Below are positions 1-64,000 of a stretch of 64,000 bases of DNA, piece after piece. The position numbers were made by a program, and so were the translations under genes. The stretch covers positions 91,631 through 155,630 of the forward strand of contig CAYYRJ010000001.1 in assembly GCA_964474085.1 (NCBI GenBank). Reading direction: 5' to 3'. The DNA comes from an uncultured Planctomycetales bacterium (GTDB lineage Bacteria > Omnitrophota > Gorgyraeia > Zapsychrales > JANLHA01). The notes under the pieces are model-generated. The model saw nothing but the letters and a program-made list of their open reading frames with translations, ran no database searches and was not told where the DNA came from. Numbering within the stretch: the stretch's first letter is position 1; the number at the start of each line of letters is the position of its first letter.

Positions 1-1038
1 TATTTTTCGACCGATTTAGAAAAGATGGAATGCGAACTCGATGATCCGTTTATCTTAATTTACGAAAAGAAAATTTCTAACATCAAGGACATGTTGCCTT
101 TGTTAGAAAAAGTCGCCAAGAGCGGCCGTCCGCTTTTGATCGTCTGCGAAGACGTTGAAGGGGAAGCGTTGGCAACGTTAGTCGTCAACAATATGAGAAA
201 AACACTTTCCTGCGCAGCTGTCAAGGCCCCGGGTTACGGCGATCGCCGCAAGGCTATGCTCGATGATATCGCGGTTTTGACCGGCGGCAAGGCCATTACC
301 GAAGATCTCGGTTTAAAACTGGAAACCGTTGAGTTAACCAGTTTAGGCCGCGCTAAGAAAGTCAAGATCAACAAAGATAACACCACAATCGTTGAAGGCG
401 CTGGCAAGACAGACGCAATCAAAGGCCGCATTGCCCAGATCAAAAATCAAATCACCACGACGGAATCTTCTTATGACAAAGAAAAATTGCAAGAACGTTT
501 GGCCAAGTTAGCCGGCGGGGTAGCGATTATCAACGTCGGGGCTGCGACCGAAACCGAAATGAAAGAAAAGAAAGCTCGTGTTGAAGACGCTTTGCACGCA
601 ACTCGCGCTGCGGTTGAAGAAGGGATTGTTCCCGGCGGTGGAGTCGCTCTTTTGCGCGCAATCGAAAGTTTAGACGGCCTTAAGATTAAGGGTGATGATG
701 AAAAGACCGGTGTGGATATTATCCGCCGTTCGCTTGAGTCTCCGCTTCGTCAGCTTTGTGATAATGCAGGGTTGGAAGCCTCTGTCATCGTGGCTCATCT
801 TAAGACCGAAAAGAGTGCTAATATCGGTTACGACATCAATCAGGATGCGTATGTCGATATGCTAGAAAGCGGCGTTATTGATCCGGCCAAAGTGACCCGT
901 ACCGCTTTGCAAAATGCGGCGAGTATTTCGGCGCTTCTTTTGACGACCGAAGCTTTGATTACGGATGTTCCAGAAAAAGATAAGCCTGCTATGCCCCAAA
1001 TGCCTGGTGGAATGGGCGGCATGGGAATGGGAATGTAA
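1..1038 (+). CDS. groEL: Chaperonin GroEL, 3' portion (5' end lies upstream of the window)
   Basis: Frame is open from nt 1 ([26 protein letters not shown]...). GroEL equatorial/apical motifs are present and the protein ends in the typical [10 protein letters not shown] tail. Confidence 0.9.
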
Positions 1039-1089
1039 GAAACATGAATCGATGTAGGGAACGGTTTTAAACCGTTCTCTACAGATTTT

Positions 1090-1126
1090 AAGCCCCCCGT
1101 CTGACAACAGGCGGGGGGCTTTCCCC
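1090..1126 (+). terminator. Putative intrinsic terminator after groEL
   Basis: GC-rich hairpin gccccccg-(tctgacaacag)-cggggggc followed by cttt, preceded by a second hairpin (aacggtt ttaa aaccgtt). The T-tract is weak. Confidence 0.4.
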
Positions 1127-1268
1127 TTATATAGCCTGTTTGATTTATTTATCCACTCAGCATCCTGCAAATTTTAAAAATATTAAATTTAAGAAATTAG
1201 TACAAAGACGAATATTTTTAAGTATATTGTATTAGTACTTTTTATTTTCCGTCAGCGAAAGCAAGGCT

Positions 1269-1742
1269 GTGAAAAAAATCGTTCTCATTGATGACGACAA
1301 AGAAATTTGTAATCTGCTCAAGTCCACCTTGGAGCGCACGGGGCTTTACCAGATATTTGTCGCCTATAATGCCAAAGATGCCTGCGCGATTTGCCTTAAA
1401 GAAAAACCCGACCTTGTCTTTTTGGATTACATCTTGCTTAATGAAAAAGGCGATGAAGTCATTAATTTTTTGCGCTCGCACGTTGAAACAAAAGATGTCC
1501 CGATTGTGCTTATGACCGGTTTGGGCGAAATGGTTTATTCGCCGCGCAATGATAAATGGCAATGGCTGCCTAATTCGCCGGCGGCACGCAATCGCGGTGA
1601 GATCCCCGAATCATTAAAATGGAAAAAGTTATCCGAAGATGTCGCCCGCGAGATGGGTGTCGACGTTTATTTGACTAAGCCGTTTAACCGTGCAACGCTC
1701 GTCGAATTGGCCGAGAGCTTTTTGAGAACATCGGAAGAATAA
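1269..1742 (+). CDS. Single-domain response regulator (CheY-like receiver) with an insertion of about 35 aa
   Basis: GTG start. Has the acidic pocket VLIDDD, a conserved Asp in DLVFLDY, LMTG and a KPF motif. No output domain. Confidence 0.65.
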   Translation: MKKIVLIDDDKEICNLLKSTLERTGLYQIFVAYNAKDACAICLKEKPDLVFLDYILLNEKGDEVINFLRSHVETKDVPIVLMTGLGEMVYSPRNDKWQWLPNSPAARNRGEIPESLKWKKLSEDVAREMGVDVYLTKPFNRATLVELAESFLRTSEE

Positions 1743-1772
1743 ATTGATTTTTTAAAAAATCCCGTCATAGAT

Positions 1773-2360
1773 ATGAAAACAAATCACAAAAGAGTCCTGA
1801 TCGTCGACGACGCGCAAGATTACCGTGTTTTATTGTCCAAGGCTTTTAAACAGCAAGGCTACAAGGTTTATCTGGCCAAGGACGGGATTGAAGCGTATTT
1901 AAAATTTTTTAAGGTCAATCCGGATATTGTACTCATTGACATTTTGCTGCCGAAGATGCGCGGGGACACTTTGATCAAATGGCTCAAGGGCTCGGATCAG
2001 GGGCAGGATACGCCGATTATCGTCGTGTCGGGACATAGCCAGATGAAAGATTATGTTTATCAGCTGGGCATAGAACTTTTTTTTGAAAAGCCTTGCAAGG
2101 TCAAAGAGGTCTTAAGTGCAGCCGAGGAAATTTTGGCGATTGAGGAAAATATGGGCCAGCTGCGAGCAAAGCTTAGAGCGCTTAAACTTCGCTTTGATCA
2201 GAAGTATTTTACGCAAAGGGCAGAGATTGAAGATAATCTCATTGGGCCAGAATATCAATTTTGTGCCCGCTGTCATCGCAGAGTCCCGATAGAAGCGACC
2301 CGTTGCCCGCGTTGCGGCAATGCGCAACTGCAGATTAAAAGCAAATCCGATTCCTTTTAA
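1773..2360 (+). CDS. Response regulator receiver domain fused to a C-terminal coiled-coil and zinc-ribbon (CxxC...CxxC)
   Basis: Receiver motifs VLIVDDA, DIVLIDILLP, VVSGH and EKP. The C-terminal CARCHRRVPIEATRCPRCGN is a 4-Cys zinc ribbon. Confidence 0.65.
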   Translation: MKTNHKRVLIVDDAQDYRVLLSKAFKQQGYKVYLAKDGIEAYLKFFKVNPDIVLIDILLPKMRGDTLIKWLKGSDQGQDTPIIVVSGHSQMKDYVYQLGIELFFEKPCKVKEVLSAAEEILAIEENMGQLRAKLRALKLRFDQKYFTQRAEIEDNLIGPEYQFCARCHRRVPIEATRCPRCGNAQLQIKSKSDSF

Positions 2361-2411
2361 TTAATCATAACGTATTCAAATCAAATACTTTAAAATTGGC
2401 CAAGTTATGCT

Positions 2412-2440
2412 TTGACAAGATAAGTTGTGTATGTTATGTT
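2412..2440 (+). promoter_or_regulatory. Candidate sigma70-like promoter for paralog 1
   Basis: TTGACA at 2412-2417, a 17-nt spacer, then TATGTT. About 100 nt upstream of the RBS gaaggagg. Confidence 0.3.
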
Positions 2441-2543
2441 TATTGCACTTTATCATGTATTCAGCAAGTATTTCCGGTTCTTCCTCAATAATAAATTTAA
2501 TGATTAAAAGATTTTAATTGCTGTTTTGAAGGAGGCTTACCCT

Positions 2544-5500
2544 ATGTTTTTGTCTTTCGCACATCGTCCCAAATTCACTCTGATTCGCAAAGTCGTTTCT
2601 TCTATCATGACGGTTGCGTTTTTGACAAGTTTGTCGACACCCGCCGGCGCGCAGTTGGCGAGTTTATTGCCTACGCCGGGCAGTGCGGTAACAATCTCAC
2701 CAGTCTTTGTTCCTCCGACGCTCAAAGGTCTTAATATTCATCCCGAGAATCCGTTTCTTTTTGACTTTATCGTCGGGCGTGGTGATGAAAAGGTTCAGGG
2801 TGAGGCGCTTAAGGCCGAGTCGGAAAAGTTAGTCAAGTTTTTCTTAACCGCGATGACGATTCCCGATAAGGAAGCGTGGGTCAATCTTTCTCCGTATGAA
2901 ACTAATCGAATCATCCCCGACGCCTTAGGCAAGACAGAGATGGGCAAGGTCATGCTCGAGCAGGATTATCTTTTAAAACAGTTGGCCTCGTCGCTCACCA
3001 ATCCTGACACGGATTTGGGCAAAAAATTTTGGACGAATGTGCGCGCTAAAGCCAAAGAAAAATTTGGAACCACAGATATCCCGATGAGTACCTTTAATAA
3101 GGTCTGGATTGTTCCGGCCAAAGCTGAAGTCGCCGAAAAAGACGGAAAAGTGTTTATTACCAAAAACAGTTTGAAGGTGATGTTGGAGGAAGACTATGTA
3201 GCGATGTCCAATCAGAAGGACATCGCGGAATCCCGTGCACCTGCACGGGATCAAGCTCCGTTGACGGCTGAGGCAATGGCTTCGCGCGGAGCGCTCAGCA
3301 CTCCTTCGGACGTTGCGTCCTCAGTCGCGTTAGACTCTGGACGCTCGACGTTAGAAAAAACGGCCAACGTCCAACCTCCAACGTCTAGCCTCTCATCTGA
3401 AGTATTCCGTTCCACGATTCTGCCGTCGATCGAAAAAGAAATCAACGAAGGAAAGAACTTTGCCGCGGTGCGCCAGATTTATGATGCGGCGATTCTCGCC
3501 GTCTGGTACAAGAGCGCATTAAAAGAATCTTTGCTCGGAAAGATTTATGCCGACAAAAGCAAAGTCAAAGGCATTGAGACCGACGCGGTTGGTTTTAAAG
3601 AAGAAGTTTACAAGCAGTATGTCGCCGCCTTCAAAAAAGGCGCGTACAATATGATCAAAGAAGATTTTGACATGACTAAAGACGAGTCTGTCCCCACACG
3701 CTATTTTTCGGGTGGGATGTCGACAGCGTATCCTGCTGGCGTTGCAGTAAGTTCTGGAGTAACTGAGAGTGAAGCTAATCTTAGTACTGATGATGTAATT
3801 GTACAAGTGGTGGGTACTGAAGGACCTGAAGCTCCCGTCGTTGCTCAAGCTGCCGCCGCTCAATCCGCCGCCAGCGCGGTGGAGGATAATTTAGATAAAT
3901 ATGTGATGGATTTGCGGGCAGAAGGTTTGTCGTATGAGCAAATGTATAGGGCATTTGAAAGCCGCTACAACACCAACAGAAGGTTATTGCAGGATGTTGC
4001 TAATAATTTCCTTTTTACAAAGGATGAAAAAACCGCTGCACCGCTGGCCGCAGATTATAAACAGGCGTACGAAATGGCGCTTGCCCAGCTTTCAGAACTT
4101 GACAATCTCTTTTTGCTTTTTTTCGAAGATGTGAACAAGAGAATTAATGCATTAAAAGCCGAAGGCCAAAGCGAAACGCAAGCAATAAATGACGTCTTAG
4201 AAAAAGAAGTTCAAAGGATAGAAAACATCCAAAAAATAGAGCAAGAGCGTTTGAAGGAAAGAGCCGAAAGGTTGGTAGAATTAAGAGGAAAAGTTGAGAA
4301 TTTGTTTCCTGAGATTGAAAAAGAATTAGTTCAAATACAAACAACCGTAACAGCGAGTCTTGCTGCCGACGCTGATCAATCTCAAAAAGACGCGGCAATT
4401 CGTTCTGAAATTCAGAGACGATATGACGCGCTTAAGGCACGAATAGAACAGCGTGTTAGGCAAATCAATTTTGGCAAAGATGTAAAGACGACGAACATCC
4501 TGCCCGGACAAGCTTTGCCTAGAGCGATATCAGAACTTTCTCTGCAAGATCAGATACGTTATCAACTTTTTCCAGAATTACAAAAACAAATGGAAAAGAT
4601 GACTCTCAGTAACCCTTCTGCCAACGATAAATTTGACCGAGCCCTCAAGGCCGCGAAAGAAGAAACGATCAAAAGAACTCTCGCCGCTTCAAGCGCGATC
4701 GATAAGCCTCAAATAGCAATTACAGGTGGTACGATTGAAATTATTTTTGCTAACGGGGAAAGTGCTAGATATCAACTGCCTACGGATCTTGCGGTCAGGA
4801 GTGTTTTTCCACTGCGGGTTAAGGCCGAGGATTTTTTTGCAGCAATTTCCATTAAGGGGGATTCGCAAAATAAAAATTATCGAATTTTGATTTTGAATAA
4901 AAATGGTCAAAGGGTTGACACCGTTGGGAAGGCAACGGATCAAGTGATTGCGGCTGCGGAATTCGCCCTAGAGTCGATCAAAGCTGCTCATAAGCAAGAA
5001 AGATTTGTTAAGCTGATTTTAAGCAAGACGCCAGAATTTGCCATCCCTCAAGGTAAAGAAAATGCCACAGATTTGGCTAAGAAAATGCTCAAGGGCTGGG
5101 AAAAAATCGCCGCCTCGAGCAGTTTGGAAGATGAGGCATTAAAGCAGAAGGCAGAAGTGCAATTGCGCAATGATTTAGATTTGCCAGGTGATGCAAGTAT
5201 TGATGTAGTGATAGCTGAATATTTGAAAAATAAAAAGGGGTCAGATGAAGTTGCGTTTAATATTAAGTTTTATAATCAGGGAGATTATCCTGGCGGGATA
5301 GAAGGATTTTATGAGGACTTGGTTATTGCCAGAATGCAAGATTTGCCGGAATATCAAGAGCAAATGGATCCTGAAATGGCTGAACTTTTAGCCGCTGGCC
5401 GAAAGATTATAGATGACGAATTTTCTGATGTCCCCAGTTCGATGCCGGCAGGTGAGCAAAAATCCTCGTCGCCTCTTAAGCCGGTCGGTGGTATCAACTT

Positions 5501-5747
5501 TGACCCGACTTTGATGAATCTTCAAGTCAAGCGTGACAAAAACGGCGTTCCGCTACCGGTATTTCAACAGGATTTGCCCAATATCAATATCGAAGGACTT
5601 TATCCGGTGATTATAAATATCGCGCCGGCAACGCTGGCGAACTTTCCTCTTTTAAGTAAGGCTGAGGAAGAAAAGCAAAGAATCCCGTCGGTCAAAGACG
5701 ATATATCTCCTGTGGATCGGCAAAAATTGGTGGGTCGGGCAGGATAA
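2544..5747 (+). CDS. Large secreted modular protein, paralog 1 of 4: conserved N-domain, coiled-coil-rich core, conserved C-terminal tail
   Basis: RBS gaaggagg precedes ATG 2544 (the ORF track starts at TTG 2526). Signal-peptide-like N-terminus. The N-domain motifs NPFLFDFIV, WVNLSPYE, IIPDALGKTEMG, FNKVWIVP, NEGKNFAAVRQIY and YFSGG are shared with the genes at 11559, 15877 and 19720. The C-terminus GGINFDPTLMNLQVKRDKNGVPLPVFQQ...YPVIINIAPA is shared as well. The core is charged and coiled-coil-like (EKEVQRIENIQKIEQERLKERAERLVELRGKVENL...). Confidence 0.75.
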   Translation: MFLSFAHRPKFTLIRKVVSSIMTVAFLTSLSTPAGAQLASLLPTPGSAVTISPVFVPPTLKGLNIHPENPFLFDFIVGRGDEKVQGEALKAESEKLVKFFLTAMTIPDKEAWVNLSPYETNRIIPDALGKTEMGKVMLEQDYLLKQLASSLTNPDTDLGKKFWTNVRAKAKEKFGTTDIPMSTFNKVWIVPAKAEVAEKDGKVFITKNSLKVMLEEDYVAMSNQKDIAESRAPARDQAPLTAEAMASRGALSTPSDVASSVALDSGRSTLEKTANVQPPTSSLSSEVFRSTILPSIEKEINEGKNFAAVRQIYDAAILAVWYKSALKESLLGKIYADKSKVKGIETDAVGFKEEVYKQYVAAFKKGAYNMIKEDFDMTKDESVPTRYFSGGMSTAYPAGVAVSSGVTESEANLSTDDVIVQVVGTEGPEAPVVAQAAAAQSAASAVEDNLDKYVMDLRAEGLSYEQMYRAFESRYNTNRRLLQDVANNFLFTKDEKTAAPLAADYKQAYEMALAQLSELDNLFLLFFEDVNKRINALKAEGQSETQAINDVLEKEVQRIENIQKIEQERLKERAERLVELRGKVENLFPEIEKELVQIQTTVTASLAADADQSQKDAAIRSEIQRRYDALKARIEQRVRQINFGKDVKTTNILPGQALPRAISELSLQDQIRYQLFPELQKQMEKMTLSNPSANDKFDRALKAAKEETIKRTLAASSAIDKPQIAITGGTIEIIFANGESARYQLPTDLAVRSVFPLRVKAEDFFAAISIKGDSQNKNYRILILNKNGQRVDTVGKATDQVIAAAEFALESIKAAHKQERFVKLILSKTPEFAIPQGKENATDLAKKMLKGWEKIAASSSLEDEALKQKAEVQLRNDLDLPGDASIDVVIAEYLKNKKGSDEVAFNIKFYNQGDYPGGIEGFYEDLVIARMQDLPEYQEQMDPEMAELLAAGRKIIDDEFSDVPSSMPAGEQKSSSPLKPVGGINFDPTLMNLQVKRDKNGVPLPVFQQDLPNINIEGLYPVIINIAPATLANFPLLSKAEEEKQRIPSVKDDISPVDRQKLVGRAG

Positions 5748-5784
5748 GGAAATGCTTCAAATTGTTCTTAAGTCTCTTCGTGTT

Positions 5785-5876
5785 CAAGTTTTTATCTATC
5801 GTTGTCATTCTGAGGCCAGAGGCCGAAGAATCTCAAGCATGGATTCTTCGCTGCGCTCAGGATGACAAAAACTTGC
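5785..5876. repeat. Long imperfect palindromic element (hairpin family H), copy 1
   Basis: caagttttt..gtcattctgaggccagaggccgaagaatc-loop-gattcttcgctgcgctcaggatgac..aaaaacttg. Related copies occur at 39600-39690 (inverted) and 37521-37580 (degenerate). All three lie just 3' of large genes. Confidence 0.6.
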
Positions 5877-6052
5877 ACATCGTCTTAAGTCATTTATTTG
5901 CAAAAGATTATAAGAAAATAGCCGTGCCTTTGGGTGCGGCTATTTTTTTTAAATCGTTGACTTTTAAGAGCTTTATATATATAGTATTGGCTTATTCTTA
6001 TTATAAAATTCGCTTAAAATCTATTTTTACCAATATACAGGAGGTTTTTTAA

Positions 6053-7213
6053 ATGGCTGAATGGATCGGAATTGGCCGTCGCGCACGGCGCTGTTATGGG
6101 TTTGACGAAGTCGCTTTAGTCCCGGGCATGGTAACGGTTAACCCCAATGAAGTGGATATCAGCTGGACGATTGGCGGGATGAAATTTGCGGTGCCGATTT
6201 TGGCGGCTGCCATGGACGGCGTTGTGGATGTTAAATTCGCTATCGCTATGGGTAAGTTAGGGGGGGTAGCGGTTCTTAATCTCGATGGTATTCAGACCCG
6301 CTACGAAAAGCCCGACGAAGTTTTAAACGATATTGCCAATGCTTCCCCCGAAGAAGCGACAAAACTCGTCCAAACCGTTTATTTAAAGCCAGTCAAAGAA
6401 GATTTGATTGCCAAGCGTATCCGCGAAATCAAAAAAGCCAAAGTTCCTGCCATTGTCAGCTGTATTCCTCAGAACGCTAAAGCGTTTTCGGACATCGCTG
6501 TCGACGCTGGCTGTGATATTTTTGTCGTCCAGCAAACGGTGGCTACCACGCGTCATATTTCCACCCAGTACAAAATTTTAGATTTGGAGAAGTTCGTTAA
6601 GAATTGCAAAATTCCTGTCATTATCGGAAACTGCGTAACCTATGACATGACCTTGGAGCTTATGGAAATCGGTGCGGCCGGTATTTTGGTCGGTGTAGGA
6701 CCCGGCGCGGCTTGCACAACGCGCGGAGTTTTAGGGATCGGCGTGCCGCAGGTGACCGCGACTGTTGATGCGGCCGCTGCACGCGATTATTTCTTTAAAC
6801 GCCGCGGACAATATATTCCGATTATTACCGACGGGGGTATGCGTATCGGTGGCGAAATTTGCAAGGCCGTTGCCGCCGGGTCAGATGCGGTTATGGTTGG
6901 TTCTTCTTTTGCCCGCGCTGAAGAGGCTCCGGGTCGTGGGTATCATTGGGGCATGGCCACGTCGCATGCGAATTTGCCGCGCGGAACACGCATTCGCGTC
7001 GGGACAACCGGGGCTTTGCAGGAAATTCTTTTTGGACCGGCCAAGGTTGATGATGGTTCTCAAAATTTGGTCGGAGCGCTTCGTACCTCGATGGGTTCCT
7101 TAGGCTGTGCGAACATTCAGGAAATGCATGATGTCGAAATGATTATTGCTCCGTCGATTCAGACAGAAGGAAAAGTTTTTCAAGTAGGTCAAAGAGTGGG
7201 AATGGGCAAGTAA
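6053..7213 (+). CDS. IMP dehydrogenase/GMP reductase family protein without CBS domains (GuaB3-like)
   Basis: RBS aggagg precedes the start. The TIM-barrel IMPDH motifs GVGPGAACTTR (catalytic Cys loop) and ITDGGMRIGGEICKAVAAGSDAVMVGSSFA are present. At 386 aa there is no CBS pair. The gene sits immediately upstream of guaA. Confidence 0.7.
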   Translation: MAEWIGIGRRARRCYGFDEVALVPGMVTVNPNEVDISWTIGGMKFAVPILAAAMDGVVDVKFAIAMGKLGGVAVLNLDGIQTRYEKPDEVLNDIANASPEEATKLVQTVYLKPVKEDLIAKRIREIKKAKVPAIVSCIPQNAKAFSDIAVDAGCDIFVVQQTVATTRHISTQYKILDLEKFVKNCKIPVIIGNCVTYDMTLELMEIGAAGILVGVGPGAACTTRGVLGIGVPQVTATVDAAAARDYFFKRRGQYIPIITDGGMRIGGEICKAVAAGSDAVMVGSSFARAEEAPGRGYHWGMATSHANLPRGTRIRVGTTGALQEILFGPAKVDDGSQNLVGALRTSMGSLGCANIQEMHDVEMIIAPSIQTEGKVFQVGQRVGMGK

Positions 7214-7216
7214 GTC

Positions 7217-7256
7217 AACCCCCTCACCTTTATCCTTTCCCCACGGGGAGAGGAAG
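7217..7256. repeat. Small G/C-tract palindromic repeat (ccccctcacc...ggggagaggaag family)
   Basis: aaccccctcacctttatcctttccccacggggagaggaag. Related copies lie at 58061-58100 (inverted) and 58123-58169. Confidence 0.4.
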
Positions 7257-7286
7257 TTAAAAGTAAAATTTAAAAAAGGTTAAAAT

Positions 7287-8990
7287 ATGACAGCGAAAGC
7301 TAAAGCAGCGAGCACTTCAGTCCGTCGATCGTTACAAAAGAAATTTATGAACCGCAAAAAGAAGTTTAAGGCCAGCCGTTGGGCGGCCAAGCCTTCGCGC
7401 AGCGCGAAATTTCATAAAATGGTCAAATCCTCGACGGTCACCAAACCGCGCGTCAAGGAACTTATTTTGGTGCTCGACTTCGGTTCCCAATATACACAGC
7501 TGATTGCCCGTCGTATCCGTGAAAATAAAGTTTTTAGCCGCATTGTTCCTTACAATATTTCGCCCGAAGAAATTCAGAAACAAAATCCCAAAGGGATTAT
7601 TCTCTCCGGCGGGCCCATGAGTGTTTATGACAAAGGCGCGCCGATGCCTGATCCGGGAATTTTTAAATTGGACATTCCGATTTTGGGTATTTGTTATGGC
7701 ATGCAGCTGATTACGCATATGTTTGACGGAACCGTACAAAAATCCAAAGAACGTGAATTTGGCCGCGCCGAGCTTTTTGTCGACAGCAATAAAGACCTTT
7801 TTGCCAATCTGCCGACGAACTTGACCTGCTGGATGAGCCATTCGGACATTGTTACCAAAATTCCGCAGGGCTTTACGACGCTGGCCCATACGCTTAATAC
7901 CTCATTTGCCGGTATGGCCAATCGTCAGAAAAAAATCTTTGCCGTCCAGTTTCATCCGGAAGTTGTGCATACACAGCGCGGGTCGCAGATTTTGGTCAAC
8001 TTCGTCAATCAGATTTGCGGGTGTTTGCCGCGCTGGACGATGGACAAATTCATTGACGCTTCAATTACCCAGATTCAGGAACTGGTCGGATCAAAGCGCG
8101 TTGTGTTGGGCTTAAGCGGCGGGGTGGATTCGTCGGTGGCTGCGGTTTTATTGCAGAAAGCCATTGGAAAGAATTTGCACTGCATTTTTGTCGATAACGG
8201 GCTGCTTCGTAAAAACGAGGCCGCGTCTGTCGAGAAAACGTTTAAGGGCCATTTTAAAATGAATTTGCATTGCGTTGATGCCGCGGCACGTTTTCTTAAC
8301 CGTTTAAAAGGTGTCGAAGATCCGGAACAAAAACGCAAAATTATCGGCGATGAATTTATTAAGGTTTTTGAAGATACCGCCCAAAAAATCAAAGGCGCTG
8401 AATTTTTAGGCCAAGGCACGCTTTATCCGGACGTTATTGAGTCGATTTCTCCGATCGGCGGGCCCTCCGCGACGATCAAAAGTCATCATAATGTCGGCGG
8501 GTTGCCGAAAGACATGAAGTTTCAGCTCGTTGAACCGCTGCGCGAATTGTTCAAAGACGAAGTGCGCACGATCGGTAAAGTTTTGGAAATGCCCGAGACT
8601 GTTTTGGCCCGTCAGCCTTTTCCCGGGCCGGGATTGGCGATCCGGATTTTGGGCGAAGTTACCAAAGAGCGTTTAGAAATTTTGCGCGAAGCCGACGAGC
8701 GGGTGATCGATGAGATCAAAAAAGCCGGGCTTTACACCGAAGTCTGGCAATCGTTTGCGGTTCTTCTTCCCATTAAAACGGTTGGCGTTATGGGCGATCA
8801 GCGCACTTACGAAAACGTCATTGCGATCCGTTGCGTGTCGAGTTTGGACGGCATGACAGCCGACTGGGTGCATTTGCCGTATGATCTTTTAGCAAGGATT
8901 TCAAATCGCATCATCAATGAAGTTGCCGGAGTTAATCGTGTTGTTTATGACATTAGCTCCAAACCGCCTGCAACCATCGAGTGGGAATAA
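7287..8990 (+). CDS. guaA: GMP synthase (glutamine-hydrolysing) GuaA, with a K/R-rich N-terminal extension of about 45 aa
   Basis: Has the class-I glutamine amidotransferase motif [19 protein letters not shown], the ATP-PPase SGGVDSSV motif and the C-terminal dimerisation domain. An alternative start at ATG 7419 (MVKSST...) would remove the basic extension. Confidence 0.85.
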
Positions 8991-9018
8991 GCGGCGGTAT
9001 TTTTAAGGAGGAAAAGCC

Positions 9019-9573
9019 ATGATGATTCTAGGGATTCTTTTGGGGTTAGTTGTCGTTGTCGGTTTGGTTTTGATCGGGATTTATAATAATCTTGTCGCCT
9101 TGCGCGAAAGCGTCAAAAACGGCTGGTCTCAAATTCAGGTCCAGCTTAACCGCCGCCATGATTTGATCCCTAATCTTGTCGAGACAGCCAAGGGTTATTT
9201 GAAACACGAAAGTTCGACTCTTGAGGCGGTCATCAAAGCGCGGCAGATTGCGGTTGATGCTTCGTCGATCAAAGATAAGCAAGCCGCCGAAAACATGTTG
9301 ACCTCAACTCTGCGCAGTTTGTACGCTGTTACCGAGAATTATCCGGACCTTAAAGCCAATGCCCAGATGATCCGTTTGCAGGAAGAGATCACCTCGACCG
9401 AAAATCGCATCGCCTTTGCCCGTCAATATTACAATGATCAGGTCAATAGTCTAAATGTTGCGGTACAGTCTTTCCCTAATAATATGATTGCCAATTCTTT
9501 TCATTTCGAAAAAGCGGAATTTTTTCAAGTCGATGATCCGGCTGTGGCCAAAGCTCCGGAAGTCAGATTCTAA
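9019..9573 (+). CDS. lemA: LemA family membrane protein
   Basis: RBS aaggagg. N-terminal TM helix followed by the LemA signature NLVALRESVKNGWSQIQVQLNRRHDLIPNLVETAKGY. Confidence 0.8.
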   Translation: MMILGILLGLVVVVGLVLIGIYNNLVALRESVKNGWSQIQVQLNRRHDLIPNLVETAKGYLKHESSTLEAVIKARQIAVDASSIKDKQAAENMLTSTLRSLYAVTENYPDLKANAQMIRLQEEITSTENRIAFARQYYNDQVNSLNVAVQSFPNNMIANSFHFEKAEFFQVDDPAVAKAPEVRF

Positions 9574-9583
9574 ACCACTATAA

Positions 9584-11332
9584 ATGGCGTATTCATTTAC
9601 CCAAATTGAAAAAGAAAAAAGTCGCACGATCACTGCGGCTTTTTTCTTTTTGGTGTTTGTTTATTTTGCCGGGATTTGGGTCATTGCCTTATTAATTAGA
9701 AATTTTTGGTTTTTTCAAAGTCAATTTGATTCCCGACATGTCGTTTTTTCGGATCAATCTTTTGTTTGGTTAGGTTGGTTGGACAGTTTTTATATTGCGT
9801 TTTGGTCTTTTGTTGTCGCAGGGGCCCATTGGTTCTTTGCCTCGTTGGGCTTAGTCGAACGGCTCAACGGTGTTTTTAATGCGAAGCCGCCTGACAGCAA
9901 TGATCCTGATGAGAAAATGTTTCAAAATATTGTTGAGGAAGTTTCGGTAGCTACCGGCGGGGTTCCCATTCGTCCGATGATAATCCCCAGCATGATGCTC
10001 AATGCTTGCGCTTATGCCGACGGGAATTCTGTCCCGGTCATTGCGGTGACCAAGGGACTTCTTTCAAAATTAAATCGCAATCAATTGGAAGCTGTCGTAG
10101 GTCATGAGGCCGCGCATGTTGTTAGCGAAGATTGTCAAAGCACGACGATTATAAGTGCGATGTTTGAAATTTTTGGCGCGGCTTTGATGGCGGGACAAAC
10201 CATTGCCGAGGGGGCGTTTGGAGCAAATAAAAGAGAAGACCGCAGTTGGGGGGTCAGTGGCAATTTCCCGTCGGGTGGTGGCAGAGGATCAGGACAAGGT
10301 GCTTTTTTTATCGTATTTGTGGTGATTATTATTTTTATCATTTGGCTCGTAAAAAGTTTGGCGCTCTTGATGCGAATGTTTATTTCCCGCCAGCGCGAGT
10401 ACCGTGCGGACGCGACCGCCGTGCGGTTGACCCGCAACCCCCAAGCCTTGGCCGAGGCTTTGTATATTATCGGTCACCGTCGGCATTCGCTCTATGAAGG
10501 GGAAGATTCTTTGCAAAGTTTATTTATCATAAACCCCGCCGAGTCGATTTTAAATGACCGCGAGGGTGTTGTCGCGGATTTGTTCTCAACGCATCCGCCA
10601 CTGCAGGAGCGGATCACAATCCTTTTGTCTATGGCCAATAGCAGTCAGGAGGTTTTAGAGAACACTCTCAAAAATGTCACGGACAAAGAAGAACAACAAT
10701 TGCAAGAGCGGCAAAAAGTTTTTGGTCAGGCTCAAGGCGGTTTGTGGTACGTCCAGACGCCGGGGAACAATTGGTCGGGGCCGCACAATATAAGTGCGAT
10801 GTTAGCTTTTGAATGGCTTGTGCCCCAGACTCGGGTTCGTAAAATGGGCGAGAACACGGTTATGCCCGTTTCGAGTATTGAAAATTATATGACCGCGCAT
10901 AAAGAGACATTAAAAAGTCATCCGGCGTTGACTTGCCCCTCGTGCAGCGGGACGATGGCAGAAATCCTTTATGAGGGCATCAAAATTCTGGAGTGTCAAC
11001 AATGTCACGGCGTTTTGGTCAATGAAGAAAAAATCAGTATGATTTTGGCACGTAAAGACAAGACTTTTGACAGCCGTATTAAGCAAATGGCAAGGACTTT
11101 GCTCGAGGAAAAACAATTGTCGATTAAGGATAGCAGTCTGTCTTTTGAGTCACAGCGAATGTATCGCTGCGATCAGTGCAAAAACAATCCGCACAAAATG
11201 CGGCGGCGAATTTTTAACCGTTATTTTCCTGTTGAGATTGATAAATGCCAGCAGTGCGGCTTGACGTGGTTTGATAAAGATGAGTTGGAAGTTATGCAAT
11301 GCCTGTATGAAATGCGAAATGCGCAACTTTAG
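9584..11332 (+). CDS. M48-family (HtpX-like) zinc metallopeptidase with two C-terminal zinc-ribbon modules
   Basis: N-terminal TM segments, HEXXH (GHEAAHV), a later TM hairpin and an Ala-Glu region. The C-terminus carries two Cys4 ribbons (CPSCSG...CQQCHG and CDQCKN...CQQCG). Sits directly downstream of lemA. Confidence 0.7.
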   Translation: MAYSFTQIEKEKSRTITAAFFFLVFVYFAGIWVIALLIRNFWFFQSQFDSRHVVFSDQSFVWLGWLDSFYIAFWSFVVAGAHWFFASLGLVERLNGVFNAKPPDSNDPDEKMFQNIVEEVSVATGGVPIRPMIIPSMMLNACAYADGNSVPVIAVTKGLLSKLNRNQLEAVVGHEAAHVVSEDCQSTTIISAMFEIFGAALMAGQTIAEGAFGANKREDRSWGVSGNFPSGGGRGSGQGAFFIVFVVIIIFIIWLVKSLALLMRMFISRQREYRADATAVRLTRNPQALAEALYIIGHRRHSLYEGEDSLQSLFIINPAESILNDREGVVADLFSTHPPLQERITILLSMANSSQEVLENTLKNVTDKEEQQLQERQKVFGQAQGGLWYVQTPGNNWSGPHNISAMLAFEWLVPQTRVRKMGENTVMPVSSIENYMTAHKETLKSHPALTCPSCSGTMAEILYEGIKILECQQCHGVLVNEEKISMILARKDKTFDSRIKQMARTLLEEKQLSIKDSSLSFESQRMYRCDQCKNNPHKMRRRIFNRYFPVEIDKCQQCGLTWFDKDELEVMQCLYEMRNAQL

Positions 11333-11558
11333 GCAGGTTAAATTCCAAGCGGGAAAGAAAAAATTTCTTTTCAGCGTTTGATCATCGTGCTATGATTCTT
11401 TCATTAAATCTTTCCTATTTTTGTCGTCGTGCAATTCTTCGTTTTCTGATCTGTTAAAAGTCCTTAGCCAGCAACATTTATTTGCTTTCCAAGGGCTTTT
11501 CTTTTATTGTTCTGAAATTTCCTAATATCATATCTTCCCCAAACAGGAGGGACACTTG

Positions 11559-14500
11559 ATGAAAAAAAATCTTTTCATGACAAACCATGCGTTTGCGCGT
11601 CGGGTAACGAGTTTTTTCATGCTCATTGTCTTTTCGCTGACCACGATTCTTTTGCCGGCTCAAGCCAGCGCCCAGAGCATTGGCATTCCCGGCGTTAATC
11701 TTCCGGCTGTCGGAACAATGCTTGGATTAAGCGAAAGTTTTCAACCGGCGATTATCCGTGGGATGACGGTGTATCCGGACAATCCTTTGAAATTTGATTT
11801 TATTGTCAATACTGGCGACAAAAACCTTAAAGGCCAGGCGCTTGAAAAAGAGTCGCAGAAGCTGATCAAATATTTTTTGGCGTCGTTAACGACACCGGAG
11901 AATGAGTTTTGGGTCAATCTCTCGCCGTATGAAAGCGGACGGATTATTCCTGAAGCTTTGGGTACAACCGAAATGGGCCGGGATATGTTGGCGCAGGATT
12001 ATATTCTTAAGCAGTTGACTGCGTCTTTGTTGTATCCGGAAAAAGATTTAGGCAATAAATTCTGGCAACGAGTGCATGAAAAAGCCAAAAAGCTTTATGG
12101 GGTCAGCGAAGTTCCAGTGGACACTTTTAATAAAGTGTGGATTATGCCGGACAAAGCAGCGGTTTACGAAAACGATAATCGGGTTTTTGTCGTCGAGCGG
12201 CATTTGAAGGTGATGTTGGCGGAGGACTATGAGAAAAATTTAACTCCCCCCAGCCCCCTCTTTAAAAAAGCGGGGGAGAGCGGGAGCACTCAACTAACCC
12301 CCTCTTTAGATAAAGAGGGGGAAGGGGGAGTTCTGAAGAATAACATTCCCTCCCAAATCATGCGCGAACTGATCATCCCCGAGATCGAAAAGGAAGTCAA
12401 CGAAGGGGAGAATTTTGCTGTTGTGCGACAGATTTATAATTCGATGATTTTAGCGACGTGGTACAAAAAACGTTTGAAAGAAAGTCTTTTGGGCCAAGTG
12501 TATGTTAACCAAAACAAAGTTAAGGGCATTGACTTAGCCGATAAAGCGACAAAACAAAAAATTTACGAACAGTATTTGGCCGCGTTTAAGAAGGGTGTTT
12601 ACAACTATATTAAGGAAGATGTCGACGCTCTGACTAACGAACCGATTCCAACCAAGTATTTTTCGGGCGGGTTGACCGCAGGTGCTGTGACACAAGCGGC
12701 TTTGACTGAATATAATGGTGAACTTTCCCGCCAACCGAAAGTTGTCTCTGCCGCGGTCACACAGCCGCTGACAGACAAGGGAGAGGACGTCGTTGTTTCC
12801 TCGACGCTGGTAGAAAATGCCAATCAAGCCCAAGCCGCCGCTGCAACTCCAATCAAGTCCGTTTTGACAGACCTCAGAACAAACGCTTCTTTCGCAATTC
12901 CGAAATCATCGTTTATGGATACTAAACTTTATCAACTCACCGGAGCAGCAAGTACGTGGTCTGTTTCCATGGGAGGGATAATGGAGAGAATTCAAGGTTT
13001 TGGACTTGGCGCAGAGACGTGGGCGATAGAGGCTGCCGAGTTTGCAACATATCATCCGGGAACAGTTTTGCTAGGCGCTATCGCGTTTTATGCAGTTGCC
13101 TCTTTTGACCCGATTGGGTACTTTAGAAATAAAGTGGATTTTAACTTAAGGCAAGCGAATGCACTTAAGGATGATGATCAAAAACGTTATCTTTATTTAG
13201 ATAGAATTGTTGCGCGGGGACAAGAAGTTGTTCCTGACTTATTGAATCAATTTCAACAGCCCGACGCTAGTCAGGCTAAGGTACGTGATATTGCTTATGT
13301 ATTGGGAAAACTTAAAGTTGCCCAAGCTGTTGAGCCGTTGATTTCTAAATTTAGTCAAAATATTGCAGTTGATGAAATTGTTGTAGCTTTAGGAGAAATC
13401 GGAGGACAGAAGGCTAGTGAACTGCTAGCACAACAGCTTTTAGAGAAAGGTTCACTTAGAAGCATCGCTGTTGCAGAAGGTTTAGTGAAATTGGGTGTTG
13501 ATCGTGGCAAAGAATTTTTGTTTGAAATGTTAAAGAGTACGGATATTAAGCTGCGGACAGCGGCCAGAGTTTCTTTAAGTCGTTTGGAGATCAATGATGC
13601 GCCCGCGGTTATAATTTATGATGAGGTTTATCAAAGACTGCAAGCAGTAGTAAGTCCTGAAAATATCACTCTTCAATATAATTTTGCTTCTGAATTTTCT
13701 GCGGCTTATGCGATTGCTTTGAGTGGAGGGGATTTTTACGTTACGTATGTTTCCGAGGCAACAGTTCTTCGTCCTGTTAAGGAAAATTCTTCCCTGAATG
13801 CTGATTATGAGAAAGTTATTGTGCCGGCAAAATTGGTAATTGTTAAAGAAGGTAATAAGTCTAGCCCTTCCTCCGCCTCGTCAGGGATTGATAAACTACA
13901 ACTCACCGGTGCGGTGGGTGATCTGACGGTTTCTGCACAGGGCGTTTCGGAGTTAGCAAAGGATTCGTTAACAGAAAGAACGTCTGATTCCAGCAGTTCG
14001 GCGATTACGCGATGGCTCGATAATTCATATCTTTGGAATGTCCGGCAATTGTTACCTCGTTTTCCCACAGAGAAAAGATTAAAAGCTCTCGGCAATTTGG
14101 TCCGCTTAAACGATTCCAGGGCTATAGAGTCGATCCGTCCTTTGTTGGGTGATGATAATTCACAGATCAAAGCTCGTGCCGCATATGCGTTAGGGCATTT
14201 TAATGATCAAAATGTAAAAGGTCAGCTTCTTTCTTTGTTGTCTGATCCTTGGACAGAAGTTCGAAAAGCTGCACGAGGAGCTCTCACGCGTTTTGGAACG
14301 GAAACTAATGAATTGATTGACGCGAATATAAAGGCACTTTCCGCTTCCAAGGAAGCTAGGCTTGAAGCGGCAAATGAGCTTGCGCAGTTAGGTCGCGGGA
14401 GGGACGACGTTTATAACGCATTACTTTCTTTATTGGAATCGATTGATTCTGATGATCGACTTGTTGGTGCAAACGCGTTAGGTTGGTTGCAAGATTCACG

Positions 14501-15785
14501 TGCCGGCCAACGGCTTTTAGCGTTATTAGACAAAGAGTTTGAATCAAGCAAAGTTATTGAGCAAGTCATACATTCTTTGGGGCGACTTAAAGAATATCAG
14601 GCGCAAGAGCCATTAATTAAGATGCTTTTTAGCTATAGCGAATTAGAGATCAGTGCGTATCGGGCATTGCGTCAGATTGGTGGCCCAAAGGCTAACTTTA
14701 TTATTTCTGTTGTTGAGAAAATAAAAAGCCAAAATCCTGATCTTTTGGATAGCGAGATTTTGGGAGTGTTATTGCCCAAAGTTTTTCTAATGTCCATTGA
14801 AGGATATGATTTTGTTGCGACCTATACGCCGCAAGAAGGTCATATGTCAACGCAGGTACAAGAAGGCTTTTATTCAGATGCCCAAGGATATGTGCCTTTT
14901 AGGCATGTATTTGGACCATACTTTATCCAGACCAAAGAGGGAATTCCTGTGAACGTGGTTAGAGGAAAAAAGACTTCGAATCCGATCGCCATTTTTTCAG
15001 CAGAATTTATTGATTCGTTGCGCAGTTCTCTTCAACCTCATTTAGAAGATGACCAATTGGGCGTTTCGCTGAGACTTGGTGAACCCCAGGAAGAAATCCA
15101 GAGTTCTTCCTCGGCCGCGATTGATATAGAAAAAATCATTACAGATATTAAATCTGGTGATCAACTGGCCGTTGAGACTTTGATTAGTTTGTTGGCAAAT
15201 GAATCTCGTTCTTATCGTCAGCGTGTTAGAGCAGTATTAAAAGATTTAAATATCAATGACCTTCGGATTGATCTTTATGACAGCGTTGAACAACGATTGC
15301 GGGCAACGGTTCCTGCCGATGTGGATTTTGATGTTTTTGGGCAAAAAGTCCTTGAAGCGTATCGCATTGTTTTGGCTGGGGATGATTTTAGTGCTGAATA
15401 TGTTCAAAGGATGCTAACAGAATATGATTGGAGCGGAATATATGATACTTATAGCTGGCCGGAGGATCCAAACAATCGCGAGTATCAAACTCTTGATCCG
15501 GACAGCTTGACTATTACAAGGATACCAAAGACTACAGATAGCGGTGTCGCCTCGGCCGCGGTGACCCAACCCGTCGGTGGTATCGACTTTAATTCGGCGG
15601 CGCTGGATTTGCAGATTAAACGCGACGGCAATGGTGTTGCGCTGCCCTTGCCGCAGCAGACAATTCAAAATATGAAAATCGACGGATTTTATCCGGTTAT
15701 TATCAACATCGCGCCGGTCAATATTCCGATGCTTTTGGGACAAAAGACACAAAAAGAGCCGATACAGTTAAGTGCGTTAAGATAA
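11559..15785 (+). CDS. Large secreted modular protein, paralog 2 of 4: conserved N-domain, HEAT-repeat core, conserved C-terminal tail
   Basis: RBS aggaggg. Signal peptide MKKNLFMTNHAFARRVTSFFMLIVFSLTTILLPAQASAQS. The N-domain is as in paralog 1. HEAT/PBS-lyase-like repeats are present (LGEIGGQKASELL, LGHFNDQNVKGQLLSLLSD, LGWLQDSRAGQRLLALL). The C-terminal tail is GGIDFNSAALDLQIKRDGNGVALPLPQQ...YPVIINIAPV. The first roughly 770 codons are nearly identical to the next gene. Confidence 0.75.
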   Translation: MKKNLFMTNHAFARRVTSFFMLIVFSLTTILLPAQASAQSIGIPGVNLPAVGTMLGLSESFQPAIIRGMTVYPDNPLKFDFIVNTGDKNLKGQALEKESQKLIKYFLASLTTPENEFWVNLSPYESGRIIPEALGTTEMGRDMLAQDYILKQLTASLLYPEKDLGNKFWQRVHEKAKKLYGVSEVPVDTFNKVWIMPDKAAVYENDNRVFVVERHLKVMLAEDYEKNLTPPSPLFKKAGESGSTQLTPSLDKEGEGGVLKNNIPSQIMRELIIPEIEKEVNEGENFAVVRQIYNSMILATWYKKRLKESLLGQVYVNQNKVKGIDLADKATKQKIYEQYLAAFKKGVYNYIKEDVDALTNEPIPTKYFSGGLTAGAVTQAALTEYNGELSRQPKVVSAAVTQPLTDKGEDVVVSSTLVENANQAQAAAATPIKSVLTDLRTNASFAIPKSSFMDTKLYQLTGAASTWSVSMGGIMERIQGFGLGAETWAIEAAEFATYHPGTVLLGAIAFYAVASFDPIGYFRNKVDFNLRQANALKDDDQKRYLYLDRIVARGQEVVPDLLNQFQQPDASQAKVRDIAYVLGKLKVAQAVEPLISKFSQNIAVDEIVVALGEIGGQKASELLAQQLLEKGSLRSIAVAEGLVKLGVDRGKEFLFEMLKSTDIKLRTAARVSLSRLEINDAPAVIIYDEVYQRLQAVVSPENITLQYNFASEFSAAYAIALSGGDFYVTYVSEATVLRPVKENSSLNADYEKVIVPAKLVIVKEGNKSSPSSASSGIDKLQLTGAVGDLTVSAQGVSELAKDSLTERTSDSSSSAITRWLDNSYLWNVRQLLPRFPTEKRLKALGNLVRLNDSRAIESIRPLLGDDNSQIKARAAYALGHFNDQNVKGQLLSLLSDPWTEVRKAARGALTRFGTETNELIDANIKALSASKEARLEAANELAQLGRGRDDVYNALLSLLESIDSDDRLVGANALGWLQDSRAGQRLLALLDKEFESSKVIEQVIHSLGRLKEYQAQEPLIKMLFSYSELEISAYRALRQIGGPKANFIISVVEKIKSQNPDLLDSEILGVLLPKVFLMSIEGYDFVATYTPQEGHMSTQVQEGFYSDAQGYVPFRHVFGPYFIQTKEGIPVNVVRGKKTSNPIAIFSAEFIDSLRSSLQPHLEDDQLGVSLRLGEPQEEIQSSSSAAIDIEKIITDIKSGDQLAVETLISLLANESRSYRQRVRAVLKDLNINDLRIDLYDSVEQRLRATVPADVDFDVFGQKVLEAYRIVLAGDDFSAEYVQRMLTEYDWSGIYDTYSWPEDPNNREYQTLDPDSLTITRIPKTTDSGVASAAVTQPVGGIDFNSAALDLQIKRDGNGVALPLPQQTIQNMKIDGFYPVIINIAPVNIPMLLGQKTQKEPIQLSALR
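11587..13889. repeat. Copy A of a 2.3-kb near-identical direct repeat (tandem segmental duplication)
   Basis: Matches 15905-18207 at a constant offset of 4318 bp. The embedded antisense ORFs translate identically. Only one a/g difference was noticed, near the 3' boundary. Confidence 0.8.
12241..12336. repeat. Palindromic element of about 95 bp inserted in-frame within a CDS (translates as LTPPSPLFKKAGESGSTQLTPSLDKEGEGGVL)
   Basis: ctccccccagccccctctttaaaaaagcgggggagagcggg...accccctcttt-agat-aaagaggggg (a perfect 10-bp stem) aagggggag. Near-identical copies lie at 16559-16654 and 20404-20499. Confidence 0.6.
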
Positions 15786-15876
15786 ATTATCAATAAGAAG
15801 AATATCTTTCGTGGCAGATTTTTTATTATCGTTCTAAAAAATTCCTCATTTTTCATTTAAACAGGAGGCACACATT

Positions 15877-18800
15877 ATGAAAAAAAACTTTTTTATGATG
15901 AATTATGCGTTTGCGCGTCGGGTAACGAGTTTTTTCATGCTCATTGTCTTTTCGCTGACCACGATTCTTTTGCCGGCTCAAGCCAGCGCCCAGAGCATTG
16001 GCATTCCCGGCGTTAATCTTCCGGCTGTCGGAACAATGCTTGGATTAAGCGAAAGTTTTCAACCGGCGATTATCCGTGGGATGACGGTGTATCCGGACAA
16101 TCCTTTGAAATTTGATTTTATTGTCAATACTGGCGACAAAAACCTTAAAGGCCAGGCGCTTGAAAAAGAGTCGCAGAAGCTGATCAAATATTTTTTGGCG
16201 TCGTTAACGACACCGGAGAATGAGTTTTGGGTCAATCTCTCGCCGTATGAAAGCGGACGGATTATTCCTGAAGCTTTGGGTACAACCGAAATGGGCCGGG
16301 ATATGTTGGCGCAGGATTATATTCTTAAGCAGTTGACTGCGTCTTTGTTGTATCCGGAAAAAGATTTAGGCAATAAATTCTGGCAACGAGTGCATGAAAA
16401 AGCCAAAAAGCTTTATGGGGTCAGCGAAGTTCCAGTGGACACTTTTAATAAAGTGTGGATTATGCCGGACAAAGCAGCGGTTTACGAAAACGATAATCGG
16501 GTTTTTGTCGTCGAGCGGCATTTGAAGGTGATGTTGGCGGAGGACTATGAGAAAAATTTAACTCCCCCCAGCCCCCTCTTTAAAAAAGCGGGGGAGAGCG
16601 GGAGCACTCAACTAACCCCCTCTTTAGATAAAGAGGGGGAAGGGGGAGTTCTGAAGAATAACATTCCCTCCCAAATCATGCGCGAACTGATCATCCCCGA
16701 GATCGAAAAGGAAGTCAACGAAGGGGAGAATTTTGCTGTTGTGCGACAGATTTATAATTCGATGATTTTAGCGACGTGGTACAAAAAACGTTTGAAAGAA
16801 AGTCTTTTGGGCCAAGTGTATGTTAACCAAAACAAAGTTAAGGGCATTGACTTAGCCGATAAAGCGACAAAACAAAAAATTTACGAACAGTATTTGGCCG
16901 CGTTTAAGAAGGGTGTTTACAACTATATTAAGGAAGATGTCGACGCTCTGACTAACGAACCGATTCCAACCAAGTATTTTTCGGGCGGGTTGACCGCAGG
17001 TGCTGTGACACAAGCGGCTTTGACTGAATATAATGGTGAACTTTCCCGCCAACCGAAAGTTGTCTCTGCCGCGGTCACACAGCCGCTGACAGACAAGGGA
17101 GAGGACGTCGTTGTTTCCTCGACGCTGGTAGAAAATGCCAATCAAGCCCAAGCCGCCGCTGCAACTCCAATCAAGTCCGTTTTGACAGACCTCAGAACAA
17201 ACGCTTCTTTCGCAATTCCGAAATCATCGTTTATGGATACTAAACTTTATCAACTCACCGGAGCAGCAAGTACGTGGTCTGTTTCCATGGGAGGGATAAT
17301 GGAGAGAATTCAAGGTTTTGGACTTGGCGCAGAGACGTGGGCGATAGAGGCTGCCGAGTTTGCAACATATCATCCGGGAACAGTTTTGCTAGGCGCTATC
17401 GCGTTTTATGCAGTTGCCTCTTTTGACCCGATTGGGTACTTTAGAAATAAAGTGGATTTTAACTTAAGGCAAGCGAATGCACTTAAGGATGATGATCAAA
17501 AACGTTATCTTTATTTAGATAGAATTGTTGCGCGGGGACAAGAAGTTGTTCCTGACTTATTGAATCAATTTCAACAGCCCGACGCTAGTCAGGCTAAGGT
17601 ACGTGATATTGCTTATGTATTGGGAAAACTTAAAGTTGCCCAAGCTGTTGAGCCGTTGATTTCTAAATTTAGTCAAAATATTGCAGTTGATGAAATTGTT
17701 GTAGCTTTAGGAGAAATCGGAGGACAGAAGGCTAGTGAACTGCTAGCACAACAGCTTTTAGAGAAAGGTTCACTTAGAAGCATCGCTGTTGCAGAAGGTT
17801 TAGTGAAATTGGGTGTTGATCGTGGCAAAGAATTTTTGTTTGAAATGTTAAAGAGTACGGATATTAAGCTGCGGACAGCGGCCAGAGTTTCTTTAAGTCG
17901 TTTGGAGATCAATGATGCGCCCGCGGTTATAATTTATGATGAGGTTTATCAAAGACTGCAAGCAGTAGTAAGTCCTGAAAATATCACTCTTCAATATAAT
18001 TTTGCTTCTGAATTTTCTGCGGCTTATGCGATTGCTTTGAGTGGAGGGGATTTTTACGTTACGTATGTTTCCGAGGCAACAGTTCTTCGTCCTGTTAAGG
18101 AAAATTCTTCCCTGAATGCTGATTATGAGAAAGTTATTGTGCCGGCAAAATTGGTAATTGTTAAAGAAGGTAATAAGTCTAGCCCTTCCTCCGCCTCGTC
18201 GGGGATTATGGAAAAGGCCAAGGCTCACGCTGTCATTTATTTCGGCCGTAAAGGTTTTAAAAAATCAATGCCTTATTTATTTAAGCTTTTAGGGCATAAA
18301 GATGAAAAGATTCGCTCAGAAGCTGAAGCAGTTTTAGTTAAGTTAGGGGCAACAAAAGAGCAAATGGTTGGTGCGTATATTATGGTTTTGAAAGGTTCTC
18401 CTAGGAACGGGGATCAGAAAAATGTTATTAAAAAATTGGGTGAAATTGGAGATAAAAAAACAATTGAGGTATTGTTGCCCTACTTAAAATTTAGTTGGTA
18501 CGAGTTTGAAGCCCAAACAGCTTTGGAAAAATTAGGCGTAACAAAAGAGCAAATAGTGGATTGGTATATTGTAGCTTTGAGTCAGGAACGAGATTATTAT
18601 AAGGATTATATTATTATAAGATTGGGTGAGCTTGGAGATCCGCGGGCAATTCCGGTATTATTGCCATATTTAGAAAGTAACGGTTTCACTGTAGCTAAAA
18701 TAGCTTTGACAAAGTTAGGCGTCACAAAAGAGCAAATGTCTGATGTTGTGAGTGAGCAGTTGGGAAGAGAATTTGTTGTTTATGATAAAAAACTCGATGA

Positions 18801-19602
18801 TAAGTATGTTTTAGATTTTAAAAGAAAACTTATTGGAAGATTAAATGAATTGGGGGATCCACGAGCAATTAAGCACTTATTGCCGTATTTAAATAGTAAC
18901 AATTACGCTGAAGCCCAAATAGCTTTGGAAAAATTAGGAGCAACAAAAGAGCAATTAACAGATGCGTATATTGTAGCGTTAGAAAACCCTTCTTTAGATA
19001 TTTCAATTGCTGCAGCAAATGCATTAGCTGACTTAGGGGATCAACGTTGCGTAGAGTTTTTGATTGAAACGTTGAAAAAAAGAAATGTGGTCAAGTCGTT
19101 AAATCGTCTGGGGATCCGTGACCCTAGGGTTGATCGTTTTAATGAGGTTGTTAGAAGAGTCCCTAGTAGTAATTTAATTGTTAAAGCGTATAACATTATT
19201 GAATCTGGTAATGATTTTATAGTTATTCATCACCCAGCTACGTATGAGATGTCAAATTATGACTGGTATGATCCGAACGGATTTAATTACGGACCTATTC
19301 CAATAGAGGTTTCTCCTTCTTCTGATTCACTTCAAATAATTCCAAAGGGTTCGCAGCCACCAGCAGCCTCGGCTGCTGTGACCACACCCGTTGGTGGTAT
19401 CGACTTTAATTCGGCGGCGCTTGATTTGCAGATTAAACGCGACAAAAAGGGCGTCCCGTTGCCTTTGCCCCAGCAGACGATACAAAACATGAAAATCGAC
19501 GGGTTTTATCCGGTCATTATCAATATCACGCCGGTCAATATTCCGATGCTTTTGGGACAAAAGACACAAAAAGAGCCGCAGCAGTTAAGTGCGTTAAGGT
19601 AA
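15877..19602 (+). CDS. Large secreted modular protein, paralog 3 of 4: N-terminus identical to paralog 2, different PBS-lyase HEAT-repeat core, conserved C-terminal tail
   Basis: RBS aggagg precedes ATG 15877. Identical to paralog 2 up to about aa 770, then at least five tandem repeats of about 46 aa (LGEIGDKKTIEVLLPYL..., LGELGDPRAIPVLLPYL..., LNELGDPRAIKHLLPYL..., LGxTKEQ). The C-terminal tail is GGIDFNSAALDLQIKRDKKGVPLPLPQQ...YPVIINITPV. Confidence 0.75.
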   Translation: MKKNFFMMNYAFARRVTSFFMLIVFSLTTILLPAQASAQSIGIPGVNLPAVGTMLGLSESFQPAIIRGMTVYPDNPLKFDFIVNTGDKNLKGQALEKESQKLIKYFLASLTTPENEFWVNLSPYESGRIIPEALGTTEMGRDMLAQDYILKQLTASLLYPEKDLGNKFWQRVHEKAKKLYGVSEVPVDTFNKVWIMPDKAAVYENDNRVFVVERHLKVMLAEDYEKNLTPPSPLFKKAGESGSTQLTPSLDKEGEGGVLKNNIPSQIMRELIIPEIEKEVNEGENFAVVRQIYNSMILATWYKKRLKESLLGQVYVNQNKVKGIDLADKATKQKIYEQYLAAFKKGVYNYIKEDVDALTNEPIPTKYFSGGLTAGAVTQAALTEYNGELSRQPKVVSAAVTQPLTDKGEDVVVSSTLVENANQAQAAAATPIKSVLTDLRTNASFAIPKSSFMDTKLYQLTGAASTWSVSMGGIMERIQGFGLGAETWAIEAAEFATYHPGTVLLGAIAFYAVASFDPIGYFRNKVDFNLRQANALKDDDQKRYLYLDRIVARGQEVVPDLLNQFQQPDASQAKVRDIAYVLGKLKVAQAVEPLISKFSQNIAVDEIVVALGEIGGQKASELLAQQLLEKGSLRSIAVAEGLVKLGVDRGKEFLFEMLKSTDIKLRTAARVSLSRLEINDAPAVIIYDEVYQRLQAVVSPENITLQYNFASEFSAAYAIALSGGDFYVTYVSEATVLRPVKENSSLNADYEKVIVPAKLVIVKEGNKSSPSSASSGIMEKAKAHAVIYFGRKGFKKSMPYLFKLLGHKDEKIRSEAEAVLVKLGATKEQMVGAYIMVLKGSPRNGDQKNVIKKLGEIGDKKTIEVLLPYLKFSWYEFEAQTALEKLGVTKEQIVDWYIVALSQERDYYKDYIIIRLGELGDPRAIPVLLPYLESNGFTVAKIALTKLGVTKEQMSDVVSEQLGREFVVYDKKLDDKYVLDFKRKLIGRLNELGDPRAIKHLLPYLNSNNYAEAQIALEKLGATKEQLTDAYIVALENPSLDISIAAANALADLGDQRCVEFLIETLKKRNVVKSLNRLGIRDPRVDRFNEVVRRVPSSNLIVKAYNIIESGNDFIVIHHPATYEMSNYDWYDPNGFNYGPIPIEVSPSSDSLQIIPKGSQPPAASAAVTTPVGGIDFNSAALDLQIKRDKKGVPLPLPQQTIQNMKIDGFYPVIINITPVNIPMLLGQKTQKEPQQLSALR
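15905..18207. repeat. Copy B of the 2.3-kb direct repeat
   Basis: See 11587-13889. Confidence 0.8.
16559..16654. repeat. In-frame palindromic element, copy 2
   Basis: Same sequence as 12241-12336. Lies inside the duplicated block. Confidence 0.6.
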
Positions 19603-19630
19603 AACAGTTTTAGAAAATTGTTTTTTAAAA

Positions 19631-19669
19631 GGCGGTGAGGCTTTGCAAAAGCTTCATCGCCTTTGTTTT
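19631..19669 (+). terminator. Intrinsic terminator after paralog 3
   Basis: ggcggtgaggct-(ttgcaaa)-agcttcatcgcc is a 12-bp stem with 2 G:U pairs, followed by tttgtttt. Confidence 0.65.
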
Positions 19670-19719
19670 GCCGTCCGGTTGCATAGTAAGAGAGTGACCT
19701 ATATACTTATACTATTATT

Positions 19720-22700
19720 ATGTCAATTTCTTCCAAACAGATAGCTCGTTTTTTGCGCAAGTCCTTATTTTGGCTTCTGATCGTTAGCTTTGCGCTAAAC
19801 ACCACCTTGCCGGCGTATGCCAAAGGGACGGAGGGTTTTTCTTTGCCTAGCGTCGGAGAGCAGGTTGCCTTAAGCTCTGCGTTTTCGCCAGTATTGCTAA
19901 AGGCGGTCAAAGTCAATCCGGATAATCCGTTTCAATTCGATTTTATCGTCGATGTCGGAAGCTCCAATTTGAAAGACGATGAATTAAAAGCGCAAGCGCA
20001 AAAACTGATCCGTTACTTTTTAGCGTCTTTGACAACGCCCGAAAATGATTTGTGGGTCAACCTTTCTCCGTATGAAAAAGAACGAATTATCCCAGAGTCT
20101 TTTGGTACAACTGAAATGGGTCGCGATCTTTTGGCAGAGGATTATTTGCTTAAGCAGATCACCGCGACTTTGCTTTCCCCGCAAGGGGAGCTGGGGAAAA
20201 AATATTGGGAAAAGGTTCATCGAGAAGAGACGTTAGACGTTAGACGCTTGACGCTGGCAAATAATTTAACCCCTAACCCCCAACCCCAAGCCACCAATAA
20301 TTTTAATAAAGTCTGGATCGTCCCGCAAAAGGCTGTTGTCTACGAGAATGGTACTACTGCTTACGTCGACGAAACGCATTTGAAAGTGATGATGGAAGAA
20401 GATTTAACTCCCCCCAGCCCCCTCTTTAAAAAAGCGGGGGAGAGCGGGAGCGTTCAATTAACCCCCTCTTTAGATAAAGAGGGGGAAGGGGGAGTTCTGA
20501 CAACCATCGTCCAGCGTCCATCGTCCATCGTCTCTGGTCAGCCTCGGCCGGATGGCCTCGGCATTCCCTCGGACGTTGCGTCCTCGGTCATACGTGAGTT
20601 CATCATCCCAGAGCTTGAGAAAGAAGTTAACGAAGGTAAAAATTTTGCGCCTTTGCGTCAGATTTACAATTCACTAATTCTTGCAAATTGGTATAAGAAG
20701 CGATTAAAAAACAGCATTCTTTCGCAGGTCTATGTTGATAAGAACAAGCTAGCCGGCATTGACTTAGATGACAAAGAACAAGCTCAGAAAATTTATGATC
20801 AGTATGTCGCAGCTTTTAAAAAAGGCGTTTATAACTATATCAAAGAAGACTATGACCCAGCGACGCAAGAAACCGTTCCGCGTAAATATTTTTCGGGCGG
20901 AATGGGTTTCGCCAGCTCGAGCGCGGCGACGCAATACCGTCAAGGTTTGCCTGAAAATGCTGGCGTTGCAAGCTCTGGATTGCGTAAAATTACGGTCGAT
21001 ACTCGACCATATGACACGAAAGAATTGGAAGACAAAGAAGTTCTTAAGCGGTTTGCAAAAATACAAGCTCAAAATAATGATAAAGCTAGACTTGCGCAGA
21101 GCAAGAATCGTGTTTACGAGGTGTTTAATTTGTCTGGGTTAAAACACATTGATTTTGCTTCTATGTATGAAGCATCTCAATCGGTTGCGCATACGCCAGC
21201 GTGGGGGGGTGTCGTTGCGATTCAGCCGTTATTGACCAAGTTTATCGACGATGTTTTTGAAAAAGCTTTGGATTTTGATGATCCGAAAGCAACTCAGATT
21301 GTATTTTTGCAGGCTGGGGCCCAACCGATTTATGAGACTGCGGTTTTAATGGCCAAAGTTACTGGAGTTTTTCCTGCCGAAAACCTTAAGAGCGTTTGGG
21401 CCACAATGGGAAATTATCGGCAAATGAAGGACGATAAAGAACAACGCTTACTATTTATTAAGTATTTGCATGATCAGGGAGTTTTGTCGCCGAAGACGAA
21501 ACATTTATTAATTGTTGATACCGACGCTGGAATTGTTGAAATCGGCACAGCAGCAATTTTTGCAAAAACACTTTTGGATAATGATGTTCTTCAAACGGCA
21601 AATCAGCGGTTTGGATTAAACATCAAGCTTTTTAATGAAGTTGGAGGTGAAAACACTTTAGATTTTTCTTATTTGTATAGCGCCTATGTTGCAAGTCCTG
21701 CAAAACGTGAAATTCATATTAAGGCTGAAAAAATATCTGGGCAAATAGACGCTAAATTACGCATTGAAGGATATAACGACAATACATCGGACATAGATCA
21801 AGCCATTCGCATTTCTAACCTATGGTATCCTGTTGACAGTTTTGTAAAAACGGCGAATATTTCTGATCGTTTTTCTTTAGATCAGGAAGGGCGATCCCAG
21901 GTGACTTTTCTGGCGCCCAATAAGCAACCTTATGATAATTTGAAGATATTAAATTTACTCCGTGCGGTTGAGGATATTGGTTTGTTAATAGGGACGCTTA
22001 ACGTTATGAGTGCCAAGGGTTTTGATGTGGCAGAGCAGGCGGACCAGTTGATTGAAAGGCTAGAGGACGTTTTTAAAACAAGCGGGGTCACGCAAGCGGA
22101 TATCGATGCTTCCAAACCGCAGCAAGGTTATCGGGCGTCTTCGTCGATCGCGTTTGGGACATCCGCAAAGATGCTTTTAAGTCCCCAAGATTTGGCCCGA
22201 TCAGAGGTTGTTAGCGTTCTACATACAATTGAGGATAGTGTAACAGGAAAACGTCGGATGACTTTAGAAATTAAGTCGCCCGATGGTAAAACTTTTATTT
22301 TAAAACTTTATAGTAAAAGCGAAGATTTCAATAATGAATCGTTGGGGTATGCTGTGGCCGAGAAACTTGGGATGCATGTGCCTAAGCATCAAGAGTTTGA
22401 AGAGTCGTCTGATTTTGATGGATTAGTCAAACAAGCCGTTAAAGTTGGGAATATTCTGCCGCAAATGGCTGAGCCTTACGGTTGGGCACGCTTGATTGAG
22501 CAGGTACAAGAATATAAAACGGATAAACCTTATAATGGATTAGAAGAATTGGTCGTTTTTACACATTTGATGCATTTTGAAGATTACGATAAATTAAAAC
22601 CGCAACAAATTTTTTCAAGGAATATATTTTTCACAAAAGACGGTAAGTATGTCGTTTATGATTATGAAACGGAGTGGGATGTAGATTTTTCAAATAATTA

Positions 22701-23169
22701 TTTTTCTAAGTATAAAGATGTAGCCTATAGAATTGATCAGGGCAGATTAGAAAATGTTATTAAAGTAGCCCGCAAATTAACGGCTGATGATTTTCGAGAT
22801 CTTCTGGTGACTGATCAAAGCCGTCAAAATTTTCAAAAACGGGTTGAGAGCTTCGAGGAGGATATGATTCGACAATTGGGATATTTCCGCGATGAACCTC
22901 AGGCCGTTCGACTCTTGGAGATCGTCAAAAACATGCCGTCATCTTCGGATGTCGGCGGGATTGATTTGACGGCTGGCAAAACGCCGTTGGATATCCGCGC
23001 CCAAAGCGAGCCGGTCGAGTTTAATTTTGACCCTCAACAGCTGCAAAATTTGCAATTCGACGGCTTGGTACCGGTGATTATTAACATTGCCCCGGTTATT
23101 AATCTTCCGCAATTTTTAACCGAAAAACCTGTCTTTCAATCCGCCGGGCAGTTAAGCAGATCCAATTGA
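19720..23169 (+). CDS. Large secreted modular protein, paralog 4 of 4: conserved N-domain, distinct globular core (possibly kinase-like), conserved C-terminal tail
   Basis: Signal peptide MSISSKQIARFLRKSLFWLLIVSFALNTTLPAYAKG. N-domain motifs NPFQFDFIV, WVNLSPYE, IIPESFGTTEMGRDLL, FNKVWIVP, NEGKNFAPLRQIY and YFSGG. The C-terminus is GGIDLTAGKTPLDIRAQSEPVEFNFDPQQLQNLQFDGLVPVIINIAPV. About 50% identical to paralogs 2 and 3 in the N-domain. Confidence 0.75.
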   Translation: MSISSKQIARFLRKSLFWLLIVSFALNTTLPAYAKGTEGFSLPSVGEQVALSSAFSPVLLKAVKVNPDNPFQFDFIVDVGSSNLKDDELKAQAQKLIRYFLASLTTPENDLWVNLSPYEKERIIPESFGTTEMGRDLLAEDYLLKQITATLLSPQGELGKKYWEKVHREETLDVRRLTLANNLTPNPQPQATNNFNKVWIVPQKAVVYENGTTAYVDETHLKVMMEEDLTPPSPLFKKAGESGSVQLTPSLDKEGEGGVLTTIVQRPSSIVSGQPRPDGLGIPSDVASSVIREFIIPELEKEVNEGKNFAPLRQIYNSLILANWYKKRLKNSILSQVYVDKNKLAGIDLDDKEQAQKIYDQYVAAFKKGVYNYIKEDYDPATQETVPRKYFSGGMGFASSSAATQYRQGLPENAGVASSGLRKITVDTRPYDTKELEDKEVLKRFAKIQAQNNDKARLAQSKNRVYEVFNLSGLKHIDFASMYEASQSVAHTPAWGGVVAIQPLLTKFIDDVFEKALDFDDPKATQIVFLQAGAQPIYETAVLMAKVTGVFPAENLKSVWATMGNYRQMKDDKEQRLLFIKYLHDQGVLSPKTKHLLIVDTDAGIVEIGTAAIFAKTLLDNDVLQTANQRFGLNIKLFNEVGGENTLDFSYLYSAYVASPAKREIHIKAEKISGQIDAKLRIEGYNDNTSDIDQAIRISNLWYPVDSFVKTANISDRFSLDQEGRSQVTFLAPNKQPYDNLKILNLLRAVEDIGLLIGTLNVMSAKGFDVAEQADQLIERLEDVFKTSGVTQADIDASKPQQGYRASSSIAFGTSAKMLLSPQDLARSEVVSVLHTIEDSVTGKRRMTLEIKSPDGKTFILKLYSKSEDFNNESLGYAVAEKLGMHVPKHQEFEESSDFDGLVKQAVKVGNILPQMAEPYGWARLIEQVQEYKTDKPYNGLEELVVFTHLMHFEDYDKLKPQQIFSRNIFFTKDGKYVVYDYETEWDVDFSNNYFSKYKDVAYRIDQGRLENVIKVARKLTADDFRDLLVTDQSRQNFQKRVESFEEDMIRQLGYFRDEPQAVRLLEIVKNMPSSSDVGGIDLTAGKTPLDIRAQSEPVEFNFDPQQLQNLQFDGLVPVIINIAPVINLPQFLTEKPVFQSAGQLSRSN
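20404..20499. repeat. In-frame palindromic element, copy 3 (about 97% identical to copy 1 within otherwise diverged flanks)
   Basis: ctccccccagccccctctttaaaaaagcgggggagagcgggagcgttcaattaaccccctctttagataaagagggggaagggggag. The flanking nucleotides are not conserved with paralog 2. Confidence 0.6.
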
Positions 23170-23443
23170 TGGTTGCCTCAAAAAATTTTTCTGCCCTAAA
23201 AATATTGTGTTAATATAAACCCGGATTTTGTATTAGCCAAAGCTCCTGCTTTGGCCAAACAAAATCCGCCCAAAGGGCCGCATGTCTCGACACAGTCGAG
23301 ACGTGCTTAGGTTAATCTTTGTCCCTGCGGGACAACCGAAGGCAAATTTTGCATTTCACTTTTTTGTGCGCGACGGATCGTCGCGCAATAGGTTGTAATG
23401 CAAAATTTGGGATAAAACACATTTTAAACCCCAACAAAGTTGT

Positions 23444-26400
23444 TTGTTTATGCACTTTTCTGATTACGTCCATTTGCACGTTCATACCCAATACAGTTTG
23501 CTCGATGGGGCTTGCCGTGTTTCTGAACTCATTAAGAAAGCCGCCGAATACAAAATGCCAGCCTTAGGCATGACCGATCACGGGAATCTTTTTGGCGCGA
23601 TCACTTTTTACGAAACGGCAATCAAGCACGGTGTTAAACCAATCATCGGCTGCGAAGCGTATCTGGCGCCGTTAAGCCGTTTTGATCGCAGTCCTCAGCA
23701 GGGTGGGGCTTCGCATTTGGTGTTGTTTGCAAAAGATAATACCGGTTACAAGAATTTGATGAAGCTTGTTTCCGCCGGATATTTGGAAGGGTTTTACTAT
23801 CGTCCGCGCATGGACAAAGAAATTTTGGCCCAACACAGTGAGGGGCTCTTGTGCACATCCGCGTGCCTGCGCGGTGAAGTTGCGTACAACCTTATGAAGG
23901 GAAATTATGACGCCGCTTTAAAGTCCGCGTCGGAGTTTAGTCAGATTTTTGGCAAAGGAAATTTTTATATCGAACTTATGGAGCACGGCCTGCCTGACCA
24001 AAAGCCGGTCAATGAAGGTTTGCTTAAAATTGCCAAAGAATTGGATTTGCCTTTGGTCGTCACCAATGATGTTCATTATCTTGAACAAGCGCAGTACAAG
24101 GCGCACGAAGCGCTTTTGTGCATTCAGACGCAGACGTTTTTAAATGATCCTAACCGCATGCGGCTAAAGACCGACCAGTTTTTCTTTAAATCTCCCGAGC
24201 AGATGAAACGCGAATTTTTGTGGGTGCCGGAAGCTCTCAAGAACACCGTCGAGATTGCGGATAAATGTAATTTGGATTTGCGTTTTGGCCAATATCATTT
24301 GCCCAACTACACACCGCCGGGGGGCATGGGAAAAGACGAGTATTTAGAAGAACTCTGTGCCAAGGGCATCCGTGAGCGTTATGGGCTTATGACCTTAGGT
24401 TTGCAAGAGCGGCTGACCCATGAATTGCAGACGATTAAAAAGATGGGTTTTGTCAGTTACTTTTTGATCGTCTGGGATTTTATCCATTACGCCAAGCAGC
24501 GCGGCATTCCCGTCGGGCCTGGGCGCGGTTCGGCGGCGGGGAGCTTAGTCAGCTATTTGCTGGGCATCACGGATCTTGACCCGATCAAGTACGGCCTTCT
24601 TTTTGAACGGTTTTTAAATCCTGAGCGGATGAGTATGCCGGATATTGATATTGATTTTTGTTTTGAACGAAGACAGGAAGTCATTGATTATGTGACCAAC
24701 AAATATGGCAAGGACAATGTGGCTCAGATTATTACGTTTGGGACGATGCAGGCGCGCGCCGCTGTGCGCGACGTAGGGCGTGTCATGAGTGCGCCTTATG
24801 CGGACGTGGACAAAATTGCCAAACTGATTCCTGCCGAGATTGGCATGACGCTTAAGGATGCGCTTAAGGTCGAGCCGCAATTAGCCAAGTTGTGTCAGGA
24901 AAATCAGACCGCCAACGATATCGTCGAAACCGCGCAGGTTTTAGAAGGTTTAAACCGCCATGCCTCGATACACGCGGCGGGCGTTGTCATATCCGATAAG
25001 CCTTTAACCGAATACGTTCCGCTTTTTAAAAGTACTGACGGGCAGGTGACGACGGGCTTTTCGATGGACGGGATTGCCAAGATCGGTTTGTTAAAAATGG
25101 ACTTTTTAGGGTTACGCAACTTGACCGTCATTGACAAGGCTGTTAAGTGGATCAAAAAAACGCGCGGTATTGATTTAGATTTAAGCAAGTTGCCTTTCGA
25201 CGACAAAAAAACGTACGAGCTTTTAGGCAGCGGAAACGCGTCGGGGATTTTTCAGCTGGAAAGTGCGGGGATGCGCGATCTTCTGCGCAAGATTAAACCC
25301 AATCAATTTGAAGACTTGATTTCAATTTTGGCGCTTTACCGTCCGGGGCCGATGGGTTCGGGCATGCTTGAAGATTTTATCAAACGCAAACGCGGGGAAG
25401 CCGCGGTCAAATATCCGCATCCTAAGCTCGAAGGGATTCTTAAAAGCACGTTTGGCATTATCGTTTATCAAGAGCAGGTCATGCAGATGGCCAGCATTTT
25501 AGCTGGCTTCTCGATGACGCAGGCGGACCATCTTCGTCGGGCGATGAGCAAAAAAATTCCGGAAGACATGGAAAAGATCCGCAAACTTTTTGTCGACGGA
25601 TGTCTTAAGGCCAGTCACATCAAGGAAGATGAGGCCAACAAACTTTTTGATTTGATCGATTATTTTTCAGGTTATGGCTTTAACCGCAGCCACTCGGCCG
25701 CGTATGCGGTCATTTCTTACCAAACGGCTTTTTTGAAAGCCAATTATTCCGTCGAGTACATGGCCGCTCTTTTAACCTGCGAAAAAGATAATACCGACAA
25801 AGTTGTCGAGTACGTCAATGCCAGCGAGGAGTTGGGGATTAGCATTTTGCCGCCGGATATTAATGAAAGCATCGTTGAGTTTAACGTGATTGACGAAAAA
25901 ACGATACGCTTTGGATTTTTGGCAATCAAGAATGTCGGTCAAACTGCGATTGAATCCATTGTCGCCAACCGTCTGGCGGATGGCCCGTACACGTCGATTT
26001 TTGAATTCTGCAAGCGCGTAGATTTGCGCGTGACGAATCGCAAGGTTTTGGAAAGTCTCATCAAATGCGGCGCTTTTGATAGTTTTAAGGTTTATCGCTC
26101 GCAGCTGATGGCTGTTTTGGATCGCGCGCTTGAGATGGGCACCAAGGCGCAGAAGGAAGAAGCGGTCGGGCAATTTTCATTTTTTAGCATGGGCGAGGCC
26201 GCGGGCGGATTTAAAAAAGGCGAAGACACTTTTCCGCAGATCAAAGAGTTTCCCAAAAATGAGATTTTAACTTACGAAAAAGAAATTCTAGGGTTTTATT
26301 TAAGTGGGCATCCTTTGACGCATTACAAGACGGAGATCAAAGAGTTTGTTAAACATACGACCAAAGATTTAAAGAGCGTTGTTGAGGGGCAAGAAGTCAA

Positions 26401-26884
26401 AATTATCGGTATCATTAGTGGCGTTAAACTCACGACTACCCGCAAAGGCAATGAGCGCATGGCCATTGTCAAGGTGCAGGATTTGGAAGGCGAAGTGGAG
26501 GCTGTCGTTTTTCCGTCGACGTATCCGAATGTCGCTGAAATTTTAAAGGAAGGCGCGGTCGTGGTTGTCATCGGACGAGTCGGCTTTCGCGAAGAGTCGC
26601 CTAATATCGTCGCCAGCGATATTAAGCGCATCGAAGAAATTTATAAAGCCATTAAGGCCATTAACTTAAATGTTTCGACGGTTACTCAACCGATGTTAGT
26701 ATCTTTGCGTGAAAAGTTGAGTTTATTCCCCGGCAAAACACCCATATATCTGCATTTAAATACGCAAGAATTTAAAAGCGTACAAATCCTAGTCGGCGAA
26801 GATCTTTTCGTCGCTCCCAGCGAAGCGCTGATCAATGAAATCAAGGAATTGGTTGGCGAAGAAAGTTTTTCGGTTGCGATGTAA
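23444..26884 (+). CDS. dnaE: DNA polymerase III alpha subunit
   Basis: PHP domain HLHVHTQYSLLDGA, the pol-beta-like palm, the FNRSHSAAY motif and a C-terminal OB fold. 1146 aa. Confidence 0.9.
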   Translation: MFMHFSDYVHLHVHTQYSLLDGACRVSELIKKAAEYKMPALGMTDHGNLFGAITFYETAIKHGVKPIIGCEAYLAPLSRFDRSPQQGGASHLVLFAKDNTGYKNLMKLVSAGYLEGFYYRPRMDKEILAQHSEGLLCTSACLRGEVAYNLMKGNYDAALKSASEFSQIFGKGNFYIELMEHGLPDQKPVNEGLLKIAKELDLPLVVTNDVHYLEQAQYKAHEALLCIQTQTFLNDPNRMRLKTDQFFFKSPEQMKREFLWVPEALKNTVEIADKCNLDLRFGQYHLPNYTPPGGMGKDEYLEELCAKGIRERYGLMTLGLQERLTHELQTIKKMGFVSYFLIVWDFIHYAKQRGIPVGPGRGSAAGSLVSYLLGITDLDPIKYGLLFERFLNPERMSMPDIDIDFCFERRQEVIDYVTNKYGKDNVAQIITFGTMQARAAVRDVGRVMSAPYADVDKIAKLIPAEIGMTLKDALKVEPQLAKLCQENQTANDIVETAQVLEGLNRHASIHAAGVVISDKPLTEYVPLFKSTDGQVTTGFSMDGIAKIGLLKMDFLGLRNLTVIDKAVKWIKKTRGIDLDLSKLPFDDKKTYELLGSGNASGIFQLESAGMRDLLRKIKPNQFEDLISILALYRPGPMGSGMLEDFIKRKRGEAAVKYPHPKLEGILKSTFGIIVYQEQVMQMASILAGFSMTQADHLRRAMSKKIPEDMEKIRKLFVDGCLKASHIKEDEANKLFDLIDYFSGYGFNRSHSAAYAVISYQTAFLKANYSVEYMAALLTCEKDNTDKVVEYVNASEELGISILPPDINESIVEFNVIDEKTIRFGFLAIKNVGQTAIESIVANRLADGPYTSIFEFCKRVDLRVTNRKVLESLIKCGAFDSFKVYRSQLMAVLDRALEMGTKAQKEEAVGQFSFFSMGEAAGGFKKGEDTFPQIKEFPKNEILTYEKEILGFYLSGHPLTHYKTEIKEFVKHTTKDLKSVVEGQEVKIIGIISGVKLTTTRKGNERMAIVKVQDLEGEVEAVVFPSTYPNVAEILKEGAVVVVIGRVGFREESPNIVASDIKRIEEIYKAIKAINLNVSTVTQPMLVSLREKLSLFPGKTPIYLHLNTQEFKSVQILVGEDLFVAPSEALINEIKELVGEESFSVAM

Positions 26885-26949
26885 AAGTGTGCTCAGTCGG
26901 CCTCGCTCTGATGGCCATAAAGGGCTTGAAAATTAAGCATTTATAAATC

Positions 26950-26978
26950 TTGACATCGTAACACATTGTTTATACTAT
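26950..26978 (+). promoter_or_regulatory. Sigma70-like promoter upstream of hup
   Basis: TTGACA at 26950-26955, then TATACT/TACTAT at 15-17 nt. Followed by RBS aaggagg and ATG 27003. Confidence 0.5.
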
Positions 26979-27002
26979 ACTTACAATAAGGAGGTGAATT
27001 CT

Positions 27003-27275
27003 ATGACGAAAAAAGATATCGTCTTGAAAATCACTGATGCAACTGGAATCAAGCAAGTTGACGTCAAAGCTATTGTTCAGCAGACCTTTGATGTGATCGT
27101 CGAGAGCTTGATGCGCAATGAAAAGGTGGAGTTACGTAATTTTGGCGTTTTTAAAATCAAAGAACGTCGCGCAAGATTTGGACGCAATCCGCGTACTGGC
27201 GCCAGCGTTCCGGTTCCCCCGCGTAAAGTCGTTGTTTTTAAGCCGGGCTTGGAAATGAAACACAAGATTAAGTAA
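27003..27275 (+). CDS. hup: HU/IHF family nucleoid-associated DNA-binding protein
   Basis: MTKKDIV...FGVFKIKERRARFGRNPRTGASVPVPPRKVVVFKPG is the HU beta-arm signature. ATG with a strong SD is preferred over the track's GTG at 26994. Confidence 0.85.
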   Translation: MTKKDIVLKITDATGIKQVDVKAIVQQTFDVIVESLMRNEKVELRNFGVFKIKERRARFGRNPRTGASVPVPPRKVVVFKPGLEMKHKIK

Positions 27276-27307
27276 TCCCATGATTTACAAAATAGATTCT
27301 ATTTCTT

Positions 27308-27338
27308 AAGCGGAGAATATTTTCTCCGCTTAAAATTT
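27308..27338 (+). terminator. Putative terminator after hup
   Basis: aagcggaga-(atattt)-tctccgctt hairpin followed by an A/T-rich run. Confidence 0.45.
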
Positions 27339-27350
27339 GTAGGAAATCGT

Positions 27351-28634
27351 TTGATGAAAAATTTTTCTGTCCCTCGCGGCACAGCCGATATTCTTCCTGA
27401 TGAAATTGGTCTCTGGCAGGATCTTGAGCAAAAATCGCGTGAACTTTTGTCGCGTTTTGGTTATCGGGAAATCCGCACGCCTTTGTTTGAAGAAACCGAA
27501 CTTTTTGCCCGTTCTATGGGTCAAACCAGCGATATTGTCCAAAAGCAAATGTTGCAACTAAGGTCCCAGAGCGACGAAACAGATGCGTCCAATTTCTCTC
27601 TGCGTCCTGAAGGGACGGCCGCGATCGTACGCTCGTATATTCAGAATGATTTGGACAAAAAAGAGGCGCTGTCTAAATTGTTTTATGTCGGCCCCATGTT
27701 TCGTGGGGAGCGTCCGCAAAAGGGGCGCTTGCGGCAATTTCACCAGATCGGTGCTGAGGCAATCGGGCCCAATTCGGCTTCGCCATTTCAGGATGCAGAA
27801 ATGATTTTGCTATGTGTTGAACTTCTTAAAGCCGCTGGTCTGTCAACAGAGCAATTTCATCTTAAACTAAACACGTTGGGTTCGACAGAAGATAAAGAAA
27901 ATTTTTCAACATTTTTGCGTCAAACTCTTTCGCCGCAGTTGTCTCAACTTTGTCCTGATTGTCAGAACCGTTTTGAACGCAATGTGTTTCGGATTTTGGA
28001 TTGCAAAAACCGTGACTGCAAAAATGTCGTTGCCAAACTTGAGTTGAACCATTCCTATCTATCTTCGGAGAGCCGTAGATATTTTAACGAAGTTTGTGAA
28101 GCGCTTGAGAGTTCGTCGGTTAAATATGAAGTAAATCGAACGTTAGTCCGCGGTTTAGATTATTATACGCACACGGTTTTTGAAATTTCGTGTCCGGCCT
28201 TAGGCAGCCAAGATGCCTTGGGCGCCGGTGGGCGATACAGCGGCTTGGTGTCTCAATTAGGGGGGCCGTCGGTTGATGCGATTGGTTTTGCTTTAGGGAT
28301 GGAGCGTGTTTTATTAGCACTGGGCAAAGAAACGGCGCAGGATAAACCTATCGATGCATTTTTCGTTTCGCTGGATGAAACTTCGTTAAAACGTAACTTT
28401 ATTATTTCTCAGCAAATCCGTCAGGCGGGTTTGTCGGCGGCAATGAGCTATCGTTTAGGTTCAATGAAAAGTCAAATGCGTTTAGCTGACAAAATACGTG
28501 CGCGCTATGTTATAATCCTCGGCCAAGACGAAATCAATAAAGGTGTTGTGACGATTAAGAATATGGCCGACGGAAATCAAGAACAGATTGCTTTTAAGGA
28601 AATCGAGAAGATTATTACATTTTTGAAACAATGA
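27351..28634 (+). CDS. hisS: Histidine--tRNA ligase
   Basis: Class II aaRS motifs. The N-terminal VPRGTADILPDE is the HisRS signature, GGRYSGLV and the C-terminal anticodon-binding domain follow. ATG 27354 is a possible alternative start. Confidence 0.9.
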   Translation: MMKNFSVPRGTADILPDEIGLWQDLEQKSRELLSRFGYREIRTPLFEETELFARSMGQTSDIVQKQMLQLRSQSDETDASNFSLRPEGTAAIVRSYIQNDLDKKEALSKLFYVGPMFRGERPQKGRLRQFHQIGAEAIGPNSASPFQDAEMILLCVELLKAAGLSTEQFHLKLNTLGSTEDKENFSTFLRQTLSPQLSQLCPDCQNRFERNVFRILDCKNRDCKNVVAKLELNHSYLSSESRRYFNEVCEALESSSVKYEVNRTLVRGLDYYTHTVFEISCPALGSQDALGAGGRYSGLVSQLGGPSVDAIGFALGMERVLLALGKETAQDKPIDAFFVSLDETSLKRNFIISQQIRQAGLSAAMSYRLGSMKSQMRLADKIRARYVIILGQDEINKGVVTIKNMADGNQEQIAFKEIEKIITFLKQ

Positions 28635-28675
28635 GAGATGGCTAATATTGTCCCTATTTTTAATATTGCTTTAAT

Positions 28676-28702
28676 GTCATCCCTGCGAAAGCAGGGATCC
28701 AT
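28676..28702. repeat. Left terminal hairpin flanking the GIY-YIG gene
   Basis: gtcatccctgcgaaagcagggatccat. Its reverse complement recurs at 29010-29036, so the pair forms terminal inverted repeats. Confidence 0.6.
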
Positions 28703-28719
28703 GTTTTTAAAGACATGCA

Positions 28720-29010
28720 ATGAATTCATATTTTGTTTATATTCTTGCAAGTAAAAAGAATGGGACATTATATATTGGTGTTACTTCAAACCTAATAAAG
28801 CGTATTTGGGAACATAAACAAGGCCTTGTTGAAGGATTTACAAAGAAATACAATGTCCATCGTCTTGTTTATTTTGAAGAAACACCTGACATCGAAAGCG
28901 CAATAATTCGTGAGAAGCAAATGAAGAAATGGAAACGTCAATGGAAAATAGAATTAATTGAAGAAATGAATCCTGCATGGGATGATTTATATGACAGTAT
29001 TATTAAATAA
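28720..29010 (+). CDS. GIY-YIG nuclease family protein (small, YhbQ/COG2827-like)
   Basis: YFVYILASKKNGTLYIGVTSNLIKRIWEHKQG...REKQMKKWKR is a GIY-YIG catalytic module of about 90 aa. The gene is bracketed by inverted hairpin repeats. Confidence 0.75.
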   Translation: MNSYFVYILASKKNGTLYIGVTSNLIKRIWEHKQGLVEGFTKKYNVHRLVYFEETPDIESAIIREKQMKKWKRQWKIELIEEMNPAWDDLYDSIIK

Positions 29011-29036
29011 TGGATTCCCGCTTTCGCGGGAATGAC
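29010..29036. repeat. Right terminal hairpin flanking the GIY-YIG gene
   Basis: atggattcccgctttcgcgggaatgac, the reverse complement (with 3 mismatches) of 28676-28702. Confidence 0.6.
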
Positions 29037-29078
29037 AGAGTGGGCGTCGGGAATGACAGGGTGGGAAGCGGGAATGAG
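29030..29078. repeat. Short tandem repeat (21-bp unit, about 2.3 copies) derived from the hairpin arm
   Basis: gggaatgacagagtgggcgtc gggaatgacagggtgggaagc gggaatgag. Confidence 0.5.
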
Positions 29079-29481
29079 AAAATTCATCTTAATAATTTCT
29101 TGGTGCGTTTTAGCTGTCGGTTATAACAATCAATTTTGTTTTGCTGCAGCTAAAGCAAAAAATGTTGAAATTGAAGCTTATTATCAAACTGTTTTTGATG
29201 ACAGTATGGTCAATATCATTATTGATTTTGATAATTGGGAAAAGGTGGAACTTACTATTCGTAAACCCGCCGAGATTGAAACCGGAATAGAAAATATAAA
29301 AAAGGTTCTTACTGAATTAAAATCAGAAAAGGATTTGGTCGTCGTTAGGGTAGCCCCAGGAACATTTCGTGATATAGCAATAGATTTTGTGGCACTATTA
29401 AAGAAGTGTGGTGTTGGAAAGATTATTTTTGTGGAAGCAAGAGGAAAATCTTCTGGTCCAATAATGCAAGTTATAGAATAA
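29073..29481 (+). CDS. Hypothetical small secreted protein
   Basis: ATG 29073 (MRKFILIISWCVLAVGYNNQFCFAAAKA is a signal peptide). The longer track ORF starts inside the repeat. No recognisable domain. Confidence 0.45.
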
Positions 29482-29510
29482 TTTGAAAATTTTAAAGGAA
29501 GGCTGTTGAA

Positions 29511-30911
29511 ATGCTTCGGACACATACATGCGGGGAATTAAGAAAAGAACATAAAGATCAGCTGGTGACTTTGTGTGGTTGGGTGCATCGGCGTCGGGAT
29601 CACGGCAAATTGACGTTTATTGATATTCGTGATCGTTATGGCGTGACACAAGTTGTTTTTATCCCATCCGTTGCTAAATTAGCGCACGAAAAAGCACAAA
29701 CGCTAGGGCCCGAATTTGTCGTCCAGATTACCGGCAAAGTCAATGTGCGTCCGCCCAAGAATGTCAACCCTGAACTTGCCACCGGCGAAACAGAATTAGT
29801 CGCCGAGCAGTTGGAAATTCTTAATACGAGCAAAGTCCCTGTTTTTGAAATCGACAGCGCTGTCGAAGCCTCTGAAGAATTGCGTTTGACCTATCGCTAT
29901 TTGGATATCCGTCGGGATAAGGTGCGTGAGGCTTTACTTTTGCGTCACAAACTTTGCCAGATTATGCGAAAGGTTATGAATGGCGAAAATTTTATCGAGG
30001 TCGAAACGCCGATCCTGACAAAGTCAACGCCAGAAGGCGCCCGGGACTTTTTGGTGCCGTCGCGTTTAAATCCGGGCACGTTTTATGCACTGCCGCAATC
30101 GCCGCAACTGTTTAAACAGCTTCTGATGGTCTCGGGTATGGACCGTTATTTCCAGATCGTTAAATGTTTCCGCGACGAGGATTTGCGCGCTGACCGCCAG
30201 CCGGAGTTTACACAGCTGGATATTGAAATGTCTTTTGTCACACAGGAAGATATTTTTTCACTGACTGAGAATTTATTTAAACAAATTTTTAAAGAAATCA
30301 AAGGCATTGACCTTCCTACACCTTTTCCTCGCATGACGCATGCCGACGCTATGAAAAATTATCAAAGCGACAAGCCGGACATCCGTAAAGAGGGTGATAA
30401 ATTTGCGTTTCTTTGGGTTGTGGATTTTCCAATGTTCAAATATAATAAGGACGAAAAAAGATGGGAAAGTGAACATCATCCGTTTACGTCATTGCATGAG
30501 GACGATGTCCATCTTTTGGAAGAGGGCAAGTTTGATCAGATCCGCGCCCGTTCGTATGATTTGGTATTAAACGGGACCGAGTTAGGCAGCGGATCTATCC
30601 GTATTCATCGACGGGAATTGCAAAGAAAGATTTTTGAAATTATCGGGCTTACCGATGAAGAAGCAGAAAAGCGGTTTGGATTTTTGTTGCGTGCTTTTGA
30701 ATACGGCGCGCCTCCGCATGCGGGTGTCGCTTACGGAGTTGATCGTTTGGTCAGTATTCTCGCAGGGTTGGATTCGATAAGAGATACGATGGCATTTCCA
30801 AAAACACAAAAGGGCAGCTGTCTTTTAACAGATGCTCCGTCAACAATTGACGAAAAGCAATTAACTGAGTTAGGACTCATGACGCTCAAAAAAGGAGAGA
30901 AGCATGTCTAG
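29511..30911 (+). CDS. aspS: Aspartate--tRNA ligase, short form (466 aa, lacks the bacterial GAD insertion domain)
   Basis: The N-terminal OB fold MLRTHTCGELRKEHKDQLVTLCGWVHRRRDHGKLTFIDIRDRYGVTQVVF is followed by class II motifs (FRDEDLRADRQPEFTQLD, GSGSIRIHRRE, GAPPHAGVAYGVDRL). Confidence 0.85.
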   Translation: MLRTHTCGELRKEHKDQLVTLCGWVHRRRDHGKLTFIDIRDRYGVTQVVFIPSVAKLAHEKAQTLGPEFVVQITGKVNVRPPKNVNPELATGETELVAEQLEILNTSKVPVFEIDSAVEASEELRLTYRYLDIRRDKVREALLLRHKLCQIMRKVMNGENFIEVETPILTKSTPEGARDFLVPSRLNPGTFYALPQSPQLFKQLLMVSGMDRYFQIVKCFRDEDLRADRQPEFTQLDIEMSFVTQEDIFSLTENLFKQIFKEIKGIDLPTPFPRMTHADAMKNYQSDKPDIRKEGDKFAFLWVVDFPMFKYNKDEKRWESEHHPFTSLHEDDVHLLEEGKFDQIRARSYDLVLNGTELGSGSIRIHRRELQRKIFEIIGLTDEEAEKRFGFLLRAFEYGAPPHAGVAYGVDRLVSILAGLDSIRDTMAFPKTQKGSCLLTDAPSTIDEKQLTELGLMTLKKGEKHV

Positions 30912-31479
30912 AAAATTTGTACTACAATCCCTCTTAGGTGTGTTGGCTTTGGCAGTCGCCGGATGCGCCGGCACAACCGCTACGAGTGGTGGTGTTGAAA
31001 CCCGCGCCTATATTGCAGAAAAAGATCGGGTGGACCAAAAGATGGAAGGCGGTAACTTTGGGTATGTCAACGGAACGCCCAAACAGCCTGATTTGTCTAA
31101 GATGTCCAAATCGCGCAAAGTTTATGTTTTGGAATTTACCAAAAATCCCGATGTAACACCGGATCAACTTCGCAAAGGCGCGCCTCCAGTCGAACCTGTG
31201 ACGATCAATGTCCCGCAACGTCGTGCCCCTGAGCCGGTTTCGTCGTATGAGGCCCCAGCACCGATTGTGATTGAACCCCCAGCTTCCCAAGTTGATTCCA
31301 CAGAAAGTGCTGCAGCGACTCCTAGCGAGTATGTCATCCAAAAAAATGACACTTTGCAGAAGATTTCTAAAAAAGTTTATGGCACTTATAGCAAATGGTA
31401 CAAAATTTATGAAGCCAATAAGGACATCATTCCTGACGCTAATCGTATTAAGCCGGGAATAACGATCCGGATTCCTTAA
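30904..31479 (+). CDS. LysM domain lipoprotein
   Basis: Lipobox LALAVAGCAG and a Pro-rich linker. The C-terminal LysM is YVIQKNDTLQKISKKVYGTYSKWYKIYEANKD...IKPGITIRIP. Confidence 0.7.
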   Translation: MSRKFVLQSLLGVLALAVAGCAGTTATSGGVETRAYIAEKDRVDQKMEGGNFGYVNGTPKQPDLSKMSKSRKVYVLEFTKNPDVTPDQLRKGAPPVEPVTINVPQRRAPEPVSSYEAPAPIVIEPPASQVDSTESAAATPSEYVIQKNDTLQKISKKVYGTYSKWYKIYEANKDIIPDANRIKPGITIRIP

Positions 31480-31506
31480 ATTTGAAAGGCAAAGGCCGTT
31501 AAATCA

Positions 31507-32478
31507 ATGGATCGTATTATTTATCTAAACAATAACAAGAACCTGCAGGCTCTTTTTGGAAAATACGATCAGAATTTAAAGCTGATCGAAGATGAACTCA
31601 AAGTCCGCGTTGTCCGACACGAAAATGGATTGAAAGTTTCGGGCGACGATGGTTCGGTCGAGAAGGTCAGCGACTTAGTTGATTACTTGATTTCAATTAC
31701 CGACGACGGTCGCGAGGTCAAACGGCAAGATATTGTTTATGCCATTGACCTGACGAAGCCGGGCAAAGGTTTTGATTTTAAGAGGTTGGCCAAAGAAAAG
31801 ATTGAAGTTTACCTGCGCGGCGGGCTTGTCATCCCTAAAACCAAAGGGCAAATTGAGTACGTCGAGGCGATCAAAAAACATGATATCGTTTTTGCCGTCG
31901 GGCCAGCTGGGACAGGAAAAACTTATCTGGCTATGGCGATGGCAGTCAATGCGCTTAAAAAGGGCATCGTCCGGCGTATTATTTTGACCCGTCCGGCGAT
32001 TGAAGCGGGTGAGAATTTAGGATTTTTACCCGGGGATATGGTCGAAAAAGTTTTGCCGTACTTACGTCCCTTGTATGATGCGCTTTATGACATGATGGAG
32101 CCGGATCAGGTTGAGCAGTATACCGAACAGGGGATCATTGAAGTAGCTCCCTTGGCTTTTATGCGCGGTCGGACGCTTAATGATGCATTTGTCATTCTTG
32201 ATGAGGCGCAGAATTCGACGCCTTTTCAGATGAAAATGTTTTTAACGCGTTTGGGCTTTGATTCCAAAACGGTCATAACAGGCGACATTACGCAAAGCGA
32301 TTTGCCCAAAGGCTCCTTGATTGGGCTTGTGGATGCGGAAAATATTTTGCGGGAAACAGAAGGAATCAAGTTTGTTCATTTAAACGGCGATGATGTCGTC
32401 CGCCATGAACTGGTGCAACGGATCATCGAAGCTTACGGCAAATCTGACGAGCAGACGGGTAAGAATATCCTCTCTTAA
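31507..32478 (+). CDS. phoH: PhoH family ATPase (PhoH-like / YbeZ)
   Basis: Walker A VFAVGPAGTGKTYLAMAMAV and the PhoH signature. Part of the conserved phoH-(7TM-HD)-ybeY neighbourhood. Confidence 0.85.
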   Translation: MDRIIYLNNNKNLQALFGKYDQNLKLIEDELKVRVVRHENGLKVSGDDGSVEKVSDLVDYLISITDDGREVKRQDIVYAIDLTKPGKGFDFKRLAKEKIEVYLRGGLVIPKTKGQIEYVEAIKKHDIVFAVGPAGTGKTYLAMAMAVNALKKGIVRRIILTRPAIEAGENLGFLPGDMVEKVLPYLRPLYDALYDMMEPDQVEQYTEQGIIEVAPLAFMRGRTLNDAFVILDEAQNSTPFQMKMFLTRLGFDSKTVITGDITQSDLPKGSLIGLVDAENILRETEGIKFVHLNGDDVVRHELVQRIIEAYGKSDEQTGKNILS

Positions 32479-32491
32479 CCGAATTCTATTT

Positions 32492-33943
32492 ATGAAGCCT
32501 CCCATAAAAATCAAACTCACTTACCGCGATTCTCTTTTGTCGTTGGGGGTTGTTTTTTTTCTTACTATTTTTTGTAAATCCGTTGGCTTGCCGCTGATCA
32601 TTCCGTTTTTGCTGCTTTTTTTGGGTCTGCATTTATTTTTCTTTAATAAAAGCAGTATTAAATTGTTTTTAAGCCTGGGGCTTTTACTGACCATTGTTGT
32701 TTTTGCGATGACGATGATGCAAACGTATTCGACGGCCTGTCCGCTTTATTTGCCGGTGGCCGGTATTGCCATGCTGACGATGCTTTTGTTTGATGATTTG
32801 CAGCTGGTTTTTATTATGTCGTTTTTAAGCAGTGTGTTTGCGGGATTGATGTTTAGCCCTCGCTGGCTTTTGAATTTGGGAGTCACTCCGCTGGATGTTA
32901 TGCTCATTTTTTTTATCGGCGGTTTGGCGGGCGCTTACTCGGTGCGCGATGCCCGCACGCGCGGTACTTTGATTGCCGCCGGGTTTTATGTCGGGATTAT
33001 TCAGACGGTTGTGATGGTCTTGATTCATCGTGATTTTTTGTTGCAATGGACGCCGGATTCATTTAAATCGTACTTGTCGCCGGCTTTTTCAAGTGGAATG
33101 TTGTGCGTCGGGGTCGTTTCCTCTTTGAAAGTTTTTGAGTACTTGTTCAGCGTGATTACTAATTTTAGTTTGCTTGAACTGGCGGATTTTAATCAACCGC
33201 TTCTTAAACGCATGATTTTGGAAGCTCCGGGCACGTATCATCACAGCTTGGTCGTTAGCAATATTGCCGAAGCGGCCGCGGATGCCATTGGAGCTAATGC
33301 GCTTTTGACGCGTGTCGGTGCGTATTATCATGATATCGGCAAATTGGTCAAACCGGACTATTTTACTGAAAATCAGATTTCTGTGGGCAACAAGCATGAC
33401 GATCTTGAGCCGTCGATTAGCCGGCTGGTTATTCTTAATCATGTCAAGGAAGGCATAGAGTTGGCCAAAAAATATCGTTTAAATCCGATTATAACCAATT
33501 TTATTCCCGAGCATCACGGGACGAGCCTTATGCATTATTTTTACCAAAGAGCGCTTACCAAAACACCTGACATCGACGAGGTGGATGAAGAAAATTATCG
33601 TTATCCTGGGCCTAAGCCACAGCGCAAAGAAACGGCGATTGTGCTTTTGGCAGATTCTGCGGAAGCCGCCACACGTTCTTTGGAAGATTTGACGCCTGGC
33701 CGCATTGAAGAGGTTGTGCGCAAAGTCATCAATAATAAATTTATCGACGGACAGTTGGATGAAAGCAATCTGACTTTAAAGGAAATTGAAACAATTGCGG
33801 TGACTTTTACGCGCAGTTTAAGTGCTGCGTATCACGGCCGCGTCAAATATCCGGAACTTAAAAATGCCAGTGACTATCGAAATCCAAAATCTACAGACGA
33901 CAATTCCACTCAATTGCGCCCATCTGACGAAAACCATCCGTAA
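32492..33943 (+). CDS. 7TM receptor with intracellular HD/HDIG phosphohydrolase domain (YqfF-like)
   Basis: Multiple TM helices followed by the HD domain YHHSLVVSNIAEAAADAIGANALLTRVGAYYHDIGK. The start is moved to ATG 32492 from the track's 32390, which overlaps phoH. The 3' end overlaps ybeY in another frame. Confidence 0.75.
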   Translation: MKPPIKIKLTYRDSLLSLGVVFFLTIFCKSVGLPLIIPFLLLFLGLHLFFFNKSSIKLFLSLGLLLTIVVFAMTMMQTYSTACPLYLPVAGIAMLTMLLFDDLQLVFIMSFLSSVFAGLMFSPRWLLNLGVTPLDVMLIFFIGGLAGAYSVRDARTRGTLIAAGFYVGIIQTVVMVLIHRDFLLQWTPDSFKSYLSPAFSSGMLCVGVVSSLKVFEYLFSVITNFSLLELADFNQPLLKRMILEAPGTYHHSLVVSNIAEAAADAIGANALLTRVGAYYHDIGKLVKPDYFTENQISVGNKHDDLEPSISRLVILNHVKEGIELAKKYRLNPIITNFIPEHHGTSLMHYFYQRALTKTPDIDEVDEENYRYPGPKPQRKETAIVLLADSAEAATRSLEDLTPGRIEEVVRKVINNKFIDGQLDESNLTLKEIETIAVTFTRSLSAAYHGRVKYPELKNASDYRNPKSTDDNSTQLRPSDENHP

Positions 33944-34289
33944 AGTTTTTAAAAGTTTGCAGCTAATAAGCGGACAACTTTCATTTGTCTTTGTCAGCGA
34001 TGCAAAAATGAAAACTTTAAACAAAAAGTTTTTGCGGCATGATTTTGCGACTGATGTTTTGACCTTTGATTGGAAACAGAGTGGCAGTGCGCTTGATATC
34101 GACGGAGAAATTATTATTTCTGTGCAAACCGCCAAACGCAATGCGCTGGAGTATGATGCGAGCGTCAAACGTGAGATTTTGCTTTATATGATTCATGGAA
34201 TTTTGCATCTTTGCGGATTTGATGACAAGAGCCCCCGTCAGGTCAAGCAAATGCGTGATAAAGAAAAAAAACTTTTGGCTCTCTTATGA
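33864..34289 (+). CDS. ybeY: rRNA maturation endoribonuclease YbeY
   Basis: Zinc-binding motif HGILHLCGFDD. Start placed at MPVTIEIQN (ATG 33864). The track ORF begins at 33822. Confidence 0.8.
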   Translation: MPVTIEIQNLQTTIPLNCAHLTKTIRKVFKSLQLISGQLSFVFVSDAKMKTLNKKFLRHDFATDVLTFDWKQSGSALDIDGEIIISVQTAKRNALEYDASVKREILLYMIHGILHLCGFDDKSPRQVKQMRDKEKKLLALL

Positions 34290-35020
34290 TTCTTAAGACT
34301 GACGGCATTGTTTTAAAAACGTTTGACCTTCGTGAGACAAGCCGCATAGCAATATTTTTTACCAAAGAGTATGGCAAGGTCAGCGGCGTTCTAAAAGGGA
34401 TTCGCAAAGACCATAAAAAGTTTGGCAGCAGCGTCGATCGGTTTTCCGAAAATTTTATTGTGTATTACCAGTATCGTAATTCGGATTTACATTTGATTAG
34501 TCATTGCGATTTGAAAAGTTATTTTTATCCGATCCGGCAGGACTTGAAAAAATCGTTGGCGGCCAGTTATATTTTGGAATTAGTCAATTTAATAATGCCG
34601 CCGGAGCAGAAGAATGAAAAAGTTTATCAGTTGATGATGGATTTTTTGGAGAGTTTGCAAACTCAAAGCGATCCGAATCTTTTAGTTCATTTTTTTCAGG
34701 TTAAAATTTTGTCTTTGTCGGGGTTTAAGCCGCATTTAGACACGTGCCTTAAGTGCAAAAAACGGATCATAGAGCATGCGCGGTTTAGTTTAAGAGAAGG
34801 AGGCCTTGTCTGCCTGGATTGTGCGGCAGGCGATTTGACCCTTGAGACGCTTTCGCCGGGTGCGGTCTCGTCGATTATTTATGCCGAAAGCCATCCGTGG
34901 CCCGTTTGCCTGCGGCTCAAATTGACGGAGTCGGTGCAAAAGGAGTTGAAGTATGTTTTAAATAATTTTTTGGTTTTTCATTTAGGCCGAAAAATAAAAT
35001 CAGCGAAATATTTGCGCTAA
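34286..35020 (+). CDS. recO: DNA repair protein RecO
   Basis: The N-terminal OB fold MILKTDGIVLKTFDLRETSRIAIFFTKEYGKVSGVLKG and the C-terminal Cys4 zinc motif (CLKCKK...CLDC). Confidence 0.8.
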   Translation: MILKTDGIVLKTFDLRETSRIAIFFTKEYGKVSGVLKGIRKDHKKFGSSVDRFSENFIVYYQYRNSDLHLISHCDLKSYFYPIRQDLKKSLAASYILELVNLIMPPEQKNEKVYQLMMDFLESLQTQSDPNLLVHFFQVKILSLSGFKPHLDTCLKCKKRIIEHARFSLREGGLVCLDCAAGDLTLETLSPGAVSSIIYAESHPWPVCLRLKLTESVQKELKYVLNNFLVFHLGRKIKSAKYLR

Positions 35021-35094
35021 AGCGCAGTTGAATAAGTGGTTGGTCGTTAGTAGCTGGTCGTTGGCAAAAAAATCTAATAAAAAGGAGTATTACA

Positions 35095-35484
35095 ATGTCG
35101 CTTCAGAGAAAAATCATTAAACCTGCGAATGCCCCGGTTGCCGTCGGGCCGTATAATCAAGCTGTTGTGGCTGGGAATTTTGTTTTTACCGCCGGACAAA
35201 TTCCGTTAGATCCGGTCAGTGGCGCTATTGTCGGCACTACGATCAAGGAACAGACCGAGCAGGTTTTAAAAAATTTGCAGGCCGTGCTTATCGGGGCGGG
35301 AACATCGTTTGACAATGCGGTGAAGATGACAGTGTTTCTTAAGGACATGAATGATTTTGCGGGAATGAATGAGGTTTATGCAAAATTTATCCGCGCTGAG
35401 AATGCGCCGGCTCGCTCGACGATACAGGTTGCGCGCTTGCCTAAAGATGCATTGGTCGAAATTGAGGCGGTAGCGATCATTTAG
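35095..35484 (+). CDS. ridA: RidA/YjgF family reactive-intermediate deaminase
   Basis: 129 aa with the APVAVGPYNQAV...GQIPLDP...ARSTIQVARLP signature. Confidence 0.85.
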   Translation: MSLQRKIIKPANAPVAVGPYNQAVVAGNFVFTAGQIPLDPVSGAIVGTTIKEQTEQVLKNLQAVLIGAGTSFDNAVKMTVFLKDMNDFAGMNEVYAKFIRAENAPARSTIQVARLPKDALVEIEAVAII

Positions 35485-35535
35485 ATTCCTTTTTTACGCA
35501 CTGATCTATCGAAGTTGATAAAAATTTGGGTTAAT

Positions 35536-37512
35536 TTATTTGTTGAGGAGAGCTGCTTTTAAACTCTGCACATCATTTTCGAGAGTGGTTAAAATTTTGT
35601 CTTGCTCGGCAATTGTTTTCTTTTGGTCTTTAAGGACGGCCGTCAAGACGGCGGTTACCGGCATAGCGTTTAGGCCTTTGCGCCCTTGTTCGGCGAGAAG
35701 ATCGGGAACATCTTCGGCAATAAACCCGACGTGATGTTCGGCTTTGTCAGCTTTATAATTGTATGTCACAGGATTTAGCTTTTGAAAAGTTTCAAGCGCT
35801 TTTTGTGTCTCAAGCGGTAAAATATTGTCTTTGAATTTTTGGCTTGACGTGTTGGTCCAAACTCCGCCGACGGTCAAATAAGCGCCGTTACCATTGGTTA
35901 CTCCGGTTCCGATTTGTAATGGGTAGCCTGGATTATATTTGGCTATGCCGACATAGCCGTTATTTTTGACAATAAAAATATTGCCGGCAGTTGCAGCATT
36001 TGTTGATGTTAGCGCCAAAAAGTCACTGGGATTTGCTGCGGGTAAGGTAATGCTCAAAATAGCGCTGGGATTTGTTTCACCGATACTAAGTCGTGGATTA
36101 ACAGGACTTCCTCCGCTTGTTCCGGGAGCCAAGATAAAAGCATCAGCGGCAGTTATATTAACTGTGGTATCTGAATAGCCCCAAACAAAAGTTCGGTCGG
36201 CCGCAGTAGAAAGATTCATATAACGTCCGCCCACCCAAGAATAATCACCAGCGACCGTGTTATGGTCACCTCCCGCGATCACCGAATAATGTCCCGATGC
36301 GGTATTATTTGATCCGGCTGCGATTATTGAGGATGTTCCGCTAGCGGTATTGCTTAATCCTCCTAGGACAGTTGCATAAGTTCCCGAGGCTGTGTTTGAT
36401 TTTCCTCCGGAAACGACGGCCCAATCACTTGAAACTGTATTAGAATCTCCCCCGCCGATAACCGAATAAGAACCGCTTGCATTATTTGTATTTCCGCCAC
36501 CGACATAACTATAGGGTCCATTTGCGATGTTAGATTTTCCGCCGCCTATGGCAGCATAATTACCATTGATCCCATTTTGAACGCCTCCGCCGATAAACGT
36601 GTAATTTTTTCCTGTGACATTATTACCTGATCCACCGGAAATCGTTGAATAAGTGCTGTTGACGGCGATCACATTAAATGTTCCGCCACCGATTGTTTCG
36701 CCAATGCCCGAGGAAACATTATTTGCTCCGCCGCCAATCGTATTATAGTCTCCGGTGGCTCCATTTGAAGCCCCAGAAACGGCCGAATATTGGCTTGATA
36801 TTGTGTTTGATTCTCCACCTGTGATCGTTGAATAAGCTCCAGTGACGCTGTTGTTTTTTCCACCCGCGACAGTGCAATAATCGGCGCTGGCTATATTAAA
36901 GATTCCGCTAACGGTTGAGGCGCTGCCTGTTACCGTCGGCCTATCGCCAAATCCGACGGAATAATTTCCAAGATTGATGTCATCTGTAACATTGCTTCGA
37001 TCCCAAACTGCCCGAAAAACCGCTTTGCGTGGGTACCAGATAAAACGGGCAATGGGCGGGGTTACTCCGTTGCTAGGGTAAGATGTTACGGTTCCGCTAT
37101 TGAAGGTTCCCATCGCTAAAATTCCGCCGTCATTGTCCAGCGTTAATTTAAAATTAGGGACAGATGTCCCGATCCCTGCAAAAATAAGCGGCTTGCTGTC
37201 CGTATCCTTTGGATAAACATAATTTCCTAAGGTCGTCCATACATTGCTTAAAGGTCCCCACGTACCGACGCCGAGAACATCGTGGCAATAAAAGATTTTT
37301 CCGCTGGACTGTTCGACGCTCAGTGTTCCTATTGTACAGGTGGCGGGAAGACTTGTTTGCGGGATTAGAGTCATCCGGTCAAAAGCGCCTTGCGGTGCGG
37401 GATAGTACGTTGTCAATTGAATATTTCCGGCTTTGCTGATCGTCGGGCAAGCTAAGAATGCGAGCGTAAACCAAACTATCAGCATTAATTTGTTTAATAT
37501 TGAAAAATACAT
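35536..37512 (-). CDS. Secreted tail-fibre-like protein A: G/S/N-rich repeat core plus C-terminal phage-type intramolecular chaperone (peptidase S74) domain
   Basis: Start set at MYFSILNKLMLIVWFTLAFLACPTISKA (signal peptide), because the track's N-terminal extension translates the hairpin repeat. N-terminal YYPAPQGAFDRMTLIPQ module. About 20 SGGxSNTxSGxYSxIxGG repeats. The C-terminus SSQKFKDNILPLETQKALETFQKLNPVTYNYK...HVGFIAEDVPDLLA...TAVLTAVLKDQ matches the endosialidase/tail-spike chaperone fold. Confidence 0.75.
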   Translation of the reverse strand: MYFSILNKLMLIVWFTLAFLACPTISKAGNIQLTTYYPAPQGAFDRMTLIPQTSLPATCTIGTLSVEQSSGKIFYCHDVLGVGTWGPLSNVWTTLGNYVYPKDTDSKPLIFAGIGTSVPNFKLTLDNDGGILAMGTFNSGTVTSYPSNGVTPPIARFIWYPRKAVFRAVWDRSNVTDDINLGNYSVGFGDRPTVTGSASTVSGIFNIASADYCTVAGGKNNSVTGAYSTITGGESNTISSQYSAVSGASNGATGDYNTIGGGANNVSSGIGETIGGGTFNVIAVNSTYSTISGGSGNNVTGKNYTFIGGGVQNGINGNYAAIGGGKSNIANGPYSYVGGGNTNNASGSYSVIGGGDSNTVSSDWAVVSGGKSNTASGTYATVLGGLSNTASGTSSIIAAGSNNTASGHYSVIAGGDHNTVAGDYSWVGGRYMNLSTAADRTFVWGYSDTTVNITAADAFILAPGTSGGSPVNPRLSIGETNPSAILSITLPAANPSDFLALTSTNAATAGNIFIVKNNGYVGIAKYNPGYPLQIGTGVTNGNGAYLTVGGVWTNTSSQKFKDNILPLETQKALETFQKLNPVTYNYKADKAEHHVGFIAEDVPDLLAEQGRKGLNAMPVTAVLTAVLKDQKKTIAEQDKILTTLENDVQSLKAALLNK

Positions 37513-37520
37513 GTTCTCTG

Positions 37521-37580
37521 GCATTCTGAAGCCAACAGCCGAAGAATCTAAATCATGATCCTTCGCTTCGCTTACGATGA
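37521..37580. repeat. Hairpin family H, degenerate copy in the spacer between tail-fibre-like genes A and B
   Basis: cattctgaagccaacagccgaagaatct-aaatcat-gatccttcgcttcgcttacgatgac. Confidence 0.5.
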
Positions 37581-37613
37581 CAGAAATTAGTATATTGTGT
37601 TTATTTTTCATCA

Positions 37614-39716
37614 TTAAGGACCCAGCATTTTTTTAAGTGTTTTAATTTCGTTTTTGATTCTTTCAATTTTTTCTTTTTGTATTTTGATCGTTTGTTCCTG
37701 ATCCTGTGATACCTTGGTCAAGACGGCAATAATGTCCATTGAGCTTAATGCTTGGCGGCCGTTTAAGGCCACAATTTCGGGAACGTCCTCGGCGATAAAA
37801 CCGGCTGTCGTCTGCCGGCTGGCTTTATAGTTAAACGTCATGGGATTGAGTTTTTCCAAGGTGTCTTCTGCCGTTTGAGAAGCAAGAGGAGTAATATTTT
37901 CTTTGGATTTTCGTGAGGAGCCATTGGTCCAAACGCCGCCAGCGCTTAGAAATGCATTGTTAGCATTTCCAAATTGCATGGCATATGTTCCATCCGTTGG
38001 GGTCGCTTTATTTACGCCAAGATACCCATTATTTTTTACGATAAAAACATCGCCGGAAGCGGTTCTTTTGATATTGATATAATCGTCAGCGGTTGCGTTA
38101 GCATTGATTTCCATGACACCGGAAGGGGATGTGTCCCTAATCCCAACTTTGGGGTTCCAGGGTTGGCCGCTAATTGTTCCGGGGGCGATGATAAAAGCAT
38201 CCGCTGTTGTGACAGAAACAGGAGTATCCGAATAGCCCCAGACAAAAGTCCTGTCGGCCACGGGGTTTAGGAATAACCGCAGTAACTGCATATTTTTTCC
38301 GCCGGCCCAGGAATAGTCACCAGCCGCAGTATTATCTGTGCCGCCCATAACCGTTGAGGAAACGCCGTTGGCGAAGTTTCGTTCTCCGCCGCCGCTGATC
38401 GAATAAGCACCGTTGGCGCTATTTTGTAATCCGCCGCCGATTGCAATGTAATGTCCTGTAAGGTTACTATTATTTTTTCCTCCTGAGATAGTTGAGTAAT
38501 CTCCGAGAGGAATATTACTTTGGCCGCCGGAAACGCGGGAATAATTACCTATTAATGGTGTAAAAACTCCAGGGGCAGGTTGTGCGCTTATCATGCTGCT
38601 GCTTCCTCCACCAATGCTTGCATATTGACCTGTGACAATATTGTTTTCTCCTCCTGAAACAACGGCATAGTCATCGCGCGCTTGATTATTTTTTCCGCCG
38701 CCGATGACAGCATAGCCGCTTGTCCCTCCCCCAACAAGGGGATTGATAGTATTATGTTCTCCGCCGTTGATATTTGAGTAGGGAGTTGAAACTGTATTTG
38801 ATACTCCGCCGCCAACGGTTGCGTAAATGACGCTTGTGGTATTGCTTTGTCCTCCGATGATAGTGGCGTAATCGGCATTTGCGATATTTGCTTGTCCGCC
38901 GGTGATTGTTGCATATTGGCCGCTTGCGGTATTGTTTGTCCCTCCAGTTATTGCAGAGTAATCACCGCTGGCCGTATTTGTTTGTCCTCCGATGACATTA
39001 GAATATTGACCGCTGGCCGTATTTGTGTCTCCGCCGCCGACGACTGAATAAGCGCCGCTGGCTGTTGAATCTTTTCCAAGCGCTGCAGAATAATTTCCGA
39101 TATTCGTATCATCCCATTGGACGCCGCTGACATAACCGGCACGAAAAGCCGCTTTGCGTGGATACCAGATCAAACGGCTGCCTGCGCTAATTCCATCCGG
39201 CAAGACAACGCCGCTGCCAAAAGTTCCCATGGCAATGATTCCGGCATCATTGGCAAGACTTAATTTGAATTCGGGTGTTTTAGTCCCGATGCCGACTTTG
39301 AGCGTTGTGTCCGTTACATAAATGTCGTCGTTGTTTTGGTCCCAGGCATCGCTGACAGATCCCCATTGGCCTGTTCCGCTATTATCGTGGCAATATAGAA
39401 GTAGATTACTTGAGTTGACATAAAGGGTTCCGATCGTGCAGGGATCTGTTAAGTCAACACTTCTGGGCAAAAGGCGCATTTGATCGTATTCACCGGACAA
39501 CGACGGATAATAGAGCGTCATCGTCATCTCCGAGGCTTGCAGACTTGTAGGCAGAATCAATAAAAACCCAAAGATGATTTTGAGAATTAATGCGATGTTC
39601 AAGTTTTTGTCATCCTGAGCGTAGCGAAGGATCTCCATTCCAGATTCTTCGGCCTTTGGCCTCAGAATGACGAGTATAGATAAAAACTTGCATATGACGT
39701 TATCTGGTTTTTTCAT
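37614..39716 (-). CDS. Secreted tail-fibre-like protein B (same architecture as A)
   Basis: Coordinates follow the ORF track. The first 36 or so codons (VILRPKAEESGMEILRYAQDDK) translate hairpin copy 39600-39690. The true start is probably near 39600-39640, just before the signal peptide LNIALILKIIFGFLLILPTSLQAS. Has the LYYPSLSGEYDQMRLLPR module, G/S/N repeats, and the S74-like tail SSRKSKENITPLASQTAEDTLEKLNPMTFNYK...AGFIAEDVPEIVA. Confidence 0.7.
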   Translation of the reverse strand: MKKPDNVICKFLSILVILRPKAEESGMEILRYAQDDKNLNIALILKIIFGFLLILPTSLQASEMTMTLYYPSLSGEYDQMRLLPRSVDLTDPCTIGTLYVNSSNLLLYCHDNSGTGQWGSVSDAWDQNNDDIYVTDTTLKVGIGTKTPEFKLSLANDAGIIAMGTFGSGVVLPDGISAGSRLIWYPRKAAFRAGYVSGVQWDDTNIGNYSAALGKDSTASGAYSVVGGGDTNTASGQYSNVIGGQTNTASGDYSAITGGTNNTASGQYATITGGQANIANADYATIIGGQSNTTSVIYATVGGGVSNTVSTPYSNINGGEHNTINPLVGGGTSGYAVIGGGKNNQARDDYAVVSGGENNIVTGQYASIGGGSSSMISAQPAPGVFTPLIGNYSRVSGGQSNIPLGDYSTISGGKNNSNLTGHYIAIGGGLQNSANGAYSISGGGERNFANGVSSTVMGGTDNTAAGDYSWAGGKNMQLLRLFLNPVADRTFVWGYSDTPVSVTTADAFIIAPGTISGQPWNPKVGIRDTSPSGVMEINANATADDYINIKRTASGDVFIVKNNGYLGVNKATPTDGTYAMQFGNANNAFLSAGGVWTNGSSRKSKENITPLASQTAEDTLEKLNPMTFNYKASRQTTAGFIAEDVPEIVALNGRQALSSMDIIAVLTKVSQDQEQTIKIQKEKIERIKNEIKTLKKMLGP
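39600..39690. repeat. Hairpin family H, copy 3 (inverted relative to 5785-5876), in the spacer between tail-fibre-like genes B and C
   Basis: caagttttt gtcatcctgagcgtagcgaaggatc-tccattcca-gattcttcggcctttggcctcagaatgac...aaaaacttg. Confidence 0.6.
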
Positions 39717-41665
39717 AAATTTTTTGAACGCACGTTAGACGGATTTTTAATTTGTGCTTTGTTTTTTAATTCTTCAAACTCTTTTAATAATTTATCTGTT
39801 TCATTTTTTTGTTGTTTGAGAATATCCTGTTGATGTGCGACGACTTTTGTCAGCAGCGCGGTAATGTCCATGGGTGATAAGCCGTCACGATTTTTGGTTG
39901 CAACAATATCCGGCACGTCCTCGGCAATAAAGCCAAGGTAGCGATGATCGGGTTCGTTTTTATAATTGTATTCAACGGGTTTAAGCCTTAAAAAAGCATA
40001 GAGCGCATCCGAAGAAGAAAGAGAGTTAATATTTTCTTTATATTCGCGGCTTGAGGCATTGACAAAGTTGCCGGCAGCTGAAACATAGGCGCCGTTGCCA
40101 AATTCCAATGGGTTTGTCGGAGCGCTTTGATTGACACCCACGAAACCATTATTTTTGATTTTTAATATGTTGCCGACAACTGCGGCGGATGTGCTGGTTA
40201 AATTTAGATAATCATCGGTGGAGCCATTCGTGTTGATTTCCAATAAGGCCGCAGGCGTAATGTCGCGGATACCCATCGAGCCCGAGTAAATGATCATTGC
40301 ATCTGAGGCAGCTATTGCCCCAATTGCGCCGGCAGAATAACCCCAAACAAAGGAATGGGCGCCCGAAACATTCATGTTTCTTCCGGCGGCGAGTGAGTAA
40401 CTTCCGTCGGCGGTATTACTTTGTCCTCCGGGCACAATGGCGTGATCGCCGCTGGCGGTATTTGAGTTTCCGCCAATAACTGTTGAAAAGTCGCCGCTGG
40501 CCGTATTTGAGAAGCCGCCGCTGTTTGTACAGTAGCCGTTTTGGCAGTTGGCTGTATTATTTTTCCCGCCGGATATTGTGGTATATTGACTCTCTGCGGT
40601 ATTGGTATCGCCGCCGGAAACCGTTGAGTAAGCTCCCGAAACCGTATTGGAATTTCCGCCGCTTATGACAGAATAAATATTGTAACCGGCATTGCTATAT
40701 CCGCCGGCAATTGTGCTGAAATCACAGGCTGCATCTATTATGTTGCCTTGTCCCCCAGAAATTGTGCTGTAATTTGCAAAAATATTATTTCCTTTTCCCC
40801 CAGAAATGGCTGAACCAGCTGAATTAATGTTGTTGAAAGTTCCGCCGGAAATCGTAGCATACTGACCGTTTGCCACATTGCTTTCCCCTCCGCCGATCAT
40901 GGAGATTCTTTCGTTGCTGGTATTATTTTTTCCAGAAGCTCGAGATCTAAAATTGGCGTTGTTGCCTGATCCGCCTAAGATTTGTGCTCCCCCGATTGCA
41001 ATATTGTTTTTTCCTCCAGCGATTGTCGCAGAGGTCCAATAAACCGTGGGAGCGAATTCGGAGTCTTTAGTTAAATTATTTTCACCTCCCCAAACGCTTG
41101 TCCCTTCGCCTTGAGCCGTGTTTCCAGAACCCATCGCCATCGAACTTGTGCCGATATTCGCATCGTCCCATTGATCGCCGTCAATATATCCGGCACGAAA
41201 AGCACCTTTAAGCGGATACCATATCAGCCGCGTTCCTGGGCCTGAAACGGGCAAAGCTGATGAAGTTGAGGCCAAGCCGTCGCTTAAAATTCCGCCATCG
41301 TTTTCTAATGTTAGTTTAAAGATTGGTGCCGTGGTTCCAATACCGATTTTTTTGTTCTCGGGAGTTGTTGTATCGGTCAAATAAAGATCGTTTCCGCTTA
41401 AAGTCCACGGTCCGGCAATGGGCGCAAACGCTGGCAGCCCAACGGTCGGGCCGCAAAAATAGGGAAGACTGTTGTCGTCAGAATTGGCATAGATCGTTCC
41501 TAAAAAACAATTGCTTGTGGCAAGTGCTGATTGGGGGGTTAAATGGATGCTTTCGTAACTTCCTGCGGGAGCCGGGTAGTAGGATGTGAAATTAAAGTTT
41601 TCTGCCAGAGTGCTTGTGGTAAGCACGAAGAAGAAAGTCAGGGATAAGAAGAGCGTTTTTTTCAT
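39713..41665 (-). CDS. Secreted tail-fibre-like protein C (same architecture as A and B)
   Basis: Signal peptide MKKTLFLSLTFFFVLTTSTLA. FTSYYPAPAGSYESIHLTPQ module, SGGxxNTASGxxS repeats, and the C-terminus SSREYKENINSLSSSDALYAFLRLKPVEYNYKNEPDHRYLGFIAEDVPDIVATKNRDGLSPMDITALLTKVV, a near-consensus S74 intramolecular chaperone. Confidence 0.75.
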   Translation of the reverse strand: MKKTLFLSLTFFFVLTTSTLAENFNFTSYYPAPAGSYESIHLTPQSALATSNCFLGTIYANSDDNSLPYFCGPTVGLPAFAPIAGPWTLSGNDLYLTDTTTPENKKIGIGTTAPIFKLTLENDGGILSDGLASTSSALPVSGPGTRLIWYPLKGAFRAGYIDGDQWDDANIGTSSMAMGSGNTAQGEGTSVWGGENNLTKDSEFAPTVYWTSATIAGGKNNIAIGGAQILGGSGNNANFRSRASGKNNTSNERISMIGGGESNVANGQYATISGGTFNNINSAGSAISGGKGNNIFANYSTISGGQGNIIDAACDFSTIAGGYSNAGYNIYSVISGGNSNTVSGAYSTVSGGDTNTAESQYTTISGGKNNTANCQNGYCTNSGGFSNTASGDFSTVIGGNSNTASGDHAIVPGGQSNTADGSYSLAAGRNMNVSGAHSFVWGYSAGAIGAIAASDAMIIYSGSMGIRDITPAALLEINTNGSTDDYLNLTSTSAAVVGNILKIKNNGFVGVNQSAPTNPLEFGNGAYVSAAGNFVNASSREYKENINSLSSSDALYAFLRLKPVEYNYKNEPDHRYLGFIAEDVPDIVATKNRDGLSPMDITALLTKVVAHQQDILKQQKNETDKLLKEFEELKNKAQIKNPSNVRSKNL

Positions 41666-41810
41666 GATCTACCTTTTTAGTGAAGCGTTGCAAAAGGTAA
41701 CAGAGCCAACAACGGGTTACATAAAATATATGTGATAATTCCATATTAAACAAGTCAGAAGGCTAAAAATTTAAAAAGCGCTTTCTTTGGAGGAAATATT
41801 AAAAATACGA

Positions 41811-41839
41811 TTGACAAACGTAAAGGGCTTAATTAAAGT
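41811..41839 (+). promoter_or_regulatory. Candidate promoter for the ACP-like gene
   Basis: TTGACA at 41811-41816, 17 nt, then TAAAGT. Confidence 0.3.
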
Positions 41840-41881
41840 ACATTTGTATTTATCGTTCTTATCCTAAAAATTGCGAGAGAG

Positions 41882-42157
41882 GTGAATATGGCAGATTCCG
41901 GCAAAGGTATCAACGTCGAAAAAGATATGCGTTCCCTTGTGGCTGAAATTCTTGAAACCGAACCCGATCAATTGGATCTTTCCGCAAAGTTTGTCAAAGA
42001 TTTAGGCATGGACTCGATGATGGCTTTAGAGATTCTCGCCGGCATCGAGAAAAAATACCGCATCGTGATCCCCGAGGAGATGCTTTCAAAATTTACCGAT
42101 CTTGCGGCTACCGTAGAAATTGTTACGGCAATCCTTGTTAAAAATAAAAAACTTTAG
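41882..42157 (+). CDS. Acyl carrier protein-like (phosphopantetheine-binding) protein
   Basis: 91 aa. DLGMDSMMALEILAGIE carries the conserved Ser within a DSL-like motif. No fab genes are adjacent. Confidence 0.6.
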   Translation: MNMADSGKGINVEKDMRSLVAEILETEPDQLDLSAKFVKDLGMDSMMALEILAGIEKKYRIVIPEEMLSKFTDLAATVEIVTAILVKNKKL

Positions 42158-42177
42158 TCAATTTCCAAAGAGGCTTT

Positions 42178-45100
42178 GTGTATTTTAAACGATTAGAAAT
42201 TTTTGGTTTTAAGTCTTTTGCTGACAAAACCACGCTTAATTTTGAGCCTGGCATTACTGCTGTCGTCGGGCCCAATGGGTGTGGGAAGAGCAATGTTTTT
42301 GATGCGATCCGCTGGGTTTTAGGCGAGCAAAGTGTCAAGGAATTGCGCGGTTCGGCGATGGAAGATGTGATCTTTAGCGGCACCGACAAAAAGCATGGGC
42401 TTGGTTTTGCGGAGGTCAGCGTCACGTTTTCTAATGAAGCGCGCGTTTTGCCGATTGATTATAATGAAGTCACTGTCACCCGTCGGCTGTTTCGTTCCGG
42501 CGAAAGCGAATATCTGATGAACCGAACACCCGTTCGGCTCAAGGATATTAATGAGCTTTTTATGGGGACCGGGATTGGCGCCGAGGCGTATTCGCTTGTA
42601 CAACAGGGCAAGGTCGATTTGGTTGTCAGCGCCCGCCCGGAGGAGCGCCGCTCGATTTTAGACGAAGCGTCCGGGATTACCAAATATAAAGCCAAACGCA
42701 AAGAAGCGTTAGGTAAACTCGCGGACACCGACCAAAACCTTTTGCGTATTAATGATATTGTCGTCGAGGTTAAACGCCAGATTTCTTCATTGGAACGTCA
42801 AGCCAACAAAGCCCGCAAATATAAAGAAGAATATGTCCGTCTTAAAGATTTAGAAGTCCAGTTGGCGCGTGTTCAATTAAATATGGCCGCACAGCAGCGT
42901 CAGGAGATTCTTTCTCGACTTGAGGAGTTTAAAAACAAAGAGGTTGCTTTAAGCCAGGAAGTTGCACAGTTTAACGATTTGCTTGAAGGTCAAAGCGGTC
43001 TTCTTGAGGAGTTGGAAGATAATATCAATCAGGTTAATGCCGATGCCATCAAGCTCGACGGACAAATTGATATCAGCAATCGCCAAATTGGTTTTAATGA
43101 AGAACGATTGACCAATATTGACGAGACGGCCAAACGTTTAGAAGAGAACAAAGTTGCTTTAAAAGAGCGTGCTCGTCTGCAAGAAGAAAAAATTTCTGAA
43201 GCAGCCGCAGTTTTGGCAACGTTAGATGAGGTTGTCGAAAAAAATCAGCAGATTTGTGAAGCGCGTCGGGCAGAATTGTCCTCTTTGGCGCAAGACGTGT
43301 CCGTCTCGCAGGCGATTGTTAAAGTTGAAGAAGAAAAAATCCTTGCCATAACATCCAGCCAGGTCCACATTAAAAATCAACTGACCGACGTGATGAAAGA
43401 AGTCCAAGGCGCTTTGGCGCGCAAACGCCGGTTGGAATTTGAAAATACAAAAGTGTTTGGCGAAAAGCAGCAAATTGATTTGAAGTTACAGTCGATTTCT
43501 CAGCAGCTTGTTTTTTCTTCTGCGCACCTCGAAGAATTAAATGCCCAGCTTGCCAATAATCAACAAGTCTTAGAACAAATTCAAGGCGATCTCAAAGCTT
43601 TGGATCAGCATATTGACGAGCTTGAAAAAAAGAGGCTATTTCTTAAGTCGCAAAAAGAATTTATTGAAAAGCTCTCTGTCCAGTATCAGGACATTCCTGA
43701 TCCGATTATTGAAGGCCGTATTATTACGACGTCTAAGCCGATGGAGCATCACAGCGGGCTAATCGGTAAGGTCAAGGAAGTTTTAGAAATGGACCCTGCA
43801 CGTGCTGCTGTGTTAGGCGGCAGTTTAGCAGCCGATGGACGGCCTTTATACGAAGTGATTTGCGAGGCTAAGTTTATTGAGCTAGATCCCCAACAGATTT
43901 CCGTGCAGATTGACGAACTTGGCCGTCAGTTAGACGAACAGATCAATCAAAAAGCTCAAGTCATGGCAAAGCTTGCCGAGCAGGAAATCGCGGTTAAGAA
44001 AAACCAATTTGAAATTCAGCAGCAGGAAAAAAGCTTTTCGATTTTTCAGTCGCAAAAAAACGATGTCGACAGTGAAGCCCAAAAGTTAAGCCAGGAGCTG
44101 GCGATTGTCGAATCCGAATTTCAGGAAGTCACGACCTCTTTGGCAAATTTAAAAATTTCCGAGGACGATTTAGTCGGTCAGCTTGATGTCCTCAATCAAG
44201 ATCTTGCTCTCAGTCAGATTAAGATTCGTGAAAATCAGGATGCGATAGCAGCTAAAGCCAATGAGCGTGAGCAGATCACCCTTTTAATTGCGCAGGCACA
44301 GAATGAAATGGCGTCTTTGCAAGCGACGAAAAACGGGCATTTTGAAAAAGTGAGTATGCTTAAAGAAACGCTCGCTTCCGCAATGGCAGAGCTGGCCCGT
44401 TTTGCTGCTCAAGCGCAAGAGCTCGACGGAAAAAAAGAGCAATACACTCGCGAAATTGTTATTTTGCAGGAAAAAATCGATTTGCTTAAAGAAGAAAAAA
44501 ATTCTTTGTCAGGTGTTTTGTCCGGTTATTCCCGTCAAAAAGAAGAAGTTGCCGCCCGTTTAAACAGTGCGCGTGCGAATATTAATTCATACAATCAACG
44601 GATTGACGCAATCAAAAACACTTTGCACCAGGAGCAAATGCAGGAGCAGGAAATCGTGTTTCAGGAAAAAGCGATCCGTGACCGGCTCATGCAATCGTAT
44701 AAGATTGACGTCGATCATTATGTTATGGAAGTTGTCGCCCCTGCGCCAGTAGCGCAAGGTGAGCCGGCGGAGGCTACCTCCATCGAATCAAGCCAACCAG
44801 CTCAAGGGACAAAATCTTTTGATATCAATGAGTTAAGTATTGAAATCGAACGCTTGCGCAAACGCTGCGACTCGTTTGGTTCGGTTAACCTTGTTGCTAT
44901 CGAAGAATTTGACCAGTTAAAGGAACGTTTTGAGTTTTTGACCAAACAGCAAAGTGATCTTTTGACCGCCAAGGATTCGCTGCATCAGACGATTACCAAG
45001 ATCAATCGCCAGACGAGACAGATGTTTATGGACACCTTTACGAAGGTCAGCGAAGAGTTCCGGATTTATTATCGAATGCTTTTTGGCGGCGGGGAAGCGC

Positions 45101-45513
45101 AACTGGTTCTTTTGGACCCGGAAAATGTTTTGGAATCCGGCATTGAAATTATTGCCCGGCCTCCTGGTAAAAAGTTGCAAAATATTTCGTTGCTCTCCGG
45201 TGGGGAAAAATCTTTGACCGCTATTGCCCTTATTTTTGGCGTTTTTAAAGTTAATCCAAGTCCGTTTTGTGTGCTAGACGAAATTGATGCCGCTCTTGAC
45301 GAATCTAATGTTGGGCGTTTCGGCTATTTGCTTAAAGATTTTGCTAAGATTGCCCAATTTATTGTGATTACGCACAACAAAAAAACTATGGCTTGCGCGG
45401 ATGTTCTTTACGGGATCACAATGCAGGAGACAGGTGTTTCAAAACTTGTTTCTGTTAAATTTAAGGATCAAGAAAAACCACTTGCTGTTGAAGAAGTTCC
45501 CTCCGAAGTTTAA
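42178..45513 (+). CDS. smc: Chromosome segregation protein SMC
   Basis: GTG start. Walker A FKSFADKTTLNFEPGITAVVGPNGCGKSN, long coiled coils, hinge, and the C-terminal signature LSGGEKSLTAIALIF plus Walker B. Confidence 0.9.
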   Translation: MYFKRLEIFGFKSFADKTTLNFEPGITAVVGPNGCGKSNVFDAIRWVLGEQSVKELRGSAMEDVIFSGTDKKHGLGFAEVSVTFSNEARVLPIDYNEVTVTRRLFRSGESEYLMNRTPVRLKDINELFMGTGIGAEAYSLVQQGKVDLVVSARPEERRSILDEASGITKYKAKRKEALGKLADTDQNLLRINDIVVEVKRQISSLERQANKARKYKEEYVRLKDLEVQLARVQLNMAAQQRQEILSRLEEFKNKEVALSQEVAQFNDLLEGQSGLLEELEDNINQVNADAIKLDGQIDISNRQIGFNEERLTNIDETAKRLEENKVALKERARLQEEKISEAAAVLATLDEVVEKNQQICEARRAELSSLAQDVSVSQAIVKVEEEKILAITSSQVHIKNQLTDVMKEVQGALARKRRLEFENTKVFGEKQQIDLKLQSISQQLVFSSAHLEELNAQLANNQQVLEQIQGDLKALDQHIDELEKKRLFLKSQKEFIEKLSVQYQDIPDPIIEGRIITTSKPMEHHSGLIGKVKEVLEMDPARAAVLGGSLAADGRPLYEVICEAKFIELDPQQISVQIDELGRQLDEQINQKAQVMAKLAEQEIAVKKNQFEIQQQEKSFSIFQSQKNDVDSEAQKLSQELAIVESEFQEVTTSLANLKISEDDLVGQLDVLNQDLALSQIKIRENQDAIAAKANEREQITLLIAQAQNEMASLQATKNGHFEKVSMLKETLASAMAELARFAAQAQELDGKKEQYTREIVILQEKIDLLKEEKNSLSGVLSGYSRQKEEVAARLNSARANINSYNQRIDAIKNTLHQEQMQEQEIVFQEKAIRDRLMQSYKIDVDHYVMEVVAPAPVAQGEPAEATSIESSQPAQGTKSFDINELSIEIERLRKRCDSFGSVNLVAIEEFDQLKERFEFLTKQQSDLLTAKDSLHQTITKINRQTRQMFMDTFTKVSEEFRIYYRMLFGGGEAQLVLLDPENVLESGIEIIARPPGKKLQNISLLSGGEKSLTAIALIFGVFKVNPSPFCVLDEIDAALDESNVGRFGYLLKDFAKIAQFIVITHNKKTMACADVLYGITMQETGVSKLVSVKFKDQEKPLAVEEVPSEV

Positions 45514-45581
45514 GTGTAAAACGTTTATTCTCAGCCATTTAGAGGCTTGCTGGATGGTTTGGTTGCGTGCGCGCTGTCAGC

Positions 45582-45609
45582 TTGACAGGGGAGAATAATA
45601 TGTTATACT
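45582..45609 (+). promoter_or_regulatory. Candidate sigma70-like promoter ahead of cvpA-dnaG-rpoD
   Basis: TTGACA at 45582-45587, a 16-nt spacer, then TATACT. Confidence 0.45.
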
Positions 45610-45638
45610 CTAAACATTCCAACGCATAAACATTGAAA

Positions 45639-46217
45639 ATGAGTGTAAATATTTTGACAAGTTTTAATTGGCTTGATTTGCTAATGATCATTGTCATGAT
45701 CGCTACCGTTTTTCGCGGAGTCGTTTGTGGCTTTGTCGTTGAATTATTCAAAATTTTCGGCGTGATTTTTGCGACGGTTTTTGCTTTGCATTTTTATGTT
45801 CGCGCGGCAGAGCAGCTGCAGCATCTGGTGTCTTTGCCAGTGAAAGCTAGTGAAATTTTAAGCTTCATTCTGATTGTCTCGGCAGTGATTTTGATTTTTA
45901 AGTTAATTCGTGAGGGTTGGCTGTTAGTATTAAAGAGTGAAGCTAAGGGCGGTTTTAGCCAGTGGGCGGGTGGTCTTGTTGCGATTTTTCGTTCATTTTT
46001 TGTTTGCGGTTTTTTGTTTTTTCTCATCTTCCTTTTTGGCAACGAAACATTAAACGCGTTTGCTGAAAAATCAGCAACTGGGATGTATCTTTGTGATCTT
46101 TCGCCGAAGGTTTATAAATTCTCTTACGAGGGGATATTGGAAAAATTTTTCCCCGAGGAAGAACTCAATAAGAAAGCTTTTAAAACGATTAAAATTGAAT
46201 CTGTTTTAAAGAAATAA
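45639..46217 (+). CDS. cvpA: CvpA family membrane protein
   Basis: FNWLDLLMIIVMIATVFRGVVCGFV matches the CvpA N-terminus. Four predicted TM helices. The track ORF starts at TTG 45633. Confidence 0.6.
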   Translation: MSVNILTSFNWLDLLMIIVMIATVFRGVVCGFVVELFKIFGVIFATVFALHFYVRAAEQLQHLVSLPVKASEILSFILIVSAVILIFKLIREGWLLVLKSEAKGGFSQWAGGLVAIFRSFFVCGFLFFLIFLFGNETLNAFAEKSATGMYLCDLSPKVYKFSYEGILEKFFPEEELNKKAFKTIKIESVLKK

Positions 46218-46218
46218 G

Positions 46219-47994
46219 TTGATGGGGTTGATTCCACAGGAAATTATTTCTCAAATTTTGGACCGTGCGAATATCGCCGACGTGATTGGCGGATATATTC
46301 CTTTAAAACAGGCGGGTCGGAATTTTAAAGCGCCATGTCCGTTTCATCACGAAAAAACACCGTCCTTTGTTGTTAATCCTGATAAGCAGATTTTTCATTG
46401 TTTTGGTTGTGGCGTCGGTGGAAATGTCGTGACTTTTGTCATGAAGCAGGAACGGATGGAATTTCCAGAGGCTTTGAAGTTTTTGGCTGAAAAAATGGGA
46501 ATTGAAATTCCTGCAACAGACGTTAAGAATAATCAAGTCCATGAATTTCGTCAGCAGATTTTGCGTGTCAATGAGTTGGCCGCAAAATATTATCATCAGA
46601 ATCTGATCTCTGATAAAAGCGAGTTGGCAAAAACAGCCCGGGAATATTTAAAGAGCCGTGGTTTGAGTCTTGAGAGTGTTTCAAAATTCCAATTGGGACT
46701 TGCATTAGACGGATGGGATGGGTTGCTTAAGGCTTTGGTCGCACAAAATTTTAGCGCTTCTTTTTTGGAAAAAGCCGGTCTTTTGATTGCCAAAAATCAG
46801 GGCAGCGGTCATTATGATCGTTTTCGGCAGCGTGTGATATTTCCGATTTTTAATGCGCGTGGCCAGATTGTTGCCTTTGGCGCACGTTCTTTGAACAAAG
46901 ATAGTTCGGCGAAATATATCAACTCGCCGGAAACTTCGCTTTATACCAAAGGACAGTATCTTTATGGCCTAAATTGGGCGAAGGAAGCCATCAGCCGGCA
47001 AGATTCGGTTATTGTCGTCGAAGGGTATATGGATTTTATCACTCCTTTTTCCGCGGGAGTTGAAAACATTGTCGCATCCCTTGGGACCGCATTGACGGTT
47101 GAACAGATCCGGCTGATTGGGCGGTATACAAAAAATATTGTGATGCTTTTTGATGCGGATCCGGCTGGGCAAGCGGCCATGATTAGAAGTTTGGATCTTT
47201 TGGTGGAAGAAGGAATGACCGTAAAAGTCGCCGCATTATCTGACGGCGATGATCCGGATTCATTTGTTCGCAAGGCCGGCGCACAGGCTTTTGGTGAGGC
47301 TGTAAAAAATGCGCAATCGTTATTTGATTTTAAGTTGCAGTTTTTAGTTAAGCAAAATCCCGGCGCGACGGTCGAAAGCAATGCCAAGATTGCCGCTCAA
47401 ATGCTGTCGACAATCGCCAAGTTTGATAATGCGATCATCCAAACCGAATATCTTAAGCGTTTGGCGCAGGCTTTGATGATAGCGCCTGAAGCTCTTTTGC
47501 TTGAAATCAAAAAGGTTAAGCCGGACGGTAATCGCAGAGCTGCAGTGGCGTCAGAAAGAAAAATGGCTCGCGAACCGATACGACCGGTGGAACGTAATCT
47601 TTTGAGGTTGATGTTTGAAGAAAACGATTTTGTTGTTTTAAGCCGCAGGGATATTGCACTTGCGGATTTGCAAAATCGCCATGTTCGTGATATTGTTTCT
47701 AAGATTTTTGAACTATTTGACAGCGGCCGTGAAACGAATGCGCCAGCTTTAATGAATTGTTTTGGCGAACAAGATATTCTTGATACAATTTCTGGAATTA
47801 TAGCGTCGGAAGAAGCGGTCGCCGGCGATAAACAGAAAATTTATCGAGATTGTACTTTACGGCTTCGCCAGGAAAATTTGAAGCTTAGGCGGCAAGAGAT
47901 TTTGCGGCAAATGGAAATCGCCCGTAATCAAGGCGACCACAAAACGCTGGAAGACCTTTCTTATGCTTTTAACCTACTAATTAAGGGGTCATAA
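46219..47994 (+). CDS. dnaG: DNA primase
   Basis: CHC2 zinc finger CPFHHEKTPSFVVNPDKQIFHCFGCG, then the TOPRIM domain (EGYMDF, DADPAGQ). Confidence 0.9.
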   Translation: MMGLIPQEIISQILDRANIADVIGGYIPLKQAGRNFKAPCPFHHEKTPSFVVNPDKQIFHCFGCGVGGNVVTFVMKQERMEFPEALKFLAEKMGIEIPATDVKNNQVHEFRQQILRVNELAAKYYHQNLISDKSELAKTAREYLKSRGLSLESVSKFQLGLALDGWDGLLKALVAQNFSASFLEKAGLLIAKNQGSGHYDRFRQRVIFPIFNARGQIVAFGARSLNKDSSAKYINSPETSLYTKGQYLYGLNWAKEAISRQDSVIVVEGYMDFITPFSAGVENIVASLGTALTVEQIRLIGRYTKNIVMLFDADPAGQAAMIRSLDLLVEEGMTVKVAALSDGDDPDSFVRKAGAQAFGEAVKNAQSLFDFKLQFLVKQNPGATVESNAKIAAQMLSTIAKFDNAIIQTEYLKRLAQALMIAPEALLLEIKKVKPDGNRRAAVASERKMAREPIRPVERNLLRLMFEENDFVVLSRRDIALADLQNRHVRDIVSKIFELFDSGRETNAPALMNCFGEQDILDTISGIIASEEAVAGDKQKIYRDCTLRLRQENLKLRRQEILRQMEIARNQGDHKTLEDLSYAFNLLIKGS

Positions 47995-49590
47995 ATGCAG
48001 ACCAAAGAATTGAAAGCAGACATTGATAAGCTCATCGCTTTAGGTAAGAAAAAAGGTTTCTTGACCTATGATGAAGTTAATGAAACGCTTTCTGAAAAAA
48101 TTGAATCTTCCGAGGAAATCGACAAGGTTTTTGAAATTCTTGATGCCAAAAATATCAAGGTTCTTGAATCTGATGATGATTTTGAAGAGGGCACTCCTGC
48201 GGCTTCCGATGAAGAAAGTGAATCAGATGATCAATCCACCGTCCGTGCCGTTGAGGAACCTGTGCGCGAAGAAGTCGATTATGCTGATAAATTTATTCCG
48301 CTCGACGATCCGGTAAAAATGTATTTAAAACAAATGGGTTCGATTCCGCTTTTAACGCGCGATGAAGAAATTACTTTGGCCAAACGGATTGAAGAGGCGG
48401 AACAAAAATTGGCGGAAGCACTGTTTATGACCGCCTATGCCCGCAAAGCGGCGCTGGAGATGATCAATAAAGTTTTAAACGGGGAAGTCAATGTCGAAGA
48501 TGTTGTCAAGGATGAGTTGGAACGTCGTCCTAAACTTATCCGTGATTTAAACCGGATCATTAAAAAAGTGCGGACCAGCCGTGTCGGAACGGTTCAGTCG
48601 GCGATGACGTTAGCTGAATTTAAATTGACCGCCGCGTTTAACGAAGATGTTATTGTTAAGATCGCCGATTGGGTTGAACGAGTTGAAAAAATCGACCATG
48701 CACTCAAAGGCCGTCGCGGCGTTGTGGATGTCGACGAGCTTCGCAAGGAAAAAAAGCAAATTCTAAAAGACCTTGCTGATCCACTGGCTAAGATTAAAGA
48801 ACAGCTGCGTGTTATTAAAATCCGTCAGGCGAAGTTTAATAAAGCCAAAAAACTTCTTGTTGAAGCAAACCTTCGTTTGGTCGTCAGTATCGCCAAAAAA
48901 TATATTAATCGAGGCCTTTCTTTTCTGGACCTTATTCAGGAAGGGAATATGGGGCTTATTCGCGCGGTTGAAAAATTTGAATATAAGCGCGGGTATAAAT
49001 TTTCTACGTATGCAACCTGGTGGATTCGCCAGGCGATTACCCGTTCGATAGCAGATCAGGCGCGGACTATTCGTATTCCTGTGCATATGACCGAAACGAT
49101 TAATAAAATTATTCGTGTCTCCCGTCAGTTTGTTCAGGAAAGCGGCCGTGAGCCTTCCGCCCAGGAAATTGCCAAGCAAATGCGTATTCCTGTCGGAAAA
49201 GTTAAGGAGATCTTAAAAATTTCGCAGGTCCCGATTTCTTTGCAGACGCCGATTGGCGATGAAGGGGACACGAACTTTGGCGATTTTATTGAGGACAAAA
49301 AAGCTGTTTCGCCGGCGAATGCAACGCTTCACTCGATGCTCAAAGAAGAGATCGGTGCTGTTTTGCAGACGCTTGATGAACGCGAACGCAAAATTCTGGA
49401 ATTGCGTTTTGGAATTTACGACGGAACCAGCCGCACTCTTGAAGAGGTCGGCAGTGAATTTAATGTTACCCGTGAACGTGTTCGCCAGATTGAATCCAAG
49501 GCTTTGCGCAAGTTGCGTCATCCCAGCCGCTCACGTCGTATCAAGTCGTTTATTGATATGTCTTTAAGGGAAGCGGAGAGTACCGCGTAA
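47995..49590 (+). CDS. rpoD: RNA polymerase sigma-70 factor RpoD
   Basis: Regions 1.2 through 4 are present ([78 protein letters not shown]). Confidence 0.9.
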
Positions 49591-49622
49591 TTAAAATTCT
49601 CTTGCGCTGTTAAAATTTTCAA

Positions 49623-49658
49623 AGCCCTGCATCCGTTTTGGTGCAGGGCTTTGATTTT
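49623..49658 (+). terminator. Intrinsic terminator after rpoD
   Basis: agccctgca-(tccgttttgg)-tgcagggct is a perfect 9-bp stem followed by ttgatttt. Confidence 0.7.
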
Positions 49659-49735
49659 ATAAGGGGTAAGTAGAAAATGTTTACTGTTATGTTATATTAG
49701 TACTACTAATTTTAACCCGGATTTTTAGCCAAACT

Positions 49736-50737
49736 ATGCGTAATATTATCATTCTAATTTTTTTACTTATCTGCAGTATAACTTGTGGTCAGAAAGTTTA
49801 TGCGCAAGAGCCGCCTCCAGAAGATGAGGACGTGAAAGATATTTTTGCCGTTAAAGAGGATGCGGTCACCAAAATTAACAGTATTGTCCAAAGAATTTAT
49901 GATCAGGCGCTTGCTGCGAAAGAAAAATCCAAGGAATTGGCTGATTTTGACCAGAAGTGTTTGGGTAAAAATGATAACGGCTTTTTGACGATTACCTACG
50001 AGACACAAGTTGCCTCTGCGGGCGGCAAAACAACTTTATATGCTTTTAAGCTTGATGTTGAGCCGCTTGAAAATAAGACGTATAAGTCGCACGATGGGTA
50101 TTTTAGGTATCCGATGCCCGCATTGGATTTGCAATTTTCGGGCTATGTCATCAAGCATCCTCTGCGACGGCAATTTGATTTAGAAATCGTTCTGGATAAA
50201 TATACAAATGAATTAGCAGATTACCAGCAGCAATTTTTGCCTTTGCGTTTTGTGATTGTGCCGCAGCAAAATGTTTATCGTGTTCACGAGCCGATTCGTT
50301 TTCAGGCAGTTTTAGCAAATGTTTCTCAGGCGAATATGTTAGTTAAGGGGCTATCGGAAGAGACGCTTTTTTTTACGCTCAATAATGCGTTTTGGGGAAC
50401 TTCGCCCGATGGGGTGGAAGAAACGCTTTCTCCTAAACAGCTTCGGCAACGCCAGCGTGAAGAAGCTCGTCAGGCCCGAGCAGAGGCCCGTGCGGCTCAA
50501 AAAAATGCTCGTGAAATTGAGAGACGCTTAAAAAAAGGTCTTGGTTTGCCAACGGAAATTGGCAAGAAAACTCACGTTAAAGACAAAATTATATTGCGAG
50601 CCCAGGAAGCCTTGACGATTGATTTTATTGGTGAAGGTTACAAAAGAGCCCAAGATGTTGAAATTCGTGGGATTTATCTTGAGAGTATAAAAGGACTTAA
50701 GCCTACCGGAAAATTCACCTTAAAAATTGTCGAATGA
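49736..50737 (+). CDS. Hypothetical secreted protein
   Basis: Signal peptide MRNIIILIFLLICSITCGQKVYA and an Arg/Glu/Gln-rich low-complexity stretch. No recognisable domain. Confidence 0.45.
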   Translation: MRNIIILIFLLICSITCGQKVYAQEPPPEDEDVKDIFAVKEDAVTKINSIVQRIYDQALAAKEKSKELADFDQKCLGKNDNGFLTITYETQVASAGGKTTLYAFKLDVEPLENKTYKSHDGYFRYPMPALDLQFSGYVIKHPLRRQFDLEIVLDKYTNELADYQQQFLPLRFVIVPQQNVYRVHEPIRFQAVLANVSQANMLVKGLSEETLFFTLNNAFWGTSPDGVEETLSPKQLRQRQREEARQARAEARAAQKNAREIERRLKKGLGLPTEIGKKTHVKDKIILRAQEALTIDFIGEGYKRAQDVEIRGIYLESIKGLKPTGKFTLKIVE

Positions 50738-50890
50738 TTTGCAATTGAAAGTTAAGAGCGCTTGTGATATTGTAAACATTCGTCTTTAGGCATCTTTTTG
50801 TGATTTTATACCTGTGGGGCCTTCGTTTCGGGCCTATAGCTCAGTCTCCGCCGGAGGCGGATCCGCCTTTGGCGGAGGTTAGAATGTTTC

Positions 50891-50964
<74 letters not shown>

Positions 50965-51058
50965 GTAAAAAAATAGCTTTAAGTTTTAAGGACTCATAGC
51001 TTGAGTACCATAAATCTTTTATGGCACTTCGCTATGAGTAAGGAATTTCTAGATTTAA

Positions 51059-51132
51059 GGACTCATAGCTCAGCTGGTTAGAGCGCTGCCCTCACATGGC
51101 AGAGGTCGGAGGTTCGAGCCCCCCTGAGTCCA
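51059..51132 (+). tRNA. tRNA-Val (CAC)
   Basis: ggactcatagctcagctggttagagcgctgccctCACatggcagaggtcggaggttcgagcccccctgagtcca. The cloverleaf folds, with one A:C mismatch in the T stem. Confidence 0.7.
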
Positions 51133-51139
51133 TATTTAT

Positions 51140-51424
51140 ATGCGAGAAGACATTTCGTATGTTTATGTTTTGCGAAGTTTAAAGAATAAGAAAAGATATA
51201 TCGGAAGTACTCGATCAACGCCAGAAGAGAGATTGAAACAACATCAATATGGATCTAATAAATGGACGAGTCAAAATGGTCCGTTTGTGTTAGTTTATTC
51301 TGAAGAATTTTCAACATTTTCTGAGGCAAGGAAACGAGAGAATTTTTTAAAAAGTGGGGTAGGGCGAAAGTTTTTAGACGAAATTTTAAAAAATATAAAT
51401 AACTCAGCTTCAGCCATAGGCTGA
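51140..51424 (+). CDS. GIY-YIG nuclease family protein (small)
   Basis: YVYVLRSLKNKKRYIGSTRSTPEERLKQH...REN. Starts 8 nt after tRNA-Val and is followed by a duplicated tRNA-Val 3' half. Confidence 0.7.
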   Translation: MREDISYVYVLRSLKNKKRYIGSTRSTPEERLKQHQYGSNKWTSQNGPFVLVYSEEFSTFSEARKRENFLKSGVGRKFLDEILKNINNSASAIG

Positions 51425-51445
51425 TCCGCCTAAGGCGGAGGTTAT

Positions 51446-51532
51446 AGCGCTGCCCTCACATGGCAGAGGTCGGAGGTTTCAGCCTGAGGCTGATCAGCCT
51501 TTGGCTGACGATAGCCCCCCTGAGTCCATATT
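51446..51532 (+). pseudogene. Partial duplicate of the tRNA-Val 3' half, interrupted by a 34-nt hairpin insert (attachment-site-like remnant)
   Basis: agcgctgccctcacatggcagaggtcggaggtt-[tcagcctgaggctgatcagcctttggctgacgat]-agcccccctgagtccatattt repeats 51082-51138, including the post-tRNA tattt. Confidence 0.55.
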
Positions 51533-51572
51533 TGAAATACCATTTCATACTTAAAAGAAGGGTAAAGCCAAA

Positions 51573-52301
51573 GTGAGCGAAACGCTTTCCATCAAAGATC
51601 AGATTAAGAAATTAATTGAACTCCAAAATCTCGACGCTGATATTTATGCCTTAAAGCGCGATTTGCGGCAAAAGCCGGAATATTTGGCTAAACTTAAATC
51701 GGATTTTGAAAATAAAAAAGCGACCCTTAAAGCGCACGAAGAACAATACAAAAATCAGCAAGCGATCCATAAGGCTTTGGAAGGTGATTTAAAAAGTCAG
51801 GATGATGCGATCGCAAAAGCGAATGCGCAATTGTCGGTTTTAAAAACCAATAAAGAATACACCGCAAAACTGACTGAAATCGAGCATGTTAAGGCGGATA
51901 AGTCGCAAGTTGAAGAAAAGTTGATCAATTCCTATGACGCTCTGGATGCGGCCAAGAGCAATGTGGACAAAGAAAAGATTGTTGTTGCCGACGAAGAAAA
52001 AAAGTATTTAGCTGAAAAAAAGACGGTTGAAGATTCTATCGCGGTTTTAGAGGACCGGATCAAAGTATTGACCAGCCAGAGAGCGATGATTTTGCCGTCG
52101 GTTCCTAAGTCCAGTTTGGGCAGATATGAACGGGTTTTGGAACATACCGATGGGCTGGCGATTGTCCCTGTGAAAGACGGCGTTTGTGGCGGATGTTACA
52201 TGAATGTTCCAGCGCAAGTGGCCAACCAGATTAAGATGAATAAAGAGTTGGTTTTTTGTGAGACGTGCGCGCGTATTATTTATTTGGCTGAAGATTTGTA
52301 A
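51573..52301 (+). CDS. Coiled-coil protein with C-terminal C4 zinc ribbon (COG1579/DUF164-like)
   Basis: GTG start, a long coiled coil, then CGGCYMNVPAQV...CETCARIIY. Confidence 0.6.
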   Translation: MSETLSIKDQIKKLIELQNLDADIYALKRDLRQKPEYLAKLKSDFENKKATLKAHEEQYKNQQAIHKALEGDLKSQDDAIAKANAQLSVLKTNKEYTAKLTEIEHVKADKSQVEEKLINSYDALDAAKSNVDKEKIVVADEEKKYLAEKKTVEDSIAVLEDRIKVLTSQRAMILPSVPKSSLGRYERVLEHTDGLAIVPVKDGVCGGCYMNVPAQVANQIKMNKELVFCETCARIIYLAEDL

Positions 52302-52780
52302 TGGCAATGACTGAAAAAAGTTTTGAGATTTTTACCGATGGTGGGGCAAGCGGAAATCCGGGGCCAGCCGGCATCGGGGTTGTTATTAAAGAGGACGGAC
52401 AGACGATTTTTGAAATTTCCAAAAGCATTGGAGAGGCGACAAATAATGTGGCTGAATACAGGGCCGTCATCGCCGCACTAGAAGAAGCAATTGCCCGCAG
52501 TGCTCAAAAAGTTTTTTTAAATACGGACAGCGAACTGGTCTATTTTCAACTGATAGGCAGTTACAAAGTCAAAAATGAAAATTTGCTTTTGCTCGTCGAA
52601 AAGGTGAGAGAATTGTCACGCAAGATCAAGTCTGTCGAAATCAAGGCGATTCCCCGAGAACAGAATGTGGACGCTGACCGTTTAGCAAAACAAGCGATAT
52701 TAAAAAATAGATTTCATCAGGCCAAGGTGGTTGCCTCGAAGTCCATCTTCGGGGAGGAAAGTCCGAGCTCCAAAGGGTAA
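52301..52780 (+). CDS. rnhA: Ribonuclease HI
   Basis: FTDGGASGNPGPAGIGVV...EATNNVAEYRAVIAALE...TDSELV...REQNVDADRLA is the RNase H catalytic DEDD core. The last 65 or so nt overlap the start of rnpB. Confidence 0.8.
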   Translation: MAMTEKSFEIFTDGGASGNPGPAGIGVVIKEDGQTIFEISKSIGEATNNVAEYRAVIAALEEAIARSAQKVFLNTDSELVYFQLIGSYKVKNENLLLLVEKVRELSRKIKSVEIKAIPREQNVDADRLAKQAILKNRFHQAKVVASKSIFGEESPSSKG

Positions 52781-53089
52781 TGCATTCAGGTAACGCTGAA
52801 CCCTCGTTAAGGAAACTGACGTGAGGAGGATTAGAGCTACAGAGACGAGCGTACTGCTTATGGCGAGTGTCATCATCGTCAGGCGATACGAGTGAAACGA
52901 GCAATCTCTGCAGGGAGAAAGGCCAAATAGGAAGCGACTGTCCGTCAAGGACGACGAAGTGACCCGCTTTGTTAAAAGCTTCGGGTAGGCTGCAAGAGTT
53001 AGAGGGGCGACCTTCTAAGTCAGTTGAATAACCATCATTCCCGCCCTTAATATTATCGGGAAAACATAACTCGGCTTACTGGCCTGATG
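52715..53089 (+). ncRNA. rnpB: RNase P RNA (bacterial type A-like)
   Basis: P1 pairing catcaggcca/tggcctgatg joins the two ends. The universally conserved ggaggaaagtccgagctcc (P4 5' strand) and a 3' acataactcggcttac (P4 3' strand) are present. About 375 nt. Confidence 0.75.
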
Positions 53090-53154
53090 AATTTTTTGGG
53101 AGTATTTCTAAAGCAGAACTCATAAACTAATGTAACAGCACTTAGGAGGTTTCA

Positions 53155-53910
53155 ATGTCAGGTCATTCAAAGTGGGCGAGTATTAAACATAAAAAAGCTG
53201 CTACCGACGCAAAGCGCGGAGCGGCGTTTACAAAAGTCACCCGAGAAATTACGGCAGCAGCCCGTGCTAGCGGCGGAGACATGAACACCAATCCGCGTCT
53301 TCGCACCGCAGTTGCACGTGCGCGGTTTTTAAATATGCCCAACATTAACGTTGAGAACGCAATCAAAAAAGGGACCGGCGAGCTTCCGGGTGTTGTTTAT
53401 GAAGATGTCGTTTTTGACGCCTATGGCCCCGGTGGGGTAGCGATGCTTATTCAAGGCTTGACCGACAACAAAAATCGTACGACGGCGGAAGTCCGTAATA
53501 TTTTGGCCAAAAAAAACGGCAGCCTTGCTGGTGCCGGCAGCACGTCGTGGATGTTTACTTCCAAAGGTTTTATTTCGGTTGAAAAAAATAAGGTCAGCGA
53601 AGATCAACTCATGGAAATTGCTCTGGAAGCAGGTGCTGATGATATCAAGACCGAGGGCAGTTATTATGAGATCACCTCTGACCCGGCGAGTCTCGAAACG
53701 ATTAAAACCGCTTTAAGTGCAAAAAATATTTCGATTGAAACCGCTGAATTGACCAAGGTTCCCAACGCCTATGTTAAGGCGACCGGTGCGGAAGCCAAGC
53801 AACTTTTAGGCCTGATGGAAGCTTTAGAAGAGCATGAAGATATTCAGGAAGTGCACGCAAATTTTGACATCCCCGAAGAGGAAATGGAAAAATTGTCCCA
53901 ATCGGAATAA
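53155..53910 (+). CDS. yebC: YebC/PmpR family DNA-binding transcriptional regulator
   Basis: MSGHSKWASIKHKKAATDAKRGAAFTKVTREI is the family N-terminus. Confidence 0.85.
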   Translation: MSGHSKWASIKHKKAATDAKRGAAFTKVTREITAAARASGGDMNTNPRLRTAVARARFLNMPNINVENAIKKGTGELPGVVYEDVVFDAYGPGGVAMLIQGLTDNKNRTTAEVRNILAKKNGSLAGAGSTSWMFTSKGFISVEKNKVSEDQLMEIALEAGADDIKTEGSYYEITSDPASLETIKTALSAKNISIETAELTKVPNAYVKATGAEAKQLLGLMEALEEHEDIQEVHANFDIPEEEMEKLSQSE

Positions 53911-53911
53911 G

Positions 53912-54397
53912 ATGAGAATTCTTGGTATTGACCCAGGGTTAAAGGCGACAGGGTACGGAGTTATTGAAATCGGGCAATCGCCCAACCGGGCTGTCAGGCT
54001 ATTGGAAACAGGGACCATTGAACCGGACGAACGCTGTACTCTTCCCGAAAAGGTCAGTAAGATTTATAAAAATCTTGATGCTATCATTCTCGAGCATACT
54101 CCACAGGTCATGATTTTAGAAAAACTTTACGCTCATTATAAACATCCGACGACAGCTTGTATTTTGGGTCATGCGCGTGGAGTCATTTGTTTGGTCTGCG
54201 CCCAGCGGGGGATTGTGCTTGTTGAACAAAGTGTCAAAAGAATCCGCAAGGCTTTGGTCGGCAACGGCAGTGCTTCGAAGGAACAAACGCGCGGCGTTGT
54301 GGCGCATATTTTGAAATTTAATCCGGAAAAAATTACGCTCGATGCCAGTGACGCTTTGGCTTTGGCGTTGGGCTATGCGCATTTGGAGCGGTATTAA
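53912..54397 (+). CDS. ruvC: Holliday junction resolvase RuvC
   Basis: MRILGIDPGLKATGYGVIE. The track ORF begins 78 nt earlier and overlaps yebC. Confidence 0.85.
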   Translation: MRILGIDPGLKATGYGVIEIGQSPNRAVRLLETGTIEPDERCTLPEKVSKIYKNLDAIILEHTPQVMILEKLYAHYKHPTTACILGHARGVICLVCAQRGIVLVEQSVKRIRKALVGNGSASKEQTRGVVAHILKFNPEKITLDASDALALALGYAHLERY

Positions 54398-54449
54398 TTT
54401 GGACGAAATAAATTTAGCTTAAGGGTAAGTGTTCAACTAAAATGCTACG

Positions 54450-55079
54450 ATGATATCCAGGATTACAGGCGAGATTACTCAAATCAATGATTTTGCGGCA
54501 CTTGTCAATGTTGGCGGGATTACATATGAAGTTCTTGTCCCGTCACCTATTTTGCAGCGTTTAAATGAGCATAAGGACCCTAAGGGGCAGGTGACTTTTA
54601 CGACCTATCATTATTTTCAAATGAGCCAGTCGAGCGGTACGCCGGTTTTAGTGGGATTTTTAAACGAGATCGAAAAAGATTTTTTCTTGCAAATTATTAC
54701 TGTTTCGGGCATCGGCCCGCGCGCGGCGGTCAAGGCGCTCAACAAACCGTTTTCGGAAATTTCACGGGCTATTAGCGAGGCAGACATCAGTTATTTAAAG
54801 ACGTTGCCCGGGATTGGCCCTCAAAAAGCCAAAGAGATCGTTGCCAAACTTCAGGGCAAGGTTGGGAAGTTTGGACTTATTCGCGATCAGGAAATTTCTT
54901 CTAATCTGCAAGTCGCAGCGCCGGATTGGGCAGAAGAAGCGCTATCTGTACTTTTGCAATTGCAATATAAGCGTAGTGAAGCTCAGGAAATGATTGAAAA
55001 AGCTTTGAAGCGTACTACAGGGATTGCGTCGGTCGAAGAGCTATTAAATGAAATTTACAAACAAAGGATAAACGGGTAA
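54450..55079 (+). CDS. ruvA: Holliday junction branch-migration protein RuvA
   Basis: MISRITGEITQINDFAALVNVGGITYEVLVP. HhH motifs (LQIITVSGIGPRAAVKAL, LPGIGPQKAKEIV) and a C-terminal domain III. Confidence 0.85.
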   Translation: MISRITGEITQINDFAALVNVGGITYEVLVPSPILQRLNEHKDPKGQVTFTTYHYFQMSQSSGTPVLVGFLNEIEKDFFLQIITVSGIGPRAAVKALNKPFSEISRAISEADISYLKTLPGIGPQKAKEIVAKLQGKVGKFGLIRDQEISSNLQVAAPDWAEEALSVLLQLQYKRSEAQEMIEKALKRTTGIASVEELLNEIYKQRING

Positions 55080-55885
55080 TGGACACTTCAGCCAATGAAT
55101 ACCTAAAAGGTGCTATTGAAGCGTTGCTTTTTATCAGTGAAAAACCGGTTTCCCTAGAGCAGTTAACGCAAGTGATGCAAGAGAGCGTCGGTAGTGTGGA
55201 TGTGCGAAAGCTCATCGAGGAATTGCGCGACGAATACGAAACCAAGCAGCGAGGGATGGTGATTGTCGAAATTGCCGGCGGGTATCAGATGCTATCAAGC
55301 TCCCATTACGTTTCGTTTGTCCGCAGTTTTTTAAAGACAAAGGTGCGAGAAAAGTTGTCCCGTCCGGCTTTGGAAGCCTTGGCGATTGTCGCCTACAAGC
55401 AGCCGGTCTCACGCGGGGACATTGAAGTCGTTCGCGGGGTTAATTCCGACGGAGTTGTTTTGCATCTTTTAGACAAGGGCCTGATTAAAATTGTCGGCAA
55501 AAAAGATGTTCCGGGCCGACCTTTTCTTTATGGAACTTCAAAATTATTTTTGGAATACTTTGGCTTAAAATCTTTGCGCGATTTACCAAAGCTTGAAGAT
55601 GTTTCTCTTCTTTTAGCCAACGCAGAACAAAGTGCGGTGATTCCTCTAGAAGAAGGTTTGCCGCAAGCGCCTTCTGAAGAATCAACTTTGGATGCCACCC
55701 GCGCGCTTGATCAAGCGGAAGCTTTAGCGACCCAAGAAACACAACAGCCGCAGACTCTAAAAGAGGCAATGGACGATATTTCCCGAGGAGATATTGCCGT
55801 CGAAGAAAATTCTCCTGCTCTTGATACGATTGTTGCAGAAGAACATGAATCAGCTTTAGATGATTCTACGAAGGGGACGCTATGA
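55079..55885 (+). CDS. scpB: Segregation and condensation protein B
   Basis: Winged-helix repeats LKGAIEALLFISEKPVSLEQL and VSRGDIEVVRGVNSDGVVLHLLDKGLI, with an acidic C-terminal tail. ruvB is not present between ruvA and scpB. Confidence 0.8.
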   Translation: MDTSANEYLKGAIEALLFISEKPVSLEQLTQVMQESVGSVDVRKLIEELRDEYETKQRGMVIVEIAGGYQMLSSSHYVSFVRSFLKTKVREKLSRPALEALAIVAYKQPVSRGDIEVVRGVNSDGVVLHLLDKGLIKIVGKKDVPGRPFLYGTSKLFLEYFGLKSLRDLPKLEDVSLLLANAEQSAVIPLEEGLPQAPSEESTLDATRALDQAEALATQETQQPQTLKEAMDDISRGDIAVEENSPALDTIVAEEHESALDDSTKGTL

Positions 55886-56943
55886 GTTTGAAAGATTGCC
55901 GCAAAAAGATTGATGGGTTAGACGAAAAAATAGTCGCTCTTTTAAATGAGCGCGCCAATGTCAGTCTTGCGATCGGAAAAGAAAAAGCAAAAGAGCGCAA
56001 AGAAATTTATTCTCCCGCCCGTGAAAAACAGGTCTTAGACCGCGTCAAAGCGCTAAGCAAAGGCAGCTTGCCCTCGGAAGCGATTGCCGCGATATATCGC
56101 GAGATTATGTCGGCATCGTTATCATTGGAAAAGCCGCTGACGATTGCCGCATTGGGCAAAAGTGGCGCTTACACTTTTGAAGCGGCGCAAAAGATTTTTG
56201 GCCAACAGGTTGCTTATGAATCCTGCAAAGCGATTGGAGAAGTTTTTCAAAGTGTCGAAAGCGGACAGGCCAATTACGGGGTTGTCCCTGTCGAAAATTC
56301 GACGGAAGGCGCAGTGACGTGGACGTTTGACCTTTTGGTTGAGTCAGACCTTAAGATTTGCCGCCAAGAGCTGATGGAAATTAACCACAATTTGTTGTCA
56401 AAAGTTTCTAAAGAAAAAATTACCAAAGTCTATTCGAACTGGCAGGTTTTTGAACAATGCCGCAATTGGCTTGCGCGGAACTTGCCGTATGCCCAACAGA
56501 TTACCGTTGCTTCAACAACACAGGCGGCTGAAATCGCGGCTAAAGAAAAAAATGCCGCGGCGATCGCTTCGATTAAAGCCGGCGAAAACAATCAGTTAAA
56601 TTGCCTGGCTTCTGACATCCATGATCTGGCGCATAACACGACGCGTTTTTTAGTGATTGGGCCAGAAGATGCGGAACCAACGGGAAAAGATCGTACGTCG
56701 ATTGTTTTTTCGATTAAAGACAAGGTTGGCGCACTGTATAAAATGCTCGAGCCTTTTTATAAAGAGCGGATCAATTTGACCAAGATCGAGTCACGGCCGT
56801 CGAAGAAAAAAGCATGGGATTATTATTTCTTTGTGGATTTTGAAGGCCACGAAGAAGACCTGCGTGTTAAACGTGCTTTAAGCGAATTGGAAGATATGTG
56901 CAAGTATTTAAAGATTTTGGGTTCTTACCCGATTATGGAATAG
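55882..56943 (+). CDS. pheA: Bifunctional chorismate mutase / prephenate dehydratase
   Basis: N-terminal CM domain (LKDCRKKIDGLDEKIVALLNERA), a PDT domain and a C-terminal ACT domain (TSIVFSIKDKVGALYKMLEPF). Confidence 0.85.
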   Translation: MSLKDCRKKIDGLDEKIVALLNERANVSLAIGKEKAKERKEIYSPAREKQVLDRVKALSKGSLPSEAIAAIYREIMSASLSLEKPLTIAALGKSGAYTFEAAQKIFGQQVAYESCKAIGEVFQSVESGQANYGVVPVENSTEGAVTWTFDLLVESDLKICRQELMEINHNLLSKVSKEKITKVYSNWQVFEQCRNWLARNLPYAQQITVASTTQAAEIAAKEKNAAAIASIKAGENNQLNCLASDIHDLAHNTTRFLVIGPEDAEPTGKDRTSIVFSIKDKVGALYKMLEPFYKERINLTKIESRPSKKKAWDYYFFVDFEGHEEDLRVKRALSELEDMCKYLKILGSYPIME

Positions 56944-56947
56944 ACAT

Positions 56948-58033
56948 ATGAAACAAATGGCCAAACAGCGTATTTTTGACGTTGAGCCTTATCGTCCGGG
57001 TAAGCCGATCGACGAGGTCAAACGTGAGCTTAACCTAAAAAAAGTCATTAAGTTGGCTTCCAATGAGAATCCTTATGGCCCGTCGCCTAAAGTTTTAAAG
57101 GCGATGGTCAAAGAAGCCAAGTCGGTGAATCGTTATCCCGACGGGGGATGTTTTTATTTGCGCCAAGCGCTGGCCAAACATCTGGGTGTCGATGGTGAAA
57201 ATTTGATTTTTGGCAATGGCTCGGATGAAATTATTGTGATGGCGATACGCGCCTTTGTTGCACCAGGCGATGAGGTTGTGATTGCTAAACCGTCGTTTTT
57301 AATTTATGACATTGCCGCGCGGCTTGAGGGCGCGGTTATCAAAGCGATTGCACTCAAGGACCTTTATTATGACCTTGATAGGATGCGTGCGGCGATTACC
57401 GATAAGACCAAAATCGTTTTTATCGGAAATCCGGACAATCCAGCTGGAACTTTTGTTAATCAAATGCAATTGGTTAGCTTTTTAAAAAGTATCCGAAAAG
57501 ACATTTTAGTCTTTATCGACGAGGCTTACTTTGAATTTGTGGATGACAAAAGTTATCCGGACACCATCAAGCTTTTGAAAACATATAAAAATATCGTCGT
57601 CACCCGCACGTTTTCAAAGCTCTATGGTTTGGCGGGTTTGCGTTTAGGCTATGGGATTGCGGATAAAGAAATCATTGATATTTTAAATCGCCTTCGCGAA
57701 CCGTTTAATGTCAATTCGATAGCGCAAGTGGCCGCTGTTGCATGTTTGCAGGACAAGGCGTATTATCGACGCATTGGCCGTGAGGTTAGCCAAGAGCGCA
57801 AAAAGCTTTATCAGCAATTAAAGAAAATGGGTTTAGGCTACAGCGAAACGGTAACGAATTTTATTTTAGTGGATGTCAAAAAAGACTCAACAAAAGTGTG
57901 CAATGCGCTTCTTAAAAAAGGCGTGATTGTCCGCGACATGGCGTTTTGGGGGTTGAAAAATTATTTGCGTGTGTCGATTGGAACACCGTCGGAAAACGCG
58001 CAGTTTATCGCCGCGCTAAAAGCAGTTTTGTGA
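56948..58033 (+). CDS. hisC: Histidinol-phosphate / aromatic aminotransferase (HisC family, class II PLP)
   Basis: LASNENPYGPSPKV, DEAYFEF, and the PLP lysine in TFSKLYGLAGLRLGYG. The aromatic-cluster context suggests a role in Phe/Tyr synthesis. Confidence 0.8.
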   Translation: MKQMAKQRIFDVEPYRPGKPIDEVKRELNLKKVIKLASNENPYGPSPKVLKAMVKEAKSVNRYPDGGCFYLRQALAKHLGVDGENLIFGNGSDEIIVMAIRAFVAPGDEVVIAKPSFLIYDIAARLEGAVIKAIALKDLYYDLDRMRAAITDKTKIVFIGNPDNPAGTFVNQMQLVSFLKSIRKDILVFIDEAYFEFVDDKSYPDTIKLLKTYKNIVVTRTFSKLYGLAGLRLGYGIADKEIIDILNRLREPFNVNSIAQVAAVACLQDKAYYRRIGREVSQERKKLYQQLKKMGLGYSETVTNFILVDVKKDSTKVCNALLKKGVIVRDMAFWGLKNYLRVSIGTPSENAQFIAALKAVL

Positions 58034-58060
58034 AGACCGAGACATTAGTGTTTTGGTATA

Positions 58061-58100
58061 TTCCTTCTCCCCGACGGGGAGAAGGTTAGGATGAGGGGTT
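58061..58100. repeat. G/C-tract palindromic repeat, inverted copy
   Basis: ttccttctccccgacggggagaaggttaggatgaggggtt is the reverse complement of the element at 58123-58169 and 7217-7256. Confidence 0.45.
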
Positions 58101-58122
58101 ATTAAGAGTGAACAGATGAAGA

Positions 58123-58169
58123 TTCCCCCTCACCTTAGTTCTCTCCCCCAAAATGGGGAGAGGAAGGTT
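58123..58169. repeat. G/C-tract palindromic repeat, forward copy
   Basis: ttccccctcaccttagttctctcccccaaaatggggagaggaaggtt. Together with 58061-58100 it forms a composite inverted repeat of about 110 bp. Confidence 0.45.
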
Positions 58170-58223
58170 GATAAGCGGTATCCTGAAAACCTTTGTTAGA
58201 GTCTGTGAAATTAGAGGAGGGAT

Positions 58224-59225
58224 ATGAAAAGATTATTTTTTTATATTGGGTTGATGGTTTTTGGCTTGTCCTCATCTTGTTTTGCCTATGAAGTTGAGAA
58301 AGTTTTTTATAAAGACGGTGCTCTTAAAGAAGAAATAATTAAAGAGGATGAGGAGATATTTATAACAAGGAAATTTTATCTGACAGGTCAAATTGCGTCG
58401 ATGAATGTCTTTGCCCCGCGCAAATTTAATGAGAGCTATACATATTTTTTGGACGGTAAAATTAAAAGTCGTTCTTGTGCGGTTGACCAAGAAAATAAAA
58501 CTTTTGTGCAAGAATTTAATGACAACGGTTTGATTTTTATTGAAGTTGAAACTAAAGGTGCCGAAGTTGTTCGAAAACTTTTTGATGAAAATGGTCTTCG
58601 TCAAAAATGTATAGAAAAGAAAAATATAGAAAAATGCACGCGTTATGATCAAGATGGAAAAGTGCTTCGAGATGGAGTTAGCAAGGGATTTTATAAGAAC
58701 GGTAAATTGTTGTGGGAACAAGGATTAAAAGATGGGAAACTCAATGGATTAAGTCGGTTTTATTATTCAAATGGGCAAATAAAAAATGAAAGTAGTTTTA
58801 AGAATGACAATTTGATTGGTGATCAGAAGTTTTATACGCGCAATGGGGTTTTGACTTGTGAAATAAACTATCCGTACGAATTTAATCAATGGAATTTCGA
58901 GAAAGAGGTAGAAAACGGCTATGTAACAAAAATTTCTTATTCCGATTCACAAGGTAAATGTTTCGGTTCTTTGAAGGCTTACGATGAACAAGGGAAGATG
59001 ATTTTTCATTATTATTGCGATGGTGCAGGGAAACCAATAACAGAAATTTATGATGGTTTTAAAGATAATTCCGGGAATTTATATTTTTTGGGTGAATATC
59101 CAGACAGAATAAAAACTGAAATAGTAGTTTGGGTGGATGCTAATCCTCTTCCTAAGAATGGTTCAAAGGTAAAAATTAAGTATGATAGTGAGTTCCAAAA
59201 TAACATGCAAAAATATTTTAAATAA
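58224..59225 (+). CDS. Secreted MORN-variant repeat protein (YwqK-like)
   Basis: Signal peptide MKRLFFYIGLMVFGLSSSCFA. Repeated YKNGKLLWEQG / YSNGQIKNESSFKNDNLIGDQKFYTRNG motifs. Confidence 0.5.
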   Translation: MKRLFFYIGLMVFGLSSSCFAYEVEKVFYKDGALKEEIIKEDEEIFITRKFYLTGQIASMNVFAPRKFNESYTYFLDGKIKSRSCAVDQENKTFVQEFNDNGLIFIEVETKGAEVVRKLFDENGLRQKCIEKKNIEKCTRYDQDGKVLRDGVSKGFYKNGKLLWEQGLKDGKLNGLSRFYYSNGQIKNESSFKNDNLIGDQKFYTRNGVLTCEINYPYEFNQWNFEKEVENGYVTKISYSDSQGKCFGSLKAYDEQGKMIFHYYCDGAGKPITEIYDGFKDNSGNLYFLGEYPDRIKTEIVVWVDANPLPKNGSKVKIKYDSEFQNNMQKYFK

Positions 59226-59240
59226 GATAAAGGAGAAAAT

Positions 59241-60257
59241 ATGATTGTCATTCTTAAACCAGATGCATCCGAAGAGCAGTTGCAACACTTGATCAAAAAG
59301 ACAGAAGCTTTAGGGCTTAAAGCGCATGTTTCGCGCGGGGTCGAACGCACGATTATCGGCTTTATCGGGCCGGAAGATGTGCTGCGCGTCACACCTTTGG
59401 AAGTTTTTCCCGGTGTTGAAAGCGTTATTCCCGTCTTGGCGCCGTACAAGTTAGTTTCGCGCGAGTTTAAAAAGGAATCGTCGGTGATAAAGTTAAAGGA
59501 CGATATTTGTATCGGCGGCAAAAAAATCATTGTGATGGCCGGTCCCTGTTCGATCGAAAGCCACAGTTCCCTTTTATCTGTTGCCAAAGAAGTCCAAAAA
59601 TCCGGTGCAACGGTTTTGCGCGGCGGGGCTTTTAAACCGCGGACCTCGCCGTATGATTTTCAGGGGTTAGGCGAAGAAGGCTTAAAATATTTGCAGGACG
59701 TCGGACAATCGACAGGACTTGCAACGGTCACCGAAGTTATGGATGCGCGTGATGTTGAGCTGATCGGAAAGTACAGCGACATTTATCAAATTGGTGCGCG
59801 CAATATGCAGAATTTTTCACTTCTCAAGGAAGTCGGCATGACGCACAAGCCGGTCATGCTCAAACGTGGTTTAAGTGCGACGATCAAAGAGTTGCTCATG
59901 TCCGCCGAATACATTCTTTCCAAAGGAAATTTTAATGTTATTTTGTGTGAACGTGGAATCCGCACCTTTGAAACAGCGACGCGCAATACCCTAGATATTA
60001 ATGCTGTGGCAGTTGTCAAAGAGTTGACGCATCTTCCGATGATGGTTGATCCCAGCCATGCGACAGGATATTGGAATTTTGTTGGTGCGGCCGCTAAAGC
60101 CGGTGTCGCGGCCGGTTGTGATGGGCTTATGATTGAAGTCCATGCAAATCCACAACAGGCTTTATCCGACGGAGCTCAGTCTTTGTTGCCGCAGAAGTTT
60201 GAGGCGTTGATGGGGCAGTTGCGTTTGGTGGCCCAAGCGGTTTCTCGGGAAATTTAA
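59241..60257 (+). CDS. 3-deoxy-7-phosphoheptulonate (DAHP) synthase, type I-beta, with an N-terminal regulatory extension
   Basis: KKIIVMAGPCSIESHSSLL...LRGGAFKPRTSPYDFQGLGEEGL...YQIGARNMQN...MVDPSHATG are the DAHPS/KDO8PS-family motifs. Confidence 0.8.
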   Translation: MIVILKPDASEEQLQHLIKKTEALGLKAHVSRGVERTIIGFIGPEDVLRVTPLEVFPGVESVIPVLAPYKLVSREFKKESSVIKLKDDICIGGKKIIVMAGPCSIESHSSLLSVAKEVQKSGATVLRGGAFKPRTSPYDFQGLGEEGLKYLQDVGQSTGLATVTEVMDARDVELIGKYSDIYQIGARNMQNFSLLKEVGMTHKPVMLKRGLSATIKELLMSAEYILSKGNFNVILCERGIRTFETATRNTLDINAVAVVKELTHLPMMVDPSHATGYWNFVGAAAKAGVAAGCDGLMIEVHANPQQALSDGAQSLLPQKFEALMGQLRLVAQAVSREI

Positions 60258-60354
60258 CAGGAGCTTTTAAAAGAAAAATTCCTGGCAGCCCCAATTTTTT
60301 ATAAACTAAATCCTATCGAAAGAATTGGGATTAACATGATAAGAAAGCAAAAAT

Positions 60355-61215
60355 ATGATTGTTACCCTTCGCCCGACATTTTTTCGTAAAGTTACATTTT
60401 TGGGGTTAGGTTTAATCGGCGGGTCTCTGGCTAAAGCCATGCGTCAAAACCGTCTGGCCAAAGAAATTGTCGGCCTTTCGCAAAGTCAGCAAACGCTCTC
60501 CACGGCGCTTAAGGAAGGCATTATCGATCAGGGCTATCATGATGTTGCCAAAGCTGTTGCTAACGCAGATCTGGTTGTTTTGGCGGCACCGGTTGGTGTT
60601 ATTGCGACGATGTTGTCCTCCATGGGTCCTCATTTGCGCCGGGGATGTATTGTGACGGATGTTGGAAGTTCCAAACAGCTTATTGTTACTGCCGCACATA
60701 AATATTTACCGGATCATGTTTTTTTTGTCGGGTCGCATCCTTTGGCCGGTTCTGAAAAGACTGGAGTCGCTTACGCCAACGCCGATTTATTTCAAAATAC
60801 AACGTGTCTTATGACACCGACAGATGCGACACACAGAGTTGCAAAAGAAAGAGTCAAGCTTTTGTGGAGCAAGGTAGGCAGCCATGTGAAGTTTGTTTCC
60901 CCTGACGAGCATGACAAAATTTTGGGCTATGTCAGTCATTTGCCGCATTTGATCGCTTATGCGCTGATGGAAACAATTCCTTCTGAATTTTTGCCGTACG
61001 CGGCCCAAGGGTTAAAAGATACAACACGGATTGCCGGTTCTTCAAATCAAATGTGGACGGATATTGCCCTTAGCAATAAAAAGAATCTCATAAAATCTAT
61101 TGATGAAGTTGCAAAAAATCTTTCTTTGATCCGCAAGGCGATCAGTACCGACGATCAAAAGACTCTCCTTAACTTGTTTAAAAATGCAAAAGCCAAACGT
61201 GACAGCCTCAGCTAA
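60355..61215 (+). CDS. tyrA: Prephenate (or arogenate) dehydrogenase
   Basis: Rossmann GLGLIGGSLAKAM, then the catalytic region VGSHPLAGSEKTG. Confidence 0.8.
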   Translation: MIVTLRPTFFRKVTFLGLGLIGGSLAKAMRQNRLAKEIVGLSQSQQTLSTALKEGIIDQGYHDVAKAVANADLVVLAAPVGVIATMLSSMGPHLRRGCIVTDVGSSKQLIVTAAHKYLPDHVFFVGSHPLAGSEKTGVAYANADLFQNTTCLMTPTDATHRVAKERVKLLWSKVGSHVKFVSPDEHDKILGYVSHLPHLIAYALMETIPSEFLPYAAQGLKDTTRIAGSSNQMWTDIALSNKKNLIKSIDEVAKNLSLIRKAISTDDQKTLLNLFKNAKAKRDSLS

Positions 61216-61225
61216 GACAAACATC

Positions 61226-61876
61226 ATGACGATTGCCATTGATGGGCCGGCGGGCGCTGGGAAAAGTACCGTCGCCAAAATATTGGCCAAAGCGCTTGGC
61301 ATTTCGTATCTGGACACCGGGGCGATGTATCGCGCGTTGACGCTCAAGGCGATTGAAAAGAAAGTAAATCTGGAAAACGGTGAAGCTTTAGCGGACCTTG
61401 CGAAAGAAACCAAAATTGAATTAAAGCCTTCTGCTGCGGGATTAAATATTTTTTTAGACGGGGAAGATGTCAGCCAAGAAATTCGCACTCCTCAGGTGAC
61501 CAATAATACTTTTTATATTGCCCGCGCCCCAGAGGTTAGAGAGATAATGGTCAGCTTGCAAAGAGAGTTAGGGAAAAAGCAAAGCGTTGTGGCTGAAGGC
61601 AGGGACATCGGGACGGTTGTTTTTCCCCATGCGACCAAGAAGTTTTATTTAGACGCCGATTTTAACGAACGGGCCCGCCGGCGGATTAAAGAGCTACAGG
61701 ACAAAGGCAAGGTCGTTGACGAAAAGCAGTTGCAAAAAGAGTTGGATGAACGCGACCAAAAAGACTTTACCCGTAAAGTCGGGCCTCTAAAAAAAGCGTC
61801 GGACGCGATCGTGATTGATTCGACTGGATTAACCGCAGAAGAGACTGCAGAAAAAATTTTAGGATATCTTAAATAA
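61226..61876 (+). CDS. cmk: Cytidylate kinase
   Basis: MTIAIDGPAGAGKSTVAKILAKALGISYLDTGAMYRA. The track ORF starts at 61184 and overlaps tyrA. Confidence 0.85.
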   Translation: MTIAIDGPAGAGKSTVAKILAKALGISYLDTGAMYRALTLKAIEKKVNLENGEALADLAKETKIELKPSAAGLNIFLDGEDVSQEIRTPQVTNNTFYIARAPEVREIMVSLQRELGKKQSVVAEGRDIGTVVFPHATKKFYLDADFNERARRRIKELQDKGKVVDEKQLQKELDERDQKDFTRKVGPLKKASDAIVIDSTGLTAEETAEKILGYLK

Positions 61877-61883
61877 AAAAACT

Positions 61884-63674
61884 ATGGACCTATCATTAAT
61901 CAGAAATTTTTCTATCATTGCCCATATCGATCATGGCAAGTCGACACTTGCGGATCGTTTGCTTTTGTTTACCGGAGCTATTGACGAGCGTAAATTTAAA
62001 AACCAATTGCTCGACGATATGGATATCGAGCGCGAACGGGGGATCACGATCAAAGCCTCTGCGGTGCGCATTGAGTATAAGGCTAAAGACGGCAAGACCT
62101 ACATTTTTAATTTGATCGATACGCCCGGCCATGTTGATTTTTCGTATGAAGTCGAAAAGTCTCTGCGTGCCTGTGAAGGGGCGCTCTTGGTTGTTGACGC
62201 CTCTCAAGGGGTTGAGTCGCAGACGGTCGCTAATTATTATTTGGCTATCGATAACAATTTAGAAATTTTGCCTGTCGTCAACAAAATCGACATTGTCAAC
62301 ATTGATATCAACCACGCCAAAAACGAAATGGTCGAGGCTTTAGGATTTAAAGAGGCGGACATTCAATTTATTTCGGCCAAAGCAGGCATTGGGATCGATA
62401 AATTATTTGAAAAGATCGTCGAGTATATCCCGCCTCCGGAAGGTGATGAAAACAAGCCTCTGCAGGCGTTTATTTTTGACATGAAGTATGACATTTATAA
62501 AGGCATTATTATTTATGTGCGCGTCGTTAACGGATCGCTCAAGCCGGGCGTGCGGATCAAAATGATGCACACGGGCAAGGAATTTAATATCGAAGAGGTC
62601 GGTGTGTTTCATCCCGAGCCGGTTAAAGTTAAAGGTTTGTCGACGGGAGAAGTCGGGTATATTACCTGCAGCATTCATGAACCGCGGGAAGTGCAGATTG
62701 GAGACACTGTTACAGAAGTGGCCAATCCGGCAGCTGAACCTTTGCCTGGTTATCGGCAACTTAACCCGCTTGTGTTTTGCGGGGTTTATCCGGTTAACTC
62801 CAAAGATTTTATGGCCCTGCGGGAGGCGATTGAAAAATTGCGACTCAATGATCCGAGCTTTGTTTATGAATTAGAAAGTTCATTGTCGTTTGGTCATGGA
62901 TTTCGTTGCGGATTTTTAGGTCTTCTGCATATGGAGGTTGTGCAGGAACGTTTGCAAAGAGAATATGACTTAAATCTTATTTTGACGACGCCCAATGTTC
63001 AGTATCGTTGTATCCCAAAGAGCGGCGAGCCGTTTTTTATTGAAAACCCGGCCCAGCTTCCCGAATCGTCGGAGCAATACAAACTTGAAGAACCGGTGCT
63101 CGAAGTCGCCATTTTAACGCCGGTTGTCTCGATGGACCAAGTCATGGAGTTGGCCAAGCGCAAACGGGGAATTTTTGTCAAAAGCGAGTTTGTTTCGGAC
63201 CGCATGCGTGTTATTTTTGATATTCCGTTGTCTGAGGTCATCGTGGACTTTAATGATTTGATAAAATCCGTAACCCGCGGCTATGGCTCGATTGATTATA
63301 AGTTCAAAGGATTTTTTCCAGCTCAGATTGCCAAACTCGACATCATGATTAATGATAAAATCTGCGATGCGTTTTCGTGTTTGGTTAGCAAAGATCGTGC
63401 GTATGAAAAAGGCTCGGCGCTCGTCGGAAAACTGAAGGATTTGATTCCTCAACAGCTTTTTGAAGTCCGCGTGCAGGCGGTGAGTGATGGACGGATTATT
63501 TCGGGCGCCAAGGTCAAGGCGGCGGGAAAGAATGTGACGGCCAAGTGTTACGGTGGGGACATTTCGCGCAAACGCAAGCTTTGGGAAAAACAAAAAGAGG
63601 GAAAAAAGAAACTCAAGCAAATCGGGAATGTGGAGGTCCCTCAGGAAGCCTTTTTGGCCGCTTTGAAAATTTAA
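61884..63674 (+). CDS. lepA: Elongation factor 4 (LepA)
   Basis: GTPase domain IRNFSIIAHIDHGKSTLADRLL, DTPGHVDF and NKID, plus the LepA-specific C-terminal domain. Confidence 0.9.
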   Translation: MDLSLIRNFSIIAHIDHGKSTLADRLLLFTGAIDERKFKNQLLDDMDIERERGITIKASAVRIEYKAKDGKTYIFNLIDTPGHVDFSYEVEKSLRACEGALLVVDASQGVESQTVANYYLAIDNNLEILPVVNKIDIVNIDINHAKNEMVEALGFKEADIQFISAKAGIGIDKLFEKIVEYIPPPEGDENKPLQAFIFDMKYDIYKGIIIYVRVVNGSLKPGVRIKMMHTGKEFNIEEVGVFHPEPVKVKGLSTGEVGYITCSIHEPREVQIGDTVTEVANPAAEPLPGYRQLNPLVFCGVYPVNSKDFMALREAIEKLRLNDPSFVYELESSLSFGHGFRCGFLGLLHMEVVQERLQREYDLNLILTTPNVQYRCIPKSGEPFFIENPAQLPESSEQYKLEEPVLEVAILTPVVSMDQVMELAKRKRGIFVKSEFVSDRMRVIFDIPLSEVIVDFNDLIKSVTRGYGSIDYKFKGFFPAQIAKLDIMINDKICDAFSCLVSKDRAYEKGSALVGKLKDLIPQQLFEVRVQAVSDGRIISGAKVKAAGKNVTAKCYGGDISRKRKLWEKQKEGKKKLKQIGNVEVPQEAFLAALKI

Positions 63675-63706
63675 GTGAAACGCAACGATAATGAAAAGAG
63701 TTTTAT

Positions 63707-64000
63707 ATGGAAACATTGATGACTAATAGTGCGAACCAAAATTTTTCAAATCCTAGTAAGCGTATTTTTAGAGCTTTATGGAATTTCATTGCATTGCCGA
63801 TTGGCTATATTTTTGCGGCTGTCATAATTTTATCGTCTAAGCGTCCAGCTCAGGGATATTGGGCTTATTTATGCGGGCCAGATGGCCGAATATTAGCTCA
63901 GGAATGGGGGGACGCGGTTCTTTTTGCGTTTATCCTCGCAATGTTTATTCGTTCATTTTTTCTTCAGGCTTTTCGTATTCCCAGCGGTTCGATGCGTATG
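63707..64000 (+). CDS. lepB: Signal peptidase I, 5' portion (continues beyond the window)
   Basis: TM helix followed by the catalytic Ser box FRIPSGSM at the window end. Confidence 0.75.
   Translation, partial: METLMTNSANQNFSNPSKRIFRALWNFIALPIGYIFAAVIILSSKRPAQGYWAYLCGPDGRILAQEWGDAVLFAFILAMFIRSFFLQAFRIPSGSMRM

Follow-up and report, generated by a model that had tools for sequence, protein, structure and literature searches.

A phylum-wide family of Candidatus Omnitrophota proteins with a shared N-terminal domain, a shared C-terminal tail, and exchangeable cores

Results

Four paralogs with common ends

The window, meaning the whole 64,000-nucleotide stretch of DNA that was analysed, contains four related ORFs on the + strand, located as originally predicted at 2544..5747, 11559..15785, 15877..19602, and 19720..23169. 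We refer to them as P1 to P4 (1073, 1409, 1241, and 1149 aa, respectively); all features described below lie on the same strand. The length of P1 is counted from an upstream TTG at 2526 (1067 aa from the ATG) and that of P2 from 11556 (1408 aa from 11559). BLASTP indicated that the four proteins share 40–53% identity over approximately 400 aa at the N terminus (E 1e-89 to 1e-139) and 38–45% over 55–96 aa at the C terminus. As had been proposed, all four have an N-domain of about 350 aa that finishes in YFSGG and a tail of about 60 aa that opens with GGID[FL], and the conserved blocks quoted for the N-domain (NPxxFDFIV, WVNLSPYE, TEMG..., FNKVWI, EKEVNEG.NFA..RQIY, and YFSGG) do not vary in alignment A1. 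When the window was translated in all six frames, the N-domain profile (E 1e-158 to 1e-176) and the tail profile (E 1e-24 to 1e-30) matched only P1 to P4. A signal peptide is predicted on each protein, using manual criteria (a start rich in K/R, then a hydrophobic stretch and an ending of the AxA type), with predicted cleavage ends AGA|Q, ASA|Q, ASA|Q, and AYA|K in the order P1 to P4; the hydrophobic core is weaker in P1 than in the other three.

P1 consists of a predicted Sec signal peptide (2544..2651; aa 1–36, ...PAGA|Q, by manual n/h/c criteria), the N-domain or carrier domain (2652..3716; aa 37–391, with YFSGG at its end), charged helical and globular modules, and the tail (5487..5663; GGINFD...PVIINIAP...), which has the linker KSSSPLKP ahead of it at aa 974 and a 27-aa variable extension behind it. 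The charged coiled coil predicted for this core corresponds to a charged, helical-looking stretch at aa ~531–650, and nothing beyond that was seen. P2 has a predicted signal peptide (11559..11672; aa 1–38, ...AQASA|Q), the N-domain (11673..12671; aa 39–371, YFSGG at the end), three modules that contain HEAT repeats and have Ser/Ala linkers between them, and the tail (15576..15752; GGIDFN...PVIINIAP...) with the linker VASAAVTQP in front of it at aa 1331. Its HEAT-repeat cargo (13233..14684) comprises an NblB-like region (aa 559–685) and HEAT_2/HEAT_PBS matches (aa 835–1042), in agreement with the repeats expected for this paralog.

The first 777 aa of P3 are common with P2, including the N-domain (15991..16989; aa 39–371), and are followed by HEAT_PBS-type repeats and the tail (19393..19569). 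Instead of the five repeats of about 46 aa that had been counted in P3, we found four copies of about 62 aa each (18274–19146; aa ~800–1090), with a period of 61–73 aa. P4 has a predicted signal peptide (19720–19821), the N-domain (19822..20901; aa 35–394, ending in YFSGG), a lineage-specific, orphan globular core of two modules with the linker RASSSIA (aa 807) between them, and a tail of the "F.FDP" flavour (22954..23130; GGIDLT...EFNFDPQQLQNL...PVIINIAP) behind the linker PSSSDV. Among 5.8 billion proteins, the P4 core has one homolog, a 97% identical ortholog. The kinase-like motifs suggested for this core trace back solely to a HipA_C match that falls below threshold (E 0.013; 15.6 bits vs a cut-off of 30.5). 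An internal hydrophobic segment occurs at aa 501–520 in P2 and P3, and P1 and P4 have none.

Searches of Pfam, NCBIfam, and solved structures gave no named family for the N-domain or the tail, as the original prediction had anticipated, and the NCBIfam and Pfam searches, including T9SS CTD models, revealed no known sorting signal in the tail. The only Pfam/NCBIfam matches in the four proteins are HEAT_2/HEAT_PBS, in P2 and P3, and domain searches revealed no recognisable toxin or enzyme in any of the four. AlphaFold modelled the P2 N-domain as an alpha/beta fold that includes two long beta-hairpins, and this model did not match any solved structure.

Duplication and linkers in P2 and P3

The cores had been described as unrelated. 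They do differ completely between family members, with the exception that P2 and P3 are near-identical over 777 aa, so not all of the cores are unrelated. At the DNA level, the two genes are 98.8% identical over 2394 bp (11497-13889 vs 15819-18207), in a block that takes in 60 bp of upstream sequence, the N-domain, and about 400 aa of the core. This block ends directly after the linker SSPSSASSGI (aa 767–777), and identity resumes at the linker AASAAVT (19366) in front of the P3 tail, where the tail DNA is 88.7% identical. The codons in the linker DNA differ, which indicates that it is the protein sequence of the linker motif that is conserved.

Module-introducing linkers have the form SS[AP]-hydrophobic in the window genome and D-x-A-M or SSP[IVL] elsewhere. 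They are found 5–15 aa ahead of Pfam domain starts and also ahead of the tail. Both of the latter motifs are enriched, D.AM with 102 occurrences (9.1 ± 2.9 in shuffles) and SSP[IVL] with 46 (2.8 ± 1.5 in shuffles). No column of the N-domain and tail alignments tracks the type of linker motif.

A phylum-wide family

P1 to P4, originally presented as a family of four local genes, are part of an extensive, uncatalogued Candidatus Omnitrophota protein family. The N-domain profile yielded at least 562 protein matches, nearly all named Omnitrophota/Omnitrophica, and at least 575 N-domain-encoding stretches in species-representative Omnitrophota genomes, with several per genome; the family is thus phylum-wide rather than a local oddity. 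The tail profile matched 6,620 protein clusters (3,996 with E ≤ 1e-10); the match invariably lies at the very C terminus, and the proteins reach 5,808 aa. Each of the 70 complete genes (620 to >3,700 aa) encodes both the N-domain and the tail, and cases with only one of the two lie at contig ends or frameshifts. Of the best 147 tail matches, the proteins >1,000 aa have the N-domain as well, with three exceptions. The coupling of the two ends, together with P2/P3 breakpoints that fall on linkers, supports the proposal of exchangeable cassettes between common ends.

Sec-type signals were called manually in 61 of the 70 members (a K/R-rich n-region, an h-region of ~18–22 aa, and a (P)xxYAQ/AxA c-region); neither a conserved twin-arginine motif nor a lipobox Cys was found in family members. 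A further hydrophobic segment is absent in 50 members, and the other 20 have one or two internal segments that could alter topology. The cargo of relatives includes whole cytoplasm-type enzymes, namely PGK (2.7e-107), enolase, GDH, glycogen debranching enzyme, GH77, starch synthase, PGM, and UDPGP, as well as receivers and HATPase_c.

Contrary to the expectation of a cognate sorting or export machine, none is encoded beside family members in the 78 loci inspected, nor did these loci contain a conserved neighbouring gene pointing to a pathway. The window genes do lie downstream of two receiver genes, as had been pointed out, but receivers occur within 10 kb, at variable distance, in only 15 of the 78 related loci. 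Family genes are dispersed among housekeeping genes (GuaB, GuaA, DnaE, and HisRS), and one member is located within a glycogen-metabolism cluster.

Uninterrupted relatives of the N-domain

Distant relatives of the N-domain were found in Actinomycetota. The comparison with Streptomyces proteins gave an hhalign probability of 99.8% (E 1.3e-28, 250 columns). The Streptomyces relatives have signal peptides, and two of the four finish in LADTG, a TM segment, and RRRR, with sub-threshold matches to strep_LAETG. In Actinomycetota relatives, the shared domain is preceded by an XOO_2897 deaminase, Tox-REase-5, or NlpC/P60 domain, or followed by DUF11, and some of these proteins are named as, or resemble, sortase-anchored surface proteins. 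A short Omnitrophota subfamily consists of proteins of about 420 aa in which the N-domain is likewise uninterrupted. In both groups, YFSGG or Y.YGG runs directly into GGVD[FL]. The hhalign comparison of A4 with A11 (100%, E 3e-57) stops at YFSGG.

This continuity and the full-length AlphaFold model, in which the tail is confidently predicted (pLDDT 82–93) and the core in between is disordered, make the tail look like the final element of the structural unit of the N-domain, with the cargo inserted into it. Past GGxD, no homology between the tail and the sequence after YFSGG in the uninterrupted relatives was detectable (E 0.017, 13 columns), and the best Streptomyces similarity of the tail is a weak one to a GGIDF hairpin that precedes the core of the domain (E 0.0087, probability 4.6%).

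Discussion

Carrier–cargo organization

Our preferred reading, which we hold tentatively at somewhat under even odds, is that the four window genes encode Sec-exported carrier–cargo proteins of which the tail is the last carrier part. The Sec-type signal peptide would move the chain through the inner membrane, and the N-domain, which is homologous to the uninterrupted Omnitrophota and Actinomycetota proteins, would act as an extracytoplasmic carrier. Export, as originally predicted, is suggested by near-universal predicted Sec-type signals and by N-domain homology to signal-peptide-bearing Actinomycetota proteins. Because the distant relatives are toxin-carrying Streptomyces surface proteins, the N-domain is probably a general handle that places proteins outside the cell. 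The variable region would be a giant insertion at a Gly-Gly turn, between YFSGG and GGID[FL], and the tail most likely closes the carrier unit instead of serving as a detachable sorting tag. The insertion would be a chain of independent modules, each with a short linker motif in front, that paralogs may exchange by recombination at the linkers, as demonstrated by the P2/P3 breakpoints.

The final destination and function of family members we infer from the cargo. Given the enzyme cargo in relatives and the nucleic-acid-targeting toxins in the actinobacterial cousins, the handle may display or pass cargo to another cell, a host or prey, rather than serve housekeeping in the envelope of the producer. 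Sec export of ATP- or cofactor-dependent enzymes speaks against a carrier–cargo organization, being biochemically odd unless the destination is another cytoplasm.

Alternative interpretations

The original prediction took the tail for a sorting or anchoring signal. In this unlikely alternative, still the foremost of those considered, the tail would work by itself as a C-terminal signal for sorting, secretion, or anchoring, with a logic like that of a T9SS CTD; a dedicated outer-membrane machine encoded elsewhere in the genome would read it, and the N-domain would be a separate common scaffold. The position of the tail at the extreme C terminus in all 6,620 clusters, its strict conservation next to variable cores, the mere 5–30 variable residues after it, and the loss of detectable homology past GGxD fit such a signal, as does the proximity of giant-protein loci to T2SS/T4P/Tad-like genes reported in the searched text of the Omnitrophota literature. 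However, the tail is unmatched by catalogued sorting domains in NCBIfam and Pfam, lacks a hydrophobic helix with a basic tail, and has no conserved neighbouring machine in the 78 loci. A generic tag would moreover be expected on other protein types, whereas complete genes all carry the N-domain too. The continuity of YFSGG with GGVD[FL] in two groups of uninterrupted relatives suggests one unit, and a free tag is thus probably not what the tail represents.

Less probable again is a housekeeping envelope scaffold or coat in the periplasm or on the surface of the producer, for example in extracytoplasmic glycogen or sugar metabolism, with no action on other cells. The housekeeping neighbours, the member in the glycogen-metabolism cluster, and the abundance of glycogen and sugar enzymes in the cargo agree with this idea. 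Yet PGK, receiver/HATPase_c, and nucleotide-sugar enzymes depend on ATP/NTP and on partners unexpected outside the cytoplasm, the deaminase and nuclease toxins on actinobacterial relatives have targets inside other cells, and fast paralog turnover with cassette swapping fits conflict or interaction genes better.

We consider it improbable that the proteins are self-delivering effectors, similar to MARTX or AB toxins, in which the N-domain and tail form a translocation device and the linkers are protease sites that release modules in the target. Swapped effector-like modules inside conserved ends, the strong enrichment of module-start motifs, and the toxin cargo of relatives are compatible with this, and the available text on Omnitrophota giant proteins proposes C39 and S8 peptidase domains as their cutters; against it, the window proteins have no protease domain, handle and linker type do not covary, and similarity to RTX or translocation domains was not found. 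Very improbable is an uncleaved N-terminal membrane anchor that holds cytoplasmic enzymes and HEAT scaffolds at the inner membrane, the bulk of each protein being in the cytoplasm of the producer: the cargo is overwhelmingly of cytoplasm-type biochemistry and, in the part consulted, 10.64898/2026.06.07.730766 interprets many of the long proteins in Omnitrophota as anchored in the membrane, with domains in the cytoplasm, but K/R before and not after the helix and the AxA c-region predict an N-in/C-out orientation and cleavage, a second membrane segment is absent in 50 of 70 members, and the Actinomycetota domain is flanked by a signal peptide and, in two of four Streptomyces proteins, by a sub-threshold sortase-type wall anchor, which places it outside the membrane.

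Comparison with known systems

Long and giant Omnitrophota proteins ("Archaeovorins" and related proteins) are described, in the text consulted, as having an N-terminal signal peptide and an N-terminal region "without identifiable domains" (West-Roberts et al. 2023, 10.1101/2023.11.21.568195; 10.64898/2026.06.07.730766; Seymour et al. 2023, PMC10066038). The cargo of the present family equals the repertoire given for Omnitrophota long proteins in the portion of 10.64898/2026.06.07.730766 consulted. As far as this text goes, shared features are the phylum, the signal peptide, HEAT_2, starch synthase, PGM, receiver, ROK, HATPase_c, and methyltransferase, and family members likewise reach at least 5,808 aa. 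Unlike the giants of >30 kaa, the window proteins measure 1.1–1.4 kaa, and internal hydrophobic segments are absent from P1 and P4. The shared N-domain, the shared C-terminal tail, and the linker motifs are not described in the searched text of these papers.

The Actinomycetota relatives (e.g., WP_121549542.1 and WP_251091514.1), all annotated as hypothetical, share with the family the homologous core domain, the signal peptide, ..GG-VD-F at the domain end, and variable cargo directly N-terminal of the GGID[FL] hairpin. Their deaminase, Tox-REase-5, or NlpC/P60 cargo precedes the domain, whereas the family cargo follows it. In addition, their domain is uninterrupted, there is no PVIINI-type tail, several have an LAxTG-type sortase signal, TM anchor, or DUF11 after the domain, and they are typically encoded by single-copy genes (350–800 aa).

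In MARTX toxins, conserved N- and C-terminal regions enclose effector cassettes with processed linkers in between. The family resembles MARTX and polymorphic toxin systems in its conserved trafficking parts, recombining effector modules, and multi-paralog arrays, but there is no sequence or fold similarity, and a Sec signal takes the place of the T1SS, T5SS, T6SS, or T7SS routes; unlike MARTX, the window proteins have no RTX repeats, cysteine protease domain, or toxin domain. T9SS cargo likewise combines a Sec signal with a conserved C-terminal domain of 60–100 aa on many unrelated secreted proteins in one phylum. T9SS CTDs are not tied to one particular N-terminal domain, whereas the tail invariably accompanies a single N-domain, is unmatched by CTD models, and occurs in another phylum. 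In flagellin, conserved N- and C-terminal segments co-fold and the hypervariable, sometimes enzymatic middle faces outward. Here the likeness is one of layout, with no homology and another export route.

A GC-rich palindromic element of about 98 nt is present in P2 (12238..12336), P3 (16556-16654), and P4 (20402-20500). It is translated in frame and, in the P2 N-domain, falls within a disordered loop; the P3 and P4 copies are identical to the P2 copy.

Results

The four proteins share both ends and differ in their cores

The four paralogs, P1 to P4, are encoded on the plus strand at 2526/2544–5747 (P1), 11556/11559–15785 (P2), 15877–19602 (P3), and 19720–23169 (P4) and are 1067–1408 aa long, with 0–2 weak internal hydrophobic segments each. 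Pairwise BLASTP showed 40–53% identity over the N-terminal ~400 aa (E 1e-89 to 1e-139) and 38–45% identity over the last 55–96 aa. Profiles of the N-terminal domain (N-domain; ~350 aa, including WVNLSPYE and ending in YFSGG) and of the C-terminal tail (GGID[FL]...PVIINI.P) matched all four proteins with E values of 1e-158 to 1e-176 and 1e-24 to 1e-30, respectively, the latter at the extreme C terminus. BLASTP and profile matches thus agree with the original prediction that the four ORFs have common N- and C-terminal pieces, and the conserved blocks it listed are invariant columns in a four-way alignment. Both profiles match P1–P4 alone in a six-frame translation of the window.

The earlier description of the cores as unrelated has to be restricted, because P2 and P3 result from a recent partial duplication and their cores are therefore related. 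The duplicated block (2394 bp, 98.8% identical) extends from 60 bp 5′ of the start codon to codon 777 (11497–13889 versus 15819–18207), and the two tails are 88.7% identical. Pfam detects HEAT_2 domains in both proteins; the repeat of P3 has four units of 61–73 aa and not, as had been proposed, five of about 46 aa. The suggestion of kinase-like motifs in P4 rests on a sub-threshold HipA_C match (E 0.013; 15.6 bits versus a cut-off of 30.5; 47 residues). Among PDB sequences the P4 core has no match, and among 5.8 billion proteins it has one homolog, the ortholog of a sister genome (GCA_964635405.1, contig CAZWOH010000061.1), with 97% identity.

The four genes lie in a housekeeping neighborhood. 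Upstream of P1 lie a GroEL fragment and two stand-alone receiver-domain proteins (1269–1742 and 1773–2360), the second of which has a C-terminal double zinc ribbon. The genes between P1 and P2 encode IMPDH, GMP synthase, and, directly 5′ of P2, LemA (9019–9573) and an M48 peptidase (9584–11332) with C-terminal zinc ribbons; downstream of P4 are the genes for DnaE, HisRS, AspRS, PhoH, RecO, SMC, DnaG, and RpoD. When 11497–23230 is compared with the sister contig, the P4 ortholog is ~95% identical in DNA, and the HEAT paralog preceding it is single-copy, with an N-domain that is 81–83% identical and a different core. Synteny ends right after P4, where a DNA ligase replaces DnaE. Change is thus locally concentrated at the family locus.

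The N-domain and the tail are uncatalogued

The original prediction could assign neither module to a named family. Pfam (2025 copy) and NCBIfam (2026) match neither of them, in scans that covered whole proteins, isolated cores, the N-domain alone, 31 isolated tails (E ≤ 1), and the Streptomyces homologs described below, and the N-domain profile had no match among PDB sequences. Both modules are absent from current family and structure libraries, and the proteins are of a modular, probably exported type with a conserved handle, that is, the N-domain and tail together. AlphaFold2 predicted the P2 N-domain with a pLDDT of 71 and a pTM of 0.69, and in a model of a 572-aa full-length homolog the N-domain blocks reached pLDDT >90 and the tail 82–93. 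Both models show an α/β domain with two long β-hairpins and long helices.

Both ends occur together throughout the family

The N-domain profile of P1–P4 retrieved at least 562 proteins (E down to 1e-152), almost all labeled “hypothetical protein” of Candidatus Omnitrophota/Omnitrophica. Contigs sampled at one genome per species contained at least 575 stretches encoding the N-domain, often several per genome; the best 80 of these are all from Omnitrophota MAGs, some of which are labeled “uncultured Planctomycetales.” The tail profile gave 6,620 matches among 1.84 billion representative proteins (3,996 at E ≤ 1e-10), always at the extreme C terminus; the proteins reach 5,808 aa. Of the 147 best tail matches, all but three of those exceeding 1,000 aa also carry the N-domain. 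In 78 genome loci, all 70 complete N-domain ORFs (620 to >3,700 aa) end in the tail, and ORFs with only one of the two modules lie at contig ends or frameshifts; the pairing is therefore strict. Tandem same-strand arrays of two or three members are common in these loci, and the arrangement in the window is typical of the family. A tblastn search of phage genomes with the N-domain had no match, and a literature search with motif strings found no paper.

A search for a cognate machine, suggested with the original prediction, gave no conserved neighbor gene in the 78 loci. The commonest neighbors were receiver-domain genes, found within 10 kb in 15 loci at variable distance. The LemA–M48 pair recurred once, ~6 kb from a family member (the P0112 locus); this locus also has a ShlB/POTRA (TpsB-type) gene following a neighboring 1165-aa ORF.

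An invariably C-terminal piece could be an autonomous sorting tag, as the original prediction proposed, and P1–P4 share with type IX secretion system (T9SS) cargo the logic of a Sec signal plus a C-terminal domain. The strict pairing with the N-domain argues for a part of a larger unit instead, and the known sorting signals gave no support for a tag. T9SS C-terminal domain models (TIGR04183) had no NCBIfam or Pfam match in whole proteins or the 31 isolated tails, and PorU, PorV, and SprA were not found among the annotated neighbors within the 64-kb window. For PEP-CTERM, LPXTG, and sortase or exosortase signals, the tails of P1–P4 have no helix-length hydrophobic segment followed by Arg/Lys and no NCBIfam sorting-domain match, in contrast to two Streptomyces homologs, which end in LADTG, a transmembrane segment, and RRRR. 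The translocator of an autotransporter is a C-terminal β-barrel of about 250–300 aa, whereas the conserved C-terminal piece is just ~60 aa and has no Pfam autotransporter match.

The cores are built from exchangeable modules

In a first set of homologs, the cores contained receiver domains, SAM methyltransferase, phosphoglycerate kinase (PGK), PGI, metallophosphatase, and coiled coils. Pfam analysis of 27 complete members identified full-length PGK (E 2.7e-107), enolase, glutamate dehydrogenase, glycogen debranching enzyme, GH77, starch synthase, phosphoglucomutase, UDP-glucose pyrophosphorylase, RmlD/epimerase, CofD, ROK, PP2C, NUDIX, receivers, HATPase_c, phosphoribosyltransferase, and LysM. 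Receiver domains are among the commonest cargo modules. In one member from Candidatus Aceula lacicola (L070:9986-14701), the enolase is permuted, with the Enolase_C TIM barrel (aa 946–1260) preceding Enolase_N (aa 1279–1373).

Inspection by eye revealed recurring short motifs after the N-domain, between modules, and 0–20 aa ahead of the tail. Across 82,739 core residues of 70 proteins, D-x-A-M occurred 102 times, compared with 9.1 ± 2.9 in shuffles, and SSP[IVL] 46 times, compared with 2.8 ± 1.5; reversed and control patterns were not enriched in the same residues. These linkers lie 5–15 aa on the N-terminal side of Pfam domain starts, as in SSSPI at 1103, PGK at 1118–1531, and SSPI at 1574; SSPI at 1458, receiver at 1464–1555, and SSSPV at 1587; or DRAM at 1143 and a receiver from 1153. 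The window proteins use the variant SS[SA][AP]-hydrophobic, at aa 715, 858, and 974 in P1; 767–777, 811, 1182, and 1331 in P2; 1164 in P3; and 399, 807, and 1074 in P4.

The middle of the proteins is modular, with modules swapped at the linkers. The block of identity between P2 and P3 stops directly after SSPSSASSGI and restarts exactly at (V/A)ASAAVT ahead of the tail, and cassettes have therefore been exchanged at the linkers. Linker codons differ, and conservation is therefore at the peptide level. DNA-level recombination signals and fossil or internal start codons were rejected because the codons used vary from site to site, some of them being non-start codons. The motif may serve as a site of cleavage, docking, or modification. 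In neither the N-domain nor the tail did any column discriminate between linker-motif types; such covariation would be expected if the handle were a linker protease or receptor.

A rival, less likely reading is that the proteins form a housekeeping scaffold in the envelope.

The proteins carry predicted export signals

As in a Sec-type signal peptide, the N termini of P1–P4 are rich in K/R, then hydrophobic, and close with a small-x-small site (AGA|Q, ASA|Q, ASA|Q, and AYA|K, respectively). By manual n/h/c criteria, 61 of 70 members have a signal pattern that ends in (P)xxYAQ or AxA, and 50 of the 70 lack any other hydrophobic segment. These manual calls agree with published DeepTMHMM statistics on long Omnitrophota proteins. 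A Tat signal was rejected because RR occurs in P2 and P3 only and the twin arginine is not conserved across the family, and a lipoprotein signal because there is no lipobox Cys. The h-region of P1 is weak. A rival reading, in which the proteins are held by a cytoplasm-facing anchor, is unlikely given the small-x-small sites of all four proteins and the pattern in most members; we infer that the N-domain works outside the cytoplasm.

Between their N-domain and first HEAT module, P2 (aa 501–520; window ~13059–13118) and P3 (17377–17436) have a segment of weak hydrophobicity, GTVLLGAIAFYAVASFDPIG, and one or two comparable segments are present in 20 of 70 family members. If GTVLLGAIAFYAVASFDPIG is a transmembrane segment, it would put the HEAT modules of P2 and P3 on the cytoplasmic side.

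Relatives of the N-domain in Actinomycetota and within Omnitrophota

A tblastn search of plasmids with the P2 N-domain found six Streptomyces genes (23–28% identity, 71–82% of the query, E down to 1e-26). The four proteins examined are 760–816 aa long and all annotated “hypothetical.” They begin with a signal peptide and ~350 aa of poor conservation, followed by a PGG[IV]DF[TS]TLELRY..G.G.QY.F segment, a core (FWVNLNP.EPDRI.D...GRTD.GR.LLEADL.LK...) ending in ...GGVD[FL]SK, and a Pro/Thr linker; two of the four end in LADTG, a hydrophobic helix, and RRRR (strep_LAETG E 4e-6, just below cut-off). Profile–profile alignment of the Streptomyces domain with the N-domain gave a probability of 99.8% (E 1.3e-28, 250 columns) and placed the Omnitrophota YFSGG onto Y-I-Y-G-G-V-D-L.

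A profile of the Streptomyces domain retrieved 153 Actinomycetota proteins (Streptomyces, Actinoplanes, Nonomuraea, Micromonospora, Mycobacterium, and Solirubrobacter), some of them named LPXTG/LAETG surface proteins. In several of them, N-terminal of the domain, Pfam identified an XOO_2897-type deaminase (PF14440; E 1.4e-17 and 6e-15), a Tox-REase-5 nuclease (PF15648; E 4.4e-10), and an NlpC/P60-LRAT domain (PF00877), whereas other relatives have DUF11 C-terminal of it. The N-domain is an old domain, also found behind signal peptides in Actinomycetota, in several cases beside toxin domains or predicted cell-wall anchors. The toxin domains follow the Sec signal directly in L112:6819-9140 and in proteins P0298, P0349, P0328, and P0374, all annotated hypothetical. 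A C-terminal hydrophobic helix with a basic cluster is present in the toxin-bearing L112 and P0328 proteins, the latter with an LAVTG motif; L113 and L114, relatives that have no toxin domain, end in LADTG.

The same search also found a second, short Omnitrophota subfamily (413–426 aa), in which a signal peptide precedes the domain, YFSGGVD[FL]R is uninterrupted, and another ~95 residues follow. It aligns with the N-domain at 100% probability in hhalign (E 3e-57), the alignment stopping at YFSGG, and with the tail at E 0.017 over 13 columns. The best, weak likeness of the tail in Streptomyces is to the GGIDF hairpin preceding the core (E 0.0087, probability 4.6%). The cargo of both Omnitrophota and Actinomycetota proteins is followed immediately by a GGID[FL] hairpin.

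Both uninterrupted relatives continue from YFSGG into GG-VD-F without a break, the tail opens with GGID[FL], and in the AlphaFold model the tail is confidently placed, unlike the disordered core. These features suggest that the tail is probably the closing element of the carrier, as we call the N-domain, with cargo as an insertion at the Gly-Gly turn; beyond the motif, the evidence for this is thin.

Comparison with other secretion and toxin systems

The TPS domain (PF05860) of TpsA proteins was not found in the Pfam scan, and no ShlB/POTRA gene is among the annotated window neighbors; moreover, the TPS domain is a β-helix, whereas the N-domain model is α/β with long helices. RTX proteins have Ca-binding GGxGxD repeats, and MARTX toxins a cysteine protease domain too. 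A MARTX-like self-processing effector would share with this family the combination of conserved trafficking parts and recombining modules, as would polymorphic toxins, but it is improbable given that P1–P4 have no HemolysinCabind or peptidase match and do have a predicted N-terminal signal peptide, which RTX and MARTX proteins lack. Recognizable polymorphic-toxin domains were absent from P1–P4 and found in actinobacterial relatives of the N-domain only, where they are N-terminal, opposite to the usual C-terminal toxin of polymorphic toxins. The logic of the family also resembles that of flagellin, whose conserved ends fold together around a variable middle.

Long and giant proteins of Omnitrophota are a recognized puzzle, with cytoplasm-type enzymes behind signal peptides and “no identifiable N-terminal domain.” The P1–P4 family has the domain repertoire of these giants behind a signal peptide. 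Published lists for “long proteins” include PF08323, PGM, PF00072, ROK, methyltransferase, HATPase_c, and HEAT (10.64898/2026.06.07.730766), and “Archaeovorins” have the same repertoire as the family cargo (10.1101/2023.11.21.568195). This match suggests that the window family, placed by domain repertoire, lies at the short end of that class or is a close cousin of it, although Archaeovorin-type giants exceed ~30,000 aa and have many TM helices, whereas P1–P4 are far shorter.

A possible function of the handle

Omnitrophota are uncultured, ultra-small, and probably host-dependent bacteria. Because Omnitrophota cargo comprises cytoplasm-type enzymes and Actinomycetota cargo comprises toxins that target nucleic acids, the handle most likely presents cargo or hands it over to other cells. 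Such a role agrees with published proposals that Omnitrophota live as host-dependent or predatory bacteria (PMC10066038).

A more elaborate joint reading is speculative, and we regard it as rather unlikely to hold in full. The N-domain and tail would mark an unrecognized, phylum-wide presentation or delivery route, in which whole cytoplasmic enzymes, HEAT scaffolds, and perhaps Archaeovorin-class giants are inserted into a split carrier and threaded through Sec. Once across the membrane, the carrier would re-form in cis or, by hairpin exchange, head-to-tail in trans, giving cargo-decorated polymers; the D-x-A-M and SSP[IVL] linkers would serve for processing or docking, so that modules are released or organized on or in host or prey cells; and in Actinomycetota an ancient version of the carrier would deliver toxins of the deaminase and nuclease types.

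The conserved N-terminal domain, the always-paired C-terminal piece, and the linkers enriched at module starts provide three searchable handles on the giant-protein puzzle, and the two profiles can catalogue thousands of family members. The findings also provide an evolutionary bridge from Omnitrophota long proteins to toxin-bearing surface proteins of Actinomycetota. Testable predictions concern the signal-peptide cut site, linker cleavage, co-folding of the two ends, and cargo destination. If the handle is a delivery or display device, it would represent a new export mode for modular cargo and a potential protein-display scaffold.

Other features of the window

A GC-rich palindromic element of ~98 nt lies in frame in a disordered loop of the N-domain at 12238–12336 (P2), 16556–16654 (P3), and 20402–20500 (P4), where it is read as LTPPSPLFKKAGESGSxQLTPSLDKEGEGGVL. 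Its terminal inverted repeats are AACTCCCCC/GGGGGAGTT, it contains two hairpins (RNA folding −52 kcal/mol, z −5.3), and the P2 and P4 copies are 97% identical, compared with ~68% for their flanks. Other genomes also have the element, whole or as its 3′ half, including the loci L026:~860-960, L076:~10670-10720, and L081–L110. A metagenome scan located the 3′ hairpin in 30 loci, 21 times within N-domain genes, where it occurs in either orientation at two hot spots in loops, and nine times elsewhere, including intergenic positions. The 95–97% identical P4 ortholog of the sister genome (L111) has different GC-rich hairpins at the same site. By analogy, this looks like a REP/MITE-type element tolerated in frame, a known case of which is the Rickettsia palindromic elements.

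On the minus strand, three tandem paralogs of 650–700 aa (35536–37614, 37614–39716, and 39713–41665) each combine a β-roll (LbR_Ice_bind) region with a C-terminal Peptidase_S74 intramolecular-chaperone domain. This architecture is typical of phage tail-fiber or endosialidase-like proteins; the surroundings here are housekeeping and chromosomal.

What the first reader, a model, noticed from the sequence alone, without database searches (positions are those of the whole stretch)
11587..18207. A 2.3-kb near-identical tandem duplication fuses a shared 5' module to two different HEAT-repeat cassettes
Positions 11587-13889 and 15905-18207 differ by at most a few SNPs at a constant 4318-bp offset. 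They encode the first roughly 770 aa of paralogs 2 and 3. Identity breaks abruptly (GIDKLQL... versus GIMEKAKA...). It resumes at about 90% for the last roughly 90 codons (the conserved C-tail). The result is conserved 5' block, then a different middle (1.9 kb versus 1.4 kb), then a conserved 3' block. This is what homologous recombination-driven cassette exchange, or a very recent duplication followed by core replacement, would look like. Antigenic or phase-variation loci have a similar appearance.
Basis: seen in the sequence. Interest (0 to 1): 0.6.

Follow-up and report, generated by a model that had tools for sequence, protein, structure and literature searches.

The report
Gene conversion between two neighbouring paralogs
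Two neighbouring genes for secreted HEAT-repeat proteins in an Omnitrophota bacterium share an identical 2.3-kb front end, most likely because one gene recently overwrote the other by recombination; this is an ordinary process, seen here in an uncharacterised and fast-changing protein family.

Summary
Window 11587-13882 and 15905-18200 are identical over 2,296 nt, with one mismatch at 13883, and similarity ends after 13889. The two copies are the first 777 codons of adjacent genes B (11559-15785) and C (15877-19602). These belong to an uncharacterised Omnitrophota family built as signal peptide, conserved ~400-aa N-domain, variable middle, and conserved C-terminal tail.

The identical tract sits between older paralogous sequence: the 5' flank is about 78% identical, and the tail is 89% identical with dS about 0.41. 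This fits recent gene conversion between older paralogs, not a fresh duplication.

An independent assembly of a near-identical strain (L091) shows the same B-C order. Its C copy keeps six extra differences, three of which match a relative, so the 5' end of the tract varies between strains and the transfer there ran from B to C.

Close relatives carry one gene with B-like and C-like modules (L090), or one B-like gene (L092), so module content changes quickly. I found no silent cassettes or recombinase, so programmed antigenic or phase variation is not supported.

Exact 100% identity may be an assembly artefact; reads are needed to check it.

The parts
2526..5747 (+). Paralog A (1073 aa). It has the same N-domain (about 45% aa to B/C) and C-terminal tail (about 49%), with an unrelated middle.
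11497..11586 (+). B upstream region, ribosome-binding site (AGGAGG) and first 28 nt of the coding sequence. It is homologous to 15819-15904 of C but diverged (about 78%, with indels), so it is the older paralogous flank on the 5' side of the tract.
11559..15785 (+). Gene B (1408 aa from the ATG). Order: signal peptide (AQASA|QS), N-domain, HEAT+cap module M1, B-specific HEAT modules, tail. Exactly this protein is encoded in an independent ENA assembly (P0122/L091).
11587..13882 (+). Copy 1 of the perfectly identical 2,296-nt tract, taken to be the donor copy. It spans the N-domain and module M1.
12242..12335 (+). GC-rich nested palindrome, translated in frame, in the disordered loop of the N-domain. 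The same element lies at 16560-16653 (C) and 20406-20499 (D).
12858..13889 (+). Module M1 (HEAT repeats plus a small cap domain plus the Ser-rich linker SSPSSASSGI). It is present in B, C and relative Q (L092) and absent from relative R (L090).
13883..13889 (+). 3' edge of the tract: the single A/G mismatch followed by six identical bases before homology ends inside the Ser-rich linker.
13890..15548 (+). B-specific middle, two further HEAT/cap modules. Its start (DKLQLTGAVGDLTVS...) is shared with relatives R and Q, so the M1-to-B-cassette junction is old.
15549..15785 (+). B C-terminal tail domain (GGIDF...PVIINIAPV...). It is 89% nt identical to the C tail, with 16 synonymous and 6 non-synonymous codon differences.
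15877..19602 (+). Gene C (1241 aa). Order: own diverged start (MKKNFFMMNY), then the identical N-domain+M1, the C-specific HEAT cassette, a cap, and the tail.
15905..18200 (+). Copy 2 of the identical tract, taken to be the recipient. In strain L091 the first ~100 nt still differ at 6 sites.
18208..19365 (+). C-specific cassette. It has four diverged tandem HEAT units of 183-219 nt (18318-18980) and low G+C (0.36 against 0.44 for the window). A related cassette follows a similar linker in relative R.
19366..19602 (+). C-terminal tail of C.
19720..23169 (+). Paralog D (1149 aa). N-domain is 53% aa to B/C, the middle is unique, the tail is 40%. Against its ortholog in L090 the middle is 96-100% nt identical, but the N-domain and tail are only 74-90%.

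Best explanation
B and C are older tandem paralogs of a large, uncharacterised Omnitrophota family of Sec-exported modular proteins. The family layout is signal peptide, conserved N-domain, variable middle (here PBS-lyase-type HEAT arrays with small cap domains joined by Ser-rich linkers), and a conserved ~75-aa C-terminal tail.

A recent intrachromosomal homologous recombination event, a non-reciprocal gene conversion with B as donor and C as recipient, overwrote the first ~2.3 kb of C (N-domain plus module M1) with the B sequence. The 5' endpoint lies inside the signal-peptide codons. The 3' endpoint lies where B-C homology stops, in the linker before the gene-specific cassettes.

Conversion is recurrent rather than a single event. 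Only the family-wide conserved ends offer homology, so they get homogenised within a genome, while the HEAT middles diverge, expand, and are gained or lost at the linkers.

Shown: the mosaic identity pattern, the strain difference in the tract endpoint, the architecture differences among relatives, and the absence of variation machinery in the window. Inferred: the mechanism (RecA-type conversion), the B-to-C direction over the whole tract, and export or surface location.
For: 1. Mosaic ages along the B/C pair:
- 5' flank: about 78% identical.
- Tract: 0 differences in 2,296 nt.
- HEAT arrays: unalignable.
- Cap region: about 30% aa.
- Tail: 89% nt, with dS 0.41 and dN 0.06.
If the tract were as old as the tail, the chance of zero differences would be about 1e-121; even at 1% divergence it would be about 1e-10.

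2. The only mismatch (13883) sits 7 nt from the end of homology, as expected for a conversion tract that stops just short of the heterology.

3. Independent assembly L091 (ENA ERZ4216102; 8 SNPs in 8 kb of unique flank) has the same M48-B-C order. Its C copy differs from its B copy at six further sites (window-equivalent 11615-11688). At three of those sites L091-C matches relative Q, and at one of them also relative R. So the window's C was converted about 100 nt further than L091's C, in the direction B to C.

4. Paralogs are more alike than orthologs. B equals C, whereas B against the positional ortholog R in MAG GCA_964635405.1 is only 72-95% nt per 150-nt block across the N-domain outside the loop. 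D against its ortholog is 96-100% in the unique middle but 74-90% in the N-domain and tail, which are the parts that have paralogous donors.

5. Both junctions are old. The M1-linker-to-B-cassette junction occurs in Q (L092). The cap-linker-to-C-like-cassette junction occurs in R (L090). So neither junction is a fresh illegitimate joint.

6. A tail pair at 85% nt in another family locus (L063) shows similar homogenisation of the ends elsewhere.

7. General recombination genes (recO, ruvA) are present in the window. No site-specific recombinase, transposase or reverse transcriptase is present.
Against: No reads were available. If the contig came from a de Bruijn graph in which the repeat is one edge traversed twice, which is probably the case for L091, the interior identity is identical by construction. 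Sparse differences between the copies would then have been erased, so the true identity may be about 98-100%.

For the same reason, the 17 SNPs that L091 shares in both of its copies cannot be counted as evidence of concerted evolution.

The 3' endpoint coincides with the loss of homology. It therefore cannot be shown that C had its own M1 before the event. A recombination that newly gave C the M1 module is not excluded.

Only two relatives' architectures, plus one near-identical strain, are available, so the ancestral state (one gene or two) is unresolved.

Other family loci sampled from metagenomes show no comparable near-identical paralog tracts, although short-read assembly would tend to break such repeats.
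Confidence: 0.7

Rival explanations
1. Recent segmental duplication and fusion. A copy of B's 5' 2.3 kb was newly placed in front of a different HEAT cassette, creating C. This matches the reader's 'recent duplication followed by core replacement' or a domain-shuffling event, with no earlier homologous 5' part in C.
For: Identity ends abruptly at a module boundary in a Ser-rich linker, and the C-specific part begins with ATG. The C cassette has a distinct G+C of 0.36. Gene number and module content differ among close relatives.
Against: Homology continues upstream of the tract at about 78%, including C's own ribosome-binding site and start region. The C tail is 89% identical, with dS 0.41, so it is not new. 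L091-C retains differences inside the N-domain coding sequence, three of which match a relative. The linker-to-C-like-cassette junction also exists in relative R. A plain tandem duplication would make all 4,318 nt identical, but only 2,303 are.
Confidence: 0.15
2. Assembly artefact. The two copies are a collapsed, mis-joined or over-polished repeat. In reality there is one copy, or the two copies are clearly different.
For: Perfect 2.3-kb repeats are hard to assemble. L091 is a low-coverage (about 4x) scaffolded SPAdes contig in which the repeat is likely one graph edge used twice. Three assemblies break in the shared upstream ~55 nt.
Against: The order M48 -> B 5' flank, B tail -> C 5' flank, and C tail -> D is fixed by unique sequence on both sides of each copy. 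The only linear path that includes the B cassette uses the repeat twice. Two independent assemblies of slightly different strains give the same order and the same 3' boundary, yet resolve different copy-specific SNPs near the 5' boundary. Exactly the B protein is on record from another data set.
Confidence: 0.07
3. Programmed antigenic or phase variation. The shared module is an expression or recombination platform onto which alternative HEAT cassettes are switched at high frequency.
For: The layout has conserved ends and a variable middle in putatively exported proteins. Cassettes differ strongly (40-46% aa) between relatives whose flanking genes are 91-98% identical. A conserved hairpin-forming element lies inside the shared module and could act as a break site.
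Against: There are no silent or promoterless cassettes in 64 kb. There are no invertase, recombinase or reverse-transcriptase genes and no flanking inverted repeats. Both genes are intact and separately translatable. What was converted is the conserved part, not the variable part. Two strains show the same cassette arrangement.
Confidence: 0.05

Closest known systems
Intragenomic gene conversion between Helicobacter pylori bab paralogs (babA/babB/babC chimeras)
   Same: Both involve paralogous exported or surface protein genes with homologous 5' and 3' regions and a divergent middle. Non-reciprocal homologous recombination produces genes that share one end and differ in the middle. Tract endpoints lie in the 5' region and vary among strains (PMC4552749; here).
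   Different: The bab loci are dispersed, the proteins are outer-membrane adhesins of known function, and conversion moves a CT-repeat phase-variation switch. Here the genes are adjacent, the function is unknown, no slippage switch was found, and the middles are HEAT-repeat modules.
Concerted evolution of duplicated bacterial genes (for example tufA/tufB or rRNA operons); from my own knowledge, not checked in the library
   Same: Paralogs within a genome are more similar than orthologs between close relatives because of recurrent RecA-dependent conversion.
   Different: In those cases the whole gene is homogenised and selection favours identical products. Here only the family-conserved ends are homogenised and the middles stay different.
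Cassette-based antigenic variation (Neisseria pilE/pilS, Borrelia vlsE, Anaplasma msp2); from my own knowledge
   Same: The layout of conserved flanks around a variable core, with gene conversion as the mechanism.
   Different: Those systems need one expression site plus arrays of silent partial cassettes, and the variable core is the part that gets replaced. Neither feature is present here.
HEAT-repeat regions of Omnitrophota giant extracellular proteins ('Archaeovorins')
   Same: Same phylum. HEAT_2-type repeats were reported there in predicted extracellular parts of secreted proteins and proposed to act as protein-binding or scaffolding surfaces (bioRxiv 10.1101/2023.11.21.568195; here).
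   Different: Those proteins have tens of thousands of residues with many enzyme domains. The proteins here have 1,100-1,400 aa and are defined by an N-domain and a C-terminal tail that I did not find in Pfam or NCBIfam.
Rickettsia palindromic elements and other MITEs inserted in frame in genes (relevant to the loop palindrome only)
   Same: Short hairpin-forming repeats that are translated in frame within a surface loop of a protein (review PMC10969869, found but not read; here).
   Different: In the window the element occurs only in the same loop of family paralogs, with no intergenic copies in 64 kb. It is replaced by a different palindrome in all paralogs of a close relative.

Membership tests
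Gene conversion / concerted evolution between paralogs | A tract of (near) identity embedded in older, diverged paralogous sequence on both sides | tested here: met
   There are 0 differences in 2,296 nt, against about 78% identity at the 5' flank and 89% in the tail (dS 0.41).
Gene conversion / concerted evolution between paralogs | Paralogs within a genome are more similar than orthologs between close relatives in the affected region only | tested here: met
   B equals C. B against R is 72-95% nt per 150-nt block across the N-domain outside the loop. D against its ortholog is 96-100% in the unique middle and 74-90% in the N-domain and tail.
Gene conversion / concerted evolution between paralogs | Tract endpoints differ between strains, with the recipient keeping ancestral states outside the tract | tested here: met
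   L091-C keeps 6 differences at 11615-11688. Three of them match relative Q, and one of these also matches R.
Gene conversion / concerted evolution between paralogs | Both endpoints lie in pre-existing homology | tested here: inconclusive
   The 5' endpoint does. The 3' endpoint coincides with the end of detectable homology, with a single mismatch 7 nt before it.
Fresh tandem duplication | The whole repeat unit (here 4,318 nt) is identical, with a single novel junction | tested here: not met
   Only 2,303 of 4,318 nt are identical. The remainder is unalignable or 89% identical.
Programmed antigenic variation (expression site plus silent cassettes) | An array of silent, partial, promoterless cassettes homologous to the variable core | tested here: not met
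   tblastn of the B and C cassettes against the whole window finds only themselves.
Programmed antigenic variation (expression site plus silent cassettes) | Within-population heterogeneity of the variable core or alternative junctions | not testable with these tools
   This needs reads. Two assemblies show the same arrangement.
Phase variation by invertible element or slipped-strand repeat | A site-specific recombinase with flanking inverted repeats, or a hypermutable simple repeat that shifts the frame | tested here: not met
   No recombinase was found in the annotated ORFs. There is no relevant tandem repeat. The only homopolymer is the A8 run of the MKKN codons, identical in both genes and in the relatives.
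HEAT-repeat proteins (Pfam HEAT_2 / HEAT_PBS) | Pfam match above the gathering score | tested here: met
   HEAT_2 scores 83-86 bits against a cut-off of 27.7 in B and C. There are also alphaRep/PBS-HEAT matches in the PDB.
Polymorphic toxin systems (Rhs/CDI type) | Conserved N-terminal part, variable C-terminal toxin, immunity gene, and displaced orphan C-terminal cassettes | tested here: not met
   The C-terminus is the conserved part. No toxin or immunity domains were found and there are no orphan cassettes.
Two-partner secretion exoproteins (TpsA) | An N-terminal TPS domain and an adjacent ShlB/FhaC-type transporter | tested here: not met
   The N-domain has no Pfam hit, and the model is a helix/beta-hairpin mix rather than a beta-helix. 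A ShlB/POTRA neighbour was seen in one of five other loci only.
Assembly artefact (collapsed or mis-joined repeat) | Read depth and spanning reads are inconsistent with two copies | not testable with these tools
   Indirect evidence only: unique junctions on both sides of each copy, and the same order in the independent assembly L091.

The most novel reading that the evidence does not exclude
The N-domain/tail family may be a built-in diversification system of Omnitrophota. In this reading, the genome-specific hairpin element fixed in the same disordered loop of every paralog acts as a break or pairing site that drives frequent gene conversion among paralogs. The Ser-rich linkers would act as shuffling points for binding cassettes. 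Together these would give a surface-protein repertoire that varies quickly between strains, for example for contact with hosts or prey. This has not been shown. Support is limited to four points: the hairpin's location only in family loops, its replacement in all paralogs of a close relative, a 15-SNP recombination patch ending about 70 nt from it in strain L091, and cassette turnover among relatives.
Probability: 0.1. Interest if true: 0.7.

Novelty: new member of a known kind. Interest (0 to 1): 0.38.

Why it matters
The recombination event is textbook gene conversion. What it exposes is more useful.

First, it reveals a very large Omnitrophota protein family with no Pfam or NCBIfam model. 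The tail alone matches 4,176 clusters at 50% identity (E up to 0.001), and the N-domain search returned 1,279 hits (E up to 1e-5).

Second, the family's conserved ends are homogenised within genomes while its HEAT-repeat middles and gene number change between near-identical strains.

Two practical consequences follow. These genes will break or collapse short-read assemblies of Omnitrophota. Orthology and ANI-type comparisons across their N-domains and tails will be misleading.

If the proteins are surface-exposed, the locus is a candidate for strain-level variation in cell-cell interaction in a phylum thought to include host-dependent nanobacteria.

Tried and rejected
- Exact look-up of protein C found nothing on record.
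- A metagenome scan with the shared module returned only distant family members, at most 58% aa. Self-comparison of those 84 loci showed no other near-identical paralog tracts. It found only an 85% tail pair in L063 and an unrelated 333-nt repeat array in L060.
- I first read the contig ends of relatives L001 and L003 at the start of B as a sign that the perfect repeat is conserved in relatives. I withdrew this once L090 was found to overlap L003 by exactly 55 nt and to carry a single, fully assembled gene. The break seems to lie in a shared ~55-nt upstream segment.
- The 17 SNPs shared by both copies in L091 looked like concerted evolution. I set them aside because a collapsed graph edge would give the same result.
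- No donor for that SNP patch was found in the window or in the relatives.
- The N-domain and tail have no Pfam or NCBIfam family.
- Foldseek against the PDB gave nothing significant for the N-domain. For a full short family member it gave only weak ClyA-type toxin hits: NheA, MakA and MakB, E 0.02-0.9, TM below 0.2.
- The AlphaFold2 model of a short full-length member left the tail at low confidence.
- No conserved gene neighbourhood was found for the family.
- Promoter and terminator scans were at or below background levels.
- Rfam found nothing in the locus.
- Matching cap domains between B, C and R gave only one clear pair, R cap1 with the C cap. I therefore do not claim a detailed shuffling history.

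Full report
**1. Observation**

At a constant offset of 4318 nt, window 11587-13882 and 15905-18200 are identical over 2,296 nt. One mismatch follows at 13883, then six identical bases. After 13889/18207 identity drops to the random level.

With gaps allowed, homology continues upstream to about 11497/15819, but there it is diverged: 10 mismatches in the 46 nt before 11587, plus indels further up.

The repeat is the 5' part of two adjacent genes. B runs 11559-15785; its real start is the ATG that aligns with C's start, behind an AGGAGG motif. C runs 15877-19602. The tails, 15549-15786 and 19366-19603, are 89% identical.

The middle sizes quoted include the tails. 'Tandem duplication' overstates the case, because only 2,303 nt of each 4,318-nt period are shared.

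**2. What the genes are**

Four genes in the window share a ~400-aa N-terminal domain (40-53% aa) and a ~75-aa C-terminal tail, with unrelated middles:
- A: 2526-5747
- B: 11559-15785
- C: 15877-19602
- D: 19720-23169

B and C begin with a hydrophobic helix followed by AQASA|QS, a Sec-type signal peptide by inspection, and have no further transmembrane segment. Their middles are PBS-lyase-type HEAT repeats: HEAT_2 at 83-86 bits, plus alphaRep matches in the PDB. The HEAT arrays are arranged as array plus small cap domain, separated by Ser-rich linkers.

The N-domain and tail match no Pfam or NCBIfam model. The N-domain has 1,279 database relatives (E up to 1e-5), and nearly all the named ones are from Omnitrophota/Omnitrophica, many of them partial. 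A profile of the tail finds 4,176 clusters at 50% identity (E up to 0.001), and in the listed best hits it sits at or near the C-terminus of proteins from about 100 aa (fragments) to about 5,000 aa.

An AlphaFold2 model of the N-domain is confident in its core and has no significant PDB neighbour. A model of a short full-length member gives only weak hits to ClyA-type toxins, which I treat as a lead only.

Family genes are scattered across genomes without a conserved neighbourhood. The rest of the window is housekeeping: groEL, guaB, guaA, lemA, an M48 protease, dnaE, hisS, aspS, smc, dnaG, rpoD, recO, ruvA, RNase P RNA and tRNAs. It contains no recombinase, transposase or diversity-generating reverse transcriptase.

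**3. Duplication or conversion**

The B/C pair is a mosaic of different ages:
- 5' flank and first 28 coding nt: about 78% identical, including amino-acid changes.
- Next 2,296 nt: no differences.
- HEAT arrays: unalignable.
- Cap region: about 30% aa.
- Tail: an abrupt rise to 92% aa and 89% nt, with 16 synonymous and 6 non-synonymous codon differences (dS 0.41, dN 0.06).

If the tract had the age of the tail, about 260 differences would be expected. The probability of none is about 1e-121, and about 1e-10 even at 1% divergence.

A fresh tandem duplication would make the whole 4,318-nt unit identical, and it does not. The single mismatch, 7 nt from the end of homology, fits a conversion tract that stops just short of the heterology.

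**4. Independent assembly and strain comparison**

The B protein is on record from another data set. Its contig, L091 (ENA ERZ4216102, 15.9 kb), corresponds to window 3234-19122, with 8 SNPs in 8 kb of unique flank. It shows the same order: M48, B, then C running into its cassette.

In L091 the two copies differ at six further sites, window-equivalent 11615-11688, so the identical tract there begins about 100 nt later. At three of these sites L091-C carries the state seen in relative Q, and at one of them also the state seen in relative R. Window B, window C and L091 B share the other state.

The C copy of the window was therefore overwritten by B-type sequence further than the C copy of L091. 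This gives the direction B to C, at least for this ~100-nt stretch, and shows that at least two events, or one extension, separate two strains that are about 99.9% identical in the flanks.

L091 also differs from the window by 17 SNPs. Fifteen lie in 12020-12170, and all but one of those fifteen are at third codon positions. All 17 appear in both of L091's copies. Because a de Bruijn assembler may traverse one collapsed edge twice, I do not count this as evidence.

The same caveat applies to the window itself. The interior '100%' could hide sparse differences, but the contrast with the flanks would remain.

**5. Relatives**

MAG GCA_964635405.1 has M48 at 91% nt. Its contigs L003 and L090 overlap by exactly 55 nt and give the order M48 - one gene R (1,272 aa) - the D ortholog.

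R starts like B (MKKNLFMTNHAF) and lacks module M1. It contains a B-cassette-like module (46% aa). After a cap and the linker NSQPPSASSAI comes a C-cassette-like module (40% aa), and then the tail.

A third relative, L092 (dnaE 89% nt), has a single gene Q. Q is colinear with B, including an M1-like module and the junction ...TSSDTENLKLTGAAGDLTVSAQG. It is followed by a HEPN/nucleotidyltransferase pair and dnaE, with no C or D.

Three conclusions follow. Both junctions that border the identical tract are old. Gene number at this locus is 1, 2 or 3 among close relatives. Modules are gained or lost at the linkers.

The D orthologs are 96-100% nt identical in the unique middle but only 74-90% in the N-domain and tail. 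B against R is 72-95% per 150-nt block across the N-domain outside the loop, although B equals C. Regions that have paralogous donors therefore evolve 'faster' between genomes and 'slower' within them. This is the signature of ectopic conversion.

**6. Programmed variation**

No silent cassettes exist in the window, and there is no dedicated recombinase. Both genes are complete with their own ribosome-binding site and start codon. The converted part is the conserved part. I therefore rate programmed antigenic or phase variation as unsupported, though it cannot be excluded without reads.

**7. Comparison with known systems**

The closest described parallel is gene conversion between H. pylori bab paralogs. 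They have homologous ends, a divergent middle, chimeras, and 5' endpoints within the first few hundred bases (PMC4552749). HEAT repeats have been reported in predicted extracellular parts of Omnitrophota giant proteins (bioRxiv 10.1101/2023.11.21.568195).

The event is a new member of a known kind. The protein family is uncharacterised.

**8. Side observation**

The disordered loop of the N-domain (pLDDT below 50) carries GC-rich nested palindromes translated in frame.
- B, C and D share one element of about 95 nt: RNA fold -52 kcal/mol, z -5.9, and 96-97% identical between B and D, whose flanks are about 68% identical.
- In the relative L090, both R and the D ortholog instead carry a different palindrome at the same place.
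- Distant family members carry the same hairpin type (L027, L032, L033) or another palindrome in that loop.
- In the 64-kb window the element occurs nowhere else.

Whether this is a loop-targeting mobile palindrome, a selected nucleic-acid structure, or a recombination hotspot remains open.

**9. Verdict**

The feature is real. It is best explained by recent and recurrent gene conversion between tandem paralogs (confidence about 0.7). As an event it is of modest interest. The family and its loop palindromes deserve a closer look.

Noticed in passing
window 12242-12335, 16560-16653, 20406-20499 (also A loop 3186-3419); L090 723-878 and 4648-4803; L033 10650-10712; L027 10650-10673; L032 7753-7777 and 6147-6171: The disordered loop of the family N-domain carries GC-rich nested palindromes translated in frame. 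The element is shared among paralogs of one genome: 96-97% nt identical between B and D, whose flanks are about 68% identical. A close relative has a different palindrome in both of its paralogs. Distant members have the same hairpin (CCCCCTCTTT..AAAGAGGGGG) or a GTCATTGCGAG...CTCGCAATGAC-type palindrome in the same loop. There are no other copies in the 64-kb window, and there is one intergenic, terminator-like copy in L032.
   Followed up: partly
window 12020-12170 (and 16338-16488) versus L091: A patch of 15 SNPs in 150 nt, all but one at third codon positions, separates strain L091 from the window inside the otherwise identical module. It ends about 70 nt before the palindrome. No donor was found in the window, L090 or L092. 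It appears in both L091 copies, which could be an assembly effect.
   Followed up: partly
window ~11491-11551; L003 end, L090 start, L092 start: Contigs from three different assemblies end or start within the ~55 nt upstream of the B start codon, and L003 and L090 overlap by exactly 55 nt. This upstream segment, also partly shared with C's upstream region, behaves as a graph branch point. It may be a promoter or 5'-UTR sequence repeated among family genes.
   Followed up: partly
window 35536-41665 (minus strand): Three tandem paralogs of 650-700 aa carry a beta-roll (LbR_Ice_bind) region and a C-terminal Peptidase_S74 intramolecular chaperone domain, which resembles tail-fibre or endosialidase-like proteins. 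Short stretches are 74-82% identical among them. This is another multi-copy putative surface-protein set.
   Followed up: no
window 5785-5891 versus 39584-39690 (inverted) and 37519-37586: A ~107-nt segment just downstream of paralog A is 85% identical, in inverted orientation, to the 5' end region of one of the S74-domain genes. It has a shorter match near another of them. It could be a gene fragment or a shared leader.
   Followed up: no
window 51076-51120 versus 51440-51484: A 45-nt internal part of tRNA-Val (51059-51132) is repeated at 93% identity about 360 nt downstream. It could be a tRNA remnant or a trace of an old integration site.
   Followed up: no
window 18208-19365: The C-specific HEAT cassette has G+C 0.36, against 0.44 for the window and 0.43 for the B cassette. 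It consists of four diverged tandem units of 183-219 nt (67-86% identical). This suggests recent unit expansion or a different origin.
   Followed up: partly
N-domain models (window 11559-12872; P0088): The best, though non-significant, Foldseek matches of a short full-length family member are ClyA-type alpha-pore-forming toxin components (NheA, MakA, MakB; E 0.02-0.9, TM below 0.2). This is only a lead on the fold of the N-domain.
   Followed up: partly
L001 5224-6326; L090 7526-10485; L092 3937-4613: Synteny around the locus differs among close relatives. L001 has two Hsp20-like ORFs (identified by eye, not searched) between M48 and the B ortholog. In L090, ligA follows D where the window has dnaE. 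In L092, a HEPN/nucleotidyltransferase pair lies between the single family gene and dnaE.
   Followed up: no
hits (e.g. P0034, P0035, P0076, P0081, P0094, P0117): Some family members have precomputed Pfam hits in their middle parts to ankyrin repeats, PGK, PGI, a PLP enzyme, ribosomal protein S9 or a response regulator. This hints at very diverse cargo between the conserved ends, or at merged gene calls.
   Followed up: no

Follow-up and report, generated by a model that had tools for sequence, protein, structure and literature searches.

To our knowledge, in-frame palindromic repeats are textbook material for Rickettsia and a few REP-rich genomes only. Rickettsia palindromic elements (RPEs; Ogata et al. 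2000, as summarised in PMC10969869 and PMC3733652) are about 100-150 bp long and, in those summaries, confined to Rickettsia. Intragenic REP units or dimers encode 20-30 residues, with Opitutus terrae (PVC) and R. conorii as examples (Di Nocera et al. 2013, PMC3733652), and REP families are usually species- or genus-specific (PMC3733652, PMC8049555). MITEs with in-frame copies include ERIC, the Coxiella QMITE and Anabaena MITEs (PMC10969869, PMC5896051, PMC2229807). Here we describe a 97-nt segment in a 64,000-nt stretch of Omnitrophota DNA (the window) that is very probably a copy of a dispersed non-coding palindromic repeat, most like REP/REPINs and Rickettsia palindromic elements. The family appears to be a new one of the REP/RPE-like kind.

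The segment lies in three tandem paralogues, p2, p3 and p4; a fourth family member, p1, lacks it. The relevant features are as follows.

2526-5747, forward strand: host-family paralogue p1, 1073 aa, without the 97-nt element
11556-15785, forward strand: host gene p2, 1409 aa, with an N-terminal helix, an Omnitrophota-specific domain of about 400 aa, HEAT repeats and a conserved C-terminus
12240-12336, forward strand: element copy in p2, covering residues 229-260 and built as an inverted doublet of tag-plus-hairpin units
12242-12280, forward strand: left-hand unit of that copy, with tag AACTCCCCC, spacer CAG and a hairpin with a decayed 3' arm
12298-12321, again at 16616-16639 and 20462-20485, unstranded: right-hand unit hairpin, a perfect 11-bp stem
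15877-19602, forward strand: host gene p3, 1241 aa, first 2.3 kb identical to p2, remainder different
16558-16654, forward strand: element copy in p3, identical to the p2 copy
19720-23169, forward strand: host gene p4, 1149 aa, N-domain about 51% identical to p2
20404-20500, forward strand: element copy in p4, identical to the p2 copy at 94 of 97 positions, flanks 68-71% identical

The 97 nt common to p2, p3 and p4 run from TTAACTCCCCCC to GGGGGAGTTCTGA, with element ends (TT)AACTCCCCC and GGGGGAGTT(CTGA), confirming the in-frame palindromic element that the preliminary description had placed in these paralogues at a length of about 95 bp. The window has three occurrences of its 28-nt core (12254, 16572 and 20418; none expected) and no further copies of the 97-nt element. 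The reading frame is kept through the element in all three genes, one of its six frames being open, and translation yields LTPPSPLFKKAGESGS[T/V]QLTPSLDKEGEGGVL, a Pro/Gly/Lys/Glu-rich coil of 32 residues in p2/p3 and p4. The preliminary description had seen a perfect 10-bp stem-loop beside a second, imperfect palindrome. The stem-loop is real, with an 11-bp stem and a 2-nt loop at 12298-12321 (CCCCCTCTTTA-GA-TAAAGAGGGGG); the whole segment, however, is one nested palindrome, AAC...GTT, spanning 12242-12332 in the p2 copy. RNA folding, as the same description had proposed, gives a single long nested hairpin of -52.1 kcal/mol (z -5.4; as DNA, z -5.4). The 3' arm of the left-hand hairpin has decayed to AAGCGGGGG in the window copy and to AAGAGGGGG in a host-family gene of a different MAG (L009) that carries the same doublet. 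All intragenic perfect hairpins in the window with stems of at least 9 bp sit in this one loop of the four paralogues. Rfam holds no family for the element, nor for the conserved intergenic stretch 23216-23415.

The family to which the segment belongs has as its unit a 9-nt C-rich tag, AACTCCCCC, followed by a spacer of 2-3 nt and then by a hairpin of 10-11 bp, CCCCCTCTTTA-loop-TAAAGAGGGGG. This unit is found singly, in nested palindromes of 45-51 nt closed by the complementary tag GGGGGAGTT, or in inverted doublets, the form in the window; the ends are terminal inverted repeats, one reading AACTCCCCC-N2-3-CCCCCTCTTTA and the other its complement. The 20-nt motif of tag and arm, AACTCCCCC-NNN-CCCCCTCTTTA, gave more than 118 matches in at least 50 MAGs with at least 14 phylum labels, against about 2 expected by chance, so that the segment does belong to a dispersed family. 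Among the 129 matches listed (121 loci), 66 are half units, mostly of 33-37 nt, 31 are nested palindromes and 31 are composites or doublets, palindromes and doublets measuring 45-163 nt. About 82% of the copies listed fall outside long open frames, and most copies look intergenic. Spacer and loop are shared 5-7 times more often within one genome than between genomes among these copies, pointing to genome-specific subfamilies. This particular doublet is seen in the host gene family, in the window and in the L009 homologue. Among 1.84 billion protein representatives, only 2 contain its peptide, and each is a strain variant of p2 or p4; a 44-aa element peptide found no match in a word-indexed protein search, and an exact 38-mer from the right half has no counterpart in JGI metagenome contigs. 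We found no literature report of the motif in a relevant context or of such repeats in Omnitrophota. There seems to be a negligible chance that we are dealing with ordinary coding sequence of low complexity, a Pro/Gly/Lys linker palindromic by accident. The coil-like peptide in its variable linker would fit that reading, but none of 200 shuffled sequences folds as well, synonymous positions of the segment are conserved while third positions of the flanks are near saturation, and at least 50 genomes share the exact 20-nt motif, for the most part outside coding sequence.

A structure model of the N-domain bears on the surface loop that the preliminary description had envisaged. The AF2 model gives pLDDT values below 50 for residues 231-260, which separate a helix at 222-228 from another at 261-283, so the insertion site is predicted to be a disordered surface loop; Foldseek found no significant match to the N-domain model in the PDB. 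Common-type loops of homologues are unstructured (z +1.4 and -0.6, against -3.3 to -5.7 in insert-bearing loops), which rules out that the host family requires a hairpin at this position. Most of the 120 homologues listed lack the element, and none of them has this peptide. The preliminary description would have abandoned its reading had there been no copies elsewhere and the same peptide in relatives; the family does occur elsewhere, and the peptide is absent from the listed homologues. These results support a palindromic repeat that originated independently and is accommodated in-frame by a tolerant loop.

The element stands out as an island of identity. Conserved blocks flanking it are 68-71% identical, with third-position identity of 0.42-0.57, whereas the copies in p2, p4 and L009 match pairwise at 94, 92 and 92 of 97 positions; at a 70% background, 94 or more matches of 97 would arise with a probability of about 1e-11. 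Every one of the 3-5 differences per pair maps to the spacer at the centre or to the inner arms that have decayed; the outer stems are free of them. Between p2 and p4, the 97% identity gives way to about 70% only a few bases from the element ends on both sides, bearing out the earlier observation of a p4 element about 97% identical amid diverged flanks. The case of p3 is different: p2 and p3 are identical from nucleotide 28 to 2323 of the genes (2296 bases) and then diverge abruptly. Given this identity over the N-terminal 2.3 kb, the copies in p2 and p3 count as one event, the p3 copy having come with a very recent duplication or conversion of 2.3 kb; of the three copies first described, all three sites stand, but only two copies are independent. 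The p4 copy probably reflects a separate insertion or element-to-element conversion rather than descent.

The p2/p3 tract also shows that exchange or duplication among these tandem paralogues does occur, and the element might accordingly have entered one of them and been copied to the others by gene conversion or recombination. We think this very improbable, since the fall in identity comes right at the element ends, the flanks lack a long identical stretch from which conversion could start, the point of insertion is not the same (EDYEKN precedes it in p2, EED in p4), and the same doublet is found in another MAG, in L009. On the preferred reading, repeated arrival of a dispersed repeat, one observation sits awkwardly with purely random insertion: the same doublet occupies nearly the same site in three diverged genes.

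The corresponding loop of p1 holds something else.

3197-3400, forward strand: p1 loop with a different hairpin-rich insert, perfect stems at 3201-3226 and 3230-3251

This loop is strongly structured (z -5.2) and about 37 codons longer than usual; the preliminary description was right about a different, hairpin-rich insert at the same site and wrong about its length, which it put at about 70 codons. The first 60 nt of the insert are 83-93% identical to two homologues (L128 and L129), a third (L130) carries the sequence of its first hairpin, and the 22-nt hairpin is absent from JGI metagenome contigs. A 13-mer, GGACGTTGCGTCC, common to p1 and p4 had been taken for an additional inserted copy in p4. 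We reject this: the surrounding stretch has no excess structure (z -0.1) and lies at a conserved S-G-V-S-S-E motif, as ordinary homologous coding sequence. Elsewhere in the host family, the same loop carries single nested copies of the family in a different frame (L004, L076) and half units in opposite orientation (L026, L045), as well as unrelated repeats, namely GTAG-type REPs (L122, L123) and a CCCCCTTT variant (L124). About 17% of the motif matches sampled from Omnitrophota-type MAGs lie in the N-domain of this one family. The loop, which follows a beta-hairpin and a helix ending LKVMLEEDY, would thus be a disordered, hypervariable site that gathers elements repeatedly.

These findings bear on the alternative that a single insertion preceded the split of the p2, p4 and L009 genes and that selection has since kept the 97 nt for their sequence or hairpin, which would serve as a translational pause between subdomains, in mRNA stability or as a recombination signal. 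The doublet's near-constant site in three genes about 69% mutually identical would fit this history, as would the confinement of differences to spacer and inner arms, the 83-93% identity of the p1 hairpin module amid homologue flanks of 40-70%, and the concentration of matches in this N-domain. We nevertheless regard it as distinctly unlikely. In most homologues the loop is unstructured and so does not need a hairpin; the stems are identical rather than compensatorily changed, which recency fits equally; the family is mostly intergenic and found in many unrelated genes and phyla; and its copies in other frames and orientations in homologues represent separate events.

In-frame copies of the dispersed repeat are not confined to this family. 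Pfam-confirmed hosts are PolA, PurH, SerRS, Lnt, a LolD-like ATPase, a RimO/MiaB-like protein, KsgA and NiFe hydrogenase, and an IleRS host gene was identified by homology. A 15-residue gap relative to E. coli LolD coincides with the element, and the same holds for gaps relative to solved PurH. In the IleRS of locus L088, TTPPNPLFSKEGVPKAGEFK stands where a 91%-identical orthologue has PVAG, and the other 21 aligned IleRS sequences lack the element. The comparison with in-frame insertion of Rickettsia palindromic elements, made in the preliminary description, thereby gains further copies in unrelated housekeeping genes and one empty site. This filled/empty pair is not a clean insertion: 60 nt stand in place of 12 nt, with no duplication. 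An in-gene copy would be retained only if a stop-free frame is read through it (one in six for the window copy) and if the protein site tolerates about 16-32 extra coil residues.

Searches for marks of mobility gave few leads. In 53 complete copies, flank matches are at chance level, and neither a target-site duplication nor a conserved target was found beyond a preference of half units for T at -1 and -2. The element ends carry no GTAG/CGTC tetranucleotide tag. In about 0.8 Mb of loci, searched with an IS200 TnpA query, the sole Y1/RAYT-like open reading frame (L116) is flanked by a different REP family, which leaves RAYT without support as the mobiliser in the loci covered; no pairs of inverted tags separated by 0.5-3 kb stood out in the 8-kb locus stretches listed. 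A role of the GGGGGAG tag as Shine-Dalgarno sequence was unconvincing, a start codon lying 4-14 nt downstream in 10% of cases against 6.8% at random. Since there is no target-site duplication, GTAG/CGTC tag or linked transposase, we infer the mode of movement: copies may move as single-stranded hairpins through a trans-acting enzyme, with a few target bases lost and no target site duplicated, and would in this way have spread within genomes and reached many phyla. The element is probably still active in this genome.

Set against the described systems, the family resembles RPEs in being a non-coding, non-autonomous palindromic repeat with a stable hairpin (z -5.4), in occurring both between genes and in-frame in unrelated functional genes, and in adding a short peptide at a tolerated site; it differs in its 33-37 nt units, its C-rich tag and its presence in MAGs with at least 14 phylum labels. 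Because the host is Omnitrophota, it may be called at most an analogue of RPEs, likened by features rather than sequence. Like REPs and REPINs (PMC3733652, PMC8049555), it has as its unit a short imperfect palindrome (within the 20-40 nt of REP units, in many copies) whose one end bears a conserved tag, head-to-head dimers that fold into longer hairpins (inverted dimers are 31 of the 129 matches listed), no target-site duplication and genome-own subfamilies. Unlike them, it bears as its tag not GTAG/CGTC but AACTCCCCC, which in nested forms is the complement of the far end; about 0.8 Mb of loci showed no link to a RAYT, and near-identical 20-nt motifs recur across phyla. With MITEs it shares small size, terminal inverted repeats, lack of transposase coding and occasional in-frame fusion to host ORFs, but it has no target-site duplication, no parental insertion sequence with matching ends in the locus listings, and forms a single palindrome throughout, not a pair of ends flanking a unique core.

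The process described for Rickettsia would thus extend to Omnitrophota and, through the same family, to Patescibacteria/CPR and deltaproteobacterial MAGs among others, with essential enzymes among the hosts. It is conceivable, if doubtful, that one tag-plus-hairpin family lacking a recognisable transposase has crossed between at least 14 bacterial phyla, mostly from groundwater and sediment, and colonises coding loops of essential genes, its copies in an Omnitrophota surface-protein family staying 95-97% identical. Equally tentatively, that identity could stem from continuing, site-directed re-insertion or conversion at a landing-pad loop or from selection on the hairpin, making the copies exchangeable loop cassettes or a regulatory structure; near-identity of copies in diverged genes poses a testable question about how the element is maintained. 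Such repeats yield spurious "novel" peptides and disordered loops in MAG proteomes and can mislead alignments and phylogenies. The element may also serve as a marker for recent DNA exchange between phyla sharing a habitat, and a loop that repeatedly takes inserts of 16-32 residues would be a permissive site in an uncharacterised, very abundant Omnitrophota family.

The window also contains intergenic repeats of like architecture.

7217-7256, forward strand: intergenic repeat with AAC plus a C-rich tag, a spacer and a C/G hairpin, of other sequence
58063-58100 and 58125-58170, unstranded: two intergenic tag-plus-hairpin repeats in opposite orientation

The preliminary description had linked these (as 7217-7256 and 58061-58169) to the element by a shared theme of G and C tracts. 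Their architecture is indeed common with that of the element, with a spacer of 3-4 nt, but their sequence is not, and they appear to form a different sequence family built on the same plan. A copy in another MAG (L081) matches the first of the pair, at 58063-58100, with 95% identity.

Four paralogues of a large Omnitrophota protein lie in the window, and in three of them a palindromic element is inserted in frame.

2526-5747, + strand: p1, paralogue of the large protein
11556-15785, + strand: p2, paralogue of the large protein, hosting the element
15877-19602, + strand: p3, paralogue of the large protein, hosting the element
19720-23169, + strand: p4, paralogue of the large protein, hosting the element
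12240-12336, + strand: element in p2, 97 nt, in frame
16558-16654, + strand: element in p3, 97 nt, in frame
20404-20500, + strand: element in p4, 97 nt, in frame

The element, TTAACTCCCCCCAGCCCCCTCTTTAAAAAAGCGGGGGAGAGCGGGAGC[AC/GT]TCAA[C/T]TAACCCCCTCTTTAGATAAAGAGGGGGAAGGGGGAGTTCTGA, encodes the peptide LTPPSPLFKKAGESGS[T/V]QLTPSLDKEGEGGVL; one of its six reading frames is free of stops. It folds as a whole into a single long nested hairpin, with an outer stem AACTCCCCC/GGGGGAGTT, a middle stem CCCCCTCTTTA/TAAAGAGGGGG and a weaker inner stem. None of 200 shuffled sequences folded as well as the element, either as RNA (-52.1 kcal/mol, z -5.4) or as DNA (z -5.4). Both ends fit one pattern, AACTCCCCC-N2-3-CCCCCTCTTTA, and the underlying unit (a C-rich tag, a spacer and a hairpin) follows the pattern AACTCCCCC-N2-3-CCCCCTCTTT..AAAGAGGGGG. 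The in-frame palindromic element that a preliminary description had reported in p2, p3 and p4 is confirmed.

That description counted three independent copies, but we find two. Because p2 and p3 are identical over gene nucleotides 28-2323 and diverge beyond, their element copies represent one event. The shared stretch (11583-13878 and 15904-18199) comprises 2296 bases with zero differences, followed by an abrupt switch to different C-terminal regions; this pattern indicates either a very recent duplication (or conversion) accompanied by domain shuffling or an effect of assembly. The p4 element, by its sequence, appears to be a true second case beside p2/p3. It is identical to the p2 element at 94 of 97 positions, and the conserved coding blocks that flank it agree at 68-71%, their third positions (identity 0.42-0.57) being near saturation. 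At a 70% background, the probability of at least 94 matches in 97 is ~1e-11. At both ends of the element, identity between p4 and p2 drops over just a few bases, and the two copies sit at slightly different points (following EDYEKN in p2, EED in p4). The element is not an assembly artefact, since two homologous proteins from independent assemblies of near-identical strains, P0122 (p2) and P0121 (p4), also carry it. The sole amino-acid difference between P0122 and p2 in 1408 residues is S241I, in the element's central spacer (12276-12278). Directly downstream of the p4 element lies a CGTCCA-rich simple repeat (20501-20540), where P0121 differs and is frameshifted, so that the protein ends at 318 aa.

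The N-domain that hosts the element has more than 1,300 homologues, and almost all of those with a named source belong to Candidatus Omnitrophota. It has no Pfam match, and no solved relative of its predicted fold was found. In an AlphaFold model of the domain (mean pLDDT 74.5, pTM 0.76), residues 231-260 fall below pLDDT 50, essentially coinciding with the element (residues 229-260), and this stretch sits between helices 222-228 and 261-283. The loop is hypervariable among 120 homologues: the measured segment is 56-117 residues long, most often 68. At the DNA level the common loop type is unstructured (z +1.4, -0.6); loops bearing inserts give z -3.3 to -5.7. Among loci from other assemblies, the same loop hosts single nested copies in a different frame (L004, L076), half units in the opposite orientation (L026, L045) and a doublet of two inverted units as in the window (L009), and L052 carries a copy in another loop of the N-domain; such arrangements imply separate events. 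The loop also hosts GTAG-type REP hairpins in L122 and L123, encoding for example VGAGLKPART and RRGLIHQTQDKGMINHAPT, a CCCCCTTT variant of the element's architecture in L124, and in p1 a two-hairpin module also present in homologues from three other assemblies. A further recurrent loop peptide, (N)QMPTRGHV...SPSTLPSELGLN...QGN, occurs in L052 and in the homologous proteins P0051, P0066 and P0071, and may mark yet another repeat family. Perfect hairpins with a stem of at least 9 bp occur at nine places in the 64-kb window, and all intragenic ones lie in this loop of p1, p2, p3 or p4. The simplest reading is that palindromic repeats accumulate in a permissive, disordered loop, which serves as their sink. 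By our count, ~17% of sampled motif matches from Omnitrophota-type MAGs fall in this N-domain, which suggests more than passive survival.

The element belongs to a family dispersed well beyond this genome. When a database holding a single genome for each species (596 Gb) was scanned for AACTCCCCC-N2-3-CCCCCTCTTTA, the matches listed comprised more than 118 stretches, against ~2 expected by chance. The matches listed come from 50 MAGs, labelled as Omnitrophota, as "Planctomycetales" bins carrying the Omnitrophota protein family, and as Deltaproteobacteria, Nitrospirota, Nitrospinota, Patescibacteria, Gammaproteobacteria, Chloroflexota, Bacteroidota, Acidobacteriota, Bacillota, Elusimicrobiota, Fusobacteriota, KSB1 and Goldiibacteriota; near-identical motifs common to many phyla are unusual for such repeats. 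Of the 129 matches listed, 66 are half units (tag, spacer and a single hairpin; in most cases 33-37 nt), 31 are nested palindromes occurring singly (45-51 nt) and another 31 are composites, many of them inverted doublets like the window copy (e.g. L009, L028, L035, L042). About 82% of copies lie outside any long open frame. Copies share a variable spacer in 28% of cases within a genome versus 5% between genomes, and a variable loop in 26% versus 4%, i.e. 5-7 times more often within than between genomes, the population structure that would be expected of a repeat multiplying within genomes. Neither a target-site duplication nor a conserved target sequence was seen among the family copies examined, Rfam holds no family matching the element, and the literature searched did not contain the motif in any relevant context. 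Three matches lie on IMG/VR contigs classified as viral (L119-L121); these carry a 54-nt variant, twice on one contig, which several deltaproteobacterial MAGs and one KSB1 MAG carry in near-identical form.

Insertion in frame characterises the family in general: copies are also spanned by open frames of unrelated genes.

Genes with an in-frame copy, by locus, source where named, and basis of identification
DNA polymerase I: L008, Patescibacteria, Pfam
PurH: L054, Doudnabacteria, Pfam
SerRS: L056, Saccharibacteria, Pfam
Lnt: L073, Pfam
LolD-like ABC ATPase: L081, Pfam
RimO/MiaB-like enzyme: L086, Pfam
KsgA: L087, Pfam
NiFe hydrogenase large subunit: L096, Pfam
IleRS: L088, Desulfuromonadales MAG, homology

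Aligned with E. coli LolD, the element in the LolD-like protein matches a 15-residue gap, and in PurH it falls at gaps relative to a solved PurH. The IleRS reads MP-TTPPNPLFSKEGVPKAGEFK-REES versus MP-PVAG-REES in a 91%-identical orthologue, and the segment is absent from the other 21 aligned IleRS sequences. At the DNA level 12 nt are replaced by 60 nt (net +48 nt), with no flanking duplication at the site. The two genes are a filled and an empty site, direct evidence of recent insertion and the clearest case in the family. This IleRS has more hairpin-repeat-like peptides elsewhere (ETPPILLLAKEGEPEAGEF and GAYGNTPLQ), and PolA (L008), KsgA (L087) and RimO (L086) each contain more than one such segment.

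The near-identity of copies in diverged genes calls for an explanation. Among p2, p4 and the L009 gene all pairwise distances are similar (68-71% nucleotide identity), and the three doublets are 95-97% identical at nearly the same place, all differences lying in the central spacer or in decayed inner arms; the different module of p1 forms a similar island of identity. Selection on the hairpin is possible, but the family is mostly intergenic and enters unrelated genes, the loop hosts it in several frames and orientations, and most homologues do without any hairpin. For these reasons we favour recent separate insertions at a preferred "landing pad" or conversion between element copies.

Functionally, the element matches Rickettsia palindromic elements (RPE) and intragenic REPs and REP dimers, palindromic non-coding repeats tolerated in frame at permissive sites (Di Nocera et al., PMC3733652; review PMC10969869). 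Its architecture is closest to REP/REPIN: a hairpin with a tag, dimers arranged head to head, subfamilies specific to each genome, and target duplication absent. Unlike REPs, the family has no GTAG or CGTC tag. The sole Y1/RAYT-like gene in ~0.8 Mb of element loci lies between copies of a different REP. Terminal inverted repeats recall MITEs, but the target duplication of MITEs is lacking. Given these likenesses and differences, we file the element as a new REP/RPE-like member, apparently outside every named family. The RPE-like insertion proposed in the preliminary description is supported, with corrections to copy number and on two further points: a 13-mer common to p1 and p4, taken for a further copy, is ordinary coding sequence, and intergenic repeats of the window, said to share the G/C-tract theme, have a sister architecture and do not belong to the family. 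In principle the phenomenon was already known. What sets this case apart is how broad the family is, that one loop has been colonised repeatedly, and the puzzling conservation of the copies.

The Y1/RAYT-like transposase gene (L116 5496-6005, gammaproteobacterial MAG) has its own REPs on both sides (GCAGGCCGTAAACGACCTGCC, TCGTCCCGCAGGGACGA), unrelated to the C-rich family, which occurs elsewhere on the same contig. A Pfam search of window 1-49,590 found no transposase and only core chromosomal genes, including groEL, guaB, guaA, dnaE, hisS, aspS, recO, dnaG and rpoD. Amid these lie three tandem tail-fibre-like genes (35536-41665, - strand; 650-700 aa) with a C-terminal Peptidase_S74 domain (intramolecular chaperone of endosialidase), two of the three with an ice-binding-like beta-roll.

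Other hairpins occur between genes of the window. A stretch of ~200 nt between the p4 stop codon and dnaE (23216-23415) contains five hairpins (RNA -94.6 kcal/mol, z -9.5), has no Rfam match, and is 91.6% identical to L009 4742-4892, where a family gene likewise ends ~50 nt upstream; the window copy has an additional 27-nt hairpin segment. The adjoining genes share only ~50% protein identity, and dnaE is not adjacent in L009. It could represent either a conserved ncRNA or a further multi-hairpin element that is mobile. GC-rich hairpin arrays of GGCGGA/TCCGCC and TCAGCC/GGCTGA types (50846-50877, 51410-51508, 51440-51478) adjoin two tRNA genes, and in 51440-51478 a 39-nt part of the tRNA at 51059-51132 recurs at 97% identity. 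Upstream of hisS, 18 nt from its start codon, stands a perfect 12-bp palindrome, TTAAGCGGAGAATATTTTCTCCGCTTAA (27306-27333).
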